A stretch of DNA of 32,000 nucleotides from Candidatus Saccharimonadota bacterium. GTDB taxonomy: Bacteria > Patescibacteriota > Gracilibacteria > BD1-5 > UBA6164. Positions 1 through 32,000 of this stretch are shown here, in pieces. The stretch is taken from assembly GCA_004563595.2 (NCBI GenBank), contig CP042461.1:900001-932000 (forward strand), read 5' to 3'. How positions within the stretch are numbered: position 1 is the first letter of the stretch; the number at the start of each line of letters is the position of its first letter. The position numbers and the translations under genes are program-made. The notes below the pieces were generated by a model that was not told the origin of the DNA, did not search any database, and was given only the letters and a program-made list of their open reading frames with translations.

Positions 1-2304
1 ATAGGAGATAATTATTGACCTCAAACTGAATGAATATTATCAACTTGAATTACGTTCTTATTTCTCATACTTAATACGGTATTTTGAGTTGTTACTTCCC
101 TTCTCTATAAATCAAGAACCATATTGTTATTCTCATTTATTTTTGCTTATATCAACCCTCTTATTATCTGATGAAGCTCAGAAACTCCGTATACTCTTTT
201 ATGATACTCAATGATTGTATCACTTTGAGCATTATTTATAGGAATCAAACAAAATGATATTATACTCAAATACTCTGCGTTTATATTATGAAACTTATTA
301 TTTTTAATCGCTCCATTTGGTTGAGAAATAGAATGGATTACAAAGCTTCTTTCTAGTGGTTTTTTATGATTCATAAGCATAATTTCTCTTTATAAAAAGA
401 ACCCTGAAACTATTGTAAGTATTTTTGTACTTAATTATATATTCATAATATTACTTCTTATTTCTGGCTCTGATATATCTATATTATGAGGGAGTATGAG
501 CTTTATAAGTTATATGACATCAATACTTCTCTTCTTTTGAATATGAGTATGGTTATTCACCCTTCAAGCTATCAAGTCTATTACTCCTCTTTTATTATTT
601 CCTATACTGATAGTAATTTGACTTATTTTCTCAGGAAGTGTATTTTTCATAGCTCCTGCTATTGCGATTCTTGTTCTAACGTATCTGATATGATTTCAAT
701 TTCTGGAATCTTTCCTTACTCCAGTTTTTAAATATTTCTTCTTCTGAATTCTTGGTTGATTTATTTTACTCTCAAACTCATATCTCTCATTTCATTTAGT
801 AGATATAAGTTTCTCAAGTTTTATCACTGTTGTAATAGTATCATTTGTATTTATGTTTACATCATATTATTTATCAAGAAAAGAAAAATTAGAGTTCTTA
901 TATAGTATCTGAACCTTATGATGAATATTAACTCTCGCTCCTCTTTTAGTAGTATGAACTCATGATAATACTCTTTCTCAAGGCTTTGAAACACTTTCTA
1001 TTCTTTCTGTTCTCATATTTGCAATAGCAAACCTCGCTCTTCCTTTTGTAAATAAAACTCTTATAGAAAAAACAAGTAATGTAAAAAACCTTGTTACATG
1101 AAGTATCTTTGGGGTACTCTTTATATGATTTGAGTTATTTCGTTACTGAAATGAATACTTCCCTGGTATCAGCCTCTGATTTGCTTTTGCATGATTAGCA
1201 ATTCTATATTTTATTCTCAGTTATCTTATCCTAACTCAGCTTGGAATACAAAATATCAAAAAAGAATGAGCTTCAAAAAATACAGTTCTTTCATATCTAT
1301 TTATTTCAATCTCTCTCTTCTCTCTTGCTGTTTCACTTGTATTCTCATGACACGCTGAAATTATCTCAACAGTTTGGTTATTTGAAGCAACAATTCTCTT
1401 TTACTTCTATTCCAAAACAAAAGAAATAAAAATCTTTTCAGTTTGAATTATACTTTTTATGATTTGAATTATTAAGCTATTTGAGCTTCAAAATATTGTA
1501 CAAAAATGAGATTTTATATTCTTGATTCCATTTACCATTATATTCAGCTCACTTGTATGGAATATTAAATTCCTAGACTTTGTAAAAGACGGGGCACAAA
1601 GATATATTCATGATATCTTTCATATACTTTGAATCTGAGTATTATGAGCATTATTGTTAGAGATTATTCCAAGTACATGACATGGTTGGAGCATTCTAGG
1701 CATCAGTTCATTCTTACTCATCATTTGAACTGTCTATGCGTATTTCAGTTCAAAGCTTTTAAAAATATTTTTCATAGTAGCAATATCATTATTCACATTT
1801 GGACACTTTGAAGATTCTTCTCGTATTATGAATAACATTGATCGTGATGAGATCTGATATTTAAGAATATTACAATATATCTCAACAATACTAATAGCAT
1901 CTATAATTTATATTTGGCATAAATTTAATACTGAAAAACTTCTTGCAAATATATTAAAAATATTTATATCACTCTATATATTGGCTATTGTTTCATTCTA
2001 TATACATGACATATTTAACACTACCTTTGCTATCACAATATTCTGGTGACTCATTGCTTCTGGGTTATTACTTCACTGAATATCAAAAGATACAAAAAAA
2101 CTGAGAACCATTTGATTATATCTTCTCACACTCGTACTTGCTAAGATATTCTTCTATGACCTCTGGTATGGTCTGGATGACGCTGTAACAAGAGTTGTTG
2201 CATTTATGGTTATATGAGTATTACTGATCATTATTTCAACTCAGTACTCAAAGAAATATGGAAATAACTTATTAGGAGAGCTTCATTATAAGAATTTGGA
2301 TTAA
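1..2304 (+). CDS. Large polytopic integral membrane protein, function unknown (5' end lies outside the window)
   Basis: Frame 1 is open from nt 1 to TAA at 2302-2304 (768 codons) when TGA is sense; I count 42 in-frame TGA and no TAA/TAG. The translation is a long series of hydrophobic helices, e.g. FWGLIASGLLLHGISKDTKKLRTIGLYLLTLVLAKIFFYDLWYGLDDAVTRVVAFMVIGVLLIIISTQY. A terminator hairpin follows directly. Confidence 0.8.
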
Positions 2305-2339
2305 AAAAAGTACTGAGATAATATCTCAGTACTTTTTTG
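2304..2339 (+). terminator. Rho-independent terminator after the membrane protein gene
   Basis: Perfect 11-bp stem agtactgagat (2309-2319) / atctcagtact (2323-2333) with a 3-nt loop, flanked by an A-run and a T-run (ttttttg). Confidence 0.8.
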
Positions 2340-2701
2340 TTATTAGGTTAGTTATAGAACATTTTTTTTTAAAATGGAACTAAAATAAATGATAAAGTTA
2401 TAAGTCATATAATATGTATAAATGAAAATACATATTTTAAATATTCATCATTTGTTTTTAAGGTTTTATAAAACAATATGGAGCTTGTATTAATTAATCA
2501 GATAGTTAATGTAACTCCAATAAAAAGCGTTATAAAATAGTTATGTGTTGCTCATTTCGTCATATAATATACAAAAATTCATAAAAAGAAAAATAAGACC
2601 GATAATGTATATATTCTGAGGTTTATATTTTTCATAACTAAATTCTTAATAACTAAAATCTTAACTAGACGATATATATGAGTATAATAAAGTCAAATTT
2701 T

Positions 2702-3901
2702 TTATTTTAACTTCCCTATCACTTCAAAAAACTTATCTATCTCCTCTTTTGTGTTATACAAATATAAACTTGCTCTTACACTATGAGCATGTCAGTATTT
2801 TTCAAAAAGTGGTTGAGCGCAATGTTTTCATGACCTGACCGCAATATGATTTTCAGCTAGGATTTCTGCTACATCATGAGAATGTTGACTATCAATAACA
2901 AATGAAAATACCGAGACTCTGTTTTCTGGCTTATCAGATCCAAGAATATGGAAATAATCATATTGCTTTGCTTTTTCTAAAAAGTAGTTTGTTAATTGAT
3001 CTTCTACTGCTTCAAGTACTTCAAATCATCAAACACTATCAATATATTCAAACGCTTTGAGTAAACTATATGCTCCAGTTACATTTGGAGTTCCTGGTTC
3101 ATATTTATCTGGTAAACCTGCTGAAGAGAAACTATCTGAGGCTACATTTGAAATAGCTCAACCTCCAGAAAAAACACAATCCATCGATTCGAGTAATTCT
3201 TCCCTTCCCCATAAAACTCCTATACCAGAATCAGCAAAAACTTTATGTCATGTAAAGAATAGGAAATCACAATTTATTTTTTGTACATCAACTTTCATGT
3301 GTGGAACACTTTGAGAAGCATCTACTACAAAGAGAGTATCTTCTCTTTTAAGTTTTCCGACTTGTTCGAGATCAAACACTTGCCCTGTTACATTTGAAAC
3401 ATGAGTAAGAGAAATAACTTTTACGGATTCATCATATTTTGATTTAAAATCTTCCATATCTAAATTGAAATCTTCATCAACAGTAACATAATCTATTTCT
3501 ATACCTATTTCTTCTTTTAGAATCAACCAAGGGACAATATTTGCATGATGTTCAACAATAGAAACAAGAACTTTATCTCATTTTTTTAGTTTCTTATTTC
3601 TTCTCAAAGTTTGAGTCAATAGATTAATAGCATAGGTTGAATTAAATGTATAAATCACTTCTTTATATGAGTTTGCATTTAATACATCACATACCTTTTC
3701 TTTTGATTGTTTATAATAAATTTCAGAGGTTTGCGCAATGTCATACATTCATCTATGGATGTTTGAATAACTATTCTCTAAATATTCTCTTATCCCATCA
3801 ATTACATACTTTGGTTTTTGGCTGGTAGCTGTAGAATCAAAGAAGATTAAATCTGGATTATTTTGAAATATCGGAAAGTCTTTTTTAAAATCTGTTGTCA
3901 T
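2702..3901 (-). CDS. sufS: Cysteine desulfurase, SufS/CsdA-type class V aminotransferase
   Basis: 399-aa ORF under table 25, ATG 3899-3901 to TAA 2702-2704, with no in-frame TAA/TAG. Motifs: FFDSTATSQKP, NIHRG (G = TGA at 3749-3751), PLP-lysine context FFT-G-HK, and active-site Cys context VRS-G-KHCAQP. Confidence 0.9.
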
Positions 3902-3940
3902 ATCTTTTATTATAAATAATTACAAGAGTATTATATAAAA

Positions 3941-3975
3941 AAATAAAAAAAAACCAGTGTTTCTGGTTTTTTTTT
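3941..3975. other. Terminator-like A-run/stem/T-run hairpin between two divergent gene starts
   Basis: aaaaaaaaaccag-tgttt-ctggttttttttt: core stem ccag (3954-3957) / ctgg (3963-3966), extended by A:T pairs. It lies upstream of both sufS (start 3901, minus) and the ORF starting at 4064 (plus). Confidence 0.4.
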
Positions 3976-4063
3976 ATTTTTTTATAGTATAATTGACTTT
4001 ATTTTAAATTTATATATAAATTTATCACATGTTTTTTAAAAAACAATACTCTAGGAGCATAAC

Positions 4064-4549
4064 ATGATATTTACAACTGTAAATTTCGGACGCTACGAAA
4101 ATAAAAATAAAACTTTACCGCAAATTCTTTTTGATGATGCTGATTGGTTCTTTTACCAATATGAACGAAATCATTTTAAAGGAGCTTTAGCTAACGAATC
4201 TGAATATCTATACCATAGGGCAAGAAATATTTGTATTCCAAAAGAACACCCAGACAATTGGAAGGTAGAATACATGCAGCAACACCCCTCACAAAAATTT
4301 GCTTCTATGATGATCGTACAATTAAGCAAACCTAATCATGAAGGAATAAGTAAGGCTACATATATGGATAGAATCGATATGCGTTTTCCAAAATCTATAG
4401 GTGATTACGATAAACTCGGATATCAACTGTTTATAAAAAATATGAAACATTGTATTTTTGGATCTACAACAATACGTATGACCAAAAAAAAATGTGAGGA
4501 CTTCTTTCGAGATGACTCAAAATTTTTTCTATGATCTACTTTCTCATAG
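4064..4549 (+). CDS. Hypothetical protein, UGA-free ORF; the standard-code stop TGA at 4532-4534 would be read through to TAG at 4547-4549 under table 25
   Basis: 156-aa standard-code ORF with all 6 Gly encoded by GGN and no internal TGA. Classic AGGAG at 4053-4057, 6 nt before the ATG. Under table 25 the terminal TGA adds G-S-T-F-S before TAG. The N-terminal FGRYENKNKTLPQILFDDADWFFYQYE weakly recalls DUF3820-type FGKYKGKTL motifs (low confidence). A strong terminator follows. Confidence 0.65.
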
Positions 4550-4560
4550 AACTACAATAA

Positions 4561-4597
4561 AAAGCCTTTGTTTTATAATAAAACAAAGGCTTTTCTT
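4561..4597. terminator. Bidirectional rho-independent terminator between convergent genes
   Basis: Perfect 14-bp stem aaagcctttgtttt (4561-4574) / aaaacaaaggcttt (4580-4593) with loop ataat and a T-rich tail. It sits between the stop at 4549 (plus) and the stop at 4635 (minus). Confidence 0.85.
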
Positions 4598-4634
4598 TTA
4601 GTTAAAAATTTCAGTAATAAATATACATAATTAA

Positions 4635-6689
4635 TTATACTTTCACCTGCCTCTTCTTCAAAACCTTCGCAAGTACAATAGTAATAATAAATAATATGGC
4701 TGCGAAATAGAGCATTGTAATATCAATATCACTAATAGCTTGGCTAAATGATTCTATTTTTTGATTATGAAACGCTGATCAGGCAATAACAAATACTGAA
4801 GCTCATGGGATTATTCAGATAAGAGTAGCAAGGAAGAATCCTTTAAAGTTAATCCTTAAGAATCATGAAATATAGTTTACAAGATCAAATGGAAAAAATA
4901 ATAATCTCGTCATAAGGATCGTCATAAATGGAGATTCATTTGCTTTACTCTTTAAATCATCTACCAGTCATCCATGTGAATCTGGTCAGATAATTTTTTT
5001 CCCAAAAACAGTTCATAAGAAATAGGCAAATGCTGCACTCATATTTTCCCCCACTAATGTGAAAGCAATTCATAACCAAGGACCAAACAATGCACCAGAC
5101 ATAAATGTCATCAAAGTAGCTGGGAATAATACTACTGGTCTAATTGCATAAAAAAGTATGTATATAAATGGCCCAATTGCCATGTTTCCAGATATAAAAT
5201 TATAGATATTTATCGCGATTTGCTCCACATCTAAATTGTTCATCTTTTTATAATAAAAAAATGAAAATATAATTATGAACCAGATAGTGGCTGTTACGAC
5301 TTGGAGTATATTATCTTTGATATAATATTTTGCTTCGTTTTTTATATTCCCCAAAGTATGAATCACAAAACTATCACATACTTTTTTGATGAGTTCTGCT
5401 TTGGTAGGATATGCAAAAATAGTTTTAGAAATCTTATATGCTGAGATATTATTCTCCATTGCTGAAACAAGTATAGGTAACATTTCTCATGCTTTCGTTC
5501 AAGCAATAGTGGCTCATAAAATCTTTCAACTTACTCTTTTAAAATTAATTTTTACAAATCAAACTTCATCATCAGTAAGTTTGCTTCTATCATTTCCTGA
5601 AAAATACAGTGTCTTTGTTACAATATCATCCTTTGAATAATATTTTAATAATTCTGTTCATGTCTTTCATACTCTTGCTATCTCTGTATTTGTATATAAC
5701 ACAGCTGGTAAAACCGACTTTTTTACTGATTTTTTTAAAAATGGAACTAATATGTTTCTTATTACACCTCTTCATTCATTATTTGCAAGGTGAGTAAATT
5801 GAGGATTTCACTTCACACAATCTCATATAGCATATATATTTTTTGAGGATGTTCTGTTAAATTTATCTATAGTTATCCCCTTCTGATCAAACTTTATATT
5901 CGCATTTTTCATATCTAATCCATTCACATTTGCCCCTCTTCATAATGCAATCAAAACTTTATCAAAAGGAATTTTTCTTTCTTTCTTTCAATCCTTATCC
6001 AGAATAACAAGCTCTTTTCATTCAGCTCTCAGAGCAGTTGTATTCTTGCATATTTTTATTCATTTACTTTCAAATATTTTTTCAAGTAATTCTGAAGACT
6101 TTCCTTCTTCTCTTGGGATAAGATTCTTATTTCTTTGGAGAATAGTTACATTGACATTACTATTTGCAAATGATTCTGCAAGCTCACATCCAATATATCC
6201 TCAACCAATAATAACTAATTCTTTTATATTTTCCTCAAGTTCAAATACATTTTCATTTGTAAAAATATCTTTTTTATCGAGTCCTTCAATAGGAACTATA
6301 TTTGCATGTGATCAAGTAGAGATAACAATATTTTTCGCTGTAATTTCTTTTTCTCCATCTATGAGAACTGTATTTTTATCTTTAAAACTGGCAAATCAAC
6401 TGATAACTTTCATTCCATATTTTTCTAATTTTTCTTTTGTCTCTTCATCTCTGATTACTTGCCTTCTTTTTCGTACTTCTTCTAAGACTCATTTTATATC
6501 TTTGTGATGTCCTTTTTTTGCAATATCAATAAAAGCTTTTGATGGCACACATCAAAAGTTAGTACAGTCCCCTCAAAAAAATCATTTTTCTATTAATGCA
6601 ACTTTCTTTCATGCTCATGCAAGTCATATAGAAACTGTGAGTCATCCTGATCCAGATCATATTACTATTACATCATAATCAAATTTCAT
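4635..6689 (-). CDS. Fusion protein: N-terminal FAD-dependent pyridine nucleotide-disulfide oxidoreductase (dihydrolipoamide dehydrogenase/mercuric reductase-like) plus C-terminal DedA/TVP38 (SNARE-associated) membrane domain
   Basis: 684-aa ORF (ATG 6687-6689, TAA 4635-4637), checked codon by codon for absence of TAA/TAG. N-terminus: MKFDYDVIVIGSGSGGLTVSI (FAD fold), redox-active disulfide GGDCTNFGCVPSK, NAD fold LVIIGGGYIGCELAE, and dimerisation region ILGATIAGTKAGEMLPILVSAMENNISAYKISKTIFAYPTKAE. This runs directly into TM helices and the DedA-like YAIRPVVLFPATLMTFMSGALFGPWLG. The junction lies inside standard-code ORF 5070-5483, so the fusion is not a recoding artefact. Confidence 0.85.
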
Positions 6690-6846
6690 TTCTATTTTCT
6701 TTAAGTTTTAATATTAAATTAATCATATTGAATTACCTTAAGTAAATCTTAAAAATCTACAATAAATAATTTTTATTTTAGTGTTTTTTTTACAAAAACA
6801 TTATTTTTTATATAATACATCTAAATTATATCCTAATATATATTTT

Positions 6847-9081
6847 ATGAATATGAAAAAACAAGCATTTACTATTATCGAGCTTATAGTTGCTATTACA
6901 ATAATGGCTATTATATCAATAATAGCATTTATCTCTCTCCAATGATATTCCAAAAATGCTCGTGATTCAGTGAGGCAATCTGATATTGCACAAATTACCT
7001 CTGTAATGTGATTGTACGAAAAACAAGTATGAAGGTTTCCAAAACCAACCGAATGAGTAGATATAACATATAGTTGAGCACAAGTTTGGAACCAATGAAC
7101 TATTTGAGATAGCGTAATACTAAATTTATGAGATTTTAATCAAAAGCCTGTTGATCCCCTTACCTGATCAGAATATACATATTCAAGACTTAATACAAAA
7201 AGTGAATATGAAGTAGCTGCTGTAATGGAGTGATGAATATCACAAAATATATTAACAGGAAATACATACGCAGAGTGAAACATAACCTGATATACCTATA
7301 TAAGATGAAATTATAATAAAATACTTGCAAAAGTGAATACTTGATCTATTACTTATGTTTTAGGAGTCCCTACTATTATTTCATGAGATATAACGCTAAG
7401 AGATATAATTTCACTTATGCAATCTTCATCTCTCGTGTATAATGGCTCATCTAATTTACCAGCAAGTTATATATGAACTAGGTTCAACTCAAGTTGAAAT
7501 GGTGGATGATTTACATTTAATCCATGAAATATTGTAGCCTATACATGAACTACTGAATCTCTTAGTGATATAGATAATCAAGTGACATTGTTCAATAATT
7601 TACAAACAATTTATACAGCTACTGATGTAGTAAATAATAATGGTATTATTACAAAAATAGTTGATGCAGATGATTGAACTGTAGAAGAAAAGATATTAGC
7701 GAGTATAATAGTAAAGCAACATATTAATTCTTGAATAGAATTATATACGGATACGTGACCTGTATACTTTGTAAGTTCTATCACAACAAACGCATCAGGG
7801 AAATCATATTGAGAATCCATTATTTATGATTCTTCTTGATATATATATATAACAGGTTTGTACAAGTGAGATGTAACAATTTGAACTGATACATATTCTA
7901 GTGCTTGAAATTACGATATATTCTTAGCAAAATTTGATTCTAGTTGAAATTATATATGGAGTCAATCAGCTTGATGAACCGGGAAAGATGTCCCTTATAT
8001 GTTAAATATAGATTCCAGTGATAATTTGTATTTAATATGAAGATTCTCAGATTGAAGTCCTGATATTTTTTGAACAACATTTACTAACTCATGAGATTAT
8101 GACATATTTTTAACAAAATTTGATTCTGATTGAAATGTATTAATCAATAAAAAGTGAGGTTGAACTTGAAATGATAGACCAAAAGGGATAGTAATTTGAA
8201 ATGATTGATCTGTGTATATAACATGACAATATGACTGAACTGCTGATATTTTTTGAATGTCTATCAGCTCTCCTGACGCAAATCCTGATAGTTTTGTAGT
8301 GAAGTTAGATAATACATTAACAAGCACATGGGTCCAAAATGCAAACTCAATTTGAATTGATTGGTGAAATACTATTGCTATAGAGGATATAACTTGAGAC
8401 CTATATATAGCTTGATCTTTTTCAGATAATATGACTTTATATTGAGCCGCTATCACTACTTATTGACAAGGTGATTCATACCTACTTAAAATGAATAATT
8501 CAGGGGTATTACAATGGATAAATACTTCTTGATGAGTATGATATGAAGAGTCTGAACACGTAATCATTGATAATAACTGAGATATTTTTTTTACAGGGTG
8601 GTTTAGATGAATCTCTGCAACACTATTTTGAGAAGTTGTAAGTTCACCAGATAATGGTAGTCGTAATGATACCTATGTTTCAAAATTAACGAGTAATGGT
8701 GTCCTTGTATGGAATAGTATTTGAAAATGACCCGGAAATGATTATGGGCAAAAACTTGCACTAGATAATGATTGAAATATATATTCAGTTTGATCTGTTT
8801 GATTATGAGAAAATAGTTTATTTGGAAAAACTGTCACGACATCGGTAGATGGGGTTACCTATGTAAGCAAGCTTGACTCTAATTGAAATGCTCTCTGGAG
8901 TAAGTTATATTGAGAACATAAAATTAGAGATGATTATTCGGATATAAAGTTTGATGGAACAAGTCTATATCTAGTATGAGGATACGAATGAACATCAACG
9001 GTTGCGTGACAAAGTCTTACAGCTATTTGATCAAATGAAGCATTTTTTGGTAAAATAAACGCGGATTGAAATATTGAATAG
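6847..9081 (+). CDS. Giant type IV pilin/pseudopilin-like protein with a C-terminal beta-propeller-repeat (SBBP-like) domain
   Basis: 744-aa ORF (ATG 6847, TAG 9079-9081), frame checked throughout. N-terminus MNMKKQA|FTIIELIVAITIMAIISIIAFISLQGYSKNARDS is a prepilin-type leader plus hydrophobic helix with Glu at +5. Also a pilin-like QKPVDPLTGSEYTY. The C-terminal two thirds carry repeated units of the type FLAKFDSSGNYIWSQSAGGTGKDVPYMLNIDSSDNLYLIG, FLTKFDSDGNVL, VSKLTSNGVLVW, LDNDGNIYSVG and VSKLDSNGNALW, in which many of the Gly are TGA. Confidence 0.85.
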
Positions 9082-9091
9082 TAAATAGAAT

Positions 9092-9124
9092 AAAAAAAAG
9101 CTAGAGTATATCTAGCTTTTTTAT
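9092..9124. terminator. Bidirectional terminator shared by convergent genes
   Basis: aaaaaaaagctaga-gtata-tctagctttttt: stem gctaga (9100-9105) / tctagc (9111-9116) flanked by an A-run and a T-run. The TAG stop of the minus-strand ORF (9101-9103) lies inside the stem. Confidence 0.7.
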
Positions 9125-9493
9125 TTTATAATAATTTTCTACTTTTATAAAAAAGTCTGAAATTACCTTATTATTTTTTTGAGCCTTGTTTTCAACAGCA
9201 TTGTGTTTCCAATACATTAAAGCCCCCTCACTAAAATCATTGTGCTGTAATATTTTATTACTAACAAACACTATTACTTTCTCTTCTCCTAATTTTATAA
9301 CAATATTATCCCTTATAGAAAAGGAAAGATTATCAATAACACAAAGCTTTGATGATTTACCACATTTTTTATCTTCAGCATGTTTTATCAAAGAAGATAT
9401 GACGTTTGCGTTCTCAACTCCATAATAAATTTGTGTTTTTATTGTAGAACAAGAAACAATTAAGCTTAATAAAAATATCAGAGAAATTCTCAT
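9101..9493 (-). CDS. Small putative lipoprotein, hypothetical (UGA-free)
   Basis: 130-aa ORF intact in both codes. Signal peptide with lipobox MRISLIFLLSLIVSC. All 4 Gly are GGN. SD-like AAAGGA lies 8 nt upstream of the ATG (GG at 9503-9504). Confidence 0.6.
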   Translation of the reverse strand: MRISLIFLLSLIVSCSTIKTQIYYGVENANVISSLIKHAEDKKCGKSSKLCVIDNLSFSIRDNIVIKLGEEKVIVFVSNKILQHNDFSEGALMYWKHNAVENKAQKNNKVISDFFIKVENYYKIKKLDIL

Positions 9494-9561
9494 TTTGATA
9501 GTCCTTTAAGAAAAAGTACTTGAACTATACATTTAATTTTTTGATATGCAAGCGGAGCTTC

Positions 9562-9596
9562 AAAAAAAGACGAGATTTCAAATCTCGTCTTTTTTT
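9562..9596 (-). terminator. Rho-independent terminator of the trx-ccdA-msrAB operon
   Basis: Perfect 10-bp stem agacgagatt (9568-9577) / aatctcgtct (9581-9590). On the minus strand it directly follows the msrAB TAA and is followed by a T-run. Confidence 0.85.
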
Positions 9597-10689
9597 ATTC
9601 TTCAAACATCTTCACATATTCTCAATACCCTTCTCCTTCTAAATCTTCATCAGCTATAAATTTCAGAGCAGCTGAGTTAATACAGTATCTGAGTCATCAT
9701 TGATCAGATGGTCAGTCTGAGAAAACATGTCAGAGATGGGAATCTGCTTTTTCGGACCTGACTTCAGTTCTTGTCATAAAAAACTTTGTATCCTCTACTT
9801 CTTCTATGTTTACTTTATCAATAGGCTTCGAAAAACTTGGCCAACCAGATCATGAGTCATATTTATCTTTTGATGAGAACAATGGGGTCCCATCAACTAT
9901 GTCTACATAAATTCCTGCTTCTTTATTATCATTGTATTCATTATCAAAAGCTCTCTCAGTTGCATTTTCCTGAGTCACTCTATATTGAAGGTCTGTGAGT
10001 CTTTCTTTTAAACTTTCCTTATCATTTTTTGTTTCTACTTTTTTTGCAGAATCTCACCATGTATCTTCTATATATCCTTCCCTTCATGATCATTTTGCAT
10101 AGATTTTATATTTCAAGGCAGATTTCTGTGCGTAATCTTGATGGTACTCTTCTGCTTTATAAAAAGCAGTAAATGGAAGTATTTCAGTTACTATTTTTTC
10201 ATCATACTTTCATGAGTCGTCTAATATCTTTTTTGAATTTTCTAAAATTTCTTTCTCTTCAGGAGTATTATAGTACATCGCTGTTGTGTAGTGAAAACCT
10301 CTATCAGCAAATTGTCATCCTGCATCTGTTGGATCTATTTGCTTCCAGAATAAAGAAACGAGATCTTCATAGTTTACAATTTCTGGATCAAAAACTACTT
10401 TTACTCATTCTCTATGTTTTGTATTTCAAGATGAAACTTCTCAGTATGTGGCAGTTTCTTCTGTTCATCATAGGTATCAGCTTGTTGCTTCGATAACACC
10501 ATCTTGAGCATCCATTATTCACTCAATACACCAGAAACAACCTCAGGCTATGTATAATTCTCTTGCATTTTCTGTTTCCATAGTTTTTTTTGTTATATCT
10601 TCTACCTTTTCCCCATTATTCACATGAACAAAAGCAGAAACTAAAATTATAGTTGCAACAATTCCTAGAACTGTTCATATAGTTTTCAT
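9595..10689 (-). CDS. msrAB: Membrane-anchored/secreted peptide methionine sulfoxide reductase MsrA-MsrB fusion
   Basis: 364-aa ORF, no in-frame TAA/TAG. N-terminal TM/signal [21 protein letters not shown]. MsrA motifs: AGGCFWCIEG, SGYLGGTEETATY, HREGVKVVFDP. MsrB motifs: [20 protein letters not shown] (G = TGA at 9730-9732), [10 protein letters not shown]. Confidence 0.93.
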
Positions 10690-10691
10690 AA

Positions 10692-11423
10692 TTATTTATT
10701 TACTTTATCTAAAATACTCTGTTCAAAATTTGTAATATCAAATATTCCAGCATCAATAACAGCTGACTCAAAGTCTTTATCCCATCACATTATAATTGCA
10801 AAACCTAAAAATAGAAATAATACTCATAGTACTTTTTTAAATTTTGATTTTGGACTTGAAATTCATTTTACTTTTGATATAAATTTCTGACCAAGAAGAG
10901 CTATAAGTAATAATACTACACTCAACCCAGTTACATATGCAAGAAGGTTTATAATTCCTGTCATAAAACTTGCTGGCAGTACCACGGCAAGAATAATTGC
11001 ATATGTTGGACTACAGCTTGAAAAGACAGGACCAAGAGAGAGTCAAACCATAACACTTCATATATGTCATTTTTTTTGAGCACTTTTTCACAATAATTTA
11101 TTTGAATTACTTGAAAATCCTAACTTTGTAGAAATATTTTTCCATACATCTGGAAATAATGTTACAATTCAAAACCCTATAATAAGAACTCATGAAAATA
11201 ACTTCCAAACGATTGGATCAATAGCAATAAACAGAGTTGTTGCTTTGAGTACGAGCGAGAATACAATAATTGATGCAGCAAGTGACAGAATAATTATATA
11301 TGGTCGTATTTTATCTTTTGCATCTTCTATACTTGCTCATAAAATCACTGGTAAAAGAGGTAAAACACACGGAGATAATATGGTTAAAACTCCTGCGAAA
11401 AATGATACTATTAGTAGTCACAT
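10692..11423 (-). CDS. ccdA: CcdA/DsbD-family thiol-disulfide electron-transfer membrane protein
   Basis: 243-aa ORF, ATG-TGA start at 11418-11423, TAA 10692-10694, 2 nt upstream of the msrAB ATG. Motifs: AGVLTILSPCVLPLLPVILG and second-half LGPVFSSCSPTYA. Multiple TM helices. Confidence 0.9.
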
Positions 11424-11450
11424 GATTATTTTTTATTATTAAATAAGCCC

Positions 11451-11488
11451 CTTGAATTCTTTCCCCTTATAAGGGGAAAGAATTCAAG
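11451..11488 (-). promoter_or_regulatory. Long perfect intra-operon stem-loop between the thioredoxin gene and ccdA
   Basis: 18-bp perfect inverted repeat cttgaattctttcccctt (11451-11468) / aaggggaaagaattcaag (11471-11488) with a 2-nt centre, locally GC-richer than the flanks. It sits 10 nt after the upstream stop and 27 nt before the ccdA ATG. The minus-strand downstream sequence GGGCTTATTTAATAAT is only weakly U-rich. Confidence 0.5.
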
Positions 11489-11498
11489 TGAAGAGGTA

Positions 11499-12755
11499 TT
11501 AAGATTTCACTTCAGCTAAAATATCTTTTACACTTCTTGATCCGAACCATTTTTTTATCATGTTTCCATTATCATCAATTTGTACAAAAGTGTGTTGTCA
11601 AACAACTTCATATTGTTTTCTTAAAGCAGTACTCGAGTCAAAATCTACTTTAAAGATATTTAATCAAGCTGGTATAGTTTCTGCTGAAATATTCTTGTCA
11701 GCTGCTTTACAACTACTACACCAAGTTGCATGGAAGAATAAAATTTTATCTCATAATGCATTTTTTACTGCTTCTTGTGAATACTCAACATATTGTCATA
11801 TATTATTTTTCACTTCCTCAGTTTCTAAAACCGGCTGAACTTCTACCTCTACTTCTTCTTTTACTTCTGTTTTTGTTTCTTCTTGTATCTCTTCTTTTAC
11901 TTCTGTTTTTGTTTCTGTTTTCACTTTTATATTTTTATGTTCTCCTAGTCCACTTAATATATCTTCTACTGTTTTTGAAGCTCTCCACATTTTTAATTTA
12001 TTCATTTTTTTATCTACTTCTACAAAAGTATGCTGAGAAGTGACTCCGTATTTTTGTCTTAATTCAACATTTGAATCAAAATCTATTTTAAAAATACTTA
12101 AACCAGCTGGTATTTCAGATCCTCTCAGACTCGTATCAGCAGCTTTACATGTTGCACACCATGAAGCATGAAAGAATAATACTCTTCTTCATTTCCCTGC
12201 TTTTACTTCTTCTGCTACATTTGATTCAGTCACATCTTTATAAATACCTTTTTCAAAAGTCACAGATGTTTTTTCAGAAAATCATACTTCTCATTCTATA
12301 TCTTCTATAGTTTTTCCTCAAATCCACTTTTTTATCATATTTCATTCATTATCAACTTGAACAAAAGTATGTTGAGCAACGATTCAATATTTTTTTCTTA
12401 ACTCAAAATTTGAGTCGTAATCTACTTTAAAAACACTTAATCCAGAGGGAACTCATGATTCAGTTATATTCTTATCAGCAGTTTTACAACTCCCACACCA
12501 ACTTGCATTAAAAAATAAAACTTTCTTTCATTCTGTATTTTGAATAGCTTCTTTACTGTATGTAATATATTGTCATTTAGATTGATCTAAAGAAATATCT
12601 TTTATTTGTTTATCTTCAGTTTTTTGATCTTCTATATTTGTAACATTTGCAACTTTAGAATTTGTATCCTCCTGTACCTTTTGGTCTTGTCATGATGTAC
12701 ATGATGCTAAAAATAAAACTCATAAAATAGGTATTAAAACAAGTAATTTTTTCAT
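11499..12755 (-). CDS. Lipoprotein with three tandem thioredoxin-like domains (WCGSC, WCATC, WCSSC)
   Basis: 418-aa ORF (ATG 12753-12755, TAA 11499-11501), frame checked. Lipobox MKKLLVLIPILGVLFLASC. Three paralogous modules of about 95 aa each carry VLFF(N/H)A(S/T)WCxxCKxAD ... GL(S/N)(V/I)FK(V/I)D(Y/F)DS ... QHTFV(Q/E)(V/I)D. A K/E/T-rich linker separates modules 2 and 3. Confidence 0.9.
11855..11916 (-). repeat. Tandem 36-nt repeat in the K/E/T-rich linker of the triple-thioredoxin gene
   Basis: Identical 26-nt core cttcttttacttctgtttttgtttct at 11855-11880 and 11891-11916 (period 36 nt), encoding the repeated ETKTEVKEE units. Confidence 0.8.
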
Positions 12756-12904
12756 CTTTTTTTAAGATTAATATATAAAATGTATGTACATAATAAAACT
12801 CTACCTTAAATTATTCTTAATAAAATAATTATTTGAAAAATACTAAAAATATCTATAATGATTACCTGAAAATATAATTAATAACATTACTTAAACCTAA
12901 AGAT

Positions 12905-13813
12905 ATGCACGCAATAAAAATAAAGAAATTAGTGAAAAAATACGGGAAATTAGAAGTACTGAAGAAGATAGATTTAGAAGTAGAAAAATGAGATTTTTTT
13001 GCTCTTTTATGACATAATGGTGCTTGAAAAACTACTATTATTTCTATTCTTACCAACCTCGTAAATAAAAATTCTTGAAAAATTGAAATAAATGGAATCG
13101 ATATAGATACAGACTTCAAAAAAGCAAGAAGCTATATATGAGTGGTCCCTCAAGAATTTAACTTTGATATTTTTTCAAAAGTACAGGACATCCCTCTTAT
13201 TCAAGCAGGATATTATGGAATTGATAAAAAAACAGCTGCAGAGAGAACAGAAAAGTATATGAAAAAACTTGGTCTCTGGGAAAAAAGAGATGTAAAAGCT
13301 AGAGAGCTGAGCTGATGAATGAAAAGAAGGCTTATGATAGTAAGAGCACTGGTTCATGAGCCAGAAATACTTATTCTTGATGAACCAACTGCTTGAGTAG
13401 ATGTAGAGCTCAGAAAAAGTATGTGGGAATTTATAGAGGGGCTCAATAAAGCTTGAACTACTATAATACTCACAACACATTATTTAGAAGAAGTTGAGGC
13501 TCTTTGTAAAAATGTTGCTATCATGCATAAGTGAGTTATTGTCGAAAATACATCTGTAAAAAACCTCTTATCACAATTAAAAAAAGAGACTATCATTCTC
13601 TCTACATCAAATGAGAATATTAAACTTGATGCAGCATTCAAAAGAAAATACTCAGTAAAATTACATGAAGACAATGAAATAGAATTAGAAATCTCTCAAA
13701 AACACTCTCTCAATGAACTTTTTAAAGAGCTTGATAAAGCAGGAATAGAGGTTACCAGTTTTAGAAACAAAACAAATAGACTCGAAGCATTATTTATGAA
13801 ATTATTAAAATAA
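12905..13813 (+). CDS. ABC transporter ATP-binding protein (ABC-2/drug-exporter type)
   Basis: 302-aa ORF. Walker A LLGHNGAGKTT (TGA at 13010-13012 and 13025-13027), signature LSGGMKRR (both Gly are TGA, 13313-13318), Walker B ILILDEPTAGVD, H-loop LTTHYLEE. 10 of its 18 Gly codons are TGA. Confidence 0.93.
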
Positions 13814-13824
13814 AAATTACAACT

Positions 13825-14580
13825 ATGATAGATTTAATCACACTTACAAATAAAGAAGTCTCTAGGTTTTTAAGAGTCTGGAAACAAACACTTCTACCAC
13901 CAATAATTACAATAGTTCTCTATTTACTTATATTTTGAAAATTTATCTGAGATAAAATTTCAATTGTAGAATGAGTAAATTATATAGATTTTATATTTCC
14001 ATGATTACTCATGATGTCTGTTATTATGGCGAGTTATCAAAATACCAGTTCATCATTCTTTGGTTCAAAATTTCAGCATAATATAGAAGAGCTCTTTGTT
14101 TCTCCAATAGCACATTGGAAGATACTCGTTTGATTCTGTGTATGAGCTATTCTCAGATGAATGATGGTATGATGATTTGTGTTTCTTGTATGAATATTCA
14201 TGGTAGACTTAAATATAGTCAGCTATGCATACATGTTTTTATTCTTATTTCTCAGTTCAACTCTCTTTGCTTTATTATGACTCTTTAACGGTATATTTGC
14301 AAAGACATTTGATGATATTGCTATCATTCCTTCATTTGTAATTACTCCTCTTATTTACTTATGATGAGTATTTTATTCTACAGACCTCCTCTCACCTATT
14401 TGGCAAGCAATCAGTCAAGTGAACCCTATTCTCTATATGGTAAATGGTCTCAGGTACGCTTTTATAGGAATTACGGATGTAAATATAAACCTTGCTATCT
14501 GAATACTAGTGACCTTTATCATAATCTTTATATCTGCAAATATGTATTTATTGAAAAAATGATATGGTATTAGAAATTAA
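13825..14580 (+). CDS. ABC-2 type transporter permease
   Basis: 251-aa ORF starting 11 nt after the ATPase stop. About six hydrophobic helices. N-terminus LTNKEVSRFLRVWKQTLLPPIITIVLYLLIFG and a C-terminal region NPILYMVNGLRYAFIG typical of ABC-2 permeases. Confidence 0.85.
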
Positions 14581-14615
14581 AAAAAGACTCTGTAAAAATT
14601 ACAGAGTCTTTTTTT
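14581..14615. terminator. Bidirectional terminator between the ABC permease and the A2M gene
   Basis: aaaaagactctgta-aaaat-tacagagtcttttt: stem gactctgta (14586-14594) / tacagagtc (14600-14608) flanked by an A-run and a T-run. Confidence 0.85.
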
Positions 14616-14622
14616 AATTTCT

Positions 14623-17600
14623 TTATTTTACTTTAAATATCTCTCATCTTGTTCTTCAGAATACTTCTACATTATAAAATTCACTAATTTTTGTTGGTTT
14701 TATATGGTATTCTCAAGCATGAGTTAGTCTGATAAGGTAACTAAAGTTATGAATACCATTATACAGTCTATCTGTATAAGCAAAGTATCTATCAGTTCTA
14801 TATTCTTGTTTTTGGAAAAGGTTATTATTAAATCTATTCGTAGCTTTTGTTGATGTTGATAAATTTGGATTCACAAGCTCAGATCCTGCTGGAATAAATC
14901 ATTCAAATGCCACTTTATTTCTTGTTTCAGATGTTATAATCTTGTTTCTTACTACTATTAAATCTCATACATTTCATAGCTTAATAGGAGCAAGATATTC
15001 ATATATATCTTTTGGATATTTTAAGTCTTTATATGATGCTTCTCATTTATGATACTTTTTATTCTCTTCTTTTTTGAGATTATATATTTTATTATATTCG
15101 TTGTAATCATAATAATACCTTTCAACAAAGAATCATTCATCACGTGCTTTTATATCTTTTGTGTCTTTATAATAGCTAAGGTTTAAGTCATAGTATACCG
15201 TTCACTTTCAAGATTTATTAATGGTAAAATTACTTGATGATTTTATATTGTCAGTTTTGAGTGATGTAGAATATACTTCCATTTTATTATTTTCATCAAA
15301 GTTTTTTTCAGCAATGGTATCATTATTTATCTTTAGTTTTGCATGAAATTTGATATTTTTTAATTCTCCTGATGATTCTATATATTTTGTAACTCCTTTG
15401 ATAAGAGCAATATTATCCTGTGTTGATCAGAATGATCCATCTTTCTTATTTGATATAATCCACCTATTTATATTATCAACTATTGAATCGAGATCATCAA
15501 ATTTTTCTAATCAGATCGTTGATACAGCTTCAAGAAGAGAAACTGTATTTCTAAACGCTGAATAATATGAAGTTTTACCAATAAATGCTCCTCTTGGGTT
15601 AAACACAAGCTCTTCAGATATAATTTTATCAACTATTTGTTTTGCTTCTTTTTCTAACTCACTTCTTTCATCTTTATTTATTTCCTGAACTTTTAATAGT
15701 TGGGATATAAGTTTTACTTTTTCTAGTTTTACAGTATTTGAATATGTCTTATCTATTTCTAATAATTTCCACATTTTATATGCTTCATAATCTGTTGTAT
15801 CAAAACTGAGTATTGCTGAGATAGCTTTCATTCTATCAATTTCACTATACTTACAATCATTGTATTCTGTTACTTGGCATCATTCAATATAATTTTTATA
15901 AAACCTTGTTTTTAAATACTTCGTTGTTTTATAATACGGAGCTTCTTCTAACTTATATCAAATTTCTCTTATAGAAGCAGCACTCTGTAAAATATATGAA
16001 CTCAGATCAAAGTCTGAATAATTTGGTCAATAGCTCACATCATACCAATAGACAAATCCTCCATCATATTTTTGATATTTTCTAATGTTCACTAAATACT
16101 CTTTGATTGTTTGATCAATTGATTTTTCAGAATATCATTCATATTCTCATGCCCAATATTTGAGCATTTTAGTTTGTAAATTATATTCTTCTCAAACAGA
16201 ACTATATAATTTCTTAATAAATATATTTGGCATAATAGCTGAAGTTTTTTGTTCAGAACAACCGTATGGATATCTATTTAAGTAATCGATCCCATCTGTG
16301 AGGTTACTGAGGAGTGTTGCTGAGTAATTGGCTGTTATTTTTCATTTTGAACTGTTTATATTTCCAAGCTCTAGTTTCTGTTCGAATGAATCATTTTTTG
16401 TTTTTCAAAAAGTAGAAACTGATTCTTGTGTTGATGACTCGTGAATCTGTACTTTTTTTTCTATTTCATCTTGATGCTGATTATCTTCTGATACTGCTTT
16501 AAAAGTAAGAGTACTAAAGAAAAAATCATTTTTTTCACTTAAGCCTATATCATCAACTGTAACATCAAAGTGAACGGTTTTTTGATCTCCATTTTTAATA
16601 AATATTTTTTGTTTATTTTCCGATATATTTTTTAGATTTGTTGCAGAAAGCATTACACTAAATATTTGGTCTTTCCCTGTCTTATTAAATACTACTGGTG
16701 AGAGCATTATACTATCATTTGATACAAAAAATCTTGGAAGATTATCATTTATGAGTAATTCTTTACTCGTAATAATAGTAGTATATGTTACTCATACTTT
16801 ATTCCCTATACTTGTATTTGCCAGAGTTTCAATCACCCATGTTGTAAGGTTATCTGGAAGATTTGTTGTCGTCATACTTACTTTTCAATTTGTATCCGTA
16901 GTCACATCAGCACTCCAATATGCTGTATCTTTAAATGTTCCTCTTTTCTTTTTTGAATCTCATCATTTTACCCTGTCTCATGCTCATCATTTTTCTCCAT
17001 CACTGGTATCTTTTACCTCTAATTTTTCAATAAGAGTTTTGAGTGATCCATAAGTATATGTTCATAAATACCTTTTCATATCATAGAAAAATGCATATGG
17101 GTTCTTTCTTGGGTTTCATTTGAGTGCTAATAGACTCTCATCAACTAGTGATATACTCAGGTTAGTATTTGCAATAGGATTTCAGTTCTTATCTTTTGCT
17201 TGTATGTCTAATTTTACTTTCTCTCATGGAAGATATTTTTGTTTGTCTGTTTTTATATCTATGAATATTTTTTTATCTTCGGTATCTACCTTTGTAACTG
17301 TTAATGCTCTTTTATATATTGGAAGTGGATTTCCTTCTTGTTGTCATATGAGGTATGCTCTCAGATAATAGTTTGGATAGTAGGTATCTTTTACATCTAT
17401 AGTGATTTTATCTGAAAATGACTGAATATCATGTATGAAGTAATCAAGTATCGCATCATCTTTTTCAACTATGAAAAGTGCTTTTCATGAAGACACAGGA
17501 GTTTTTAACATGTATTCAGCTGTATCTCCTACTTTTATTTTCAACTTATCAGCAACAAGCTCAGTTACTGAGTTATTCTCATTTGGCCATATAATATAAT

Positions 17601-20600
17601 CTGCTCATGCTACATATACTACTTTTGAACTTATAAACTCTTTGTTATTTTTTCAAGTATAGATTGCTTTGATAAGATATTCTCATGAAGTTTTTGTTTT
17701 AATGTTCTTTTTGAATTCTCCAAGAGTATTTGTAGAGGTAAAAATATCTTTTTCTTTTATTTCTTCAAGTGAATAATCATTATAGAACACTCCATCAACT
17801 CACTTTTTTTTCACTGATTTCCATTCTCTTTTAATCAGTTCTAGTTTCACTTTTTTATTAGCGAGTACTTGAGCATCAAAATTAAGCACTACTCAATTTA
17901 TATCTATTCAGCTTTCTTTACTATTATAATAATTTGTTTTTATCCCAACGTATGCATCTGTGGTATGAAGAATTTTTGATACTGATTTATTTACCACTCT
18001 TTTTGTATCAGGATCAGTCACCTCTATATTAAATCTGTGAAGCTTTTCTCAGAAATTATCATCAAATTTATAAACTAGATTATAAGTTCCATCATCATGA
18101 ATATCAAATGAGCTCGTGTCGATAAGCTTATCACGATAGTTACAGTATCCCCAATACACACATTCAAAATATTTATATCATTCTCAAAAATTATAATCAG
18201 AATAGTCTTTGGCATCAAAGAAATAGTTTTGAGTAAGTATACTATATTTTCATGATGTATTTATAATTTTCCCACCAAAGTAATACTCAGGTTTCACTTG
18301 TATTTGCACCGAGTCTCATAGAATAAAATCTTTTTTGCTCTCAGAGGTTTCCAACTTAAAGTCTGGTTTCCTATACTCTTCAATATGGAAAAAAGCATTA
18401 TTTCTTACACTATTTTTGTCTGCTGTTCCAGTAAACCTAAAACGAAATTTTCATAAATTTACTTCTGCTGGTATAATAAATTCTCCTGAAAAATTTGAAT
18501 TATCATCTATTGTAATATCTTTTGAGGCTATACTTTTTCCAGATGGATCTATCAGTTCTAGCTTTGCTGTTTCACTTTTTGATTTTGTATATCATGTTGG
18601 AGAAAAATATCTTAATAATCATTTAAAGTAGACGATATCTCCTGGTTTATAAATAGGTCTTTCAGTATATAAATACAAATAATCTTTTTGTGATGAACTC
18701 TCACCTGAGATATATTTAAAATCATAATTTGAAAAACTATCATATCTCAAGTTTAAAAATCAATAATTATTTTCTCATGATGCAGCTACGTAACTAAAGT
18801 CAGAGTTTTCTATTTCATATACTCCATTCACATATGTAGATTTTGGTGTTACAACACTATCTTCCTGTTTGTATGACTTTTTATTATATTGAGTTTTATA
18901 AAACTTGAGATTAAGGTTTGGAATACTATTTCACCCAAAGTCAGTGATATATAATAAATTTTTATTTGATGCTTTCTCAAAATATACCGAAAGATTTGAT
19001 TTTTTATATGTTGTCTCAAATTTATCCTGTCATGGATGTGTTCATGCTGAAACTATAATAAACTTCTGGGTGAATTTAGTTCCTAAAATATCTTCTTCTA
19101 AATCAAACCTGTTATTTGATAGATTCCAATTATAATTTTTTAATTGTAGTTGTTTTGTTTGTGTATTATTACATTTTTTAACATATCAGTTCTGGTACCT
19201 ATTTGCCAGATGATATATATAATTTATCTCATCCATTTCACATACTTCTACGTGTGCTTCACTATTATTAATAGATTGTAAATTCATTACTATCGGCAAA
19301 TTATCAGGAATAGTGTTTACATCATTTGAAAGGCCTGAATAAAGATATTTATCTTTATCTAAAATGTCTTTTGTTTCTACTTTGTATTCAAGCGTATTTT
19401 CTAAACTATTATTATATATATCCACAAAGTTATTCTCGATTGCAAGTAAGTAGCTTGAATGTGGATTGAGCCTTGTATTTAATACATAAAGAAATTCTCA
19501 TGATTTTGCTTTTCTACAATATCATAATTCTTCTAATTCTTGATCAGGTTTTCATTTTAATTTATAGGGTATATGTTGGTACCCACTTACTCATTTTTGA
19601 ATAGATTCAGGGCTTGTACTATATACATGAACACTTTGTTTCCATGCGTTTATTTCATTATTGAGGTATAAACATGTTTTTGAATAATTAATAAATTTCA
19701 AATCTTTCACTATCAGTTTGTCTGTTGTATCATAAGTAGTCACAATGTCATCTGTGAGAGATTTATTTATAACTTTGAGTACTTGAAGAGTATAAGCTGT
19801 TTTATAATTCAGATCTGTCTTTAAAGTGAGTTTAATTTTCTTTTTATTAATAACTACTTCATCCTTTTTAAGTTCTTTATTATATTTTTTTTCTTCTCTA
19901 TAACTGATATCAAAGTCTATTTTTTCATTATTACTCGAAAAAGAAAAGTTAGTTTTATTCAACTCTACTTCTTCATAAAAATTTAAATGAAAAAATAGAT
20001 CTTTATTTGCTATTTTACTTTTGTTACGCTGATAAGTGGAGTCTAATAAAACTCATGTTGAAGAATATATATTTTGGTATGCATCAATACTATCTAAAAG
20101 CTCTATCGTTTTGAGCTGTTGAAATATAGGTTTGGTAGTAGAGATATTTCCATTTTTAGACTTTAATCCAGTTGCTATTTCTAGAGTATATTGGCTGTTA
20201 TATGTAAATCCATCATGAGAGAGAGAAAAATGAGTATCTGATATTTTTAAAACTTTTACATCAAGTGCTGGGCTTTTATTTTTTGCTCAAATTTTATTCT
20301 CAAATAATTTGAATTTACTTTTTAATTCATCGATACTGACAGGAAAATTAAAATTGATATTAATTCCCTCAGTTGGAGCAAAATTTTGAGAAAAATATGC
20401 TTGTAGCTTTGTTGTTGATAATTCTATTTCTTTTGTTTCTTGAAGTTTATATAATAAACCTTCTCTATCCTCTACTTTTACTGAATATTTTGTTGCTCAA
20501 ACAAAAGAATCATTAGGAGTAAATTCTAAAACTGAAGTTGTGGTCCAACTACATTTTCATTCAATTTTTGGTTCAATAACTATTGGACATGGAAGAGAGT

Positions 20601-21120
20601 CTCTTGAATCTAAATCTGTAAGAGGAACCATTGGTATATTAAAAAATACAGCCAAGCTTTGTCACAGATTATTTAATTCTCATGATGGAGTTATTTTGAG
20701 AACTTTTGCTCACGAAACAATTTCAATAAGGAAATGAATATCACTTTCAAGTGCCCTTCATTTTTTTGTTTGTAATCATTTTAAAAAACTAATACTCAAT
20801 TCATCTCAAGTCTTATTCTTCTCAAGAAAGGTATATCTGAGTACATTTGATTGAAGCATAGATATCTTCCCTTCAATATTTGATTCAAAGTTTTGTATAC
20901 TTGTTTCATCTAAATCATACGAAAAAGTGAAGTCTATATGATCTTCTGTTACTGGTATTTTTTTATATCACAAATCAAAATTTCAAGCTGTAACTTCAAA
21001 TTTTGCAGGGGCTAGGTTTTCAAAAAAGTTTGTATTTTTTTGAAAATGAAAGAACCCAGTAATTACAAATATAAATATTACTAGAGCTGAAATCATTGCA
21101 TATCTTTTCCTCTTTTCCAT
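14623..21120 (-). CDS. Bacterial alpha-2-macroglobulin family protein (thioester-containing, N-terminally membrane anchored), 2165 aa
   Basis: Every triplet from 21120 down to 14623 was checked: no TAA/TAG and dozens of TGA. N-terminal anchor MEKRKRYAMISALVIFIFVITGFF. MG-domain signatures TERPIYKPGDIVYFKG and FHIEEYRKPDFKL. RGTFKDTAYWSADVTTDTNGKVSMTTTNLPDNLTTWVIETLA. Thioester site YPYGCSEQ. C-terminal receptor-like region VAFEGFIPAGSELVNPNL ... EYRTDRYFAYTDRLYNGIHNFSYLIRLTHAGEYHIKPTKISEFYNVEVFGRTRGEIFKVK. Confidence 0.92.
16249..16272 (-). other. Thioester motif YPYGCSEQ of the A2M homolog
   Basis: The minus-strand codons TAT CCA TAC GGT TGT TCT GAA CAA can be read directly. This is the CxEQ thioester signature (E. 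coli YfhM has CLEQ, eukaryotic A2M has CGEQ). Confidence 0.85.
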
Positions 21121-21151
21121 GTGTTGATATTTTAATTATAAACTCTTTTAT

Positions 21152-21179
21152 ATTTTAGATTTTTTAGTAAGATTGTAAA
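21152..21179 (-). promoter_or_regulatory. Possible sigma70-like promoter for the A2M gene
   Basis: Minus strand TTTACA (21174-21179), 16 nt spacer, TAAAAT (21152-21157), about 30 nt upstream of the ATG and downstream of the preceding terminator. Such matches are frequent in AT-rich DNA, so this is weak. Confidence 0.25.
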
Positions 21180-21203
21180 GAAGTTTTGTAGTATTTTTTT
21201 GTT

Positions 21204-21230
21204 TTAAAAAACTCCCTTGGTTGAGGGAGT
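21204..21230 (-). terminator. Rho-independent terminator separating the hypothetical gene from the A2M gene
   Basis: Stem actccct (21211-21217) / agggagt (21224-21230) with loop tggttg, followed on the minus strand by TTTTT. It starts 8 nt after the stop at 21238. Confidence 0.75.
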
Positions 21231-21237
21231 TCAAATC

Positions 21238-22065
21238 TTATTTTTTTGTTTTTATAATGAATCAAATAATGAAAATAATAAAAATTCAAATAATATAGTA
21301 TAAATTACCGATTTTATTATTTTCAGAAATAGCTAGTATTTCTTCCTTATCCAAGAAATCCTTATTATCTATATAATTTAAATTTTTATTTATAGCACTT
21401 TTACCTTTGCAGAATCATCCATTTTTAATAACTTCATTTACAATTTTTTGCTGAATTGCTATTTTTTCTTCCTCAGAACTATATTTTTCATATGGAATTC
21501 ATATAGATTCAAATATAACAGGTCAAATACCTTCAAACAAAGAGTTGCAATCTATAACTCAGTCTATTCATATCCCTGTTCAGTCTATTTTCGTAATACC
21601 ATTTTTCAAATATACCTGAGAAATTTCTTCTTCCCATTGATCTTCAGATTTTTTTTCAGGGGTATTTCTATTTATAGCAAAGTCTCCCCTCTTATCTCTA
21701 TAATTAGTGATAATAGTGTCTCATTTTTGAGGACGATATCATCCATTTTTCACATATTCCGATGCTATCATATCCAAAGAAAACTCACTCGTTGAAACAT
21801 ATACTCATTTACTCAATAACTTGGTTTCATCTCATCTATGAGTAAAATATTTATAATTTTCAAGTTCAAACACATAATACTTTCTCTTATCCTCTCATAC
21901 TTCTAAAGAATAATATGGATCTTTATCCAAAGTAATAATCTTTACATTTCATACCTCTCATAAAATAAAACCATATTCTATTTCATTAAGTCATTTTCCC
22001 CCTCAAGCAAAAGAGTCAGCAAGAAGAAATATTTGCAGTAATAATATGCATAATATTTTTTTCAT
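21238..22065 (-). CDS. Hypothetical exported protein with an N-terminal signal peptide and a C-terminal hydrophobic anchor plus basic tail
   Basis: 275-aa ORF under table 25, frame checked, with many in-frame TGA. N-terminus MKKILCILLLQIFLLADSFAGGG. C-terminus NNKIGNLYYIIGIFIIFIIGFIIKTKK-stop. No recognisable catalytic motif. Confidence 0.7.
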
Positions 22066-22090
22066 AACAATATTTATTATCTAGTAAAAT

Positions 22091-22114
22091 AAGGGTGAGT
22101 TTAAACTCACCCTT
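22091..22114 (-). terminator. Terminator hairpin after the amidase-domain gene
   Basis: Perfect 10-bp stem aagggtgagt (22091-22100) / actcaccctt (22105-22114) with loop ttaa, followed on the minus strand by ATTTTA (modest U-tract). Confidence 0.65.
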
Positions 22115-22134
22115 GTAAAAGTCAAGCAACTATC

Positions 22135-22821
22135 TTAGTTACGATAAAATGTTGGTCTATACACATGAAACACTGTATATGTTTGATTAATTGACTGTAA
22201 TGTAACATTTTTCTGTGAAGAATGACCATCACTATTTTGGTAGCTTACCTTGATGCCACTATATGAATTATATAGCTTATCAGTCACTATCATAGAATGA
22301 TCAATATGCCCATTTCCTGACCAATCAGCAAAAATAACATCACCCTCTTCAACTTTTGAAGTATTCAAGTATTGCGTTGAACTATCTTTGGTTATAAAAT
22401 CAAAGTGCATCCCCCAATATGAATTTGAGTTACTTTTTGCATAAGTGTAGAGTTCATGAGCACCAGCCCATGCATAACCTCGTGATGATGGAGTATTATA
22501 ATACCAACAATAATCACACCCTTTATCTCTATCTGCCATATAATAGCCACGCTTATTATATACATAGTTCTTGTCAGAATTATCTACCAAACCAGCTAAA
22601 ACTGCTTGACTAACAAAGTTAGTACAGTTTCCACCATATGATTGATACTCTGGAAATGCAGTACTAGTTTTTGCATAATTCAATGCATACTGTACTGCTG
22701 GAGTACTGGAATAAGTACAAACCCCCTTAGCATAGTCACCACATGAGCTTGAACTCGCAGACATAGCTACACTTGAAAAAAATGAAGCTAGTACAATCAA
22801 AACAACAAAAATTTGTCGCAT
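22135..22821 (-). CDS. Secreted putative cell-wall amidase (Amidase_6 / NlpC-P60-like papain-fold domain), UGA-free
   Basis: The ORF is uninterrupted in the standard code. Preferred start is ATG at 22819-22821 (MRQIFVVLIVLASFFSSVAMSA signal peptide); the stop is TAA. Motifs: AVQYALNYA ... YGGNCTNFVSQAVLAG (Cys nucleophile context) and GHIDHSMIV (His). All 15 Gly are GGN and none is TGA. Trp is TGG. The sequence is visibly less AT-rich than its neighbours. SD-like AAGGAAAAG lies upstream of the ATG. Confidence 0.8.
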   Translation of the reverse strand: MRQIFVVLIVLASFFSSVAMSASSSSCGDYAKGVCTYSSTPAVQYALNYAKTSTAFPEYQSYGGNCTNFVSQAVLAGLVDNSDKNYVYNKRGYYMADRDKGCDYCWYYNTPSSRGYAWAGAHELYTYAKSNSNSYWGMHFDFITKDSSTQYLNTSKVEEGDVIFADWSGNGHIDHSMIVTDKLYNSYSGIKVSYQNSDGHSSQKNVTLQSINQTYTVFHVYRPTFYRN

Positions 22822-23149
22822 TTTTCTTTTCCTTTTGTTTGTGTTTTTACTTCCAACCTTGAAAGCACACAAAATATATGAAAAAACTTTTCTTTTACAA
22901 ATTTATTCTCGACTTTCTTCTCTATTTTAAGCCATTTTAACTTTTCAAGACATTCATTATAATGACAAGACATTAACAGGACATTAACAAAAATAATTTT
23001 CTATTTTTAAATGTTAAAAACTTAATTTTCATCCCTTTAAATTCTGATTTTTATTTTCATATTTTTAAAAAATATTTTTTTATCTTCTCTATATTGATAA
23101 TTCAGGTCATTTCTATACAATCAATATATAATCTTCTCATCAGAAAAAA

Positions 23150-25144
23150 ATGAAAAAAATAAAATTACTCCTCATCTTTATTCCTCTCCTGTTAATTTTC
23201 ACATCAATACTCTCATTAAAAATCAACCTTCCCACACCTTCTACTATTATATATGACAGTCACGATATTGAAATAGGAGAAATTATACAAGATGAAAAAA
23301 CAAGACATAGACCGATAAAAATTGAAGATATCCCTGAGTTCACAAAACAAGTTATAATAACTCTTGAGGATAAATCATTTTACTCAAATATTTGAATAGA
23401 TTTTAAAGCTATAGCAAGATCACTGTATAATAATATTTCTTCATGAAAAATAGTTGAATGAGCATCAACTCTCTCAACTCAAGTAATTAGAAATAATTTT
23501 TGGCTTAATAAAAAAAGAAGTTATTCCAGAAAAATATCTGAATTTTATCTCGCTCTTATTTTAAATACAAAATATTCAAAAGATGAAATACTCGAAAATT
23601 ATCTCAATAGAATATATTTTTGAAATCTTAACTACTGAATAGAATCAGCTTCACAATATTATTTCGGCAAAACATTACAGAACCTAACAAAAGCTGAGCA
23701 AATTGCTCTTCTTATTATTCCAAAAAATTCAAGCAAGTATTCTCCAAATAAACCAAGCTTCAGAGTACGTTTTGAAAAGGTAGTAAACTATTTGCAAGAT
23801 AACTGAGTTTTATCAGCAAATGAAGCAAGAAATATCCTCAATGAAAAATTAGATTTTAATTATGAATCTAATGCTACTCTTCCCTATATTGTTGATTATA
23901 TTCAAGCAAATAAGCTAGAAAAAGAAAGTAATATAAAAACAAGTATAGATTATTACCTCACAAAAGAGATTGAAAAACTGGCTCTGGATACTGTTTCAAG
24001 TCTATTTTGGAAAGATGTATGAGATTATTGAGTCTTAGTTGTTGATAGAAAAACAAATGAAATAAAAATAATGATATGATGAATAGATTATTATTTAGAA
24101 AATGGGCAAGTAAATTCAACAACAGCTCTTAGGCAAGCTTGATCAACTATAAAACCTTTTACCTATATACTAGCATTTCAAGAACTTTGATATAAACCAA
24201 GCTCAACCATAATAGACCTCCCTATACAGTTTTCCACTGCTGAAGGAAATACTTATAGCCCAAAAAACTACTCACTTGATTATAAATGAGAAGTAACATT
24301 AGCAGAAGCACTCAGCCAAAGTATCAATATTCCAGCCGTAAAACTTACAAATGAAATCTGACTCACAAGATTATACGATTTTTTAAAGTCACTTAACTTT
24401 TCTACCCTTAATGAAGATCCAGAATATTACTGACTTGCGTTAACTCTCGGAGTGTGAGAAATGAAATTAATAGAACTATTAGAAGCCTATACTATATTTG
24501 CTCATGAGTGAAGTATATGTAAGTTTACTATACTCTCTGATTCTGAAAATATTTGTGATCATAAAATAGAAAAAAAATATACTGATATGGTTAATGAAAT
24601 ACTTACAAATAGGTATTTTAAACTTGGATGATTCCCTATTCATTCAAATCTTGATTTTCCAGACAGAAACGTATTTGTAAAAACATGAACTTCAAGAAAT
24701 TTTAGAGATAATTGGTCAATATGATTTACAGATAATTATATGATCTGAGTTTGGGTATGAAACAAAGATGGGACATACATGAAATGAGTTTCTTGAACCA
24801 GTTGAGCTGGAGATATATTTAGGAAAATTGTATACTTGCTCGAAAAAGAAGATCAAGATACAAATGCTATAATATATGATTCATCTGAATTAGAATACTT
24901 AGATATTATATCTCCACTTGATGGAAGTATTTACAAGCAAGGTATAATACAACAAAGAAACCAAGTAAAACTTGGTTTCAAAACAAATATAAATTTTAAT
25001 AATTATGCTTGGGAAGTGAATTGAAAATTATATGATGCAGATTTTTTAGATTTAGAAGCCTGAAATCATGACATAAAAATTAGTATATTTCAGAACTGAA
25101 AATTAATAGGATCTGAGAGTTCGAGAATAGTAGTTGAGGAATAA
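23150..25144 (+). CDS. pbpC: Penicillin-binding protein 1C (bifunctional GT51 transglycosylase / transpeptidase with PbpC-type C-terminal domain)
   Basis: 664-aa ORF, frame 2 checked line by line. TM anchor MKKIKLLLIFIPLLLIF. GT51 motifs EDKSFYSNIGID, GASTLSTQVIRN, RKISE, KDEILENYLNRIYFG. Transpeptidase motifs RQAGSTIKPF (SxxK), SQSINIPAV (SxN), KTGTSRNFRDNW (G = TGA at 24686-24688). C-terminal LDIISPLDGSIY-type domain. Confidence 0.92.
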
Positions 25145-25190
25145 GGGGAGAGGATTCAGGAGAGAGGTATCTATTCAAATGTATACTATT

Positions 25191-26063
25191 CTATTCCCTA
25201 CTATCACAATATGGATCTAAATGAATCATCACATTCCGAGTAAAATTTTTATTAATTTTTGGAATGGCATATTCCACATGATCTGAAATCCTATGTGCAT
25301 CAATGAGCTTTATTTCAGGAGTAAATACTAAGTGAATTTCTACAAACTTTCTGTGCCCTGATTGCCTAGTTTTTAATTCATGATATGAAGTGATCAAAGC
25401 TTGTTTATCTATTATTTTAATAATTTGATCTATTTCTTCTTTATCCAAAGATATATCAAGCAACAATCAATATCACTTCTTTATGAGATCAAATGCTGAA
25501 TAAATAATATACAATGATATTATAATTCATAAAATCGCATCAATAATATAAAATCATGAAAAATGAATGATAACAAGTCATAGTAAGATAACAAGATTAC
25601 TGTACAGGTCTGTTTTATAATGAAGTGAATCTGCATGAATTACGATATTTTCAGTTTGTTTTGCTACCTTTTCTAAAAAATATACTAAAAATCAGGTAAT
25701 AATAACTGATATTATCATCACTCAGATAGAGTAGCTTAAGTACTCTACTTTCTCATTTCCTATAAGCTTTAAAACTGCTGTATAAAAAATAAAAAAACCT
25801 GAAAAAGTAATGATTAATCATTCAAATAGTGCAGCTAACGCTTCTATTTTCCCCCTTCAATAATTAAAAATCCCATCCTCTTTTTTTTCTGAACTTGAAA
25901 CTGCAAAATAATTAAATAATGACACGAATAAATCAAGCAATGAATCTATTGCAGATGATAATACAGCTATTGAACCACTTAAAATTCATATTGCAAACTT
26001 CATAACGAGGAGTAAAAATGCAACAACAGATGAAATAAGAGTGGCCTTTTTTTGTAGTGACAT
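25191..26063 (-). CDS. Cation diffusion facilitator (CDF) family divalent metal efflux transporter
   Basis: 290-aa ORF (ATG 26061-26063, TAG 25191-25193). TM region with SGSIAVLSSAIDSLLDL, FNYGRGKIEALAAL and HADSLHYKTDL. C-terminal cytoplasmic domain YHELKTRQSGHRKFVEIHLVF ... AHRISDHVE. Confidence 0.88.
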
Positions 26064-26113
26064 AGTTATGCTTATGAAATATTGTAACAAGTATAATTGT
26101 AAATCATTAAAAT

Positions 26114-26147
26114 ACAAAAAAACTGAGCTTTCGCTCAGTTTTTTTTA
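26114..26147 (-). terminator. Rho-independent terminator of der
   Basis: Stem aactgagc (26121-26128) / gctcagtt (26133-26140) with loop tttc, between an A-run and a T-run. It begins at the der stop codon and lies upstream of the CDF gene start. Confidence 0.8.
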
Positions 26148-27521
26148 TTTCACTACATCAACATGTTTCCCTCTTCATTTATACTCAATTGTAATTGGAG
26201 TTCCAAAGAATCCGAAATTATCTCTGATTTTATTTTCAAGATATCTTTTATATGAAAAATGAAAATGATTTGGATTATTTACTGTCAGTACAAACTTTGG
26301 TGGATTTACGTCTGCTTGAGTTCAGTAATATATTTTTGGATTATGTGATTTTTTATTTCAAGTTGGTGGATGTTTATAAATAACTTGCTCCATGAAGTTA
26401 TTAAAAATTCAAGTTTTTACTCTTTTAAAACGTTCTTTTTTAATTTCTTCTGCATTTTCTAAAATCTCATCAACTCTTTTTCTTTGCGTAGCTGATGTAA
26501 ACACAACAGATACCCATGGAAGAAACTCTATTTTACTCTTTAGGTAATCTACATACCTATTCATCATTTTTTCTTTATCTACTCCCGGTTTATCTAAAAC
26601 TTTATCCCATTTATTTACGACGATAACAAGTCATTTTTTTTCTTCAAGTACTTTTGAAATAATAGATAAGTCTTGATGTACAATACCATCAAAACCATCT
26701 ACAACTACAGCAATAACATCAGCTCTTGTAATTGCTCTATTGGTTCTCATTACTGACCAATCTTCTATATTTCTCACTCATACTTTTGAGAGCCTTCTTA
26801 CTCATGCTGTATCAATAAGTACAAAGTCTGATTCTTTAAATTTGAATTTTGTATCTATGCTATCTCTTGTTGTATGGTCCATATCTTGTACCATTACTCT
26901 ATTCTCTCAGACTATAGAGTTGATTAAACTTGATTTCCCTACATTTGGTCTTCATACCATTGCGAGTTTTACAAATGAATCATCAATTTCTTCATGTTCA
27001 TAATTCAGTCCTTTTTTAGTTAAGAAATCTGCAACAAATCTTTTGATATCTTTCATCCCTGTATTATGAGATACAGAAACTGGGAAAAATGCTAAATTAT
27101 CTCCGTATCCAGCATGTGAATACGCTTCCATAATTTTGCTTTCGTTATCTGCTTTATTAGCGACAAGAATAACATCAGAAATATTCTTTTCTCTGATTAC
27201 TTTTAATACTTGTTCATCAAGTTCAGTGATTCTATCATATTCAATAATCCATATGAGTAAATCACTTGATTCAATTGATTTTTCTGTTCTCTCTGCAATA
27301 TCTTTTGTGATTTCATCTGTTTTTGAGCTAAAATCTAGCCCACCTGAATCTGATAATATATATGTTAAATTATTATCTTCATCATTGTACTCATATTCAG
27401 AAATATCTCTTGTTGTCCCTTCTTCATCAGCGACAATTGCGATTTTATGTCCTGAATACATATTGAAAAAACTTGATTTCCCTACATTTGGTCTTCAAAT
27501 TATAGTTACTTTTGCTAACAC
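26145..27521 (-). CDS. der: Ribosome-associated GTPase Der (EngA), two tandem GTP-binding domains plus KH-like C-terminus
   Basis: 458-aa ORF, frame checked. No ATG after the upstream in-frame TAA, so GTG at 27519-27521 is used. GD1 P-loop [14 protein letters not shown] (G = TGA at 27495-27497), DSGG, NKAD. GD2 [23 protein letters not shown]-terminal [23 protein letters not shown]. Confidence 0.92.
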
Positions 27522-27604
27522 GTGTTGATTGGTTTAAGAATTTAAATTTTTTTTGACTGTCTGAGTATATTGATTTTTCAAAAAAAACAAGTTTTAGTAA
27601 GAAC

Positions 27605-28519
27605 CTAAAACTTCCCTGTTTTTTTCAAAAATAAATATACCATGAACATTATTGCAACACTTCAGAGTAAAAGTATATAGACAAAATCTGGAGTAGTCCA
27701 GGTTGGAAGTTCTATATTCATTCAGTAAAAACTGGTAATGAGTGTAAGTGGTAATAAAAAAGCTGAAAAAATAGCTAATACTTTTAAAACAAAATTTGTT
27801 TTAATATCAATCATAGCTTTAAATGCATCTTCAACACTATCAATATATTCTGCTAATATATCTATATCACTTAATATTTGATCTAATTTATCTTCCAAAT
27901 CTTCAAAATATACTTCCATTTCTCACGCATATAACTCATTCACTATATGTTCAAGTTGTTTCAATAAAGCAACTTGTGGTTTAAACATATGTTTGAGTAC
28001 AACTATATTTCTTTTTTTGATCATTATCTCTTTCACCAATGAAGAATTTCATTTTTCAAAAACTTTTTTTTCTAAATTTTTAATGTCTAATTTGATATTT
28101 TTTATCATATTAAACATTTTCTCAAGCATAGCTTGAGTGATTTCATATAATATATATCCAGTTGATATTTTTAATTTTTTTGATTCTCATGATACCTTCT
28201 TCTCTCAATAATTTTCAAAAACTTTATTAATTCTTGAAAAAGGAAATTCTCTAAATGTTATTAAAAAATCTTTACTTAAAAACATATTAAACTCATTCAG
28301 TTCATATACTTTTGTTGCTCTATTATATTTTGGATAATGATATACAACAAAGGTATAATCATCATATTTATCAACTCTTGCTCTTTGGTTTCCTTCTAAA
28401 CAAGCTTCTAAATCAAGTTCATGGATCTTATACTTTTCAAGAGTCTTCACAATATCTTTATCAGATAACCCAACCCCATCTATCCAGTGAATTCCGTTTA
28501 TTTTTTGTTTTTTTAGCAT
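27605..28519 (-). CDS. corA: CorA-family magnesium/cobalt transporter
   Basis: 304-aa ORF (ATG 28517-28519, TAG 27605-27607). Signature LLPLTLITSFYGMN, in which the G of GMN is TGA at 27722-27724. Two C-terminal TM helices ending KKTGKF. Confidence 0.9.
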
Positions 28520-28658
28520 ACCCACAAATTTACAAGCTATAATATTAAAACAGTTTATATTACAAATGAGTTTTGTAAAGATTTTCCTCTAAAAAATTGC
28601 ATTTTTTTGATATTATCCTAATATGATAATGTTTTCAACGTCAAAGAAGGAAAGTACC

Positions 28659-28898
28659 ATGAAAAAAGGTAACTTTAATAATGATCTAGAAAATATACAA
28701 AAGTGCTCAGAAGAAATTGTAAATGATATTCTTTCCAAAATCATGAAAGGAGACCTTAACCAAATTCCTAAATTAAAGTCATTTACAGAAGATGAATTAA
28801 CTGAGTTAACTAGACTTTTTAAGTCAAGTACACCAGATAGACAAGTCAAACCAATACCTATTCAATTTCGACTTATCCATCATCATCCAAAAAATTAA
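28659..28898 (+). CDS. Small hypothetical protein (79 aa from ATG 28659; an in-frame upstream ATG at 28623 would give 91 aa)
   Basis: The ORF ends at TAA 28896-28898 and has no TAA/TAG/TGA inside. AAGGAAAG lies 7 nt before ATG 28659. A clean terminator hairpin follows. No recognisable domain. Confidence 0.5.
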   Translation: MKKGNFNNDLENIQKCSEEIVNDILSKIMKGDLNQIPKLKSFTEDELTELTRLFKSSTPDRQVKPIPIQFRLIHHHPKN

Positions 28899-28924
28899 AA
28901 CAAAACAAATTAAGGACACAAAAG

Positions 28925-28950
28925 AATCCCCAAATAAATGGGGATTTTTG
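28925..28950. terminator. Terminator between convergent genes
   Basis: Stem aatcccca (28925-28932) / tggggatt (28939-28946) with loop aataaa, followed by a T-run. Confidence 0.8.
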
Positions 28951-28971
28951 TTTTATAAAATTTTTCTTGTC

Positions 28972-30858
28972 TTAATTTTGTTGAGTATATTCAGTTCAAA
29001 CAGCCCCATGAGGAACATTATTCTTCTTTCATCAATCTACTATTACGTGACTCGCTAAACTAAATGATGATGTTGTATAATGTATGGCAACTCTTCAACC
29101 TCATCCTCATCATCCACTATTTCCTGGATATGTAGCATGATAATATGCATTTCATCCATTTGCATAAATATACCCTGTTCATGATATATCTCAGGCTTCT
29201 ATCCATACACTTCATCAAGAACCTCATCATCCCGCTCTTCTTTGTGTACTTCACATCGTTCATGTTCAATCTGCTCAGTTTGTAGTTATAACCCCATCCA
29301 AAACCATACTTCAAGCTATATGTAATTGAATTGCTCATCCTCCTTTTCATCCATAACTCCAGTTTCATCATCCACTTCATATATCTATTGGCTCAGTTGA
29401 ACTTCCGTAAGATGGTCATCATGCAGCCGAAAATCCTGATGCTCAAGCTCATCCATATCCTCATCCTCATCCAGTATAATACCAGGTTGGTCCTGATTCA
29501 TATACATAATATACTCAATTTCCAGGTCATGTACCTTTATTATATCACCCAAAATCAGCATTTATATATCAACCTGATTCTAAAGTCATACTTGAAGCAA
29601 CAATATTAACAATATTTACTTTTGAAGTTGTGTTAGGTACATGTATTATGGTACCATTTGACTTAACAGTTATATCTCAAATCATTGTTAATTCAGATAG
29701 TCATGATAGCTGAAGAGTAGTTGCATTCGTTCATCATATTTCTAAAGAATAGACTTCAACTCATCATGTAGTATCAAGACTAATAGTTGCATTTGCATCA
29801 ATAGTTACTGCGTCTGATGATGTTGGTAACCTTCATAGATCCCAATTGGCAGTATTTGACCAACTTGTACTTGCTCCTCAAGTCCAAACAATAGGAGTCG
29901 GTGGAATACAAGCATCTCATACTGATTTAACAAATCAAGTATTACATTTCCAACTACATCCTGCAGTTGCTGATATATCGTAAGACCATGATTGGTCATC
30001 TGATGTAGCCGTTCAGTTGTAATATACTGCATTGCCTATACTTGGTTCTGCAGAACATGCATAAGATACAAGCTTTCCTCATAAGAGTAATACTGCAAAA
30101 TTTTCTAAATCGTTATTATCACCTAAGTTTACTCAAGAGAGATAATTGTATTCTCCAGCACTTAAATCAGTTGATCCACTATAAGCAGAGTGTAGGTTTG
30201 TTGTAAAATTTGCATAATTACCAGAAATATTACTTGTATTTACTCCTAAATCTTGCACTGTAAATAGAGTGTCATGTGTATCTACATGGAACGTTGATTC
30301 CGCAGATAAATCTGCACCATCAGCATGAAGTGAAGGTGATGCATAGTATTTGTTATCACCTCAAATAACATAAAAACCATTATATTGTCATACTACCTTT
30401 GGAAAAGTTGTTTCAGAGGCATAAGTAGAATTTGTGATATTATTTTGTTGTGTTACCTCAAAATCATACATAAGTTGATATTCCTTTTGATTCAAGGTTG
30501 TTGAGTAATTCATATATTTTCAAGTCAATGGGTCTTCTGGGATTTTTGATATCCTCCCAACTTGTGTTTGTATAGAAGTAGCTACTTCTCATGTATGCCA
30601 AAGGTTTGTTCCTGATGCTGTTACGAGTGTTGATGAGTCTGGAAGAGGGTACTTACCATACTTAATCACATGTAATTCTAATACATTTTTAATTGATTGC
30701 ATATCAACTATTCTTGTAGAGTTTCTGGCTAATTTACTATATCATTGAAGTGATATAAAAGCGATTGTTCATAAAATAGCCAAAATAGTAATTGTAACGA
30801 TCAATTCAACAAGGGTAAAAGCTTTAGTAGATCGATATGTTTTTTCAAGTATGTTCAT
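28972..30858 (-). CDS. Giant type IV pilin/pseudopilin-like protein with a glycine-rich (beta-helix-like) C-terminal domain
   Basis: 628-aa ORF (ATG 30856-30858, TAA 28972-28974), every triplet checked. N-terminus MNILEKTYRSTKA|FTLVELIVTITILAILGTIAFISLQGYSKLARNS is paralogous to the 6847 gene. Also KIPEDPLTGKYMNY. The C-terminal third has YYTGGGGGYGGAGASGFSAAGGPSYGS, GSGGGNWSYGGKGGGAIQLHIAG, RRAGGGGSGGSVWIEAGDISGTGYIYANGGNA and GNSGGGGGGGRVAIHYT. Confidence 0.85.
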
Positions 30859-30973
30859 AATAGTGCTCTATATTATATTCTTAAAATACTCAAATCATGT
30901 TATAACAATTTGTACTAATTGCAAAAGTATTTCCTATAAATGATAGCTAAAGTATTATAAACAATAATAAAAT

Positions 30974-31022
30974 AAAAAGTAAAGAGTATTTGGCTTTAAC
31001 TTACCAAATACTCTTTACTTTT
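30974..31022 (-). terminator. Rho-independent terminator of aspS
   Basis: 16-bp perfect stem agtaaagagtatttgg (30978-30993) / ccaaatactctttact (31004-31019) with a 10-nt loop. The minus strand continues TTTTTATTTT. Confidence 0.85.
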
Positions 31023-31042
31023 CATGAAGATATGTTGAGATA

Positions 31043-32000
31043 TTATTCCTCTTCTTGAATAACTTCAATATGAAGTTCTGTTAATTGTTCATCATCTATA
31101 AATGAAGGCGCATTCATCATAGCATCTTGACCTTTTCATGATTTAGGAAAAGCATATACTTCCCTAATATTATGTTCATCCTTGAGAATCATCATAAATC
31201 TATCCATTCAGATAGCAAATCATCCATGTGGAGGAACTCCATATTGAAATGCTTCATACATAGCTCCAAATTTCTCTTGTACTTCTTCTTTTGTTCTTCC
31301 TACTGTTTCAAAAGCTTTTACAAGACTTTCAATATCATGATTACGGATTGAACCTGATAATATTTCATACCCGTTACAAGCAAGATCATATTGAACTGAT
31401 TTTACATCTAACAGATTTTCTTCATTAAATGCTTCTACTCAACCTTTTGGCATAGAGAATGGATTATGTCCAAAATCTATTTTTCCTGTTATTTCATTTT
31501 CTTCAAACATTGGGAAGTCTGTTACCCAACAAAATGCAAGTAAGTCTTTTGAAGCAAGATCCATGAGTTCTGCTAAGTGGATTCTAAATCTTCCCATATA
31601 ATCACAGACTAAATCTTTTTCTCAAGCTCAGAAGAATACTACATCTCAAACTTCAAGCTTTGTAACATTTACTATTTCTTGTAAATCAGCTTCTGTAAAG
31701 AATTTATTGAGAGGTCCTTTTAATCCATCTTCTTTCATTTGAAAATATCCAAGTCCTTTTGCTCCAAATTTTCTTACATAATTTTCAAATCCTTTCATTT
31801 GAGTTTTTGAAAATACATTATCTCCATTTGGAACTCTAATAGCTTTGATTCTGTTTGTTGTTTTATCACTTGCAATAGAAGAAAAAATTTCATTTGTACT
31901 TTTTGCAAAGATATCAATCACATCTACTAATTCTAATCCATATCTTAAATCTGGCTTATCTGAACCATATTTTTCCATTGCATCAGCATAACTCATAGAA
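31043..32000 (-). CDS. aspS: Aspartyl-tRNA synthetase, C-terminal part (5' end outside the window)
   Basis: Open minus-strand frame from 32000 to TAA 31043-31045. [32 protein letters not shown] with both Gly as TGA (31628-31630, 31622-31624), aligning with E. coli [30 protein letters not shown], and class II motif 3 region [17 protein letters not shown]. Confidence 0.93.

Follow-up and report, generated by a model that had tools for sequence, protein, structure and literature searches.

Genetic code 25 in a Gracilibacteria chromosomal segment: UGA at conserved glycines and a UGA-free amidase gene

Results

The 32,000-nucleotide stretch of DNA analysed here (the window) almost certainly comes from the chromosome of Candidatus Gracilibacteria bacterium 28_42_T64, which uses translation table 25, with UGA encoding glycine and UAA and UAG as the sole stop codons. 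Two of its proteins, an oxidoreductase fusion and a secreted amidase, match NCBI proteins of this organism at 100% identity and place the source (GenBank CP042461) in the Gracilibacteria (BD1-5) of the Candidate Phyla Radiation. The window is also identical to ENA and Logan contigs of 28_42_T64 at 19,866 of 19,866 bases. An earlier note on this DNA had thus been right to assign it to a CPR bacterium of the SR1/Absconditabacteria or Gracilibacteria type. The genome appeared in 2019 with a code 25 annotation (Sieber et al. 2019; PMC6851277), and the genome paper reports code 25, prfB as not detected, prfA as present and 33 tRNAs (PMC6851277). The further claim that any standard-code annotation would be wrong holds in principle, as table-11 fragments are present on a related JGI contig, but the NCBI record of 28_42_T64 is already on table 25 and translates each of the 34 TGAs in the oxidoreductase fusion as G.

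Under table 11, the longest open reading frame is 255 aa, in keeping with the fragments of 60-250 aa described earlier, and ORFs of 100 aa or more, chosen greedily without overlap (n = 25, mean 135 aa), take up 32% of the window. With only TAA and TAG as stops, 22 ORFs with a mean of 464 aa cover 96%. The longest of these is about 2170 codons, compared with at most 195 codons for the longest TAA/TAG-free ORF in 100 shuffled versions of the window. Control readings with TAA or TAG as sense did not rescue the ORFs, so the rescue is specific to TGA. Trimmed to their start codons, the 22 genes give a coding density of 93.7% and a longest product of 2165 aa. They hold 430 TGAs and no TAA or TAG in frame, Pfam domains span the TGAs end to end, and every gene ends in TAA (17) or TAG (5), as had been stated. 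Tables 4 and 25 yield the same gene boundaries. Where 19 genes had been counted before, we find 22, in one-for-one agreement with public gene calls across 12135-32000. Frame lengths of 2165, 744, 684, 664 and 628 codons were exact in the earlier count, and the one given as 768 is 767 codons, open to the window start. A plus-strand ORF at 10669-11442 was rejected as spurious; it is longer than the real gene, which lies on the minus strand at 10692-11423.

In-frame TGA makes up 4.3% of codons (n = 430), and UGA is the commonest glycine codon of the window (430 UGA versus 313 GGN). Glycine would account for 3.1% of codons from GGN alone and accounts for 7.4% from GGN and TGA together. TGG stands at 0.79%, and TGG plus TGA would reach 5.0%. 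The GC content of the window is 28.6%.

Alignment of TGA positions in eight proteins to their best homologues of solved structure (PDB), all from standard-code organisms, placed glycine at 49 of 83 positions and tryptophan at 1 of 83 (P = 1e-33), which upholds the earlier reading of TGA as glycine. Approximately 40% of the aligned positions are not glycine in the single best homologue; these are mostly variable or small-residue sites, and the one tryptophan is in a CDF transporter compared with Escherichia coli YiiP. A deeper comparison was possible for the fusion of a pyridine-nucleotide-disulfide oxidoreductase with a VTT/DedA domain (684 aa; 4635-6689, minus strand). Among 18 distant homologues of normal composition, glycine fills 71.6% of its 34 TGA columns, versus a background of 4.6%, and tryptophan is the commonest residue in none of the 34. 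Tallied per codon, TGA corresponds to glycine at 0.72 and TGG to tryptophan at 0.78; the tryptophan of GWPSF in MsrB is likewise TGG, as the earlier note had said of conserved tryptophan sites. The codons CGA (8) and CGG (1) are rare in the window. The lone CGA in a well-aligned column is arginine in 16 of 18 homologues, and the sole CGG (25238, in the CDF gene) sits in a variable column. These comparisons assign UGA to glycine, UGG to tryptophan and UAA and UAG to termination, and point to arginine for CGA. As far as sequence alone goes, a low-level dual reading of UGA, as glycine with rare termination or tryptophan, is conceivable.

In catalytic motifs, TGA falls on the glycines that are best conserved. 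In the ABC transporter ATPase (302 aa; 12905-13813, plus strand), glycine stands in PDB 7w01 at 9 of 10 TGAs, including both Walker A glycines (13010-12 and 13025-27) and both LSGG glycines (13313-18). The class A penicillin-binding protein, with transglycosylase and transpeptidase (664 aa; 23150-25144, plus strand), has 28 TGAs, and 14 of the 17 aligned to PDB 4oon are glycine, in GGSTI, GSxxKP and KTG (24686-88). The MsrA-MsrB fusion (364 aa; 9595-10689, minus strand) has 20, with glycine at 9 of 17 aligned positions in PDB 7e43, among them DSGxGWPSF, HLGHVF (9730-32) and GGLRY. For the SufS-type cysteine desulfurase (399 aa; 2702-3901, minus strand) the Aminotran_5 profile runs from 1 to 371 of 371 across eight TGAs, and PDB 1t3i has glycine at 5 of 7 aligned, in HRG (3749-51) and RSGHHC. 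The Der/EngA GTPase (458 aa; 26145-27521, minus strand) carries ten, including both P-loop glycines of GRPNVGKS, one of them at 27495-97, and that of DTAG; this P-loop TGA precedes the first ATG, the start codon of the gene being the GTG at 27521. One of six TGAs in the CorA Mg2+ channel (304 aa; 27605-28519, minus strand) is the glycine of GMN (27722-24). The ten TGAs of the cation diffusion facilitator (290 aa; 25191-26063, minus strand) correspond to 2 glycines, 3 alanines, 1 tryptophan and other residues in PDB 2qfi. The C-terminal part of AspRS (31043-31996, minus strand; 594 aa in the public call, beyond the window end) uses TGA in 7 of 27 glycine codons, and 4 of the 7 are glycine in PDB 4wj3. 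All nine motif sites listed in the earlier note are in-frame TGAs, but its 'FFGAG' in AspRS (31622-24/31628-30) needs correction, since the second TGA aligns to Asp (FFGAD).

Among the other genes, the largest encodes a bacterial alpha-2-macroglobulin homologue (2165 aa; 14623-21120, minus strand) with MG2, A2M_BRD, A2M and bMG10 domains, a GCSEQ thioester-type motif and 69 TGAs. Two large pilin-like proteins have an N-terminal methylation motif: one of 744 aa (6847-9081, plus strand; 70 TGA, 23 GGN, 12.5% Gly) and one of 628 aa (28972-30858, minus strand; 53 TGA, 41 GGN, 15% Gly). Membrane proteins include a DUF2339-like protein whose 5' end is cut by the window (1-2304, plus strand; 42 TGA, 20 GGN, stop TAA), a small protein of 88 aa (2369-2635, minus strand; 4 TGA), an ABC-2 permease (251 aa; 13825-14580, plus strand; 15 TGA) and a candidate CcdA/DsbD-like protein, so named from a CVLP motif alone (243 aa; 10692-11423, minus strand; 11 TGA). 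A secreted protein with three thioredoxin repeats (418 aa; 11499-12755, minus strand) has 15 TGAs. Of the small proteins, a hypothetical one of 161 aa (4064-4549, plus strand) has 6 GGN and one TGA, six codons ahead of its TAG stop; a hypothetical lipoprotein-like protein of 130 aa (9101-9493, minus strand) has no TGA and 4 GGN; and another small hypothetical protein (28623-28898, plus strand; 89 aa from 28629 in the public call) has no TGA.

The secreted Amidase_6 (PF12671) protein (228 aa; 22135-22821, minus strand) uses TGA in 0 of 15 glycine codons, has a GC content of 34.6% and is rich in CGN arginine codons. The claim that UGA is glycine across the whole window is therefore correct in meaning but not in usage, as this gene is without any TGA. 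It ends in TAA, and in the absence of in-frame TGA its translation would be the same under codes 11 and 25. A terminator-like hairpin (22091-22114, minus strand; 10-bp stem, 5 G-C pairs) separates it from a gene, here called g14, for a 275-aa protein with a signal peptide, a C-terminal transmembrane segment and no Pfam match (21238-22065, minus strand), in which 17 of 28 glycine codons are TGA.

Discussion

The code of the window is already known and is nothing new in itself. There is no new biology here, because UGA as glycine was established for Gracilibacteria in 2013-2014 and the 2019 publication of 28_42_T64 already used code 25. Recognition of the code matters for annotation: table 11 forfeits two thirds of the coding sequence, and table 4 turns all UGA glycines into tryptophan, an error that affects 82 of 106 full-length relatives of the oxidoreductase fusion in a large public catalogue.

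Given that ORFs are rescued equally under tables 4 and 25, and that 28.6% GC would fit, UGA could be tryptophan, as in Mycoplasmatales/Entomoplasmatales and several AT-rich insect endosymbionts. We consider this very improbable. Tryptophan would rise to 5.0% of residues and glycine would fall to a mere 3.1%; conserved tryptophan columns use TGG (0.78; GWPSF); and the CDF position that matches a tryptophan of YiiP is the only one of 83 to do so, against 49 glycines, so column tallies already refute the tryptophan reading. The same 82 catalogue proteins, with 2-5% tryptophan and W at TGA columns, might seem to favour it. However, they have W at columns that are invariant glycine in standard-code homologues, and for this reason we regard them as table-4 mistranslations rather than evidence.

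That all long genes are broken under table 11 would also be expected of a decaying, pseudogenised or error-ridden standard-code genome with true premature stops, the least credible of the readings weighed here. The frames are interrupted by TGA only, with 0 TAA or TAG, and at the best-conserved glycines of catalytic motifs; ENA and Logan assemblies arrived independently at identical DNA, and many related genomes have orthologues with these frames intact. This evidence already refutes the premature-stop reading. Selenocysteine, or context-dependent readthrough short of full reassignment, is suggested by the default ARAGORN label of tRNA-SeC for tRNAs with a UCA anticodon, and it too has almost nothing to commend it. 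No selenoproteome comes near 430 UGAs, or 4.3% of codons, the UGAs align to glycine and not to cysteine, and an Rfam search of the window gave no match, including no SECIS. The UCA-anticodon tRNAs of the lineage are class-I molecules of 74-79 nt, whose 7-bp acceptor stem and short variable loop set them apart from tRNA-Sec. The selenocysteine reading is already refuted.

Related genomes and the literature suggest how UGA would be read as glycine. A dedicated tRNA with anticodon UCA may decode UGA, and release factor 2, which otherwise terminates at UGA, would have been lost. This tRNA is predicted to bear the glycine identity set G1:C72, C2:G71, G3:C70 and U73, and because of that set glycyl-tRNA synthetase probably charges it. 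Scanning a genome collection for the 3'-half pattern of tRNA(UCA)-Gly, with 120 loci fetched, gave at least 54 class-I tRNA(UCA) genes with the acceptor end GCG...CGC-U in MAGs of Gracilibacteria and Absconditabacterales, a lower bound. Among the matches listed, nearly all tRNA(UCA) genes of the lineage lie beside TGA-recoded genes. CP042461 is not among the 80 titled matches listed, and tRNA-Gly(UCA) is thus seen in related genomes only. The window has no tRNA gene, nor do the 6.9 kb beyond its right end, and it has no release-factor gene. In proteomics of another BD1-5 organism, 97 unique peptides supported UGA as glycine, 3 as tryptophan and 0 as stop (Hanke et al. 2014, PMC4032931).

NCBI table 25, the Candidate Division SR1 and Gracilibacteria code, is attributed in PMC8629427 to Campbell et al. 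2013 and Rinke et al. 2013, and was validated by proteomics (Hanke et al. 2014, PMC4032931). In the window, too, UGA stands on conserved glycines and serves heavily as a glycine codon, UGG is tryptophan, UAA and UAG are the only stops, GC is low and the source belongs to the Gracilibacteria; it differs from table 25 in nothing that concerns the code itself. The organism shares with table 4, the code of Mycoplasma/Spiroplasma and insect endosymbionts, a sense UGA, a reported lack of RF2 and an AT-rich genome, but differs in its 49 glycines to 1 tryptophan at 83 aligned positions and in the lineage's predicted decoder, a tRNA with glycine identity and not tRNA-Trp(UCA). In the sister lineage Absconditabacteria, CGA and CGG are tryptophan in addition to the same reassignment of UGA, and CGG as tryptophan is predicted for some Gracilibacteria (Shulgina and Eddy 2021, PMC8629427). 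Both codons are rare in the window as well, but its one informative CGA is arginine and its lone CGG falls in a variable column. CGA swaps with AGA, AGG and CGT among orthologues of the amidase, and interchange with AGA and CGT argues against reassignment of CGA.

The UGA-free amidase is the only item here that may repay further work, as it bears on recoding as a barrier to gene flow, a debated idea (PMC8080830). Across the window and four other code-25 genomes, 0 of 78 glycine codons of the amidase are TGA, compared with 65% in neighbouring genes. Recent horizontal transfer was rejected as an explanation, since the orthologues are 45-68% identical and their glycine columns show synonymous turnover, still with no TGA. 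Codon bias from high expression fares no better, given that ribosomal protein genes of a related genome use TGA in 42% of glycine codons and never use CGN for arginine. A prophage or mobile element was also rejected; there are no flanking repeats, and phage similarity is weak (an endolysin match at PHROG E = 0.005 and one phage match at 32% identity). Code-11-compatible, TGA-free phages have been predicted to infect Gracilibacteria and Absconditabacteria (Liu et al. 2023, PMC10746230). This comparison concerns the amidase only, which is likewise free of in-frame TGA; it is a single chromosomal gene amid TGA-rich genes, conserved in five genomes and without phage context.

A standard-code homologue of the amidase falls within the code-25 copies and occupies a low-GC island. 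It is conceivable, although we would not expect it, that this secreted, peptidoglycan-amidase-like gene has been kept UGA-free and CGN-rich over the long term in at least five genomes with UGA as glycine, which would make it a rare case of a gene that standard-code ribosomes read into the same protein, and that it could mark a lytic gene that crosses the genetic-code barrier. Still more speculatively, the amidase might be a code-neutral effector, with its UGA-rich neighbour g14 working only in a recoded owner. The g14 gene adjoins the amidase in two related genomes; this effector-immunity idea is weakened because the pairing is confined to the three closest genomes and the neighbour of the standard-code homologue is unrelated.

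Reading frames and gene set

Under the standard bacterial code (table 11), the longest open reading frame (ORF) in the window, which has 28.6% GC, is 255 aa, and a greedy non-overlapping set of ORFs of at least 100 aa comprises 25 frames (mean 135 aa) covering 32% of the sequence. When only TAA and TAG are taken as stops, 22 ORFs with a mean of 464 aa and a maximum of 2171 codons cover 96%. This rescue is specific to TGA, because control readings of the window with TAG or TAA as the sense codon gave maximum ORF lengths of 256-288 aa. Shuffling the window 100 times never produced a TAA/TAG-free ORF of more than 195 codons. After start trimming, the 22 genes have a coding density of 93.7% and contain 430 in-frame TGA codons and no in-frame TAA or TAG; 17 end in TAA and five in TAG.

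The earlier note had read TGA as sense, quoted several frame lengths and stated that every gene stops at TAA or TAG. These observations are confirmed. Its count of 19 genes was too low, as 22 were found, and independent public gene calls over 12135-32000 match our set one for one there. The longest ORF at one site, 10669-11442 (+), lacks a start codon and was rejected as spurious; the real gene (g9r) lies on the minus strand at 10692-11423, contains 11 TGA codons and encodes a membrane protein that appears CcdA/DsbD-like from a sequence motif alone. The GTPase gene der begins at GTG 27521, which precedes its first ATG.

Residue specified by UGA

Codon composition alone points to glycine: GGN accounts for 3.1% of codons in the window and GGN plus TGA for 7.4%, and TGG accounts for 0.79%, so that reading TGG and TGA together as Trp would give an implausible 5.0%. 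For homology searches every TGA was masked as X, such that no residue was assumed. Pfam domains span the masked positions end to end; for instance, Aminotran_5 is matched over 1-371 of 371 profile positions across 8 TGAs, and CorA over 3-292 of 292.

The residue opposite each TGA was then read from the best solved-structure homologue of eight proteins. Glycine was found at 49 of 83 aligned positions and Trp at one (P = 1e-33 against a 7.5% glycine background). Glycine occupies 5/7 aligned TGA positions in SufS, 9/17 in MsrAB, 4/9 in Der (both P-loops and DTAG), 9/10 in the ABC ATPase (both Walker A glycines and both of LSGG), 2/6 in CorA (GMN included), 4/7 in AspRS, 14/17 in the penicillin-binding protein (PBP; KTG included) and 2/10 in a CDF transporter, which accounts for the one Trp. 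The PDB chains include what we take to be E. coli YiiP, human ABCA3 and a Pseudomonas AspRS, all from organisms with the standard code. Glycine rather than Trp dominates the aligned positions, and the earlier interpretation of UGA as glycine is supported. The nine motif positions quoted for it are all TGA in the frame claimed. Of the two TGAs that the note placed on glycines of the AspRS motif 'FFxAx', the first falls on a conserved Gly and the second on Asp (FFGAD).

A deeper alignment was possible for g5 (4635-6689, minus strand), a pyridine-nucleotide-disulfide oxidoreductase with FAD/NAD and dimerisation domains and, fused at the C-terminus, a VTT/DedA membrane domain. A public catalogue contains about 100 full-length relatives of similar length with the same Pfam domains. 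We aligned 106 full-length relatives, 18 of which are distant (<45% identity) and have normal Trp content. Among these 18, Gly makes up 71.6% of residues in the TGA columns and 4.6% elsewhere; it is the most frequent residue in 27 of the 34 TGA columns, with a strict majority in 26, and Trp is most frequent in none. The per-codon tally of TGA to Gly (0.72) is equal to or above those of GGA, GGG and GGT, and that of TGG to Trp is 0.78.

Decoding machinery and alternative readings

In the accepted mechanism, a tRNA with anticodon UCA carries glycine identity elements and release factor 2 is lost (PMC8629427). In this genome, UGA would accordingly be read by such a tRNA(UCA), and release factor 2 would have been lost. 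No tRNA gene was found in the window or in the 6.9 kb beyond its right end, and the window has no release-factor gene. Scanning a genome collection for a tRNA 3' half (anticodon UCA, T-arm and C70-G71-C72-U73) returned at least 120 loci. ARAGORN called a tRNA(tca) in at least 58, of which at least 54 fall in two clearly distinct families. Among the matches listed, members of the first family are 74 nt long and come from MAGs designated Absconditabacterales or 'Candidatus Peribacteria'; those of the second are 79 nt long, encode the CCA end, have an atypical D-arm and come from MAGs designated Gracilibacteria. Where recoded contigs bear the name 'Peribacteria', the assignment seems to be a taxonomic error. 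Nearly all of the tRNA(UCA) loci listed (L012-L123) lie in DNA where reading TGA as sense greatly lengthens ORFs. This shows that the UGA decoder is present at the level of the lineage; CP042461's own tRNA(UCA) is not among the matches listed. Both families have Gly-type acceptor stems and an ordinary class-I cloverleaf with a 7-bp acceptor stem, and are therefore not tRNA-Sec.

These results bear on other readings of UGA. The column tallies exclude Trp (table 4), which stands opposite TGA at one of 83 positions. Pseudogenisation, with the TGAs as genuine stops, is excluded because the frames are interrupted by TGA only and because TGA occupies catalytic glycines. Selenocysteine is likewise excluded: the in-frame UGAs are too numerous, they align to Gly and not to Cys, and tRNA(UCA) has a class-I architecture. 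In the Absconditabacteria-type code, CGA and CGG are additionally reassigned to Trp (PMC8629427). We find no support for CGA as Trp alongside UGA as glycine, given that the single CGA in the g5 alignment corresponds to Arg in 16 of 18 homologues; CGG occurs once in the window, in a variable alignment column.

Separately, on four high-GC contigs (50-67% GC; L036, L077, L093 and L112) ARAGORN calls tRNAs whose anticodon is UCA and whose acceptor end is of the Gly type (GCG...CGC-U). L036 is titled an Akkermansia MAG and L077 an Archangium MAG, lineages that use the standard code. These tRNAs could be UGA-suppressor tRNA-Gly variants or, for L093, reflect a misread anticodon.

Source genome and database records

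The window is a typical example of translation table 25, and the genome it belongs to was published with that code. The recoding is not new: the phenomenon is known and already annotated for CP042461. This is a closed 1.343-Mb Gracilibacteria (BD1-5) genome with 28.87% GC from an oil-degrading enrichment (Sieber et al. 2019, PMC6851277), for which genes were predicted with code 25 and 33 tRNA genes, prfA and no detectable prfB were reported (PMC6851277). Proteomics of another BD1-5 member validated UGA as Gly, with 97 peptides specific to the Gly translation, 3 to Trp and none to stop (PMC4032931). In our searches, 19,866 bases of the window match ENA contig ERZ510998 NODE_17 and a Logan contig without a single difference, and the amidase gene g15 is NCBI A9Q91_04280 of Candidatus Gracilibacteria bacterium 28_42_T64. 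Once its 34 masked residues are set aside, the g5 product is identical to the 'FAD-binding protein' that NCBI lists for the same bacterium on a 1,343,103-bp contig; that record has G at 34/34 of them, and so was already translated with table 25.

Other public entries are less accurate. Among the 106 full-length g5 relatives (catalogue entries P0002-P0120), 82 contain 2-5% Trp, with W exactly at the TGA-glycine columns that are invariant Gly elsewhere, and appear to have been called with table 4. The gene calls of a related JGI contig (L124) include table-11 fragments of 30-90 aa. The earlier warning that standard-code annotation of this contig is wrong therefore fits metagenome catalogues, but not the NCBI record of CP042461.

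A UGA-free amidase gene

The TGA share of Gly codons varies by gene: it is 75% in the pilin-like g6, 26% in AspRS (P = 8.5e-4) and zero in g15. Envelope or pilin-like genes (g6 70/93, g12 15/20, g16 28/40) have a higher share than housekeeping enzymes of the cytoplasm (AspRS 7/27, SufS 8/22, Der 9/24 from the first ATG or 10/26 from the GTG).

The only lead that we consider worth following up is g15 (22135-22821, minus strand), whose 228-aa product has a signal peptide, a PF12671 Amidase_6 domain and a weak endolysin-like match; the gene has TGA at 0/15 Gly codons (P = 2.5e-6). Orthologues in four further, clearly UGA-recoded genomes (L124 5350-6039, L125 1062-1769, L127 8001-8705 and L128 7827-8381; mutual identity 45-68%) are all TGA-free, although the TGA share of local Gly codons is 64-77% around three of them and 21% on the short L125 contig. 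Pooled over the five code-25 genomes, the amidase uses TGA at 0/78 Gly codons versus 65% of 1431 in neighbour genes, and CGN for 50% of Arg codons versus 6%. Its use of codons for other amino acids is much nearer that of the neighbours, with the G-ending TTG, AAG and CAG moderately raised.

Under code 25, GGA to TGA is a single synonymous step. At conserved amidase Gly columns, GGA, GGT, GGG and GGC swap freely between orthologues and TGA never appears, which argues for long-term avoidance and rules out a recent arrival of g15. A high-expression signature is ruled out by the ribosomal protein genes on L128, in which TGA supplies 42% of Gly codons and CGN none of the Arg codons.

A homologue with 46% identity (L126) lies in a low-GC island of a 56% GC standard-code genome; a neighbour-joining tree, which carries no support values, places it in the midst of the code-25 copies. 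This hints that the gene crosses the code boundary. Such mobility is the leading idea for the absence of UGA from g15, which we nevertheless leave unexplained. Phages of these bacteria that are compatible with both codes are on record (PMC10746230); our literature search found no published report of a chromosomal gene of this kind. The TGA-rich g14 (21238-22065, minus strand) lies downstream of the amidase beyond a terminator-like hairpin, and the pairing is kept in the three closest genomes. An effector/immunity pair is a speculative reading.

Of 375 genes surveyed across 56 code-25 loci, nine were significantly TGA-depleted, all nine with zero TGA. They include two amidase copies; the other labels, read from the sequences only, are BipA/TypA-like GTPases (L043 3534-5375; L122 5557-7515), secreted proteins whose C-terminal tail ('...YPNP...') is like Bacteroidota sorting signals (L015 2-898; L067 359-1663; L090 6072-7400), a fatty-acid-desaturase-like protein (L098 6623-7699) and a small membrane protein. 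A gene on L128 (10139-11029), similarly labelled as a secreted protein, has TGA at 0/20.

Other genes of the window

The gene g13 (14623-21120, minus strand) encodes a 2165-aa homologue of bacterial alpha-2-macroglobulin (A2M) with a GCSEQ thioester-type motif and MG2, A2M_BRD, A2M and bMG10 domains. It lies about 2 kb from the class A PBP gene g16 (23150-25144, plus strand), a pairing that resembles yfhM-pbpC of E. coli; the g15-g14 pair is located between the two. Similar giant A2M proteins have been noted in Vampirococcus (PMC8080830).

Three consecutive genes at 9595-12755 (minus strand) encode a secreted triple-thioredoxin protein (g10), the g9r membrane protein and an MsrA-MsrB fusion with a hydrophobic N-terminal segment (g8); together they look like a putative extracytoplasmic methionine-sulfoxide repair module. 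The pilin-like g6 (6847-9081, plus strand; 744 aa) and g21 (28972-30858, minus strand; 628 aa) have an N-terminal methylation motif and a Gly content of 12.5-15%, in g6 mostly TGA-encoded. In size they agree with the pseudopilins of CP042461, which were described as unusually large (PMC6851277).

Follow-up and report, generated by a model that had tools for sequence, protein, structure and literature searches.

Four ORFs among TGA-rich genes

Four ORFs, here called A to D, lie where the first-pass annotation had placed them in the 32,000-nucleotide stretch of DNA that we analyzed as a whole and refer to as the window. Each is a singleton amid TGA-rich housekeeping genes, and each is monocistronic with its own terminator; mobile-element genes flank none of the four in the window. 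The window can be assigned to Ca. Gracilibacteria bacterium 28_42_T64, as ORF C matches A9Q91_04280 of that organism at 100% identity; the paper on its genome applied genetic code 25 and found no prfB. Invariant glycines of the Walker A motif (G-x4-GK[ST]), the ABC LSGG signature, the Der DxxG motif and the FAD GxGxxG motif are encoded by in-frame TGA, and the window is therefore read with code 25 (TGA = Gly). TGA makes up as much as 9% of codons in window genes, where TGG is present too. The TGA-containing genes in the window have 634 Gly codons in total, 381 of them (60%) TGA, and this share serves as the background below. The earlier count for the ABC ATPase was confirmed, with TGA at 10 of 18 Gly codons and GGN at the other 8. 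Pooled over all background genes, the share is 71%. A chromosome labelled 'Gracilibacteria' (L023; loci are designated by L and a number) was left out because its code is not established.

ORF A (A9Q91_04225; 4064–4549, plus strand) encodes 161 amino acids under code 25, as in the NCBI annotation, and an AGGAG Shine-Dalgarno (SD) box (4053–4057, plus strand) lies 6 nt upstream of its ATG, with a duplex energy of −6.5 kcal/mol. Its sole in-frame TGA (4532–4534, plus strand) is exactly where most standard-code homologues terminate in the alignment. Read as Gly under code 25, this codon appends GSTFS before the TAG at 4547–4549, and the last three residues of the tail are predicted to be disordered. 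This is the one correction to the earlier observation, which had taken the TGA as a stop and ended the ORF at 4534; for the four ORFs that observation is otherwise confirmed. With 6 GGN codons and 1 TGA (fraction 0.14), ORF A has at most one TGA in 7 Gly codons with a binomial probability of ~0.02 under the 60% background. A bidirectional intrinsic terminator hairpin (4560–4594) follows directly. The protein has a weak N-terminal ExoX-like_C motif, neither a fold nor a sequence match in the PDB, and a confident AlphaFold model (pLDDT 90). The closest relative of ORF A is a TGA-free orthologue on code-25 contig L006, also led by AGGAG. Other homologues adjoin integrase, excisionase, DnaD-like and primase genes in islands of GC-rich standard-code bacteria; the family also occurs at the end of the traAFBH operon of Agrobacterium Ti plasmids, and 31 conjugative plasmids carry a homologue after traH in the Ti-plasmid tra operon. 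In these settings the family is cargo of conjugative and integrative mobile elements. The window copy is flanked by genes for a cysteine desulfurase and a pyridine-nucleotide-disulfide oxidoreductase, with no integrase and no tRNA.

ORF B (A9Q91_04240; 9101–9493, minus strand) encodes 130 amino acids with a lipoprotein-type signal peptide (…LIVSCS) and ends in TAG. It has 4 GGN codons and no TGA, a shortage with P = 0.025 under the 60% background. The AAAGGA box 8 nt upstream of its ATG (9502–9507, minus strand) is identical in the only relative found, an orthologue at 829–1209 of the code-25 contig L090 (54% identity; 7 GGN, 0 TGA), and a bidirectional terminator (9094–9122) covers its 3′ end. 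ORF D (28659–28898, plus strand; stop TAA) is a 79-amino-acid ORFan for which a homologue search returned nothing. It has 2 GGN codons and no TGA (P = 0.16), so it is uninformative by itself; we assign it to the class provisionally, on its SD-like box AAGGAAAG (28647–28654, plus strand; 4 nt upstream of the ATG, duplex −5.7 kcal/mol) and its intrinsic terminator (28922–28949, plus strand) only.

ORF C (22135–22821, minus strand; stop TAA) encodes 228 amino acids comprising a signal peptide and an Amidase_6 domain (PF12671; E = 4.8e-22, 79.2 bits against a cut-off of 23.2). Residues C66, D174 and H175, the Cys of NCTNF and the Asp-His of IDHSM, are invariant in 16 sequences, suggesting a putative secreted cell-wall amidase. 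It shares this domain match and the invariant Cys/Asp-His with the Amidase_6 family, whose activity is itself putative only. All 16 of its Gly codons are GGN (P = 4e-7 under the 60% background). An SD-like box, AAGGAAAAG (22826–22834, minus strand), lies 4 nt upstream of the ATG, and the orthologues have GGAGG, AGGAGG, GAGGAGG, AGAGGT, GAGGT or GGGAGG at the same position. An intrinsic terminator (22091–22114, minus strand) separates ORF C from the next gene, and visual inspection shows a like hairpin in the intergenic sequence that follows the orthologues in L004, L008, L089 and L091. This downstream neighbour (21238–22065, minus strand), which stands outside the class and serves as a contrast to it, encodes a signal peptide and a C-terminal membrane anchor, contains 17 TGA and 11 GGN codons, and lacks an SD.

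Codon class and initiation signal

The share of Gly codons that are TGA is bimodal in 88 genes taken from 10 code-25 loci. Ten genes have a fraction of 0, and there are no values between 0 and 0.1; all others fall at 0.14 to 1.0, with ORF A having the lowest non-zero value. An SD site precedes all 10 TGA-free genes and 3 of the 78 TGA-containing genes, one of which is ORF A (Fisher p = 6e-11, with the 10 TGA-free genes representing only ~5 independent families). The first-pass annotation had proposed that codon class and initiation signal co-vary, and these counts agree with it; the SD boxes it had reported for the four ORFs were all recovered. Paired with the anti-SD ACCUCCUUA, which may not be that of the host, these boxes have duplex energies of −5.3 to −6.5 kcal/mol. 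The same sequence gave −2.2 to +1.7 kcal/mol at the annotated starts of TGA-containing genes, in line with the earlier report that such genes in the window have A/T-only leaders and no SD. A search of the window and the fetched code-25 loci for rRNA (16S 3′ end) found none.

Pooled over 14 class members, a set without L097, the class contains 181 GGN codons and no in-frame TGA. TGA is frequent out of frame in the same genes (52 in +1 and 149 in +2), so its avoidance is specific to the reading frame, which rules out avoidance of TGA as a DNA motif. An SD box is present in every class orthologue, though the box sequences vary, and the orthologues of A, B and C in code-25 contigs are at 47–68% identity with saturated synonymous sites. 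Several orthologues came from a protein database built mainly from standard-code gene calls, a source biased towards TGA-free sequences. This bias does not affect L008, L091 and L097, which a DNA pattern plus tblastn recovered, or L089, annotated by NCBI under code 25. The codon usage of the class deviates mainly at Gly and Arg: CGN accounts for 37% of its Arg codons, whereas the background figure is 5%. GC3, proposed earlier as a check on import, equals the background in all four ORFs (z-scores against 15 background genes of 1.2 for A, 0.5 for B, 0.4 for C and −0.1 for D).

The C leaders had neither an Rfam match nor a consensus structure, and PADLOC defence models matched neither A to D nor the neighbour of C. 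Scans of IMG/VR and INPHARED found no close viral relatives, with relatives of C at only 26–32% identity and none of A, and a phage origin was rejected on these results. In PHROGs, only ORF C gave a match, a marginal one to endolysin (E = 0.005).

TGA-free orthologues of ORF C are present in L004, L005, L008, L089, L091, L097, L178 and L180, the nearest being those of the code-25 contigs L004 and L089. Between the window copy and its orthologues, 43–46% of codons for identical amino acids differ, and conserved Gly columns interchange GGT, GGA, GGG and GGC. Clade I of the C tree, which includes the window copy, groups within code-25 contigs with 91% bootstrap. The standard-code sequence L088 is 44–49% identical to the code-25 clades, as close as the clades are to one another; it groups with clade II at a bootstrap of just 47%, and the code-25 L097 is nested in a standard-code clade (82%). 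On these relationships, the amidase family has crossed the code boundary at least twice, which makes a foreign origin plausible. A distant code-25 paralogue, L017, has 12 TGA and 4 GGN codons, so the Amidase_6 domain itself does not forbid TGA. The neighbour of C is homologous and syntenic in L004 and L089, with TGA/GGN counts of 17/11 in the window, then 14/3 and 12/2, and this TGA-rich gene adjoining C rules out a regional or island explanation. We also rejected a two-gene amidase-plus-partner module shared with standard-code bacteria, as the downstream genes are homologous within clade I only.

Origin and maintenance of the class

Relatives in other code-25 bacteria share both traits, which suggests genes kept for a long time and not fresh imports. 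The data show that the class exists, is conserved and does not follow level of expression, and that it avoids TGA in frame only. Our preferred reading, to which we give about an even chance, is that the four ORFs belong to a distinct small class of old, self-contained, code-neutral accessory cassettes in code-25 Gracilibacteria. Each cassette would consist of its own leader, a classical SD site, a TGA-free frame and its own terminator, and would yield the same protein in code 25 as in the standard code. The cassettes would most likely have come from standard-code bacteria or their mobile elements and would by now be old residents, their third-position composition having converged on that of the host with the SD and the TGA-free state kept. 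The import claim of the first-pass annotation thus survives in part: an origin in foreign or mobile DNA is plausible, given the settings of the A family, the TGA of A where most homologues end, the CGN enrichment and the amidase family's crossings of the code boundary, and the best fit is its alternative, an element 'able to function in both codes'. As the SD and the TGA-free state persist despite saturated divergence, purifying selection must act on the SD, and selection against TGA in the class is probable; we infer such active selection against TGA, together with a foreign origin for B, C and D. Two candidate causes of code-neutrality are ongoing exchange with a cross-code gene pool via conjugative elements or TGA-free phages, and a need for translation independent of tRNA-Gly(UCA). 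Against the preferred reading, frequent movement across the code boundary fits poorly with vertical persistence beside a fixed neighbour.

An old import that ameliorates passively and slowly, with no selection against TGA, is possible but not likely. The sole synonymous route, GGA to TGA, is a first-position G-to-T transversion and slow, and on that account the SD would survive as the one initiation signal that works in the new host. TGA and GGN do exchange slowly in the native neighbour of C, where discordance is limited to 3 of the 36 shared Gly columns, and a rough calibration puts the probability that clade I has no TGA by drift alone between 0.06, at its conservative end, and <1e-4. CGN Arg codons, which require the same class of mutation to ameliorate, are retained too and decay unevenly (0 of 6 kept in L091 against 4 of 6 in the window), and the evidence for a foreign origin of ORF A also fits this account. 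However, 4 of 6 Arg columns of clade I have switched between CGN and AGR over the same time span, whereas none of ~14 Gly columns has changed to TGA (p = 0.003). The absence of TGA from all 181 pooled codons extends across splits as deep as 45–50% identity, and intermediate TGA fractions are absent among SD-led genes. In addition, the background TGA:GGA ratio is 6:1, about what AT-biased mutation alone would yield by our own estimate, and if so there would be steady pressure towards TGA. Recent acquisition, the main reading of the first-pass annotation, is decidedly unlikely and for A, B and C largely refuted. TGA-free frames, SD boxes and CGN enrichment would all fit it, as would the TGA near the end of A, where the ancestral stop lay, and the ORFan status of D, yet genes 'not yet ameliorated' should not have the GC3 of the background or diverged, TGA-free, SD-led orthologues with saturated synonymous sites in code-25 genomes. 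Of the checks proposed with that reading, phylogeny places C clade I within code-25 contigs, an outcome that the first-pass annotation had named as refuting, and gives B a sole relative that is also code-25, and synteny reveals the same TGA-rich gene downstream of C in three genomes.

We consider it unlikely that the class reflects an expression programme at the codon level, in which the cassettes would stay TGA-free, SD-led and partly 'standard' in codon usage through having to be translated where UGA is not decoded as Gly. One version is a codon-defined escape regulon, which would have to be translated without tRNA-Gly(UCA) or with host-type initiation shut down, during takeover by a TGA-free phage or in a life stage depleted of that tRNA. 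In a more radical version, the cassettes may be translated inside a standard-code host or prey after DNA transfer, where an amidase with a Sec signal might attack the host wall from within, by analogy with T-DNA genes expressed in the recipient. TGA avoidance that is specific to gene and frame and inherited vertically beside a TGA-rich neighbour agrees with such a programme, as do strong, conserved SDs in a genome whose other genes have none and members that include a lipoprotein and a putative secreted wall amidase. Predicted Gracilibacteria phages are, moreover, mostly TGA-free (PMC10746230). On the other side, regulation or targeting of tRNA-Gly(UCA) is supposition, known defence families did not match, leader RNA structure is not conserved, and the foreign-like use of CGN is left unexplained. 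Translational optimization of very highly expressed genes, with strong SDs and avoidance of a slow codon, is highly improbable. Ribosomal proteins and EF-P have ~45% TGA against 71% in the pooled background, suggesting that TGA is mildly disfavoured in highly expressed genes, but the ribosomal-protein genes of L089 still have ~45% TGA and lack SDs; the cause is therefore not high expression. The codon shift of the class (CGN, CAG and G/C-ending codons up) is also opposite to that of ribosomal proteins (r = −0.03), and the pilin-like genes of the window are TGA-rich; on the L089 genes and the opposite shift, we rejected this explanation. Short ORFs that are TGA-free by luck, mis-assembly or spurious ORFs have virtually no probability. 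B and D are individually weak, with 4 and 2 Gly codons, but the shortage in C alone and the Fisher test across the loci argue against luck, and an independent Logan assembly has the same arrangement, with orthologues kept in 9 other contigs; for A, B and C, chance and artefact are refuted.

Significance and relation to known systems

Reassignment of a stop codon is often viewed as a firewall that separates recoded bacteria genetically from neighbouring organisms. The ORFs described here belong to a defined chromosomal gene set of code-25 bacteria that would sit on this firewall and be legible both ways, using a ribosome-binding signal that the host's own genes do not use and that has been kept through long divergence. 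If selection maintains this state, either cross-code exchange is frequent enough to shape sequences or certain genes are kept independent of the recoded tRNA, and either outcome, if true, would alter our view of the cost and benefit of recoding. Zero in-frame TGA together with an SD site also provides a signature with which to search Gracilibacteria and Absconditabacteria genomes, and the putative secreted amidase of ORF C is a candidate interaction factor of uncultured episymbionts.

Compositionally atypical genes acquired horizontally are said to ameliorate, a concept attributed to Lawrence and Ochman. CGN Arg codons and the lack of TGA mark a probable external origin of our class, as in un-ameliorated genes; unlike the decay that the concept predicts, the class traits persist in diverged orthologues, and GC3 is native. 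In the bldA/TTA regulon of Streptomyces, a gene set is defined by one codon for which there is a single dedicated tRNA. Here too, the presence or absence of such a codon sets genes apart, but the arrangement is the inverse, as nearly all genes need the tRNA and few do not, and regulation through tRNA-Gly(UCA) is supposition.

Initiation with scarce SD sites is described for Bacteroidota and some CPR lineages, including the sister lineage Absconditabacteria (SR1), whose 16S lacks CCUCC (PMC10783764). Most genes studied here resemble those lineages in having A/T-only leaders and no SD, but here a minority with strong, conserved GGAGG-type SDs coexists with them. TGA-free, code-11-compatible phages have been predicted for Gracilibacteria and Absconditabacteria (Liu et al., mBio 2023, PMC10746230); their TGA stops are backed up by nearby stops, and they were interpreted as functional under both codes. 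A term search of that text gave 0 occurrences of 'Shine-Dalgarno', and a co-varying SD signal was not found there. Our class shares with these phages the absence of in-frame TGA and code-25 hosts, and ORF A has a comparable ending, its TGA at 4532 being followed by four codons and then the TAG at 4547. Unlike the phages, however, the class consists of single chromosomal genes with no phage genes nearby and no TGA-free phage block, and its orthologues are kept in other code-25 chromosomes, those of C beside the same TGA-rich neighbour.

Codon usage and start signals in the window

The window has a GC content of 28.6%, and its ORFs are long only when TGA is read through, giving about 22 genes under code 25 in which TGA makes up to 9% of in-frame codons and TGG is present too. 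In the Walker A, ABC LSGG, Der DxxG, and FAD GxGxxG motifs, the invariant glycines are specified by TGA, indicating that it stands for glycine (code 25). ORF C encodes a protein that matches A9Q91_04280 at 100% identity; the latter belongs to Candidatus Gracilibacteria bacterium 28_42_T64, whose genome is closed, with genes called under code 25 and no prfB detected (Sieber et al. 2019).

The first-pass annotation had singled out four ORFs without in-frame TGA. This is correct for B (9101-9493, minus strand; 4 GGN codons), C (22135-22821, minus strand; 16 GGN), and D (28659-28898, plus strand; 2 GGN), but not for A (4064-4549, plus strand; 6 GGN and one TGA), as the TGA at 4532-4534 that had been taken for its stop is followed under code 25 by four more codons up to the TAG at 4547-4549. 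NCBI annotates A as 161 aa. Across the TGA-containing genes of the window, 381 of 634 glycine codons are TGA, and the earlier count of 10 of 18 in the ABC ATPase was reproduced. Relative to this background, the TGA shortage would arise by chance with a probability of 4e-7 in C and 0.025 in B; the corresponding values from binomial arithmetic are about 0.02 (A) and 0.16 (D). The Shine-Dalgarno (SD) boxes reported for all four ORFs were found in place, with duplex energies of -5.3 to -6.5 kcal/mol with ACCUCCUUA, and no comparable motif precedes the TGA-containing genes of the window, whose annotated starts range from -2.2 to +1.7 kcal/mol. The codon and SD observation in the window is real, with D uninformative on the codon side. 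A terminator scan placed an intrinsic terminator at the end of each of the four ORFs, and hairpins were seen by eye in the intergenic sequence after the C orthologues, so the class consists of monocistronic cassettes.

Elsewhere in the window, two large proteins whose N-termini resemble those of type IV pilins (FT(L/I)IELIV; 6781-9081 and 28972-30858) carry 70 and 53 TGA-encoded glycines, and one of them has a Gly-rich repeat region at its C-terminus.

TGA-free, SD-led genes in other code-25 loci

Relatives of the four proteins lie on the code-25 contigs L004, L005, L006, L008, L017, L089, L090, L091, L097, L178, and L180. Among 88 genes with at least four glycine codons, from ten of the collected loci, the TGA fraction was bimodal, with ten genes at exactly 0, none between 0 and 0.1, A at 0.14, and the remainder from 0.2 to 1.0. 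An SD was scored at a duplex energy of -4.5 kcal/mol or lower, and any start up to codon 30 was admitted, a rule that works in favour of the background. All ten TGA-free genes had one versus 3 of the 78 others (Fisher p = 6e-11, a value that overstates independence because only about five families stand behind the ten genes: A, B, C, the second secreted protein of L089, and D by its SD alone), bearing out the claim that codon class and initiation signal co-vary. The three SD-positive others were A, an ATG inside an alpha-2-macroglobulin gene, and a spurious start of ribosomal protein L4. The boxes are of canonical type: the two copies of A share AGGAG, the two copies of B share AAAGGA, and the C orthologues carry GGAGG, AGGAGG, GAGGAGG, AGAGGT, GAGGT, or GGGAGG.

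A separate case is a stretch of about 17 kb (2955-19733) in the 1.93-Mb 'Candidatus Gracilibacteria' chromosome OY760177.1 (L023), where 14 genes, including enlarged families that encode lipoproteins and proteins with signal peptides, have no SD and use TGA neither in frame nor as a stop. If this genome uses code 25, the stretch would form an extensive island devoid of TGA and would speak against the SD link.

Expression level was rejected as the cause of the pattern. In L089, the ribosomal proteins L3, L4, L2, S19, and L22 have TGA/GGN counts of 12/14, 4/8, 15/19, 5/5, and 3/3, or about 45% TGA versus 72% for the whole-locus background, and none has an SD. Their codon usage shifts towards AGA, CAA, GAA, and T-ending codons (GC3 of 0.097), the opposite of the TGA-free class, in which CGN makes up 37% of arginine codons versus 5% in the background, CAG usage is 28% versus 11%, and GC3 is 0.19 versus 0.135; the two shifts are uncorrelated (r = -0.03). 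Counting EF-P with the ribosomal proteins (L089 16573-19762; L017 14383-14946), TGA accounts for about 37-46% of glycine codons in surroundings of 72-77%, and high expression in code-25 bacteria thus appears to go with a mild bias against TGA.

Age of the cassettes and probable selection against TGA

The proposal that these genes were imported and are not yet ameliorated stands as regards their probable foreign origin but not for the lack of amelioration, as their GC3 is native and A, B, and C have diverged, TGA-free code-25 orthologues. Nor does recent import hold for C and B, both of which fall inside table-25 lineages. With glycine codons set aside, all four ORFs have a GC3 at the level of the background (z of -0.1 to 1.2). 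C has orthologues on at least eight other code-25 contigs, at 33-68% identity and TGA-free in all, and clade I, the code-25 branch containing the window copy, has 91% bootstrap support; one of the orthologues, the more distant copy on L097, belongs to a different clade. Where window C and its orthologues share an amino acid, the codon differs in 43-46% of cases, conserved Gly columns alternate among GGT, GGA, GGG, and GGC, and newly gained Gly positions are GGN only. Fourteen class members (C orthologues plus the A, B, and L089 genes) together hold 181 GGN and no in-frame TGA, although the trinucleotide TGA occurs 52 and 149 times in their two remaining frames. The gene after C (21238-22065, minus strand, in the window) is the same in the window, L004, and L089, at 41-58% identity, with TGA/GGN counts of 17/11, 14/3, and 12/2, respectively, and no SD. 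As this neighbour is TGA-rich, SD-less, and syntenic, the contrast is gene-specific and C was inherited in place. The closest relatives of A (L006, 52%; 8 GGN) and B (L090, 54%; 7 GGN) are also on code-25 contigs, TGA-free, and led by the same SD boxes.

Drift alone could in principle leave a gene without TGA, since TGA and GGN states are sticky in the C neighbour, where only 3 of 36 Gly columns are discordant. In a two-state calibration, the probability that drift left C clade I without TGA lies between 0.06 and less than 1e-4, and drift becomes unlikely once the deeper code-25 clade II is also counted, together with the pairs of A and of B. Within clade I, 4 of 6 Arg columns have switched between CGN and AGR, which requires a first-position change of the kind that turns GGA into TGA, and none of about 14 Gly columns has switched (p = 0.003). 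Ordinary genes of all code-25 loci have a TGA:GGA ratio of about 6:1, close to the roughly 6.7:1 that we estimate from background GC3; this suggests that TGA and GGA are close to the balance set by mutation, and we infer that mutation steadily pushes towards TGA. Where genomic GC is only 22-29%, SD boxes so rich in G must be preserved by purifying selection.

Several features of the leaders were also observed. The B leader and the first ~60 nt of coding sequence are nearly identical DNA in the window (9440-9600, minus strand) and L090 (690-885), despite only 54% identity between the proteins overall, and the conserved stretch contains an apparent sigma-70-type promoter (TTGCAT, then TATAGT). 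About 125 nt 5' of C-type start codons, 6-9 consecutive G precede GAGTATAAT (L004 ~5205-5225; L089 ~9545-9565 and ~12040-12065), a striking feature given a genomic GC of 22-26%. It may be an extended -10 promoter that gives rise to a long 5' UTR; a search for a conserved RNA fold found none. The C orthologue of L089 (9692-10381; GCA_002422305.1) has an in-frame TAA or TAG where others have Gln (AI*YAL) and is therefore a probable pseudogene. A second TGA-free gene lies 1.8 kb downstream (12187-13029; 281 aa, 20 GGN, no Pfam match) and shares with it a ~150-nt leader, a GGAGG box, and a signal peptide, so that it looks as if a promoter-SD-signal-peptide module has been reused for other cargo.

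Probable origins and comparison with proposed dual-code elements

The product of C combines a signal peptide with Amidase_6, and its wider family extends to Firmicutes, Actinobacteria, Proteobacteria, and Myxococcota. In a neighbour-joining tree, standard-code L088 groups weakly with a code-25 clade and code-25 L097 sits inside a standard-code clade (82% support), so the family has crossed the code boundary more than once. The L088 contig (57% GC), which carries the closest non-Gracilibacteria homologue, also has three alpha-lytic-protease genes with an integrase and an AlpA gene upstream (13606-20750), a set typical of a bacteriolytic or predatory bacterium. A distant code-25 paralogue on L017 has 12 TGA and 4 GGN, so the Amidase_6 domain tolerates TGA. 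The ENA protein P0007, a C homologue, runs past the family C-terminus (…TFYKN) with W and 23 more residues, which hints at a C orthologue ending in TGA and called under code 4. For B a single relative was found, and for D none.

The A family adjoins integrase, excisionase, DnaD-like, and primase genes on GC-rich standard-code contigs and is also present on 31 conjugative plasmids, of which Agrobacterium accounts for 28. On pTi_CFBP2788, the only plasmid examined, the homologue (5872-6462) directly follows traH in the traA-traF-traH region and is annotated only as 'hypothetical protein'; it is a conserved, uncharacterised, conjugation-associated gene. PF20600 (ExoX-like_C) is matched by 9 of 13 family members. 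In the alignment, most homologues terminate at …NFxL, the site of the TGA in A, and the last three residues of the additional GSTFS tail of A are predicted to be disordered in an otherwise confident model (pLDDT of 90), for which no fold match was found in the PDB.

The best-supported reading places the four ORFs in a conserved class of accessory cassettes of code-25 Gracilibacteria that are code-neutral, driven by an SD, and equipped with their own terminators; selection probably keeps them in this state. Candidate agents of this selection are ongoing exchange across the code boundary and independence from tRNA-Gly(UCA); expression in a standard-code partner cell is the least likely candidate. 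We found no description in the literature of a chromosomal class of TGA-free, SD-led genes. In Absconditabacteria, the sister lineage covered by the literature, SD motifs are scarce and the 16S rRNA lacks CCUCC (PMC10783764). The earlier suggestion of elements able to function in both codes holds as dual-code compatibility, and a similar condition has been reported for large phages predicted to infect Gracilibacteria, 34 of 38 of which lack in-frame TGA; these phages back up their TGA stops, and a dual-code host range has been proposed for them (Liu et al. 2023, PMC10746230).

Follow-up and report, generated by a model that had tools for sequence, protein, structure and literature searches.

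A predicted membrane-anchored type I alpha-2-macroglobulin in a code-25 Gracilibacterium, encoded near a PBP1C-like synthase

The window analyzed here, a stretch of 32,000 nucleotides from Candidatus Gracilibacteria bacterium 28_42_T64, holds a very long reading frame that is interrupted 69 times under the standard genetic code. Is this frame real, to which family does its product belong, and what could such a protein do at the surface of this bacterium? The product is deposited as a "hypothetical protein" (QFR39416.1), probably because an NCBIfam search yields no family match, only a sub-threshold tandem-repeat match. The genome paper for the organism, in which peptidoglycan and an S-layer are inferred to be present and an outer membrane absent, does not mention a macroglobulin (PMC6851277). 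A sequence-only reading of the window had proposed an alpha-2-macroglobulin (A2M).

Reading frame and genetic code

With TGA taken as a sense codon, the minus strand is open from 21135 to 14623, with 69 in-frame TGA and not a single TAA or TAG. Such a run of 2171 stop-free codons has a chance probability of ~1e-41, given a six-frame TAA/TAG frequency of 0.043 per codon. The gene covers 6498 of the 32,000 nt, i.e., 20% of the window, in keeping with the sequence-only reading of a single recoded ORF filling a fifth of it. The coordinates given in that reading are exact, but no strand was given and the minus strand was overlooked: frame 1 of the plus strand is riddled with stops over the same interval, and a plus-strand reading was rejected. 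Taking TGA as sense raises the total length of ORFs of at least 150 codons in the window from 3.8 kb (table 11) to 37.6 kb.

Aligned with the 69 TGA codons, glycine occurs in 43.7% of cases and tryptophan in 1.0% among 36 homologues that use the standard code, and GGN codons reach 47.8% glycine in this comparison; in the conserved TGA columns, 25 of 30 are glycine. Code 4 (TGA as Trp) was therefore dropped for code 25. TGA represents 61% of the glycine codons in the A2M gene and 58% window-wide. This codon usage rules out a recent horizontal acquisition, and the native use of TGA makes the gene a long-term resident of the genome. Most of the orthologues in the databases have been translated wrongly, with Trp for TGA.

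That the long ORF would be an assembly or recoding artefact, or a pseudogene, can be considered already refuted. No support for it was found beyond the 69 breaks under the standard code; against it stand the stop-free frame and the alignment of TGA with conserved glycines, the occurrence of the identical protein in independent public assemblies (QFR39416.1 on a 1.34 Mb NCBI contig, and an ENA contig of 412,643 nt), and the full-length orthologues present in 16 GTDB species representatives.

Table 1. Features of the A2M locus, in window coordinates
Feature	Coordinates	Strand	Description	Basis
Complete A2M CDS	14623..21120	-	ATG at 21120, stop ending at 14623; 2165 aa + stop, ~249 kDa, code 25, 69 TGA = Gly	QFR39416.1
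Promoter-like element	21152..21179	-	TTTACA-16-TAAAAT, ~30 nt upstream of ATG	Consensus match only
Signal-anchor/TM helix	21037..21099	-	aa ~8-28, preceded by KRKR	Hydropathy, AF2, clade alignment
~7 beta-sandwich (Ig/MG-like) domains	18706..21003	-	aa ~40-805	Pfam, ECAM alignment, AF2, Foldseek
Big_5 match	20146..20391	-	aa 244-325	Pfam
MG2 domain	18409..18678	-	aa 815-904	Pfam PF01835, E = 1.6e-20
A2M bait-region domain (BRD)	17122..17562	-	aa 1187-1333	Pfam PF07703, E = 1.4e-11
Predicted flexible bait loop	16948..17073	-	aa 1350-1391 (…LGTYTYGSLKTLIEKLEVKDTSDGEKGGAGDRVKGGDSKKK)	pLDDT < 50; ECAM alignment
A2M family domain	16654..16926	-	aa 1399-1489, right behind bait loop	PF00207, E = 7.6e-14
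Thioester domain (alpha-helical TED)	15370..16314	-	aa ~1603-1917	Pfam TED_complement, AF2 helical region, Foldseek
Thioester motif YPYGCSEQ	16249..16272	-	aa 1617-1624 (Cys1621, Gln1624)	Sequence; motif definition PMC4498604
C-terminal MG domain (bMG10/CTMG)	14626..14973	-	aa 2050-2165	Pfam PF17973, E = 4.9e-18
RTDR ("RDDR" motif)	14788..14799	-	aa 2108-2111	Motif alignment
SEFY ("ExMY" motif)		-	aa 2146-2149	Motif alignment
Long perfect hairpin	14574..14620		A/T-run flanks, between convergent A2M and ABC-2 permease	Terminator-like on both strands
Class A PBP, PBP1C-like	23150..25144	+	664 aa, divergent	Pfam Transgly + Transpeptidase

Domain architecture, thioester pocket and bait loop

Pfam, sequence searches of the PDB and AlphaFold2 (AF2)/Foldseek agree in confirming a real and intact type I (thioester) bacterial A2M, the identity first read from its MG-domain signatures, thioester motif and C-terminal region. 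The Pfam domains MG2, A2M_BRD, A2M, TED_complement and bMG10 are all recovered above their gathering scores. The top PDB sequence matches are E. coli ECAM (YfhM; 5a42, 4ziq, 4rtd) and Salmonella A2M (SaA2M; 4u48), with E ~1e-22. The AF2 model of residues 1146-2165 (pLDDT 82.9, pTM 0.69) retrieves native ECAM first in Foldseek (5a42, E = 2.7e-47, TMq 0.61), with SaA2M at TMq 0.60 (4u48), and is closer to these native structures than to activated forms (TMq 0.41 for 4ziq, 0.36 for 4rtd); compared with 4ziu, the TMt is 0.75. The Pfam and Foldseek results (5a42/4u48, E ~1e-47) delineate an architecture of MG ring, BRD, CUB, TED and C-terminal MG domain. The C-terminal FEGFIPAGSEL...FGRTRG region, already pointed out as a family hallmark, is found as described, FEGFIPAGSEL at residues 2072-2082 and FGRTRG at nt 14644-14661.

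The thioester motif lies exactly where the sequence-only reading had placed it, and the pocket tyrosines ahead of the Cys are Tyr1617 and Tyr1619. Three motifs, Y-x-Y-G-C-x-E-Q, RDDR and ExMY, contribute the residues of the hydrophobic pocket that protects the thioester (Fyfe et al. 2015, PMC4498604). A phmmer search of the last 135 residues against the PDB returned no match, and the pocket motifs were checked on the family alignment instead. They deviate from the consensus by Asp to Thr in RDDR and by Met to Phe in ExMY, the Tyr being kept; the resulting RTDR and SEFY appear to be conservative variants of a type I pocket. The Cys, the Gln and the pocket tyrosines are retained in 14/14 correctly translated orthologues and in 25/28 database orthologues. 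The Cys is lost in three of the 28 clade proteins (P0017, P0020 and P0029), so that some lineages can do without the covalent step. As for the serine of CSEQ, it had been taken as unusual; this idea of a special thioester variant was dropped, as CSEQ is found in many standard-code bacterial A2Ms and the second residue of CxEQ varies even within the clade (S, A, L, V, T, I, C, M, N, F).

Structure prediction, proposed earlier as a means to find the bait region, points to a disordered loop of 42 residues rich in K, R, D, E and G. It is the sole segment of the C-terminal AF2 model with a pLDDT below 50, is located between the BRD and the next MG domain, and aligns with the ECAM bait. No other block is as well conserved within the clade as this loop (76% identity versus a mean of 44%), the bait and thioester regions both ranking among the most conserved blocks. 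Such near-invariance is atypical for a broad-spectrum bait.

At the opposite end of the protein, hydropathy identifies a single hydrophobic segment at residues ~8-26 and AF2 a helix at residues 2-28. A lipobox Cys is absent, and no Cys is found within the first 170 residues; in the clade alignment, all members lack a lipobox and possess a single TM-like segment. The earlier suggestion of a TM anchor instead of a lipobox is thus borne out. Anchoring to the inner membrane as a lipoprotein is typical of characterised type I members, without being a core defining feature. The string of N-terminal domains behind the anchor includes ~465 residues absent from ECAM, as deduced from the alignment offset (query residue 757 corresponds to residue 292 of the ECAM chain). 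The sequence-only reading had correctly seen an excess of ~500 residues over YfhM (ECAM PDB constructs are 1614-1647 residues long) but had missed that it resides in these beta-sandwich domains. Their AF2 model (pLDDT 78) resembles ECAM, SaA2M, the S-layer proteins SbsB, SbsC and Sap, and titin in Foldseek. Internal comparison by hhalign detects only weak relationships (probability 61-76%), and these domains are therefore not recent duplicates. The view that the length is exceptional was abandoned: A2Ms of ~2000-2200 residues that carry Ig-like (Big_5) domains at the N-terminus occur widely in different phyla.

Genomic neighborhood and the protease-trap explanation

Besides an Amidase_6 protein, an unknown protein and an ABC transporter, the neighbors of the A2M gene include a PBP gene located 2 kb upstream in divergent orientation, with two inserted genes in between. 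The best NCBIfam model for this PBP is PBP_1c, with 430.8 bits, under the equivalog cutoff of 494.2, and its BiPBP_C match is weak and sub-threshold (E = 0.014); by these profile scores the partner is PBP1C-like and not a proven PbpC equivalog. A PBP adjoins the A2M gene in 14 of 18 related code-25 loci, as well as in a distant standard-code homologue (L004); two loci with adequate flanks, L003 and L017, are devoid of it. The A2M and PBP genes each apparently have their own promoter and terminator. Neither in the window nor at the related loci that were inspected does a protease gene adjoin the A2M gene, and tRNA and Rfam scans of the window gave no matches. The conserved PBP1C-like partner had been overlooked in the sequence-only reading.

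The explanation that is probably correct is that of a membrane-anchored type I A2M, a suicide protease trap, with a PBP1C-like repair partner. The N-terminal signal-anchor helix would tether the protein to the cytoplasmic membrane, facing outwards, and the approximately seven N-terminal beta-sandwich domains, about four more than in ECAM, would make up a stalk that joins the MG ring. The bait loop would be offered to attacking endopeptidases, its cleavage unlocking the thioester domain from the C-terminal MG domain. The thioester presumably formed by Cys1621 and Gln1624 would then be exposed and would engage surface lysines of the protease, leading to covalent and steric capture. The PBP1C-like peptidoglycan synthase may cooperate as the repair half of a "defence and repair" module, which Budd et al. 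are said to have proposed in 2004 for A2M-PbpC pairs. Because the outer membrane seems to be absent in this Gracilibacterium, the trap would be directly exposed to the surroundings or to the interface with the host, and would not guard a closed periplasm. That it neutralizes proteases of the host or of competitors where cells meet, as put forward in the sequence-only reading, is a plausible hypothesis.

The targets might be different. With the same mechanism, the trap could act mainly on the cell's own secreted peptidases, protecting the envelope of a bacterium that digests external peptides; its tether to the cell's own membrane would suit this role, and the near-invariance of the bait is easier to reconcile with a conserved self protease that co-evolves with it than with a changing foreign set. 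The lack of an adjoining protease gene speaks against it, and this alternative is rather unlikely. A more speculative and quite improbable reading is that the thioester A2M of Gracilibacteria and Absconditabacteria would be a dedicated device and no broad-spectrum trap, its invariant bait (…LIEKLEVKD-S-GEKGGAGE-VKGGDSKKKRG…) matched to one conserved protease of the cell or of its host. It would work in cells that have no outer membrane, alongside a PBP1C-like synthase dedicated to it. In an extreme version, cleavage would result in covalent coupling at the host-epibiont interface.

Covalent attachment as the primary purpose, a proteolysis-triggered "harpoon" aimed at host-surface molecules in the manner of C3, insect TEPs or TED adhesins, is very improbable. 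The fold is indeed common to C3, C5 and TEP1, the protein would be surface-exposed on a cell apparently devoid of an outer membrane, and its relatives live as epibiotic predators, whose contacts with the host are believed to be mediated by giant surface proteins (PMC8080830). However, the nearest structural and sequence relatives are bacterial protease traps and not C3 or TEP, the PBP1C-type synteny is a hallmark of the defence module, the membrane tether is N-terminal and far from the TED, and Pfam detects neither an adhesin-type domain, an LPXTG signal nor an anaphylatoxin domain. The resemblance of the N-terminal model to S-layer proteins, the Cys-less clade members and the existence of a thioester-less paralogous lineage in the same bacteria would be compatible with a mostly structural envelope or S-layer scaffold devoid of trapping activity, or with a non-covalent trap like type II A2Ms. 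The retention of the Cys, Gln and pocket tyrosines in nearly all orthologues and the strong conservation of bait and thioester regions make this scarcely credible.

If the membrane-anchored trap and its PBP1C-like partner are functional, the A2M-PBP1C module reaches beyond the diderm periplasm: ultra-small bacteria that depend on a host and apparently have no outer membrane would retain it, where it takes up ~0.5% of a 1.34 Mb genome. This would point to protease attack as a genuine selective force where epibiont and host meet.

Comparison with known systems

The protein recognisably belongs to a known family, and counterparts in related bacteria have been reported: A2M homologues were noted across Gracilibacteria, Paceibacteria and WWE3 (PMC9793634), and protection against host proteases was proposed for the Vampirococcus A2M (PMC8080830). 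Three points look modestly new: the 2368-residue Vampirococcus protein is part of a distinct paralogous lineage that has no thioester; no segment is more conserved in the present clade than the bait loop; and the A2M-PBP pair is kept by an organism that is apparently devoid of an outer membrane. Correct annotation, and the splitting of thioester-bearing from thioester-less code-25 lineages, should aid in reading the "giant surface proteins" of CPR predators.

Complement C3/C4/C5 and insect TEPs are secreted eukaryotic proteins harboring anaphylatoxin and C345C/netrin domains; Pfam finds no such domains here, and Foldseek places these proteins under the bacterial A2Ms. Gram-positive thioester-domain adhesins possess a stand-alone TED within a cell-wall-anchored (LPXTG) adhesin, whereas the present TED is embedded in a complete A2M with a bMG10 C-terminus ending …FGRTRGEIFKVK. 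The type II A2Ms, Pseudomonas aeruginosa MagD and E. coli YfaS, share the A2M fold and a bait region; they are devoid of CxEQ and belong to a six-gene mag operon (PMC5764988), while here CxEQ is present and the neighbors are not of magABCDEF type.

The long-form Big_5 A2Ms of other phyla (~1900-2170 residues) have a similar length, N-terminal Ig-like domains and GC(S/T)EQ. Among them, the standard-code proteins P0030-P0035 also exhibit a TM anchor, and a PBP is adjacent at the L004 locus. They differ by their standard genetic code and an identity of 22-29%, and the bait is widely variable in length and sequence in the more distant phyla. The Vampirococcus lugosii "alpha-2-macroglobulin" (MBS8121522.1, 2368 residues, Vamp_6_203 of Moreira et al. 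2021) and its Absconditabacteria counterparts also come from a code-25 CPR lineage, are giant envelope proteins with a proposed defensive role, and have the N-terminal module and A2M core in common with the present protein. With only ~25% identity, however, they form a separate paralogous lineage: CxEQ is missing (YPGDNLNS at the site), as is the E-F/M-Y pocket motif; the bait is long, variable and acidic; and the N-terminus is signal-peptide-like instead of a TM anchor. By motif, they are type II-like.

ECAM (YfhM) and SaA2M are the closest solved relatives, despite a structure-based sequence identity of ~15%. Compared with them, the present protein is ~500 residues longer, through about four extra N-terminal beta-sandwich domains, and has a TM signal anchor in place of a lipoprotein anchor, CSEQ in place of CLEQ, the RTDR and SEFY variants, a ~31-residue insertion near the CTMG domain, and a short bait that is near-invariant within its own clade. 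Its cell apparently has no outer membrane, and hence no closed periplasm. What they share is the succession of MG ring, BRD, CUB, TED and C-terminal MG domain, CxEQ following Y-x-Y, an RDDR/ExMY-type pocket, a flexible bait in the homologous place, an anchor in the cytoplasmic membrane, and genomic linkage to a PBP1C-type synthase.

Reading frame, genetic code and public records

The A2M gene, encoding the alpha-2-macroglobulin (A2M) homologue, lies on the minus strand: with TGA as a sense codon its frame is open from 21135 to 14623, the first ATG being at 21120 and the stop ending at 14623 (2165 codons). Translation of the plus strand over this interval yields only stops. The frame is intact, with 69 in-frame TGA and, when sought, zero TAA or TAG. 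The chance of 2171 stop-free codons is ~1e-41 at the six-frame TAA/TAG frequency of 0.043, and an artefact or pseudogene origin is excluded. Window ORFs of at least 150 codons amount to 37.6 kb with TGA as sense versus 3.8 kb under table 11.

The meaning of TGA was judged from an alignment with 36 homologues of standard-code organisms. At the 69 TGA positions, 43.7% of the aligned cells are Gly and 1.0% Trp, matching the GGN codons of the gene (47.8% Gly); 25 of the 30 conserved TGA columns are Gly. Because TGA positions align with Gly as GGN codons do, while TGG columns face Trp, the genetic code is, as judged from this alignment, code 25 (TGA = Gly). TGA provides 61% of the Gly codons of the A2M gene against a window average of 58%, a parity by which it is, on codon usage, a long-resident gene.

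Translated with code 25, the gene yields exactly the protein NCBI QFR39416.1 (“hypothetical protein A9Q91_04270”, Candidatus Gracilibacteria bacterium 28_42_T64), encoded on a 1.34 Mb contig, and the locus is also present on an independent ENA contig. Public collections also store a TGA = Trp mistranslation of it (P0001), as they do for the majority of orthologue copies among P0001-P0029 (W 4-6%, G about 1%), with 40-100 wrong residues per protein as a result. No NCBIfam model recognises the protein, and the paper describing the closed genome, Sieber et al. 2019 (PMC6851277), does not mention a macroglobulin.

Features of the A2M protein and of its surroundings in the window
Feature	Window position (strand)	Residues (aa)	Remark
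A2M gene	14623-21120 (-)	1-2165
TM-like segment		~8-26	hydropathy
Big_5 Ig-like domain		244-325	Pfam; single copy
MG2		815-904	Pfam
A2M_BRD		1187-1333	Pfam
Conserved bait and flanks	16921-17160 (-)	1321-1400
Predicted bait loop		1350-1391
A2M domain		1399-1489	Pfam
TED_complement		1604-1719	Pfam
YPYGCSEQ	16249-16272 (-)	1617-1624
bMG10		2050-2150	Pfam
RTDR		2108-2111
Aminotransferase	2702-3901		TGA share 0.36
Oxidoreductase-VTT/DedA fusion	4635-6689 (-)	684 in total
Pilin-like protein	6847-9081 (+)	744 in total	70 TGA codons
Redox-repair cluster	9595-12755 (-)
Hairpin	14574-14620
Unknown gene	21238-22065	275 in total
Amidase_6 gene	22135-22821 (-)		Pfam E = 4.8e-22
Class A PBP	23150-25144 (+)
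EngA/Der	26145-27461		TGA share 0.38
Pilin-like protein	28972-30858 (-)	628 in total
AspRS, C-terminal part	31043-31996		TGA share 0.26, P = 8.7e-4

Domains, fold and membrane anchor

The sequence-only reading identified the protein as a thioester-type A2M, and this is correct. HMM annotation recovered MG2, A2M_BRD, A2M, TED_complement and bMG10, all reported Pfam domains exceeding gathering thresholds, and by sequence the nearest solved structures are those of E. coli ECAM/YfhM and Salmonella A2M (SaA2M), with E about 1e-22. An AlphaFold2 model of residues 1146-2165 (pLDDT 82.9, pTM 0.69) matches native ECAM (5a42; Foldseek E = 2.7e-47, TMq 0.61) and SaA2M (4u48; TMq 0.60), while the protease-activated forms fit worse (4ziq 0.41, 4rtd 0.36); for the ECAM fragment from MG7 to the C-terminus, TMt reaches 0.75. 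The sole low-confidence stretch of this model is aligned with the ECAM bait, so the bait is predicted to be a flexible loop in its canonical place. All the motifs described by Fyfe et al. 2015 (PMC4498604) as guarding and releasing the thioester in type I bacterial A2Ms are found: Y-P-Y-G-C-S-E-Q, the RDDR-type motif as RTDR, and the ExMY-type motif as S-E-F-Y, in which the Tyr is kept and Met is replaced by Phe across the whole clade. The thioester motif and the C-terminal FEGFIPAGSEL and FGRTRG lie where the earlier reading had placed them.

The same reading had noted roughly 500 residues beyond YfhM and a simple N-terminal TM anchor without a lipobox, and both features hold. Query residue 757 aligns with ECAM chain residue 292, hence ~465 of the extra residues are N-terminal; the rest includes a ~31-aa insertion by the C-terminal MG domain (CTMG). 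The AlphaFold2 model of residues 1-960 (pLDDT 78.3) exhibits a helix (residues 2-28) followed by an unbroken series of β-sandwich domains. Its Foldseek relatives are ECAM, SaA2M and the ECAM MG0-NIE-MG1 fragment, as well as generic strings of Ig-like domains in S-layer proteins and titin. About seven domains, only faintly akin to one another, would lie ahead of the first MG domain that can be aligned with ECAM, about four more than ECAM has. Hydropathy detects a single TM-like segment and none elsewhere, the protein has no lipobox Cys, and every clade member has an N-terminus of the same kind. To note, lipobox-type signals exist in this organism, unused by the A2M: an extracytoplasmic redox-repair cluster comprises an MsrA-MsrB fusion, a DsbD-type membrane protein and a lipoprotein-like protein with an LASC lipobox and three thioredoxin domains.

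Distribution and gene neighbourhood

The clade contains 28 full-length database homologues (2173-2283 aa, 37-52% identity), and a full-length orthologue occurs in 16 GTDB species representatives. Two peculiarities claimed from the sequence alone, the Ser of CSEQ and the exceptional length, dissolve on comparison. CSEQ is found in many standard-code bacterial A2Ms; across 95 homologues the X of CxEQ is S, A, L, V, T, I, C, M, N, F or others, and in correctly translated orthologues S, I, V, A or L. Big_5-bearing A2Ms of 1900-2170 aa are known from a wide range of phyla; the TM anchor and GC(S/T)EQ recur in P0030-P0035, a group with the standard code (2136-2170 aa, 26-29% identity).

On the opposite strand, 2 kb upstream, a class A PBP (Transgly and Transpeptidase) is encoded. 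Among NCBIfam models it scores best against PBP_1c, with 430.8 bits, under the equivalog cutoff of 494.2, and at the C-terminus BiPBP_C is matched only weakly. After code-25 translation of all fetched loci, a PBP orthologue adjoins the A2M gene in 14 of the 18 Gracilibacteria-type loci, mostly directly upstream and divergent. Two of these loci (L003, L017) have no PBP within the several kb available on either side, and two others counted (L010, L019) are on contigs that start inside the A2M gene, the upstream side not being visible. The PBP also adjoins one distant standard-code homologue. In published work, this PBP1C linkage is the defining trait of type I bacterial A2Ms (PMC4498604, PMC5764988).

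In the window, the pair is split by the Amidase_6 gene and the 275-aa unknown gene; no homologue of either turned up around the A2M gene of 17 related loci. The Amidase_6 gene uses TGA for 0 of 15 Gly codons (window share 0.58; binomial P = 2.6e-6) at a GC of 0.346 versus about 0.28, and looks, from this composition, as if it had been acquired recently from a standard-code organism. A 20-bp perfect hairpin with flanking A and T runs lies between the A2M gene and the convergent gene for an ABC-2 permease; it resembles a terminator on either strand (3 overlapping calls versus 0.1 expected).

Other features of the window are a fusion of a pyridine-nucleotide disulfide oxidoreductase (Pyr_redox_2/Pyr_redox_dim) with a C-terminal VTT/DedA-type membrane domain, and two large pilin-like proteins with an N-terminal methylation motif, the longer harboring β-propeller (SBBP) repeats and the shorter a very Gly-rich C-terminal half. 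Three housekeeping genes (table) have TGA shares of Gly below the window average.

Proposed function and relation to known A2Ms

The reading best supported by the domain architecture, the motifs, the synteny and the native-like fold of the model is that of a membrane-tethered suicide protease trap. Bait cleavage would release the lock between the thioester domain (TED) and CTMG, the exposed Cys1621-Gln1624 thioester, if formed, would couple to the protease, and the PBP1C-like enzyme would repair peptidoglycan. The same mechanism could instead serve against the organism's own secreted peptidases, numerous according to the genome paper (PMC6851277); such targets are inseparable by sequence from foreign proteases. 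Covalent tagging, as by C3/TEP-like proteins or adhesins, is possible and not favoured, as the closest relatives and synteny point away from it. A purely structural role would suit the 3 of 28 clade proteins that have lost the thioester Cys at full length (P0017, YPYFGAEQ; P0020, YSYSSSEQ; P0029, …FWAQEK), but is disfavoured by the conservation of the thioester and pocket residues.

The anti-protease function put forward by the sequence-only reading is plausible, and for relatives the central idea is already published: in Vampirococcus, a CPR predator, Moreira et al. 2021 described two large membrane proteins with A2M domains, for which they proposed a role in host-protease defence, and Zhou et al. 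2022 reported A2M homologues in Absconditabacterales, other Gracilibacteria orders, Paceibacteria and WWE3. Two paralogous lineages, a conserved bait and a conserved CPR PBP1C-like pairing were not found in the searchable literature.

By sequence comparison, code-25 bacteria carry two paralogous A2M lineages. The thioester-less one (2159-2455 aa; P0173, P0147, P0156, P0175, P0227, P0066) has a signal-peptide-like N-terminus and a long acidic bait. It includes Vampirococcus lugosii MBS8121522.1 (2368 aa), which differs from the query by YPGDNLNS at the thioester site, the lack of an E-F/M-Y motif, a long, variable and acidic bait, and an identity of about 25%. The query belongs to the thioester-bearing, TM-anchored lineage, also present in Absconditabacteria (MEF2175972.1, GCFEQ). 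In this clade no part of the protein is more conserved than the bait with its flanks (76% identity to the query versus a mean of 44%); in other phyla, the equivalent A2M region differs greatly in both length and sequence. These CPR bacteria have also kept the PBP1C-like pairing.

The protein is thus a so far unannotated member of a known family. Its lineage-specific variations are the TM anchor, the added domains at the N-terminus, the invariance of the bait and a cellular setting with no outer membrane. The genome paper (PMC6851277) describes an organism that makes peptidoglycan and the proteins of an S-layer; its lack of a lipid A pathway and of PilQ indicates that no outer membrane is present. 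The trap would therefore be directly exposed, in contrast to the ECAM paradigm, in which a closed periplasm is guarded.

Follow-up and report, generated by a model that had tools for sequence, protein, structure and literature searches.

The locus studied here lies in a window of 32,000 nucleotides (the whole stretch of DNA that was analysed) and holds, within 10.5 kb, four genes whose products are all exported or anchored envelope proteins. Translation with table 11 gave short open reading frames (ORFs) across the region, while reading TGA as sense gave four long ones, at 14623-21120(-), 21238-22065(-), 22135-22821(-) and 23150-25144(+). UGA was taken as Gly and not as Trp because it encodes the glycine positions of GxGxxG and P-loop motifs in neighbouring genes, and the four ORFs are real only under this reading (code 25). 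An ENA contig of 412 kb and a Logan contig, which are independent assemblies, show the same gene order, so that this order is not the product of chimeric assembly. Further envelope-repair genes (MsrAB, CcdA and a thioredoxin-like lipoprotein) are found near the locus. The features of the locus are listed below.

14574..14620 (.): bidirectional terminator-like hairpin with a 20-bp stem, common to the convergent A2M and ABC-permease genes (terminator scan)
14623..21120 (-): alpha-2-macroglobulin (A2M) gene, 2165 aa, 69 UGA=Gly codons (Pfam domains, thioester motif)
21121..21237 (-): intergenic region between the partner gene and A2M, with a terminator-like hairpin and then a promoter-like site before A2M
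21238..22065 (-): partner gene "hyp", 275 aa (signal peptide and C-terminal transmembrane (TM) helix read from sequence)
22091..22114 (-): intrinsic-terminator-like hairpin between amidase and partner, 10-bp stem with 5 GC pairs, T-run
22135..22821 (-): gene for a secreted hydrolase of the Amidase_6 family (papain fold, Cys/His), 228 aa (PF12671, alignment, AF2 model, Foldseek)
22822..23149 (.): amidase-PBP divergent intergenic region, promoters presumed
23150..25144 (+): class A PBP1C-like penicillin-binding protein (PBP), 664 aa, 28 UGA codons, N-terminal TM anchor (Pfam, NCBIfam)

The two genes between A2M and PBP had been described as independently terminated, and GC-rich hairpins with T-runs were indeed present both after the amidase gene (22091-22114) and after hyp (about 21209-21232), where GAACTCCCT...AGGGAGTT followed by a T-run on the minus strand folded at -14.4 kcal/mol (RNA fold). 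A promoter-like TTTACA-16-TAAAAT precedes A2M at 21179-21152 (promoter scan), and it is weak evidence of a promoter because such sites were no more frequent here than in shuffled versions of the AT-rich sequence. The divergent region 22822..23149, which matched no Rfam family, presumably holds the promoters of both the amidase and the PBP genes.

The A2M and PBP proteins

The identification of the largest gene as A2M was borne out by Pfam: the domains MG2, A2M_BRD, A2M, TED (TED_complement) and bMG10 scored above their gathering thresholds, and Big_5 was matched too. The thioester motif PYGCSEQ is located at about residue 1620, and its CxEQ core was kept in 15/15 orthologues covering this region. 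The best solved relatives were E. coli YfhM/ECAM and Salmonella A2M (E~1e-21), and the MG domains, bait-region domain, thioester domain and C-terminal MG domain reproduce the YfhM/ECAM architecture. Judged from its domains, the protein is a YfhM/ECAM-type, thioester-bearing A2M. A lipobox Cys was looked for in the N-terminus, MEKRKRYAMISALVIFIFVITGFFHF, and none was found; the window A2M and its full-length orthologues carry a single N-terminal TM helix (signal anchor), and anchoring is predicted to occur otherwise than by the lipobox lipoprotein route.

The PBP contains the Pfam domains Transgly (E=6e-52) and Transpeptidase (E=9e-19), with the motifs EDKSF, GASTLS and RKISE of the former and STIK, SIN and KTG of the latter all intact. 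Among the NCBIfam models TIGR02073 (PBP_1c) ranked top with 430.8 bits, below its cutoff of 494.2, and PBP_1a_fam (378.6) and PBP_1b (265.5) scored more weakly; identity to E. coli PbpC was 26% (E=3e-66). The view that the protein is PbpC rather than 1A/1B was thus favoured by the ranking of the models but not by the score itself, and we describe it as a class A PBP, closest to PBP1C, that misses the curated PBP_1c cutoff. A PbpC-type C-terminal domain had also been claimed, and here the family and the window copy gave different answers. The beta-sandwich tail of about 90 aa matched BiPBP_C (PF06832) below threshold in the window copy (E=0.014, 15.7 bits, cutoff 26.8), whereas 9/10 orthologous PBP tails matched this model, with a best E of 1.9e-7; hhalign against the E. 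coli PbpC tail gave a probability of only 20%. These profile matches support the domain at the family level and weakly in the window copy. If the genome has no other class A PBP, this protein would serve as a housekeeping synthase instead of a dedicated "repair" enzyme.

Linkage of A2M and PBP in related loci

A linkage of bacterial A2M and PBP1C genes is attributed to Budd et al. (2004), as cited in PMC4498604. The earlier note had recognized both of its partners in the window, A2M at 14623-21120(-) and PBP at 23150-25144(+), and the comparison of synteny agreed: among 16 related A2M loci, 14 of which were informative (usable flanks), PBP lay within 5 kb of A2M in 13/14, and one had no PBP within 10 kb. 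The PBP gene was upstream and divergent in 11 of the 13 linked loci, downstream and co-oriented in one, and downstream and convergent in one. Head-to-head orientation is therefore the norm of the lineage and not a disruption, and it cannot be regarded as a peculiarity of the window. The gap between PBP and A2M was 145-575 bp in 8 of the 11 divergent loci, while in the other 3 unrelated genes had been inserted over 2-5 kb. In other lineages this position between the two genes is occupied by different cargo, for example a MutY-like gene. Relatives of hyp or the amidase occurred in none of the 16 loci. The reading of the two intervening genes as an insertion is upheld by the eight short gaps and this absence, and synteny indicates that A2M and PBP are a conserved pair with a two-gene insertion in the window.

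Like E. coli yfhM (ECAM)-pbpC, the window has a thioester (CxEQ) A2M of MG/BRD/TED/CTMG architecture linked to a class A PBP that is closest to PBP1C, and both proteins are anchored in the cytoplasmic membrane and face outward. There are also differences. The E. coli genes are co-oriented and abutting, whereas the pair of this lineage is head-to-head across a shared intergenic region, in the window interrupted by a 2-kb cassette; the window A2M is about 500 aa longer than YfhM, has additional Ig-like domains at its N-terminus and carries a TM helix where YfhM has the lipobox; PbpC exceeds the window PBP by about 100 aa; and the host belongs to a recoded Patescibacteria lineage. A2M-domain surface proteins have been reported in Vampirococcus lugosii and Gracilibacteria MAGs and proposed to defend against host proteases (PMC8080830, PMC9793634). 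They resemble the A2Ms studied here in being very large (1895-2368 aa), membrane-anchored and from code-25 lineages, but those reports mention no linked PBP, in contrast to its linkage in 13/14 informative genomes here. The searchable papers on Absconditabacteria/Gracilibacteria did not mention the A2M-PBP linkage.

The amidase, its partner and UGA avoidance

The amidase was confirmed as such by its match to PF12671 (Amidase_6; E=4.8e-22, 79.2 bits, cutoff 23.2). It has a signal peptide, four N-terminal Cys, a TAA stop, a GC content of 0.35 and an alternative TTG start at 22872. C66 and H175 were invariant in 16 aligned sequences, and the AF2 model (pLDDT 90.5) placed the Cys at a helix N-terminus and the His on a strand. 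The top Foldseek match, and the only significant one, was B. subtilis YjcM (E=2e-6), which has been modelled in complex with the product of its neighbour gene, YjcN (PDB 9a4p); no close match to characterised Tae/Tse amidases was found in this search. Amidase_6 has been grouped with the NlpC/P60-CHAP amidase effectors (PMC10318531), and YjcM and YhbB are listed as putative wall hydrolases, the B. subtilis members being uncharacterised (PMC10653849). From its sequence and modelled fold, the product is most likely a Sec-exported, papain-fold peptidoglycan amidase or peptidase. Distant Amidase_6 relatives, 26-32% identical, occur in viral contigs, and the contig of one relative carries ParA and an integrase. 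Standard-code relatives include Polyangium and L022, the latter beside an integrase island.

The partner had been noted as a signal-peptide protein with a C-terminal anchor, and both features could be read from hyp: the signal peptide is followed by about 200 aa that form an extracytoplasmic domain, in which two Cys are conserved, and then by a TM helix and a Lys-rich tail. UGA was used at 17/28 of its Gly codons. It had no match in Pfam or NCBIfam, and its family comprised 3 representative clusters in 1.84 billion proteins. In public protein databases these genes are fragmented under table 11 or translated with UGA=Trp, and families of the partner type are hidden there for this reason.

In other recoded genomes, homologues of hyp are encoded immediately after the amidase (48% identity and E=3e-51 for the L020 partner). 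An amidase gene followed by a protein with a signal peptide, a domain and a C-terminal TM helix was found in 9/9 recoded loci, a small sample from fragmentary metagenomes (the window, L020, L103, L104, L105, L107, L021, L023 and L029); partner homology is secure at five loci, recognized by motifs at three and by architecture alone at L029. The cassette thus occurs in at least eight other recoded genomes, with neighbourhoods that are all different and unrelated (for example topoisomerase/AlaRS, PheT/DnaE and Fic/ArsP), and at these eight loci neither A2M nor PBP stood beside it. Identity to the window copy in L020, L103 and L107 was 64, 63 and 50% for the amidase and 45, 43 and 22% for the partner (family alignment), so that the two diverge rank-congruently by sequence identity. 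A terminator-like hairpin between amidase and partner was present in 8/8 cassettes folded, conserved in position and not in sequence. No terminal repeats bounding the window insertion were found, and no phage structural, integrase or transposase genes flanked the cassette in the window, L020, L105 or L107. In L105 a duplicated promoter/leader/signal-peptide module precedes a second UGA-free ORF, which suggests modular shuffling. The L105 amidase also carries an in-frame stop, and the amidase gene is therefore dispensable. The synteny data support amidase and hyp as a cassette of their own, independent of A2M and PBP.

The window amidase had been called UGA-free, and this was confirmed: none of its 15 Gly codons is UGA, compared with 60% of the Gly codons in the window background (P=1.2e-6). 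The eight recoded hosts gave 0/15, 0/16, 0/16, 0/17, 0/18, 0/17, 0/17 and 0/10, together 0/126, while host backgrounds were 57-78%, ribosomal proteins 33-73% and the partner genes 61-94%. Among 150 genes with at least 10 Gly codons, 7 were UGA-free and 5 of these were amidases (Fisher P=3.5e-8). The copies are 45-64% identical among recoded hosts, and their 14 conserved Gly columns vary among GGA, GGT, GGC and GGG, never TGA. The z value of non-Gly codon usage was -0.8 for the window copy, lay between -1.6 and -2.9 for the others and reached -5.1 for a genuine recent import. Because the copies are this divergent, GGN turnover is free and non-Gly usage is nearly host-like, the pattern points to sustained avoidance of UGA and not to recent import; it argues for an amidase kept UGA-free over long divergence in recoded hosts. 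In a rough NJ tree, the amidases of recoded hosts were not cleanly monophyletic and the standard-code L022 nested among them, so that some cross-code exchange is not separable from in-situ selection. Being free of the reassigned codon, the amidase ORF is readable under both code 25 and code 11. It resembles in this respect the TGA-free Gracilibacteria/Absconditabacteria phages, which also have universal stops and dual-code readability (PMC10746230). Those are whole genomes, however, and here the pattern concerns a single chromosomal gene that adjoins a UGA-rich partner, with no phage genes nearby. In the literature searched, it was noted for whole phage genomes and not for a chromosomal gene beside a recoded partner.

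Origin and possible roles of the two units

We consider it probable that the locus comprises two independent units side by side, a conserved A2M-PBP pair and an inserted amidase-partner cassette, with the following roles. The pair, a membrane-anchored thioester A2M head-to-head with a bifunctional PBP1C-like peptidoglycan synthase, would be the Gracilibacteria version of the yfhM-pbpC linkage, expressed divergently from a short shared intergenic region and not as an operon. By analogy with ECAM/PbpC, A2M may capture proteases arriving at the cell surface, and wall building or repair may fall to the PBP. The cassette, roughly 2 kb, would have been inserted into the A2M-PBP intergenic region in the window lineage only. 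Its first gene would be self-contained, with its own promoter region, a UGA-free ORF, a TAA stop and its own terminator, and its product most likely a Sec-exported Amidase_6 hydrolase acting as a peptidoglycan amidase or peptidase; the second would encode a lineage-specific protein held at the outward side of the membrane by its C-terminal anchor. This partner may be a cognate immunity or control factor protecting the producer's own wall, a guess from gene order, topology and analogy. Our best guess for the two products is a secreted papain-fold wall amidase and an immunity-like partner.

As expected of an effector and its immunity protein, enzyme and partner were adjacent and inherited together at all nine recoded loci with differing flanks. 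As in Tae-Tai, TseH-TsiH (PMC4453574) and YjcM-YjcN, a papain-fold Cys/His amidase is encoded immediately upstream of a small partner predicted to sit in the compartment of enzyme action. Unlike Tae-Tai and TseH-TsiH, the cassette has no T6SS/T7SS context, the enzyme is exported by means of an ordinary signal peptide, the two genes have a terminator between them, and the hyp family shows no sequence relationship to known immunity proteins. Effector-immunity pairs are normally co-transcribed, and the terminator between amidase and partner, unusual for such a pair, counts against this role.

The four genes had been proposed to form one envelope module of trap, hydrolase, synthase and partner, selected as a unit. 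The proximity of four envelope products and the nearby MsrAB, CcdA and thioredoxin-like lipoprotein genes agree with this proposal, but the cassette was absent from all 16 related A2M loci, A2M or PBP from all eight other cassette loci, each gene has its own terminator, and other lineages carry different cargo at the same position; a single module is largely refuted by synteny and very unlikely. The cassette might instead be a housekeeping autolysin and its membrane regulator, serving the cell's own wall turnover or division without antagonism. B. subtilis Amidase_6 proteins do count among endogenous putative wall hydrolases (PMC10653849), and insertion beside a peptidoglycan synthase gene is compatible with wall remodelling. 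A narrow, patchy distribution with so small a partner family, the variable position and absence from 16 related loci, the dispensable L105 amidase and the unexplained UGA avoidance make this role doubtful. A remnant or moron of a phage or mobile element, compatible with both codes and with the amidase as endolysin and the partner as holin/spanin-like, would fit the 34/38 predicted Gracilibacteria phages that have no TGA in frame and are code-11 compatible (PMC10746230), a chromosomal context that differs in every genome, the ParA and integrase on one relative's contig, the L105 duplication and the viral Amidase_6 relatives. We regard it as unlikely, since the cassettes examined are flanked by no genes for phage structural proteins, integrases or transposases, the insertion has no terminal repeats, the viral relatives are just 26-32% identical, a UGA-rich partner does not match a dual-code element, and a high density of TGA is reported for integrated Gracilibacteria prophages (PMC10746230).

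Two further explanations concern the genetic code, and we hold both to be quite improbable. The amidase may be a recent horizontal import from a standard-code bacterium, too young to have acquired UGA, so that no selection is needed. Its GC (0.30-0.35) and GC3 are somewhat above host values, the Gly usage of the window copy is GGT-rich, unlike native genes, and standard-code relatives exist, of which L022 nests among the recoded copies. However, 8 recoded genomes all have a UGA-free copy although their amidases share only 45-64% identity, homologues of at least 59% identity whose context was examined all lie in recoded genomes, and L022, the nearest confirmed standard-code relative, is 46-48% identical. 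Synonymous GGN turnover is saturated with zero TGA, the UGA-rich partner co-diverges, and codon usage in the window is within the host range, not at the -5.1 of a true recent import. Alternatively, the cassette may sense or bridge genetic codes, the amidase being readable under any code and the partner only where UGA is decoded as Gly; the features cited for any-code reading are the lack of UGA, the universal stop and a consensus-type promoter and SD. If this were true, disabled UGA decoding would halt the partner and not the amidase, leading to wall lysis, and the trigger could be an RF2-like activity brought in by a code-11 phage, a tRNA-Gly(UCA) that is lost or cleaved, or DNA transfer to a standard-code cell. 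The cassette would then be an abortive-infection or dead-man switch, or a weapon expressed without its antidote in standard-code neighbours, and the first case of codon reassignment as toxin/antitoxin logic.

For the preferred reading of two independent units, one consequence concerns the A2M-PBP1C linkage, a recurrent and unexplained genomic association since 2004. A divergent pair kept across recoded Patescibacteria with GC contents of 0.20-0.59 indicates that the association reaches well beyond the Gram-negatives where it was described. Recoded Patescibacteria are regarded as epibionts or predators of other bacteria, and the conserved pair strengthens the case that A2M and PBP1C work jointly at an exposed cell surface. 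Greater weight attaches to the amidase, which indicates that a single gene in a code-25 genome can stay free of the reassigned codon over long divergence and offers a testable handle on how differences in code may shape gene flow, antagonism or phage defence with respect to standard-code neighbours.

Gene content and genetic code of the region

Under translation table 11, the region from 14.6 to 25.1 kb of the window contained short ORFs only. When TGA was read as sense, four long ORFs were obtained, matching exactly the coordinates that an earlier note had assigned to its four genes:

14623-21120, minus strand: alpha-2-macroglobulin gene (A2M)
21238-22065, minus strand: anchored-protein gene (the partner)
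22135-22821, minus strand: Amidase_6 gene (the amidase)
23150-25144, plus strand: class A, PBP1C-like penicillin-binding protein gene (PBP)

Considering that UGA occupied the flavoprotein GxGxxG glycines and the Der P-loop glycine in neighbouring genes, UGA is Gly and not Trp in this window, where it made up about 60% of the Gly codons. A tRNA scan found no tRNAs in the window, which thus holds no direct evidence of a tRNA-Gly(UCA), and an Rfam scan returned zero matches within 14000-25500. Promoter calls in the window are weak, since promoter-like sites showed no enrichment relative to shuffled sequence in DNA this rich in AT. Two public contigs assembled independently, one of 412 kb from ENA and one from Logan, showed the identical gene order. 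The stored translation of the partner's database copy (P0024, corresponding to window 21238-22065), like those of the other proteins of this contig, uses UGA=Trp (table 4), giving 17 wrong residues; the JGI contigs of related genomes were called under table 11 and are fragmented. Both practices lower homology recall for UGA-rich families.

Other genes of the window were also noted. Prepilin-type N-termini (FT(I/L)(I/V)ELIV...) occur in two large proteins, at 6781-9081 on the plus strand and 28972-30858 on the minus strand; these have Gly/Trp-rich repetitive bodies with 70 and 53 UGA codons, and may be pilus-tip or surface adhesins. A minus-strand cluster at 9595-12755, just upstream of an ABC pair and A2M, encodes a fused MsrA/MsrB, a membrane protein resembling CcdA/DsbD and a lipoprotein that carries three thioredoxin-like repeats; it looks like an extracytoplasmic oxidative-repair set.

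The A2M-PBP pair

The A2M protein (2165 aa) carries, by its Pfam matches, the complete bacterial A2M domain set (MG2, A2M_BRD, A2M, TED, and bMG10) together with an N-terminal Big_5. Its closest solved relatives were E. coli YfhM/ECAM and Salmonella A2M (E~1e-21), with eukaryotic A2Ms ranking behind, and its thioester motif PYGCSEQ was kept in 15/15 orthologues spanning that region. Whereas ECAM has a lipobox, the window A2M has none, and one N-terminal TM helix is its predicted anchor.

The PBP (664 aa) was class A, with Transgly and Transpeptidase domains (Pfam) and every catalytic motif intact, and was 26% identical to E. coli PbpC across almost its full length. Its classification as 1C rather than 1A or 1B was favoured but not secured: PBP_1c was the top curated model (430.8 bits; PBP_1a_fam 378.6, PBP_1b 265.5), yet under its own cutoff of 494.2. 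The PbpC-type C-terminal domain proposed earlier fared similarly. The tail of the window copy matched BiPBP_C below threshold (E=0.014), but 9 of 10 orthologous tails matched it (best E=1.9e-7), which argues that the assignment is probably sound at the family level. The tails of this family aligned weakly with that of E. coli PbpC (20% probability, hhalign).

A scan of GTDB species representatives for A2M yielded 16 relatives of full or nearly full length in Gracilibacteria/'Peribacteria' MAGs (34-54% identity). In-frame TGAs were found at all 16 loci, those of the high-GC relatives included; the idea that the linkage is older than the recoding, the high-GC relatives being standard-code, was therefore rejected. 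All window proteins were mapped onto these loci (tblastn, code 25), and the arrangements were tabulated.

Position of the PBP orthologue at the 14 A2M loci with usable flanks
Upstream of A2M, divergent, gap 145-575 bp: 8/14
Upstream of A2M, divergent, 2-5 kb of unrelated genes between (e.g. a MutY-like ORF): 3/14
Downstream of A2M, co-oriented: 1/14
Downstream of A2M, convergent: 1/14
Absent within 10 kb of A2M: 1/14

The linkage of A2M and PBP is thus kept, both in the window and in 13 of the 14 informative loci, where the two genes lay less than 5 kb apart. Divergent adjacency in most of these loci argues that the head-to-head arrangement is ancestral in the window's lineage. In E. coli, yfhM and pbpC are co-oriented and abutting (PMC4498604). 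The pair studied here resembles yfhM-pbpC in its proteins, thioester and linkage but differs in its divergent transcription, its TM anchor in place of a lipoprotein and its longer A2M; it is a variant form of that known linkage. Earlier reports describe A2M proteins in Vampirococcus and in Gracilibacteria MAGs and do not mention the PBP (PMC8080830, PMC9793634).

No relative of the partner or the amidase was detected by tblastn under code 25 at any of the 16 related A2M loci, and the 2029-bp gap in the window is a lineage-specific insertion into the intergenic region shared by PBP and A2M. The earlier description of the linkage as split is accordingly right as to the two inserted genes, while the divergent orientation is itself the norm of the lineage. 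A repeat search around the insertion gave no terminal repeats or target-site duplication, only AT-rich chance matches. Other inserted genes, among them a MutY-like ORF and some small ORFs that are conserved, were seen at the PBP-A2M spacer in high-GC relatives (L005:3640-7022, L007:5059-10001, and L011:8024-9998; L-numbers denote loci on contigs of other genomes), and insertions appear to have recurred at this spacer.

The amidase and its partner

The amidase (228 aa) belongs to Amidase_6 (Pfam, E=4.8e-22). Cys66 (GNCTNFVSQ) and His175 (IDHSMIV) were kept in 16/16 aligned amidases, as were a signal peptide and four N-terminal cysteines. Searching the PDB by sequence with the amidase profile gave zero matches; the AlphaFold model was confident (pLDDT 90.5, pTM 0.87) and had one significant PDB match, B. 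subtilis YjcM (E=2e-6) from an integrative YjcM-YjcN complex model, and weaker structural matches to papain-like hydrolases. Amidase_6 has been placed alongside both the NlpC/P60-CHAP amidases and the amidase effectors of T6SS (PMC10318531), TseH being one such effector (PMC4453574), and YjcM and YhbB are uncharacterised putative wall hydrolases (PMC10653849). It is reasonable to regard the amidase as a putative wall hydrolase. By analogy with YjcM-YjcN, and from gene order and topology, we infer that the partner may be an immunity or control factor.

The partner (275 aa) had zero matches in Pfam and NCBIfam, and a word-indexed search with UGA=Gly translation recovered only the protein itself. 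Its family is tiny (3 representative clusters in 1.84 billion proteins), and that of the amidase is small and largely metagenomic. The contigs of the closest amidase members were fetched and read under code 25, giving nine cassette loci, many on short contigs; a metagenome scan with the amidase alignment returned mostly distant Amidase_6 relatives, only L023 and L029 being informative. In every recoded genome examined, the next gene after the amidase, on the same strand, encoded a protein of one type, in which a signal peptide precedes an extracytoplasmic domain (150-230 aa) and the C-terminus is formed by a TM helix and a Lys-rich tail. Its homology to the window partner was clear in L020 (48% identity, E=3e-51), L103 and L105 and weaker in L107; in L023, L104 and L021 it was recognised from motifs, and in L029 from architecture alone. 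The divergences of amidase and partner were rank-congruent, consistent with their co-inheritance.

Neighbours of the cassette at three other loci
L020: topoisomerase-like gene, AlaRS
L105: PheT/DnaE, ribosomal proteins
L107: Fic/ArsP/CDF

These contexts all differed, and neither A2M nor PBP lay beside the cassette in any other neighbourhood. The proposal that the four genes form one cell-envelope module is not supported; the region shows instead a conserved A2M-PBP pair broken by an independent amidase-partner cassette. Independent termination of the two inserted genes was borne out by a GC-rich hairpin and T-run between amidase and partner in 8/8 cassettes folded (22091-22114 in the window), kept in position and not in sequence, and by a second hairpin 3' of the partner in the window (~21209-21232).

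A conserved promoter-like element (TTGACT-N17-TATAAT), a leader of ~120 nt and a GGAGG Shine-Dalgarno preceded the amidase in L020, L103 and L105; the region upstream of the window amidase had no obvious relation to it. L105 (GCA_002422305.1, DIUG01000031.1) also held, at 12142-13341, a second secreted UGA-free ORF (295 aa, 0/20 Gly codons, without Pfam match) with a promoter/leader/signal-peptide module that it shares with the amidase (87% identical at the nucleotide level across 217 nt). A membrane ORF of 95 aa comes next, and the two look like a second cassette of like design with its payload swapped. The L105 amidase (9692-10381) has an in-frame TAA after ~44 codons, so that either the gene is a pseudogene or the stop is an error of sequencing, and its partner gene is intact.

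UGA avoidance in the amidase

None of the 15 Gly codons of the window amidase was UGA (P=1.2e-6 against the window background), as the earlier note had observed, and the same was found in every recoded host examined.

UGA among Gly codons
Amidases of 8 recoded hosts: 0/15, 0/16, 0/16, 0/17, 0/18, 0/17, 0/17, 0/10
Adjacent partner genes: 61-94%
Per-locus background: 57-78%
Ribosomal proteins (L105): 33-73%

Among 150 genes of recoded loci with at least 10 Gly codons, 7 were UGA-free, and 5 of these were amidases (Fisher P=3.5e-8); the others were the L105 ORF sharing the amidase leader and a GC-rich ORF of L003. The latter (L003:21888-22715; UGA in 0/21 Gly codons; GC 0.43 against 0.28 for its genome) reads like an MlaA/VacJ outer-membrane lipoprotein and seems to have been imported recently from a Gram-negative bacterium with the standard code. 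Two small low-UGA ORFs of the window, without Pfam match (4064-4549, plus strand, and 9101-9493, minus strand), had UGA in 1/7 and 0/4 Gly codons, too few for significance.

High expression as the cause was rejected, given the UGA use of ribosomal proteins. A single recent import would account for a UGA-free gene, and we used the L003 ORF as a positive control for recent HGT. Its non-Gly synonymous codon usage was far outside the host range (z=-5.1); the window amidase was within it (z=-0.8), and the other copies deviated mildly (z=-1.6 to -2.9). The amidases were mutually 45-64% identical, and their 14 conserved Gly columns varied among GGA, GGT, GGC and GGG, never TGA. Homologues with at least 59% identity were all in recoded genomes, among those whose context was examined, and the nearest confirmed standard-code relative (L022) was 46-48% identical. 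Taken together, UGA counts, divergence, codon usage and homologue hosts speak against one recent import; they favour UGA avoidance over the long term or repeated exchange across the code boundary.

Such exchange is hinted at by L022 (1-11572) itself, since this amidase of a standard-code GC-rich bacterium has a GC of 0.47 against 0.57 for its genome, adjoins an integrase/AlpA/HicB island and nests among recoded-host amidases in a rough NJ tree. Its stop codon is TGA; those of all recoded-host amidases are TAA or TAG. The next gene encodes an unrelated multi-TM protein of 225 aa, and the partner outside recoded hosts is therefore different. Among predicted Gracilibacteria phages, 34/38 have no in-frame TGA and fit both codes, while integrated prophages are TGA-dense (PMC10746230). 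That precedent concerns whole elements, whereas here a single chromosomal gene, readable under code 11 as well as code 25, is UGA-free beside a UGA-rich partner. No phage genes flanked the cassette, no terminal repeats bounded it, and amidase relatives in viral collections were only 26-32% identical. That the cassette follows a code-dependent toxin/antidote logic seems to us improbable. The finding of the earlier note as written is modest; what merits pursuit is that the UGA-free state of the amidase recurs across recoded hosts.

Follow-up and report, generated by a model that had tools for sequence, protein, structure and literature searches.

The secreted amidase encoded in the 32,000-nt stretch of DNA analysed here (the window) belongs to a family that avoids in-frame TGA almost throughout, although its hosts are mostly TGA-recoded and use that codon freely for glycine. 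What stands out is the maintained avoidance of a codon, the enzyme itself being unremarkable. This absence of TGA appears to be a trait kept up by the family rather than the sign of a recent import. The gene is not a recent arrival, its clade being a compact one whose diversification took place mainly within TGA-recoded (code 25) CPR genomes. For the explanation we prefer, a long-resident secreted amidase in a two-gene module that is selected for translatability without the UGA-reading tRNA, we judge the case to be about evenly balanced. From here on, W is the amidase copy of the window, L001, L002 and so on are loci carrying homologues, and P0004 and similar numbers are database homologues. 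The features of the locus are as follows.

22135..22821, minus strand: amidase coding sequence, ATG at 22821, TAA stop, 228 aa, 0 in-frame TGA and 15 GGN codons
22744..22821, minus strand: predicted Sec signal peptide, MRQIFVVLIVLASFFSSVAMSA, then SSSSC, read from the sequence alone
22826..22836, minus strand: SD-like purine box, AAAGGAAAAG, its GG 9 nt upstream of the ATG
22873..22900, minus strand: weak candidate for a sigma-70-like promoter, TTGTAA-16-TATATT, lying some 52 nt upstream of the ATG, 9/12 matches
22091..22114, minus strand: intrinsic-terminator-like hairpin, AAGGGTGAGTTTAAACTCACCCTT with a T-rich tail, in the interval that separates the amidase from its partner gene
21238..22065, minus strand: conserved partner gene (275 aa), its product bearing a signal peptide and, at the C-terminus, a transmembrane anchor

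Judged by its protein sequence, W is a member of Amidase_6 with a Cys66/His175 dyad, predicted to be a Sec-exported, disulfide-containing hydrolase of the papain fold, and it has 100% identity to A9Q91_04280 of Ca. Gracilibacteria bacterium 28_42_T64. The first-pass annotation of this DNA had described a signal-peptide-bearing Amidase_6 papain-fold protein of 228 aa with CTNFVSQ and HSMIV signatures, and that description is supported. The CTNFVSQ and DHSMIV motifs are present, PF12671 (Amidase_6) is matched over profile positions 2-157 of 163 (E=4.8e-22, 79.2 bits against a gathering cut-off of 23.2), and Cys66, His175, D174, D166, W167, R222 and P223 are invariant in alignments of 19 and 13 sequences. 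The Cys/His pair is also kept in the distant paralogues L014 and L020; in the papain-like core of Amidase_6 a Cys-His dyad suffices, a third residue being unneeded (PMC10318531). The proposed likeness to NlpC/P60 did not survive at the level of profiles, where Pfam at E<=0.01 gives nothing besides Amidase_6 in W, with NlpC/P60 (PF00877) and CHAP (PF05257) unmatched. One homologue, P0004, carries a precomputed PF05257 entry, a relation to NlpC/P60/CHAP at the superfamily level only. NCBIfam holds no family for W, and PDB sequence searches with the single sequence and with a profile gave no match. The AF2 model is confident (pLDDT 90.3, pTM 0.87) and of lower pLDDT in the N-terminal helix 2-14, and a hydrophobic N-terminus equivalent to that of W is found in all homologues. 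Foldseek yields a single strong PDB match by fold, the YjcM-YjcN integrative model 9a4p (E=3e-6), and the BFVD viral fold library gives weak matches to CHAP and NlpC/P60 lysins (E 1e-3 to 5e-2, TM 0.3-0.4). A phage endolysin was considered as the identity of W and rejected, given best IMG/VR matches of 26-27% identity, a best INPHARED tblastn match of 32% over 60% of the query, one partial PHROG endolysin match (E=0.0046) and neighbours that are cellular genes.

W resembles the Amidase_6 proteins YjcM and YhbB of Bacillus subtilis in its HMM match (157/163 positions) and its CTNF...DHSM Cys-His pair, and YjcM-YjcN in that an amidase is paired with the product of a neighbouring gene. It differs from Amidase_6 proteins of Firmicutes and Actinobacteria in sequence (<=35% identity) and in being single-domain and secreted with extra Cys pairs, and its clade, compact and largely confined to code-25 CPR genomes, differs in this from YjcM and YhbB. 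As these two are biochemically uncharacterised (PMC10653849), no activity is transferable from them to W. Most likely W works outside the cytoplasm as an amidase or endopeptidase with peptidoglycan as its presumed substrate, and a putative role in breaching a host wall is plausible. The amidase can be expressed in E. coli without recoding.

All 15 glycine codons of W are GGN (GGT 7, GGG 4, GGA 2, GGC 2), as the first-pass annotation had reported, and this lack of TGA is non-random. In 20 other window genes TGA makes up 59% of Gly codons, with a per-gene range of 0.26-0.75. A binomial model gives 0/15 a chance of 1.7e-6, and a beta-binomial one, which allows for variation from gene to gene, gives 2.8e-4; the earlier estimate of about 3e-5 falls between these two. 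With some 1,200 genes per genome (estimated, not counted), the beta-binomial value is by itself indecisive for a single gene. This is the one point that speaks for chance, or for a compositional artefact of a slightly GC-richer gene, to which we attach next to no probability. The pattern recurs in 12 further recoded genomes, 11 of them with no TGA (L001 0/16, L002 0/17, L003 0/14, L005 0/16, L085 0/17, L170 0/18, L173 0/22, L175 0/17, L176 0/14, L178 0/17, L179 0/13) and one, L174, an exception with a single TGA among 24 Gly codons. Counted from per-locus ORF listings and codon tables, the twelve TGA-free recoded contexts, W included, give 0/196 Gly codons as TGA, or 1/220 with L174, while in the neighbours of recoded-host amidases TGA accounts for 58-90% of Gly codons. 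The joint beta-binomial probability over six recoded genomes (W and five others) is about 1e-43, and replication of this kind refutes chance. Nor does base composition account for it, as window genes of equal GC (0.33-0.34) are rich in TGA (53 TGA to 41 GGN, and 20 TGA to 12 GGN). In a survey of about 82 genes, those free of TGA were limited to the amidase and one ORF that shares its leader.

The avoidance is confined to the reading frame. In-frame TGA occurs at 0.04 per 100 codons in amidases against 4.64 in host genes, whereas in the other two frames the amidases (1.57 and 4.63) match host rates (1.47 and 5.13), and avoidance of TGA as a motif, for example as a nuclease site, is thereby rejected. 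A distant Amidase_6 paralogue of another Gracilibacterium uses TGA normally (12/16). The distant paralogue L020, labelled Gracilibacteria, lies in a region without any in-frame TGA and was set aside as uninformative. A homologue search with a second TGA-free ORF of L003 returned a single relative at 48%, so that a second TGA-free family is not established. Eight contexts were recovered by gene calls or DNA scans that are unbiased against TGA (L003, L005, L085, L170, L173, L174, L176 and L179), and these have TGA at 1/138 Gly codons. An ascertainment artefact, in which copies fragmented by TGA escape notice, was rejected, none of five short database hits showing a TGA-split pattern: P0015 is short through a TAA, verified in the DNA, and, judged from protein and contig, P0006 and P0054 are apparently cut by short contigs (960 and 910 nt), P0045 resembles an N-terminal chimera and P0013 a frameshift.

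The earlier reading of the gene was that of a candidate recent horizontal acquisition, and recent or recurrent import from standard-code or code-neutral donors, such as unsampled low-GC bacteria or TGA-free CPR phages, has to be weighed; under it, both the missing TGA and the retained CGN would be unameliorated features of the donor. We consider it unlikely, while granting it real weight. The outgroup, clade B, is entirely standard-code and includes Polyangium and Proteobacteria, and standard-code lineages are nested in clade A, namely Sedimenticola with L177 and, separately, L172. The distribution of the amidase is patchy and accessory, its genomic locations are not syntenic, and 34/38 predicted Gracilibacteria phages are without in-frame TGA (PMC10746230). 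Set against this, the closest homologues of W (44-68% identity, the nearest at 59-68%) reside in other TGA-recoded genomes and are TGA-free too, and recoded copies in general are most closely related to one another. In a family tree whose backbone is poorly supported, the subclade containing W is recovered with a bootstrap of 96%, and 5/5 of its members with known context are in recoded hosts. Searches of 5.8 billion proteins, IMG/VR and INPHARED revealed no standard-code or viral sequence more than about 48% identical to any recoded-host copy. A comparison with Firmicutes and Actinobacteria gives no relative above 35% identity, non-CPR relatives in general reaching at most 35-48%. Third-position identity stays level at 0.55-0.62 among recoded copies whose amino-acid identity runs from 44% to 65%, indicating that synonymous sites are saturated in all pairs and that there was time enough for TGA to be gained; each conserved Gly column varies among GGT, GGA, GGG and GGC. 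Import would also leave unexplained the contrast with the adjoining partner gene, which is fully host-like and TGA-rich, if both genes share a history. Recoded-host copies end in TAA or TAG. In L179 a TGA occupies the very position of the stop; it could be left over from a standard-code stop but is equally well explained by a TAA-to-TGA transition, the other members of the L179 subclade all ending in TAA.

Composition was a further argument for foreignness. The gene is indeed less AT-rich than its flanks (GC 0.346 against 0.292 in other genes), yet the excess sits in codon positions 1 and 2 and in the choice of Gly and Arg codons, and at four-fold sites the GC of W (10.7%) is below that of its neighbours (15.8%). 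Non-Gly GC3 is 0.18 against 0.16 in the genome, so that at neutral sites the gene is host-like, and with recoded, TGA-free closest homologues the claim of a recent acquisition falls on two of the three grounds that the first-pass annotation had itself named. At most loci the GC and whole-gene GC3 of the amidase exceed those of recoded neighbours, in keeping with import, and pooled amidases have a slightly raised four-fold-site GC (13.5% against 10.2%). The raised pooled four-fold-site GC and whole-gene GC3 could reflect residual foreignness.

The anomalies of the amidases are specific to codon families and do not lie in bulk composition. Four-fold boxes do not differ in NNA versus NNG (p=0.25). 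In split boxes 29% of codons are G-ending in amidases against 13% (OR 0.35, p=8e-15), and among Arg codons CGN is favoured over AGA (AGR versus CGN, OR 0.08, p about 1e-18), with AGA reduced (52% versus 82%) but not absent. The split-box signature is uneven: W, L001, L005, L170 and L173 show it strongly, L003, L175 and L176 only weakly. Retained CGN codons would suit an imported gene; the confinement of the G-ending excess to split boxes would not. G-to-A transitions are expected among the first changes under AT pressure. Ordinary translational selection, in which a very highly expressed gene avoids a slowly or inaccurately decoded reassigned codon, finds some encouragement in the ribosomal-protein genes of L003, where TGA stands at 44% of Gly codons against about 70% in other L003 genes, so that expression level seems to lower TGA use. 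However, a reduction of that size falls far short of 1 TGA in 220 Gly codons, and ribosomal-protein genes have preferences opposite to those of the amidase (AGA 95%, GAA 96%, CAA 100%, with TTA also favoured), indicating that the signature is not an ordinary high-expression bias. We regard this explanation as exceedingly improbable.

Horizontal movement of the family is real, as shown by the nested standard-code members and by module shuffling at L178, which pairs a W-type amidase with an L005-type partner. The first-pass annotation was thus right about transfer to the extent that the wider family crosses genetic codes, and mistaken about a recent acquisition by this genome. Such movement raises the further idea that the amidase is a selfish, effector-like gene mobile across codes, in which copies that gain TGA become trapped in code-25 hosts and code-neutral lineages survive. 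There are at least two crossings of the code boundary inside clade A, where the amidase is a lower-GC island in its standard-code hosts (L172 0.467 against about 0.60; L177 0.38 against about 0.50), and at L172 an integrase and AlpA lie about 10 kb away. The patchy, accessory distribution, the shuffling of amidase and partner types and a pseudogenised copy in L003 and L004, which signifies turnover, fit the idea as well, and it has a precedent in the same argument made by Liu et al. for TGA-free phages (PMC10746230). We nevertheless hold it to be improbable. Most sampled members, and the whole subclade with 96% support, are in recoded hosts, and most transfers would therefore be between code-25 genomes, where TGA costs nothing. 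In view of the saturation, every extant copy would need a recent standard-code passage, and no such intermediates were found in our searches; the split-box NNG and CGN signature would also be left unexplained. The TGA-free phages of Gracilibacteria and Absconditabacteria (Liu et al. 2023, PMC10746230) are like W in avoiding in-frame TGA and being readable under both codes. They differ in that W is a single chromosomal gene of about 0.7 kb with TGA-rich host genes on both sides and no phage genes nearby, and in that recoded-host amidases end in TAA or TAG and not in TGA with a backup stop.

The amidase gene leads a conserved module of two genes. The 275-aa gene at 21238-22065 on the minus strand, overlooked earlier, intervenes between the amidase and A2M, so that the previously described placement between A2M and PBP1C holds in part only. 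The A2M neighbour is identified by MG2, A2M, A2M_BRD, bMG10 and TED domains, and the other is a PBP with Transgly and Transpeptidase domains, which by themselves do not establish the PBP1C subtype. The amidase, partner and A2M genes are co-directional on the minus strand and the PBP gene is divergent. This neighbourhood had been thought suggestive, but a link to either gene is kept at no other amidase locus. In contrast, a same-strand downstream gene with a signal peptide and membrane anchor is found at 9/9 recoded loci having enough downstream sequence. Partner homologues are present in L001 and L003, and members of the W subclade have an orthologous partner in common, with a partner tree compatible with that of the amidase. 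In different subclades the partner families are remote homologues of each other (window partner versus those of L175, L170 and L085: hhalign 95.7%, E=1e-8), the partner diverging much faster than the amidase. Pfam has no family for the partner protein. Its gene has 17 TGA and 11 GGN codons in the window and is host-like in all codon contrasts; in pooled partners TGA accounts for 99/125 Gly codons (79%), slightly above neighbours (OR 1.69, p=0.03).

The first-pass annotation had also given the gene its own SD-like box and terminator. The box is there, but the end coordinate of 22836 is not that of the gene, as the coding sequence reaches only to its ATG at 22821 and 22822-22836 is the ribosome-binding region; orthologues have stronger boxes (AGGAGG or GAGGAGG) in the same place. 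The terminator at 22091-22114 was borne out, no other terminator-like site occurring in 21100-23200 against an expectation of 0.4, and equivalent hairpins follow the amidase stop codon at other recoded loci. Promoter-like matches of the quality seen at 22873..22900 are no more frequent than in shuffles, and this element is a candidate only. L003 and L001 have in common a promoter-plus-leader of about 200 nt that gives no alignment to the regions upstream of W, L002, L005 and L085. An Rfam scan of the window and five related loci at gathering thresholds found no riboswitch or leader RNA upstream, and scans for tRNA genes in the window and at seven recoded loci were negative. Among the 10 of 21 window ORFs scanned against Pfam, no mobility genes were noticed and no T6SS genes were found, and PADLOC anti-phage defence HMMs at E<=0.01 matched neither amidase nor partner.

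The module recalls the T6SS pairs Tae/Tai and TseH/TsiH, in which the gene of a papain-fold cell-wall amidase likewise has directly behind it one for an exported protein. Amidase_6 and Tae3 are placed in one group by a classification paper (PMC10318531), and TseH, which has HHpred matches to Amidase_6, has its immunity gene directly downstream and no signal peptide (PMC4453574). The partner of W, like immunity proteins, evolves much faster than the enzyme. Unlike T6SS effectors, W carries a Sec signal peptide in place of T6SS delivery; similarity to Tae or Tse appeared neither as a PDB sequence match nor as a Tae structure from Foldseek, and no known immunity family detectably resembles the partner. 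From the gene arrangement, the partner could be an immunity factor, an inhibitor or a tether. A more elaborate scheme, which we rate as very unlikely, would make the module a sensor of the genetic code, its amidase needing no UGA decoding and its putative immunity partner being packed with UGA. If UGA decoding were to fail, whether through a TGA-free phage that disables tRNA-Gly(UCA) or supplies RF2 or through a tRNA-targeting toxin, the partner would no longer be replenished while the amidase would still be made, leading to self-lysis or abortive infection, a toxin-antitoxin logic built on a reassigned codon.

Under the explanation we prefer, purifying selection on decoding would keep the amidase mRNA readable without the UGA-reading tRNA-Gly, with a lesser avoidance of other split-box codons that are in the majority in the host (AGA, UUA, AAA, GAA and CAA), which are assumed to be read by U34 tRNAs. 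As the likeliest cause, we infer that the amidase must be made when charging of the heavily used tRNAs is poor or these tRNAs are unavailable, for example when a host-dependent cell that has to attack or remodel a wall is starved of amino acids. The organism is predicted to rely on external amino acids (PMC6851277), and in selective-charging theory isoacceptors of low codon demand stay charged in starvation (PMC1183508). Like the starvation-robust codon choice of Elf et al. 2003 (as relayed in PMC1183508), the amidase shows a shift off host-favoured codons, and, as in selective charging, the shift occurs only where another isoacceptor can read the alternative and not at four-fold sites. It is unlike those cases in that a reassigned stop codon is concerned and the avoidance is near-absolute, and starvation-robust expression is possibly, by inference, the selective agent. 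A graded charging effect does not obviously predict near-absolute avoidance of TGA alongside an AGA that is merely reduced (52% versus 82%). As a by-product, the ORF would be readable under both codes, which would fit occasional export to standard-code bacteria.

A missing reassigned codon is widely read as a sign of recent foreign DNA. That inference fails its own tests here, and TGA-free genes of recoded genomes need a check of orthologues and neutral sites before it is drawn. Standard-code bacteria have apparently already received the amidase family. If the avoidance is maintained by selection, a stop codon that has been reassigned does more than add one synonymous codon to the set: single genes of code-25 bacteria would be tuned for or against UGA, and UGA decoding would be conditional or costly in a way that cells exploit. 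If true, this would also offer a handle on the regulation of a candidate attack or wall-remodelling enzyme in uncultured, host-dependent bacteria.

Read with translation table 11, the ORFs are shattered across the whole stretch; if stops are limited to TAA and TAG, long ORFs emerge that are rich in in-frame TGA, a codon that makes up 59% of the Gly codons in the 20 window genes besides the amidase. The amidase protein is 100% identical to A9Q91_04280 of Candidatus Gracilibacteria bacterium 28_42_T64, and its locus is arranged as follows.

Features of the amidase locus in the window
22135-22821 (-): amidase coding sequence, 228 aa, TAA stop, SD-like box just upstream
22114-22091 (-): hairpin terminator, the sole terminator-like site in 2.1 kb
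21238-22065 (-): partner gene, 275 aa

The gene thus has its own SD-like box and terminator, as the first-pass annotation had described. The same annotation placed it between A2M and PBP1C; A2M is confirmed, but the partner gene separates it from the amidase, and the domains of the PBP are Transgly and Transpeptidase, with nothing beyond them to support the PBP1C subtype. The PBP gene is transcribed divergently from amidase, partner and A2M, which all lie on the minus strand. The Gly codons of the amidase are GGT (7), GGG (4), GGA (2) and GGC (2). Since 0 TGA among 15 has a probability of 1.7e-6 under a binomial model and 2.8e-4 under a beta-binomial fitted to the window genes, the earlier observation that the gene is free of TGA is correct.

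The protein is a new member of Amidase_6 (Pfam match of 79 bits against a 23-bit cut-off), so that the family assignment made from the sequence alone holds; Pfam and NCBIfam scans found no other family. C66 (in CTNF), H175 (in DHSM), D166, W167, D174, R222 and P223 are invariant across the family. The N-terminus is predicted to be a Sec signal of typical form, and the conserved Cys pairs point to a protein that is disulfide-bonded outside the cytoplasm. The AlphaFold model is confident (pLDDT 90.3); its sole strong PDB neighbour is an integrative model of B. subtilis YjcM bound to YjcN, and its viral-library matches, to CHAP and NlpC/P60 lysins, are weak. A classification of papain-like enzymes puts Amidase_6, with its Cys-His dyad, among peptidoglycan amidases, adjoining the T6SS effector Tae3 (PMC10318531), and the B. 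subtilis members are still uncharacterised (PMC10653849). From the Amidase_6 match, the Sec signal and the Tae3-adjacent classification we infer, on good grounds, a putative secreted peptidoglycan amidase or endopeptidase.

Elsewhere in the window, two large proteins (6847-9081 (+) and 28972-30858 (-)) carry N-terminal methylation motifs like those of type IV pilins (PF07963) and have repeat-rich bodies very high in Gly, with the window's top densities of in-frame TGA (70 and 53, respectively). A three-gene redox cluster (9595-12755 (-)) encodes what look by eye like a fused MsrA/MsrB methionine-sulfoxide reductase and a CcdA-type membrane protein, plus a 418-aa lipoprotein-like protein with three tandem thioredoxin-like repeats, each with WCxxCK. 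At 4635-6689 (-), a pyridine-nucleotide-disulfide oxidoreductase (Pyr_redox_2 and dimerisation domain) is fused to a C-terminal VTT/DedA-type membrane domain.

The nearest homologues of the amidase form a compact clade A, with mutual identity of 44-68%, for which genomic context was recovered for 13 members in TGA-recoded contigs.

TGA among Gly codons of clade A amidases in recoded hosts (W, this window; L numbers, homologous loci)
W: 0/15
L001: 0/16
L002: 0/17
L003: 0/14
L005: 0/16
L085: 0/17
L170: 0/18
L173: 0/22
L175: 0/17
L176: 0/14
L178: 0/17
L179: 0/13
L174: 1/24, the TGA at a variable site

In the neighbours of these genes TGA is 58-90% of Gly codons, and the joint overdispersed probability of its absence in six genomes is about 1e-43. 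Gene calling under table 11 is common in databases, so ascertainment bias is relevant to such counts; the eight contexts obtained with code-4 or code-25 gene calls or with DNA-level scans (L003, L005, L085, L170, L173, L174, L176 and L179) together hold 1 TGA in 138 Gly codons. Among five short database matches, none looks like a TGA-split fragment, as judged in DNA for P0015, which carries TAA, and from protein sequence and contig extent for the others. Normal TGA use is seen in a distant Amidase_6 paralogue from another Gracilibacterium (12/16). TGA avoidance is a trait of this amidase family.

About 110 kb of recoded DNA, holding about 82 genes, contains just two genes with 8 or more Gly codons and no TGA: the amidase, and an ORF of L003 with the same promoter and leader. 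This second ORF (L003:11975-13029, also L004:3657-4544; 280-295 aa, 0 TGA and 20 GGN) lies directly after the amidase module, encodes a signal peptide and matches no Pfam family. A stretch of about 200 nt, covering promoter, 5' leader and first 12 codons, is near-identical between it and the amidase gene, and the L001 amidase leader is similar to the leader common to both. Its sole homologue in 5.8 billion proteins is P0092 (48% identity). Two small window ORFs with no Pfam match, 9101-9493 (-) (0 TGA, 4 GGN) and 4064-4549 (+) (1 TGA, 6 GGN), are candidates for the same avoidance, neither being significant alone. In L020 (OY760177.1, 772631-785020), from a 1.9-Mb chromosome labelled Candidatus Gracilibacteria, all ORFs of a 12-kb stretch have zero in-frame TGA; either this lineage is without TGA recoding or the label is loose.

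Recent acquisition, which the first-pass annotation had put forward as a candidate reading, citing the lack of TGA and a base composition less AT-rich than the flanks, finds no support; in the wider form of recent or recurrent import it is the main rival explanation, which we consider unlikely. Two of the three outcomes named beforehand as speaking against recent acquisition were observed: the neutral sites of the window amidase are native (non-Gly GC3 0.18 vs 0.16, four-fold-site GC 10.7% vs 15.8%), and its nearest homologues are TGA-free too, in TGA-recoded genomes. GGA becomes TGA by a single G-to-T step, and the equilibrium in recoded genomes is 60-90% TGA; all conserved Gly columns have turned over among GGT, GGA, GGG and GGC, and TGA is avoided solely in frame, the trinucleotide being as frequent out of frame as in the neighbours. 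Third-position identity among recoded copies is flat (about 0.55-0.62, at 44% or 65% residue identity), so that synonymous sites are saturated even in the closest pairs. The subclade containing the window amidase (96% bootstrap) has 5/5 members of known context in recoded hosts, and its members have orthologous partner genes downstream that branch in a compatible order. Between subclades the partner families are remotely homologous (hhalign probability 95.7%, full length), which makes the two-gene module an old one. The partner has TGA at 99/125 Gly codons and is host-like in every codon contrast. No standard-code or viral sequence found in our searches exceeds about 48% identity to any recoded-host copy.

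Partner genes (window 21238-22065, L001, L003, L005, L170, L173, L175 and L176) show a slight TGA excess over neighbours (79% vs 69%, OR 1.69, p=0.03) and are extremely AT-rich (GC 0.14-0.26), the opposite extreme to the adjoining amidase.

Horizontal movement of the amidase family is real. The outgroup, clade B, is standard-code throughout, and clade A itself includes two standard-code lineages, one made up of Sedimenticola and L177 (99% bootstrap), the other being L172. Amidase GC in these hosts is below its surroundings (L172 0.467 vs about 0.60; L177 0.38 vs about 0.50), which suggests that these copies may have been exported from low-GC genomes. Downstream of the L172 amidase is an unrelated membrane protein, and in L178 an amidase of the W type is paired with a partner of the L005 type. 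A nonsense codon, Gln to TAA, interrupts the L003 and L004 copies, and in L179 the frame under code 25 runs 24 codons longer, through the terminator hairpin, to TAA. Given this standard-code nesting, the GC islands, the partner swap, the nonsense copies and the L179 stop, the family is accessory and mobile, with a code-neutral ORF that allows it to be transferred between codes. Lineage-level selection for such mobility could be proposed as the source of the avoidance, but it ranks after import and seems to us very improbable, given that most members and one whole well-supported subclade are in recoded hosts, divergence is saturated and the searches turned up no standard-code intermediates.

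Several of these loci bear further description. The L172 island (10001-11572, GC 0.45-0.47, amidase and multi-pass membrane protein) lies in a standard-code contig of roughly 60% GC, with alpha-lytic-protease genes nearby and an integrase and AlpA about 10 kb upstream; its amidase stops at TGA, followed by a backup TAA stop four codons further on. In GCA_002422305.1 (L003:9692-10381, L004:1516-1896) the TAA is at codon 36, where relatives have CAA. The 126-aa product occurs in four contigs from NCBI and ENA sources, the TAA itself being read in L003, and the gene, still TGA-free (0/14), is either a recent pseudogene or encodes a truncated product. In the recoded host of L179 (1266-1340), TGA stands exactly at the relatives' TAA stop position, either a relic standard-code stop or a TAA-to-TGA stop-loss transition.

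The module is reminiscent of amidase effector-immunity pairs such as TseH-TsiH, but fails their defining features, as the amidase carries a Sec signal of its own and matches them neither in sequence nor in fold. TGA-free DNA working in code-25 cells is known from predicted Gracilibacteria phages (PMC10746230); here it is one chromosomal gene between TGA-rich genes, and viral sequence and phage profile searches found no phage link. We found no description of gene-specific avoidance of a reassigned codon in code-25 bacteria in the literature searched, of which coverage was incomplete.

Codon contrasts between amidases and neighbours, stratified by genome
Gly, TGA vs GGN: amidase 0%, neighbours about 70% TGA; OR 0; p about 1e-65
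Arg, AGR vs CGN: amidase 58%, neighbours 93% AGR; OR 0.08; p about 1e-18
Split boxes (Leu, Lys, Glu, Gln, Arg), NNA vs NNG: amidase 29%, neighbours 13% G-ending; OR 0.35; p=8e-15
Four-fold boxes, NNA vs NNG: amidase 11.6%, neighbours 10% G-ending; OR 0.78; p=0.25
Four-fold boxes, A/T vs G/C: amidase 13.5%, neighbours 10.2% GC; OR 0.59; p=5e-5

The avoidance is maintained and codon-family-specific, and affects one gene of a module whose other gene is TGA-rich. G-to-A transitions at two-fold sites should come among the earliest under AT pressure, so incomplete amelioration can hardly explain a G excess limited to split boxes. Ordinary high-expression bias does not account for the pattern either, since the L003 ribosomal-protein genes favour AGA, GAA and CAA, with TGA nonetheless at 44% of their Gly codons. 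The signature varies in strength from one amidase lineage to another. AGA is only reduced, while TGA is almost excluded. The under-used codons UGA, AGA, UUA, AAA, GAA and CAA are presumably those read by U34 tRNAs in split boxes, and those preferred instead can be read by other isoacceptors. According to selective-charging theory, low-demand isoacceptors remain charged in starvation (PMC1183508), and the present organism, whose closed BD1-5 genome was described by Sieber et al. 2019, has been predicted to rely on amino acids from outside (PMC6851277). On the basis of this codon pattern, selective charging and amino-acid dependence, we propose that there may be selection for making the amidase when heavily used tRNAs are limiting.
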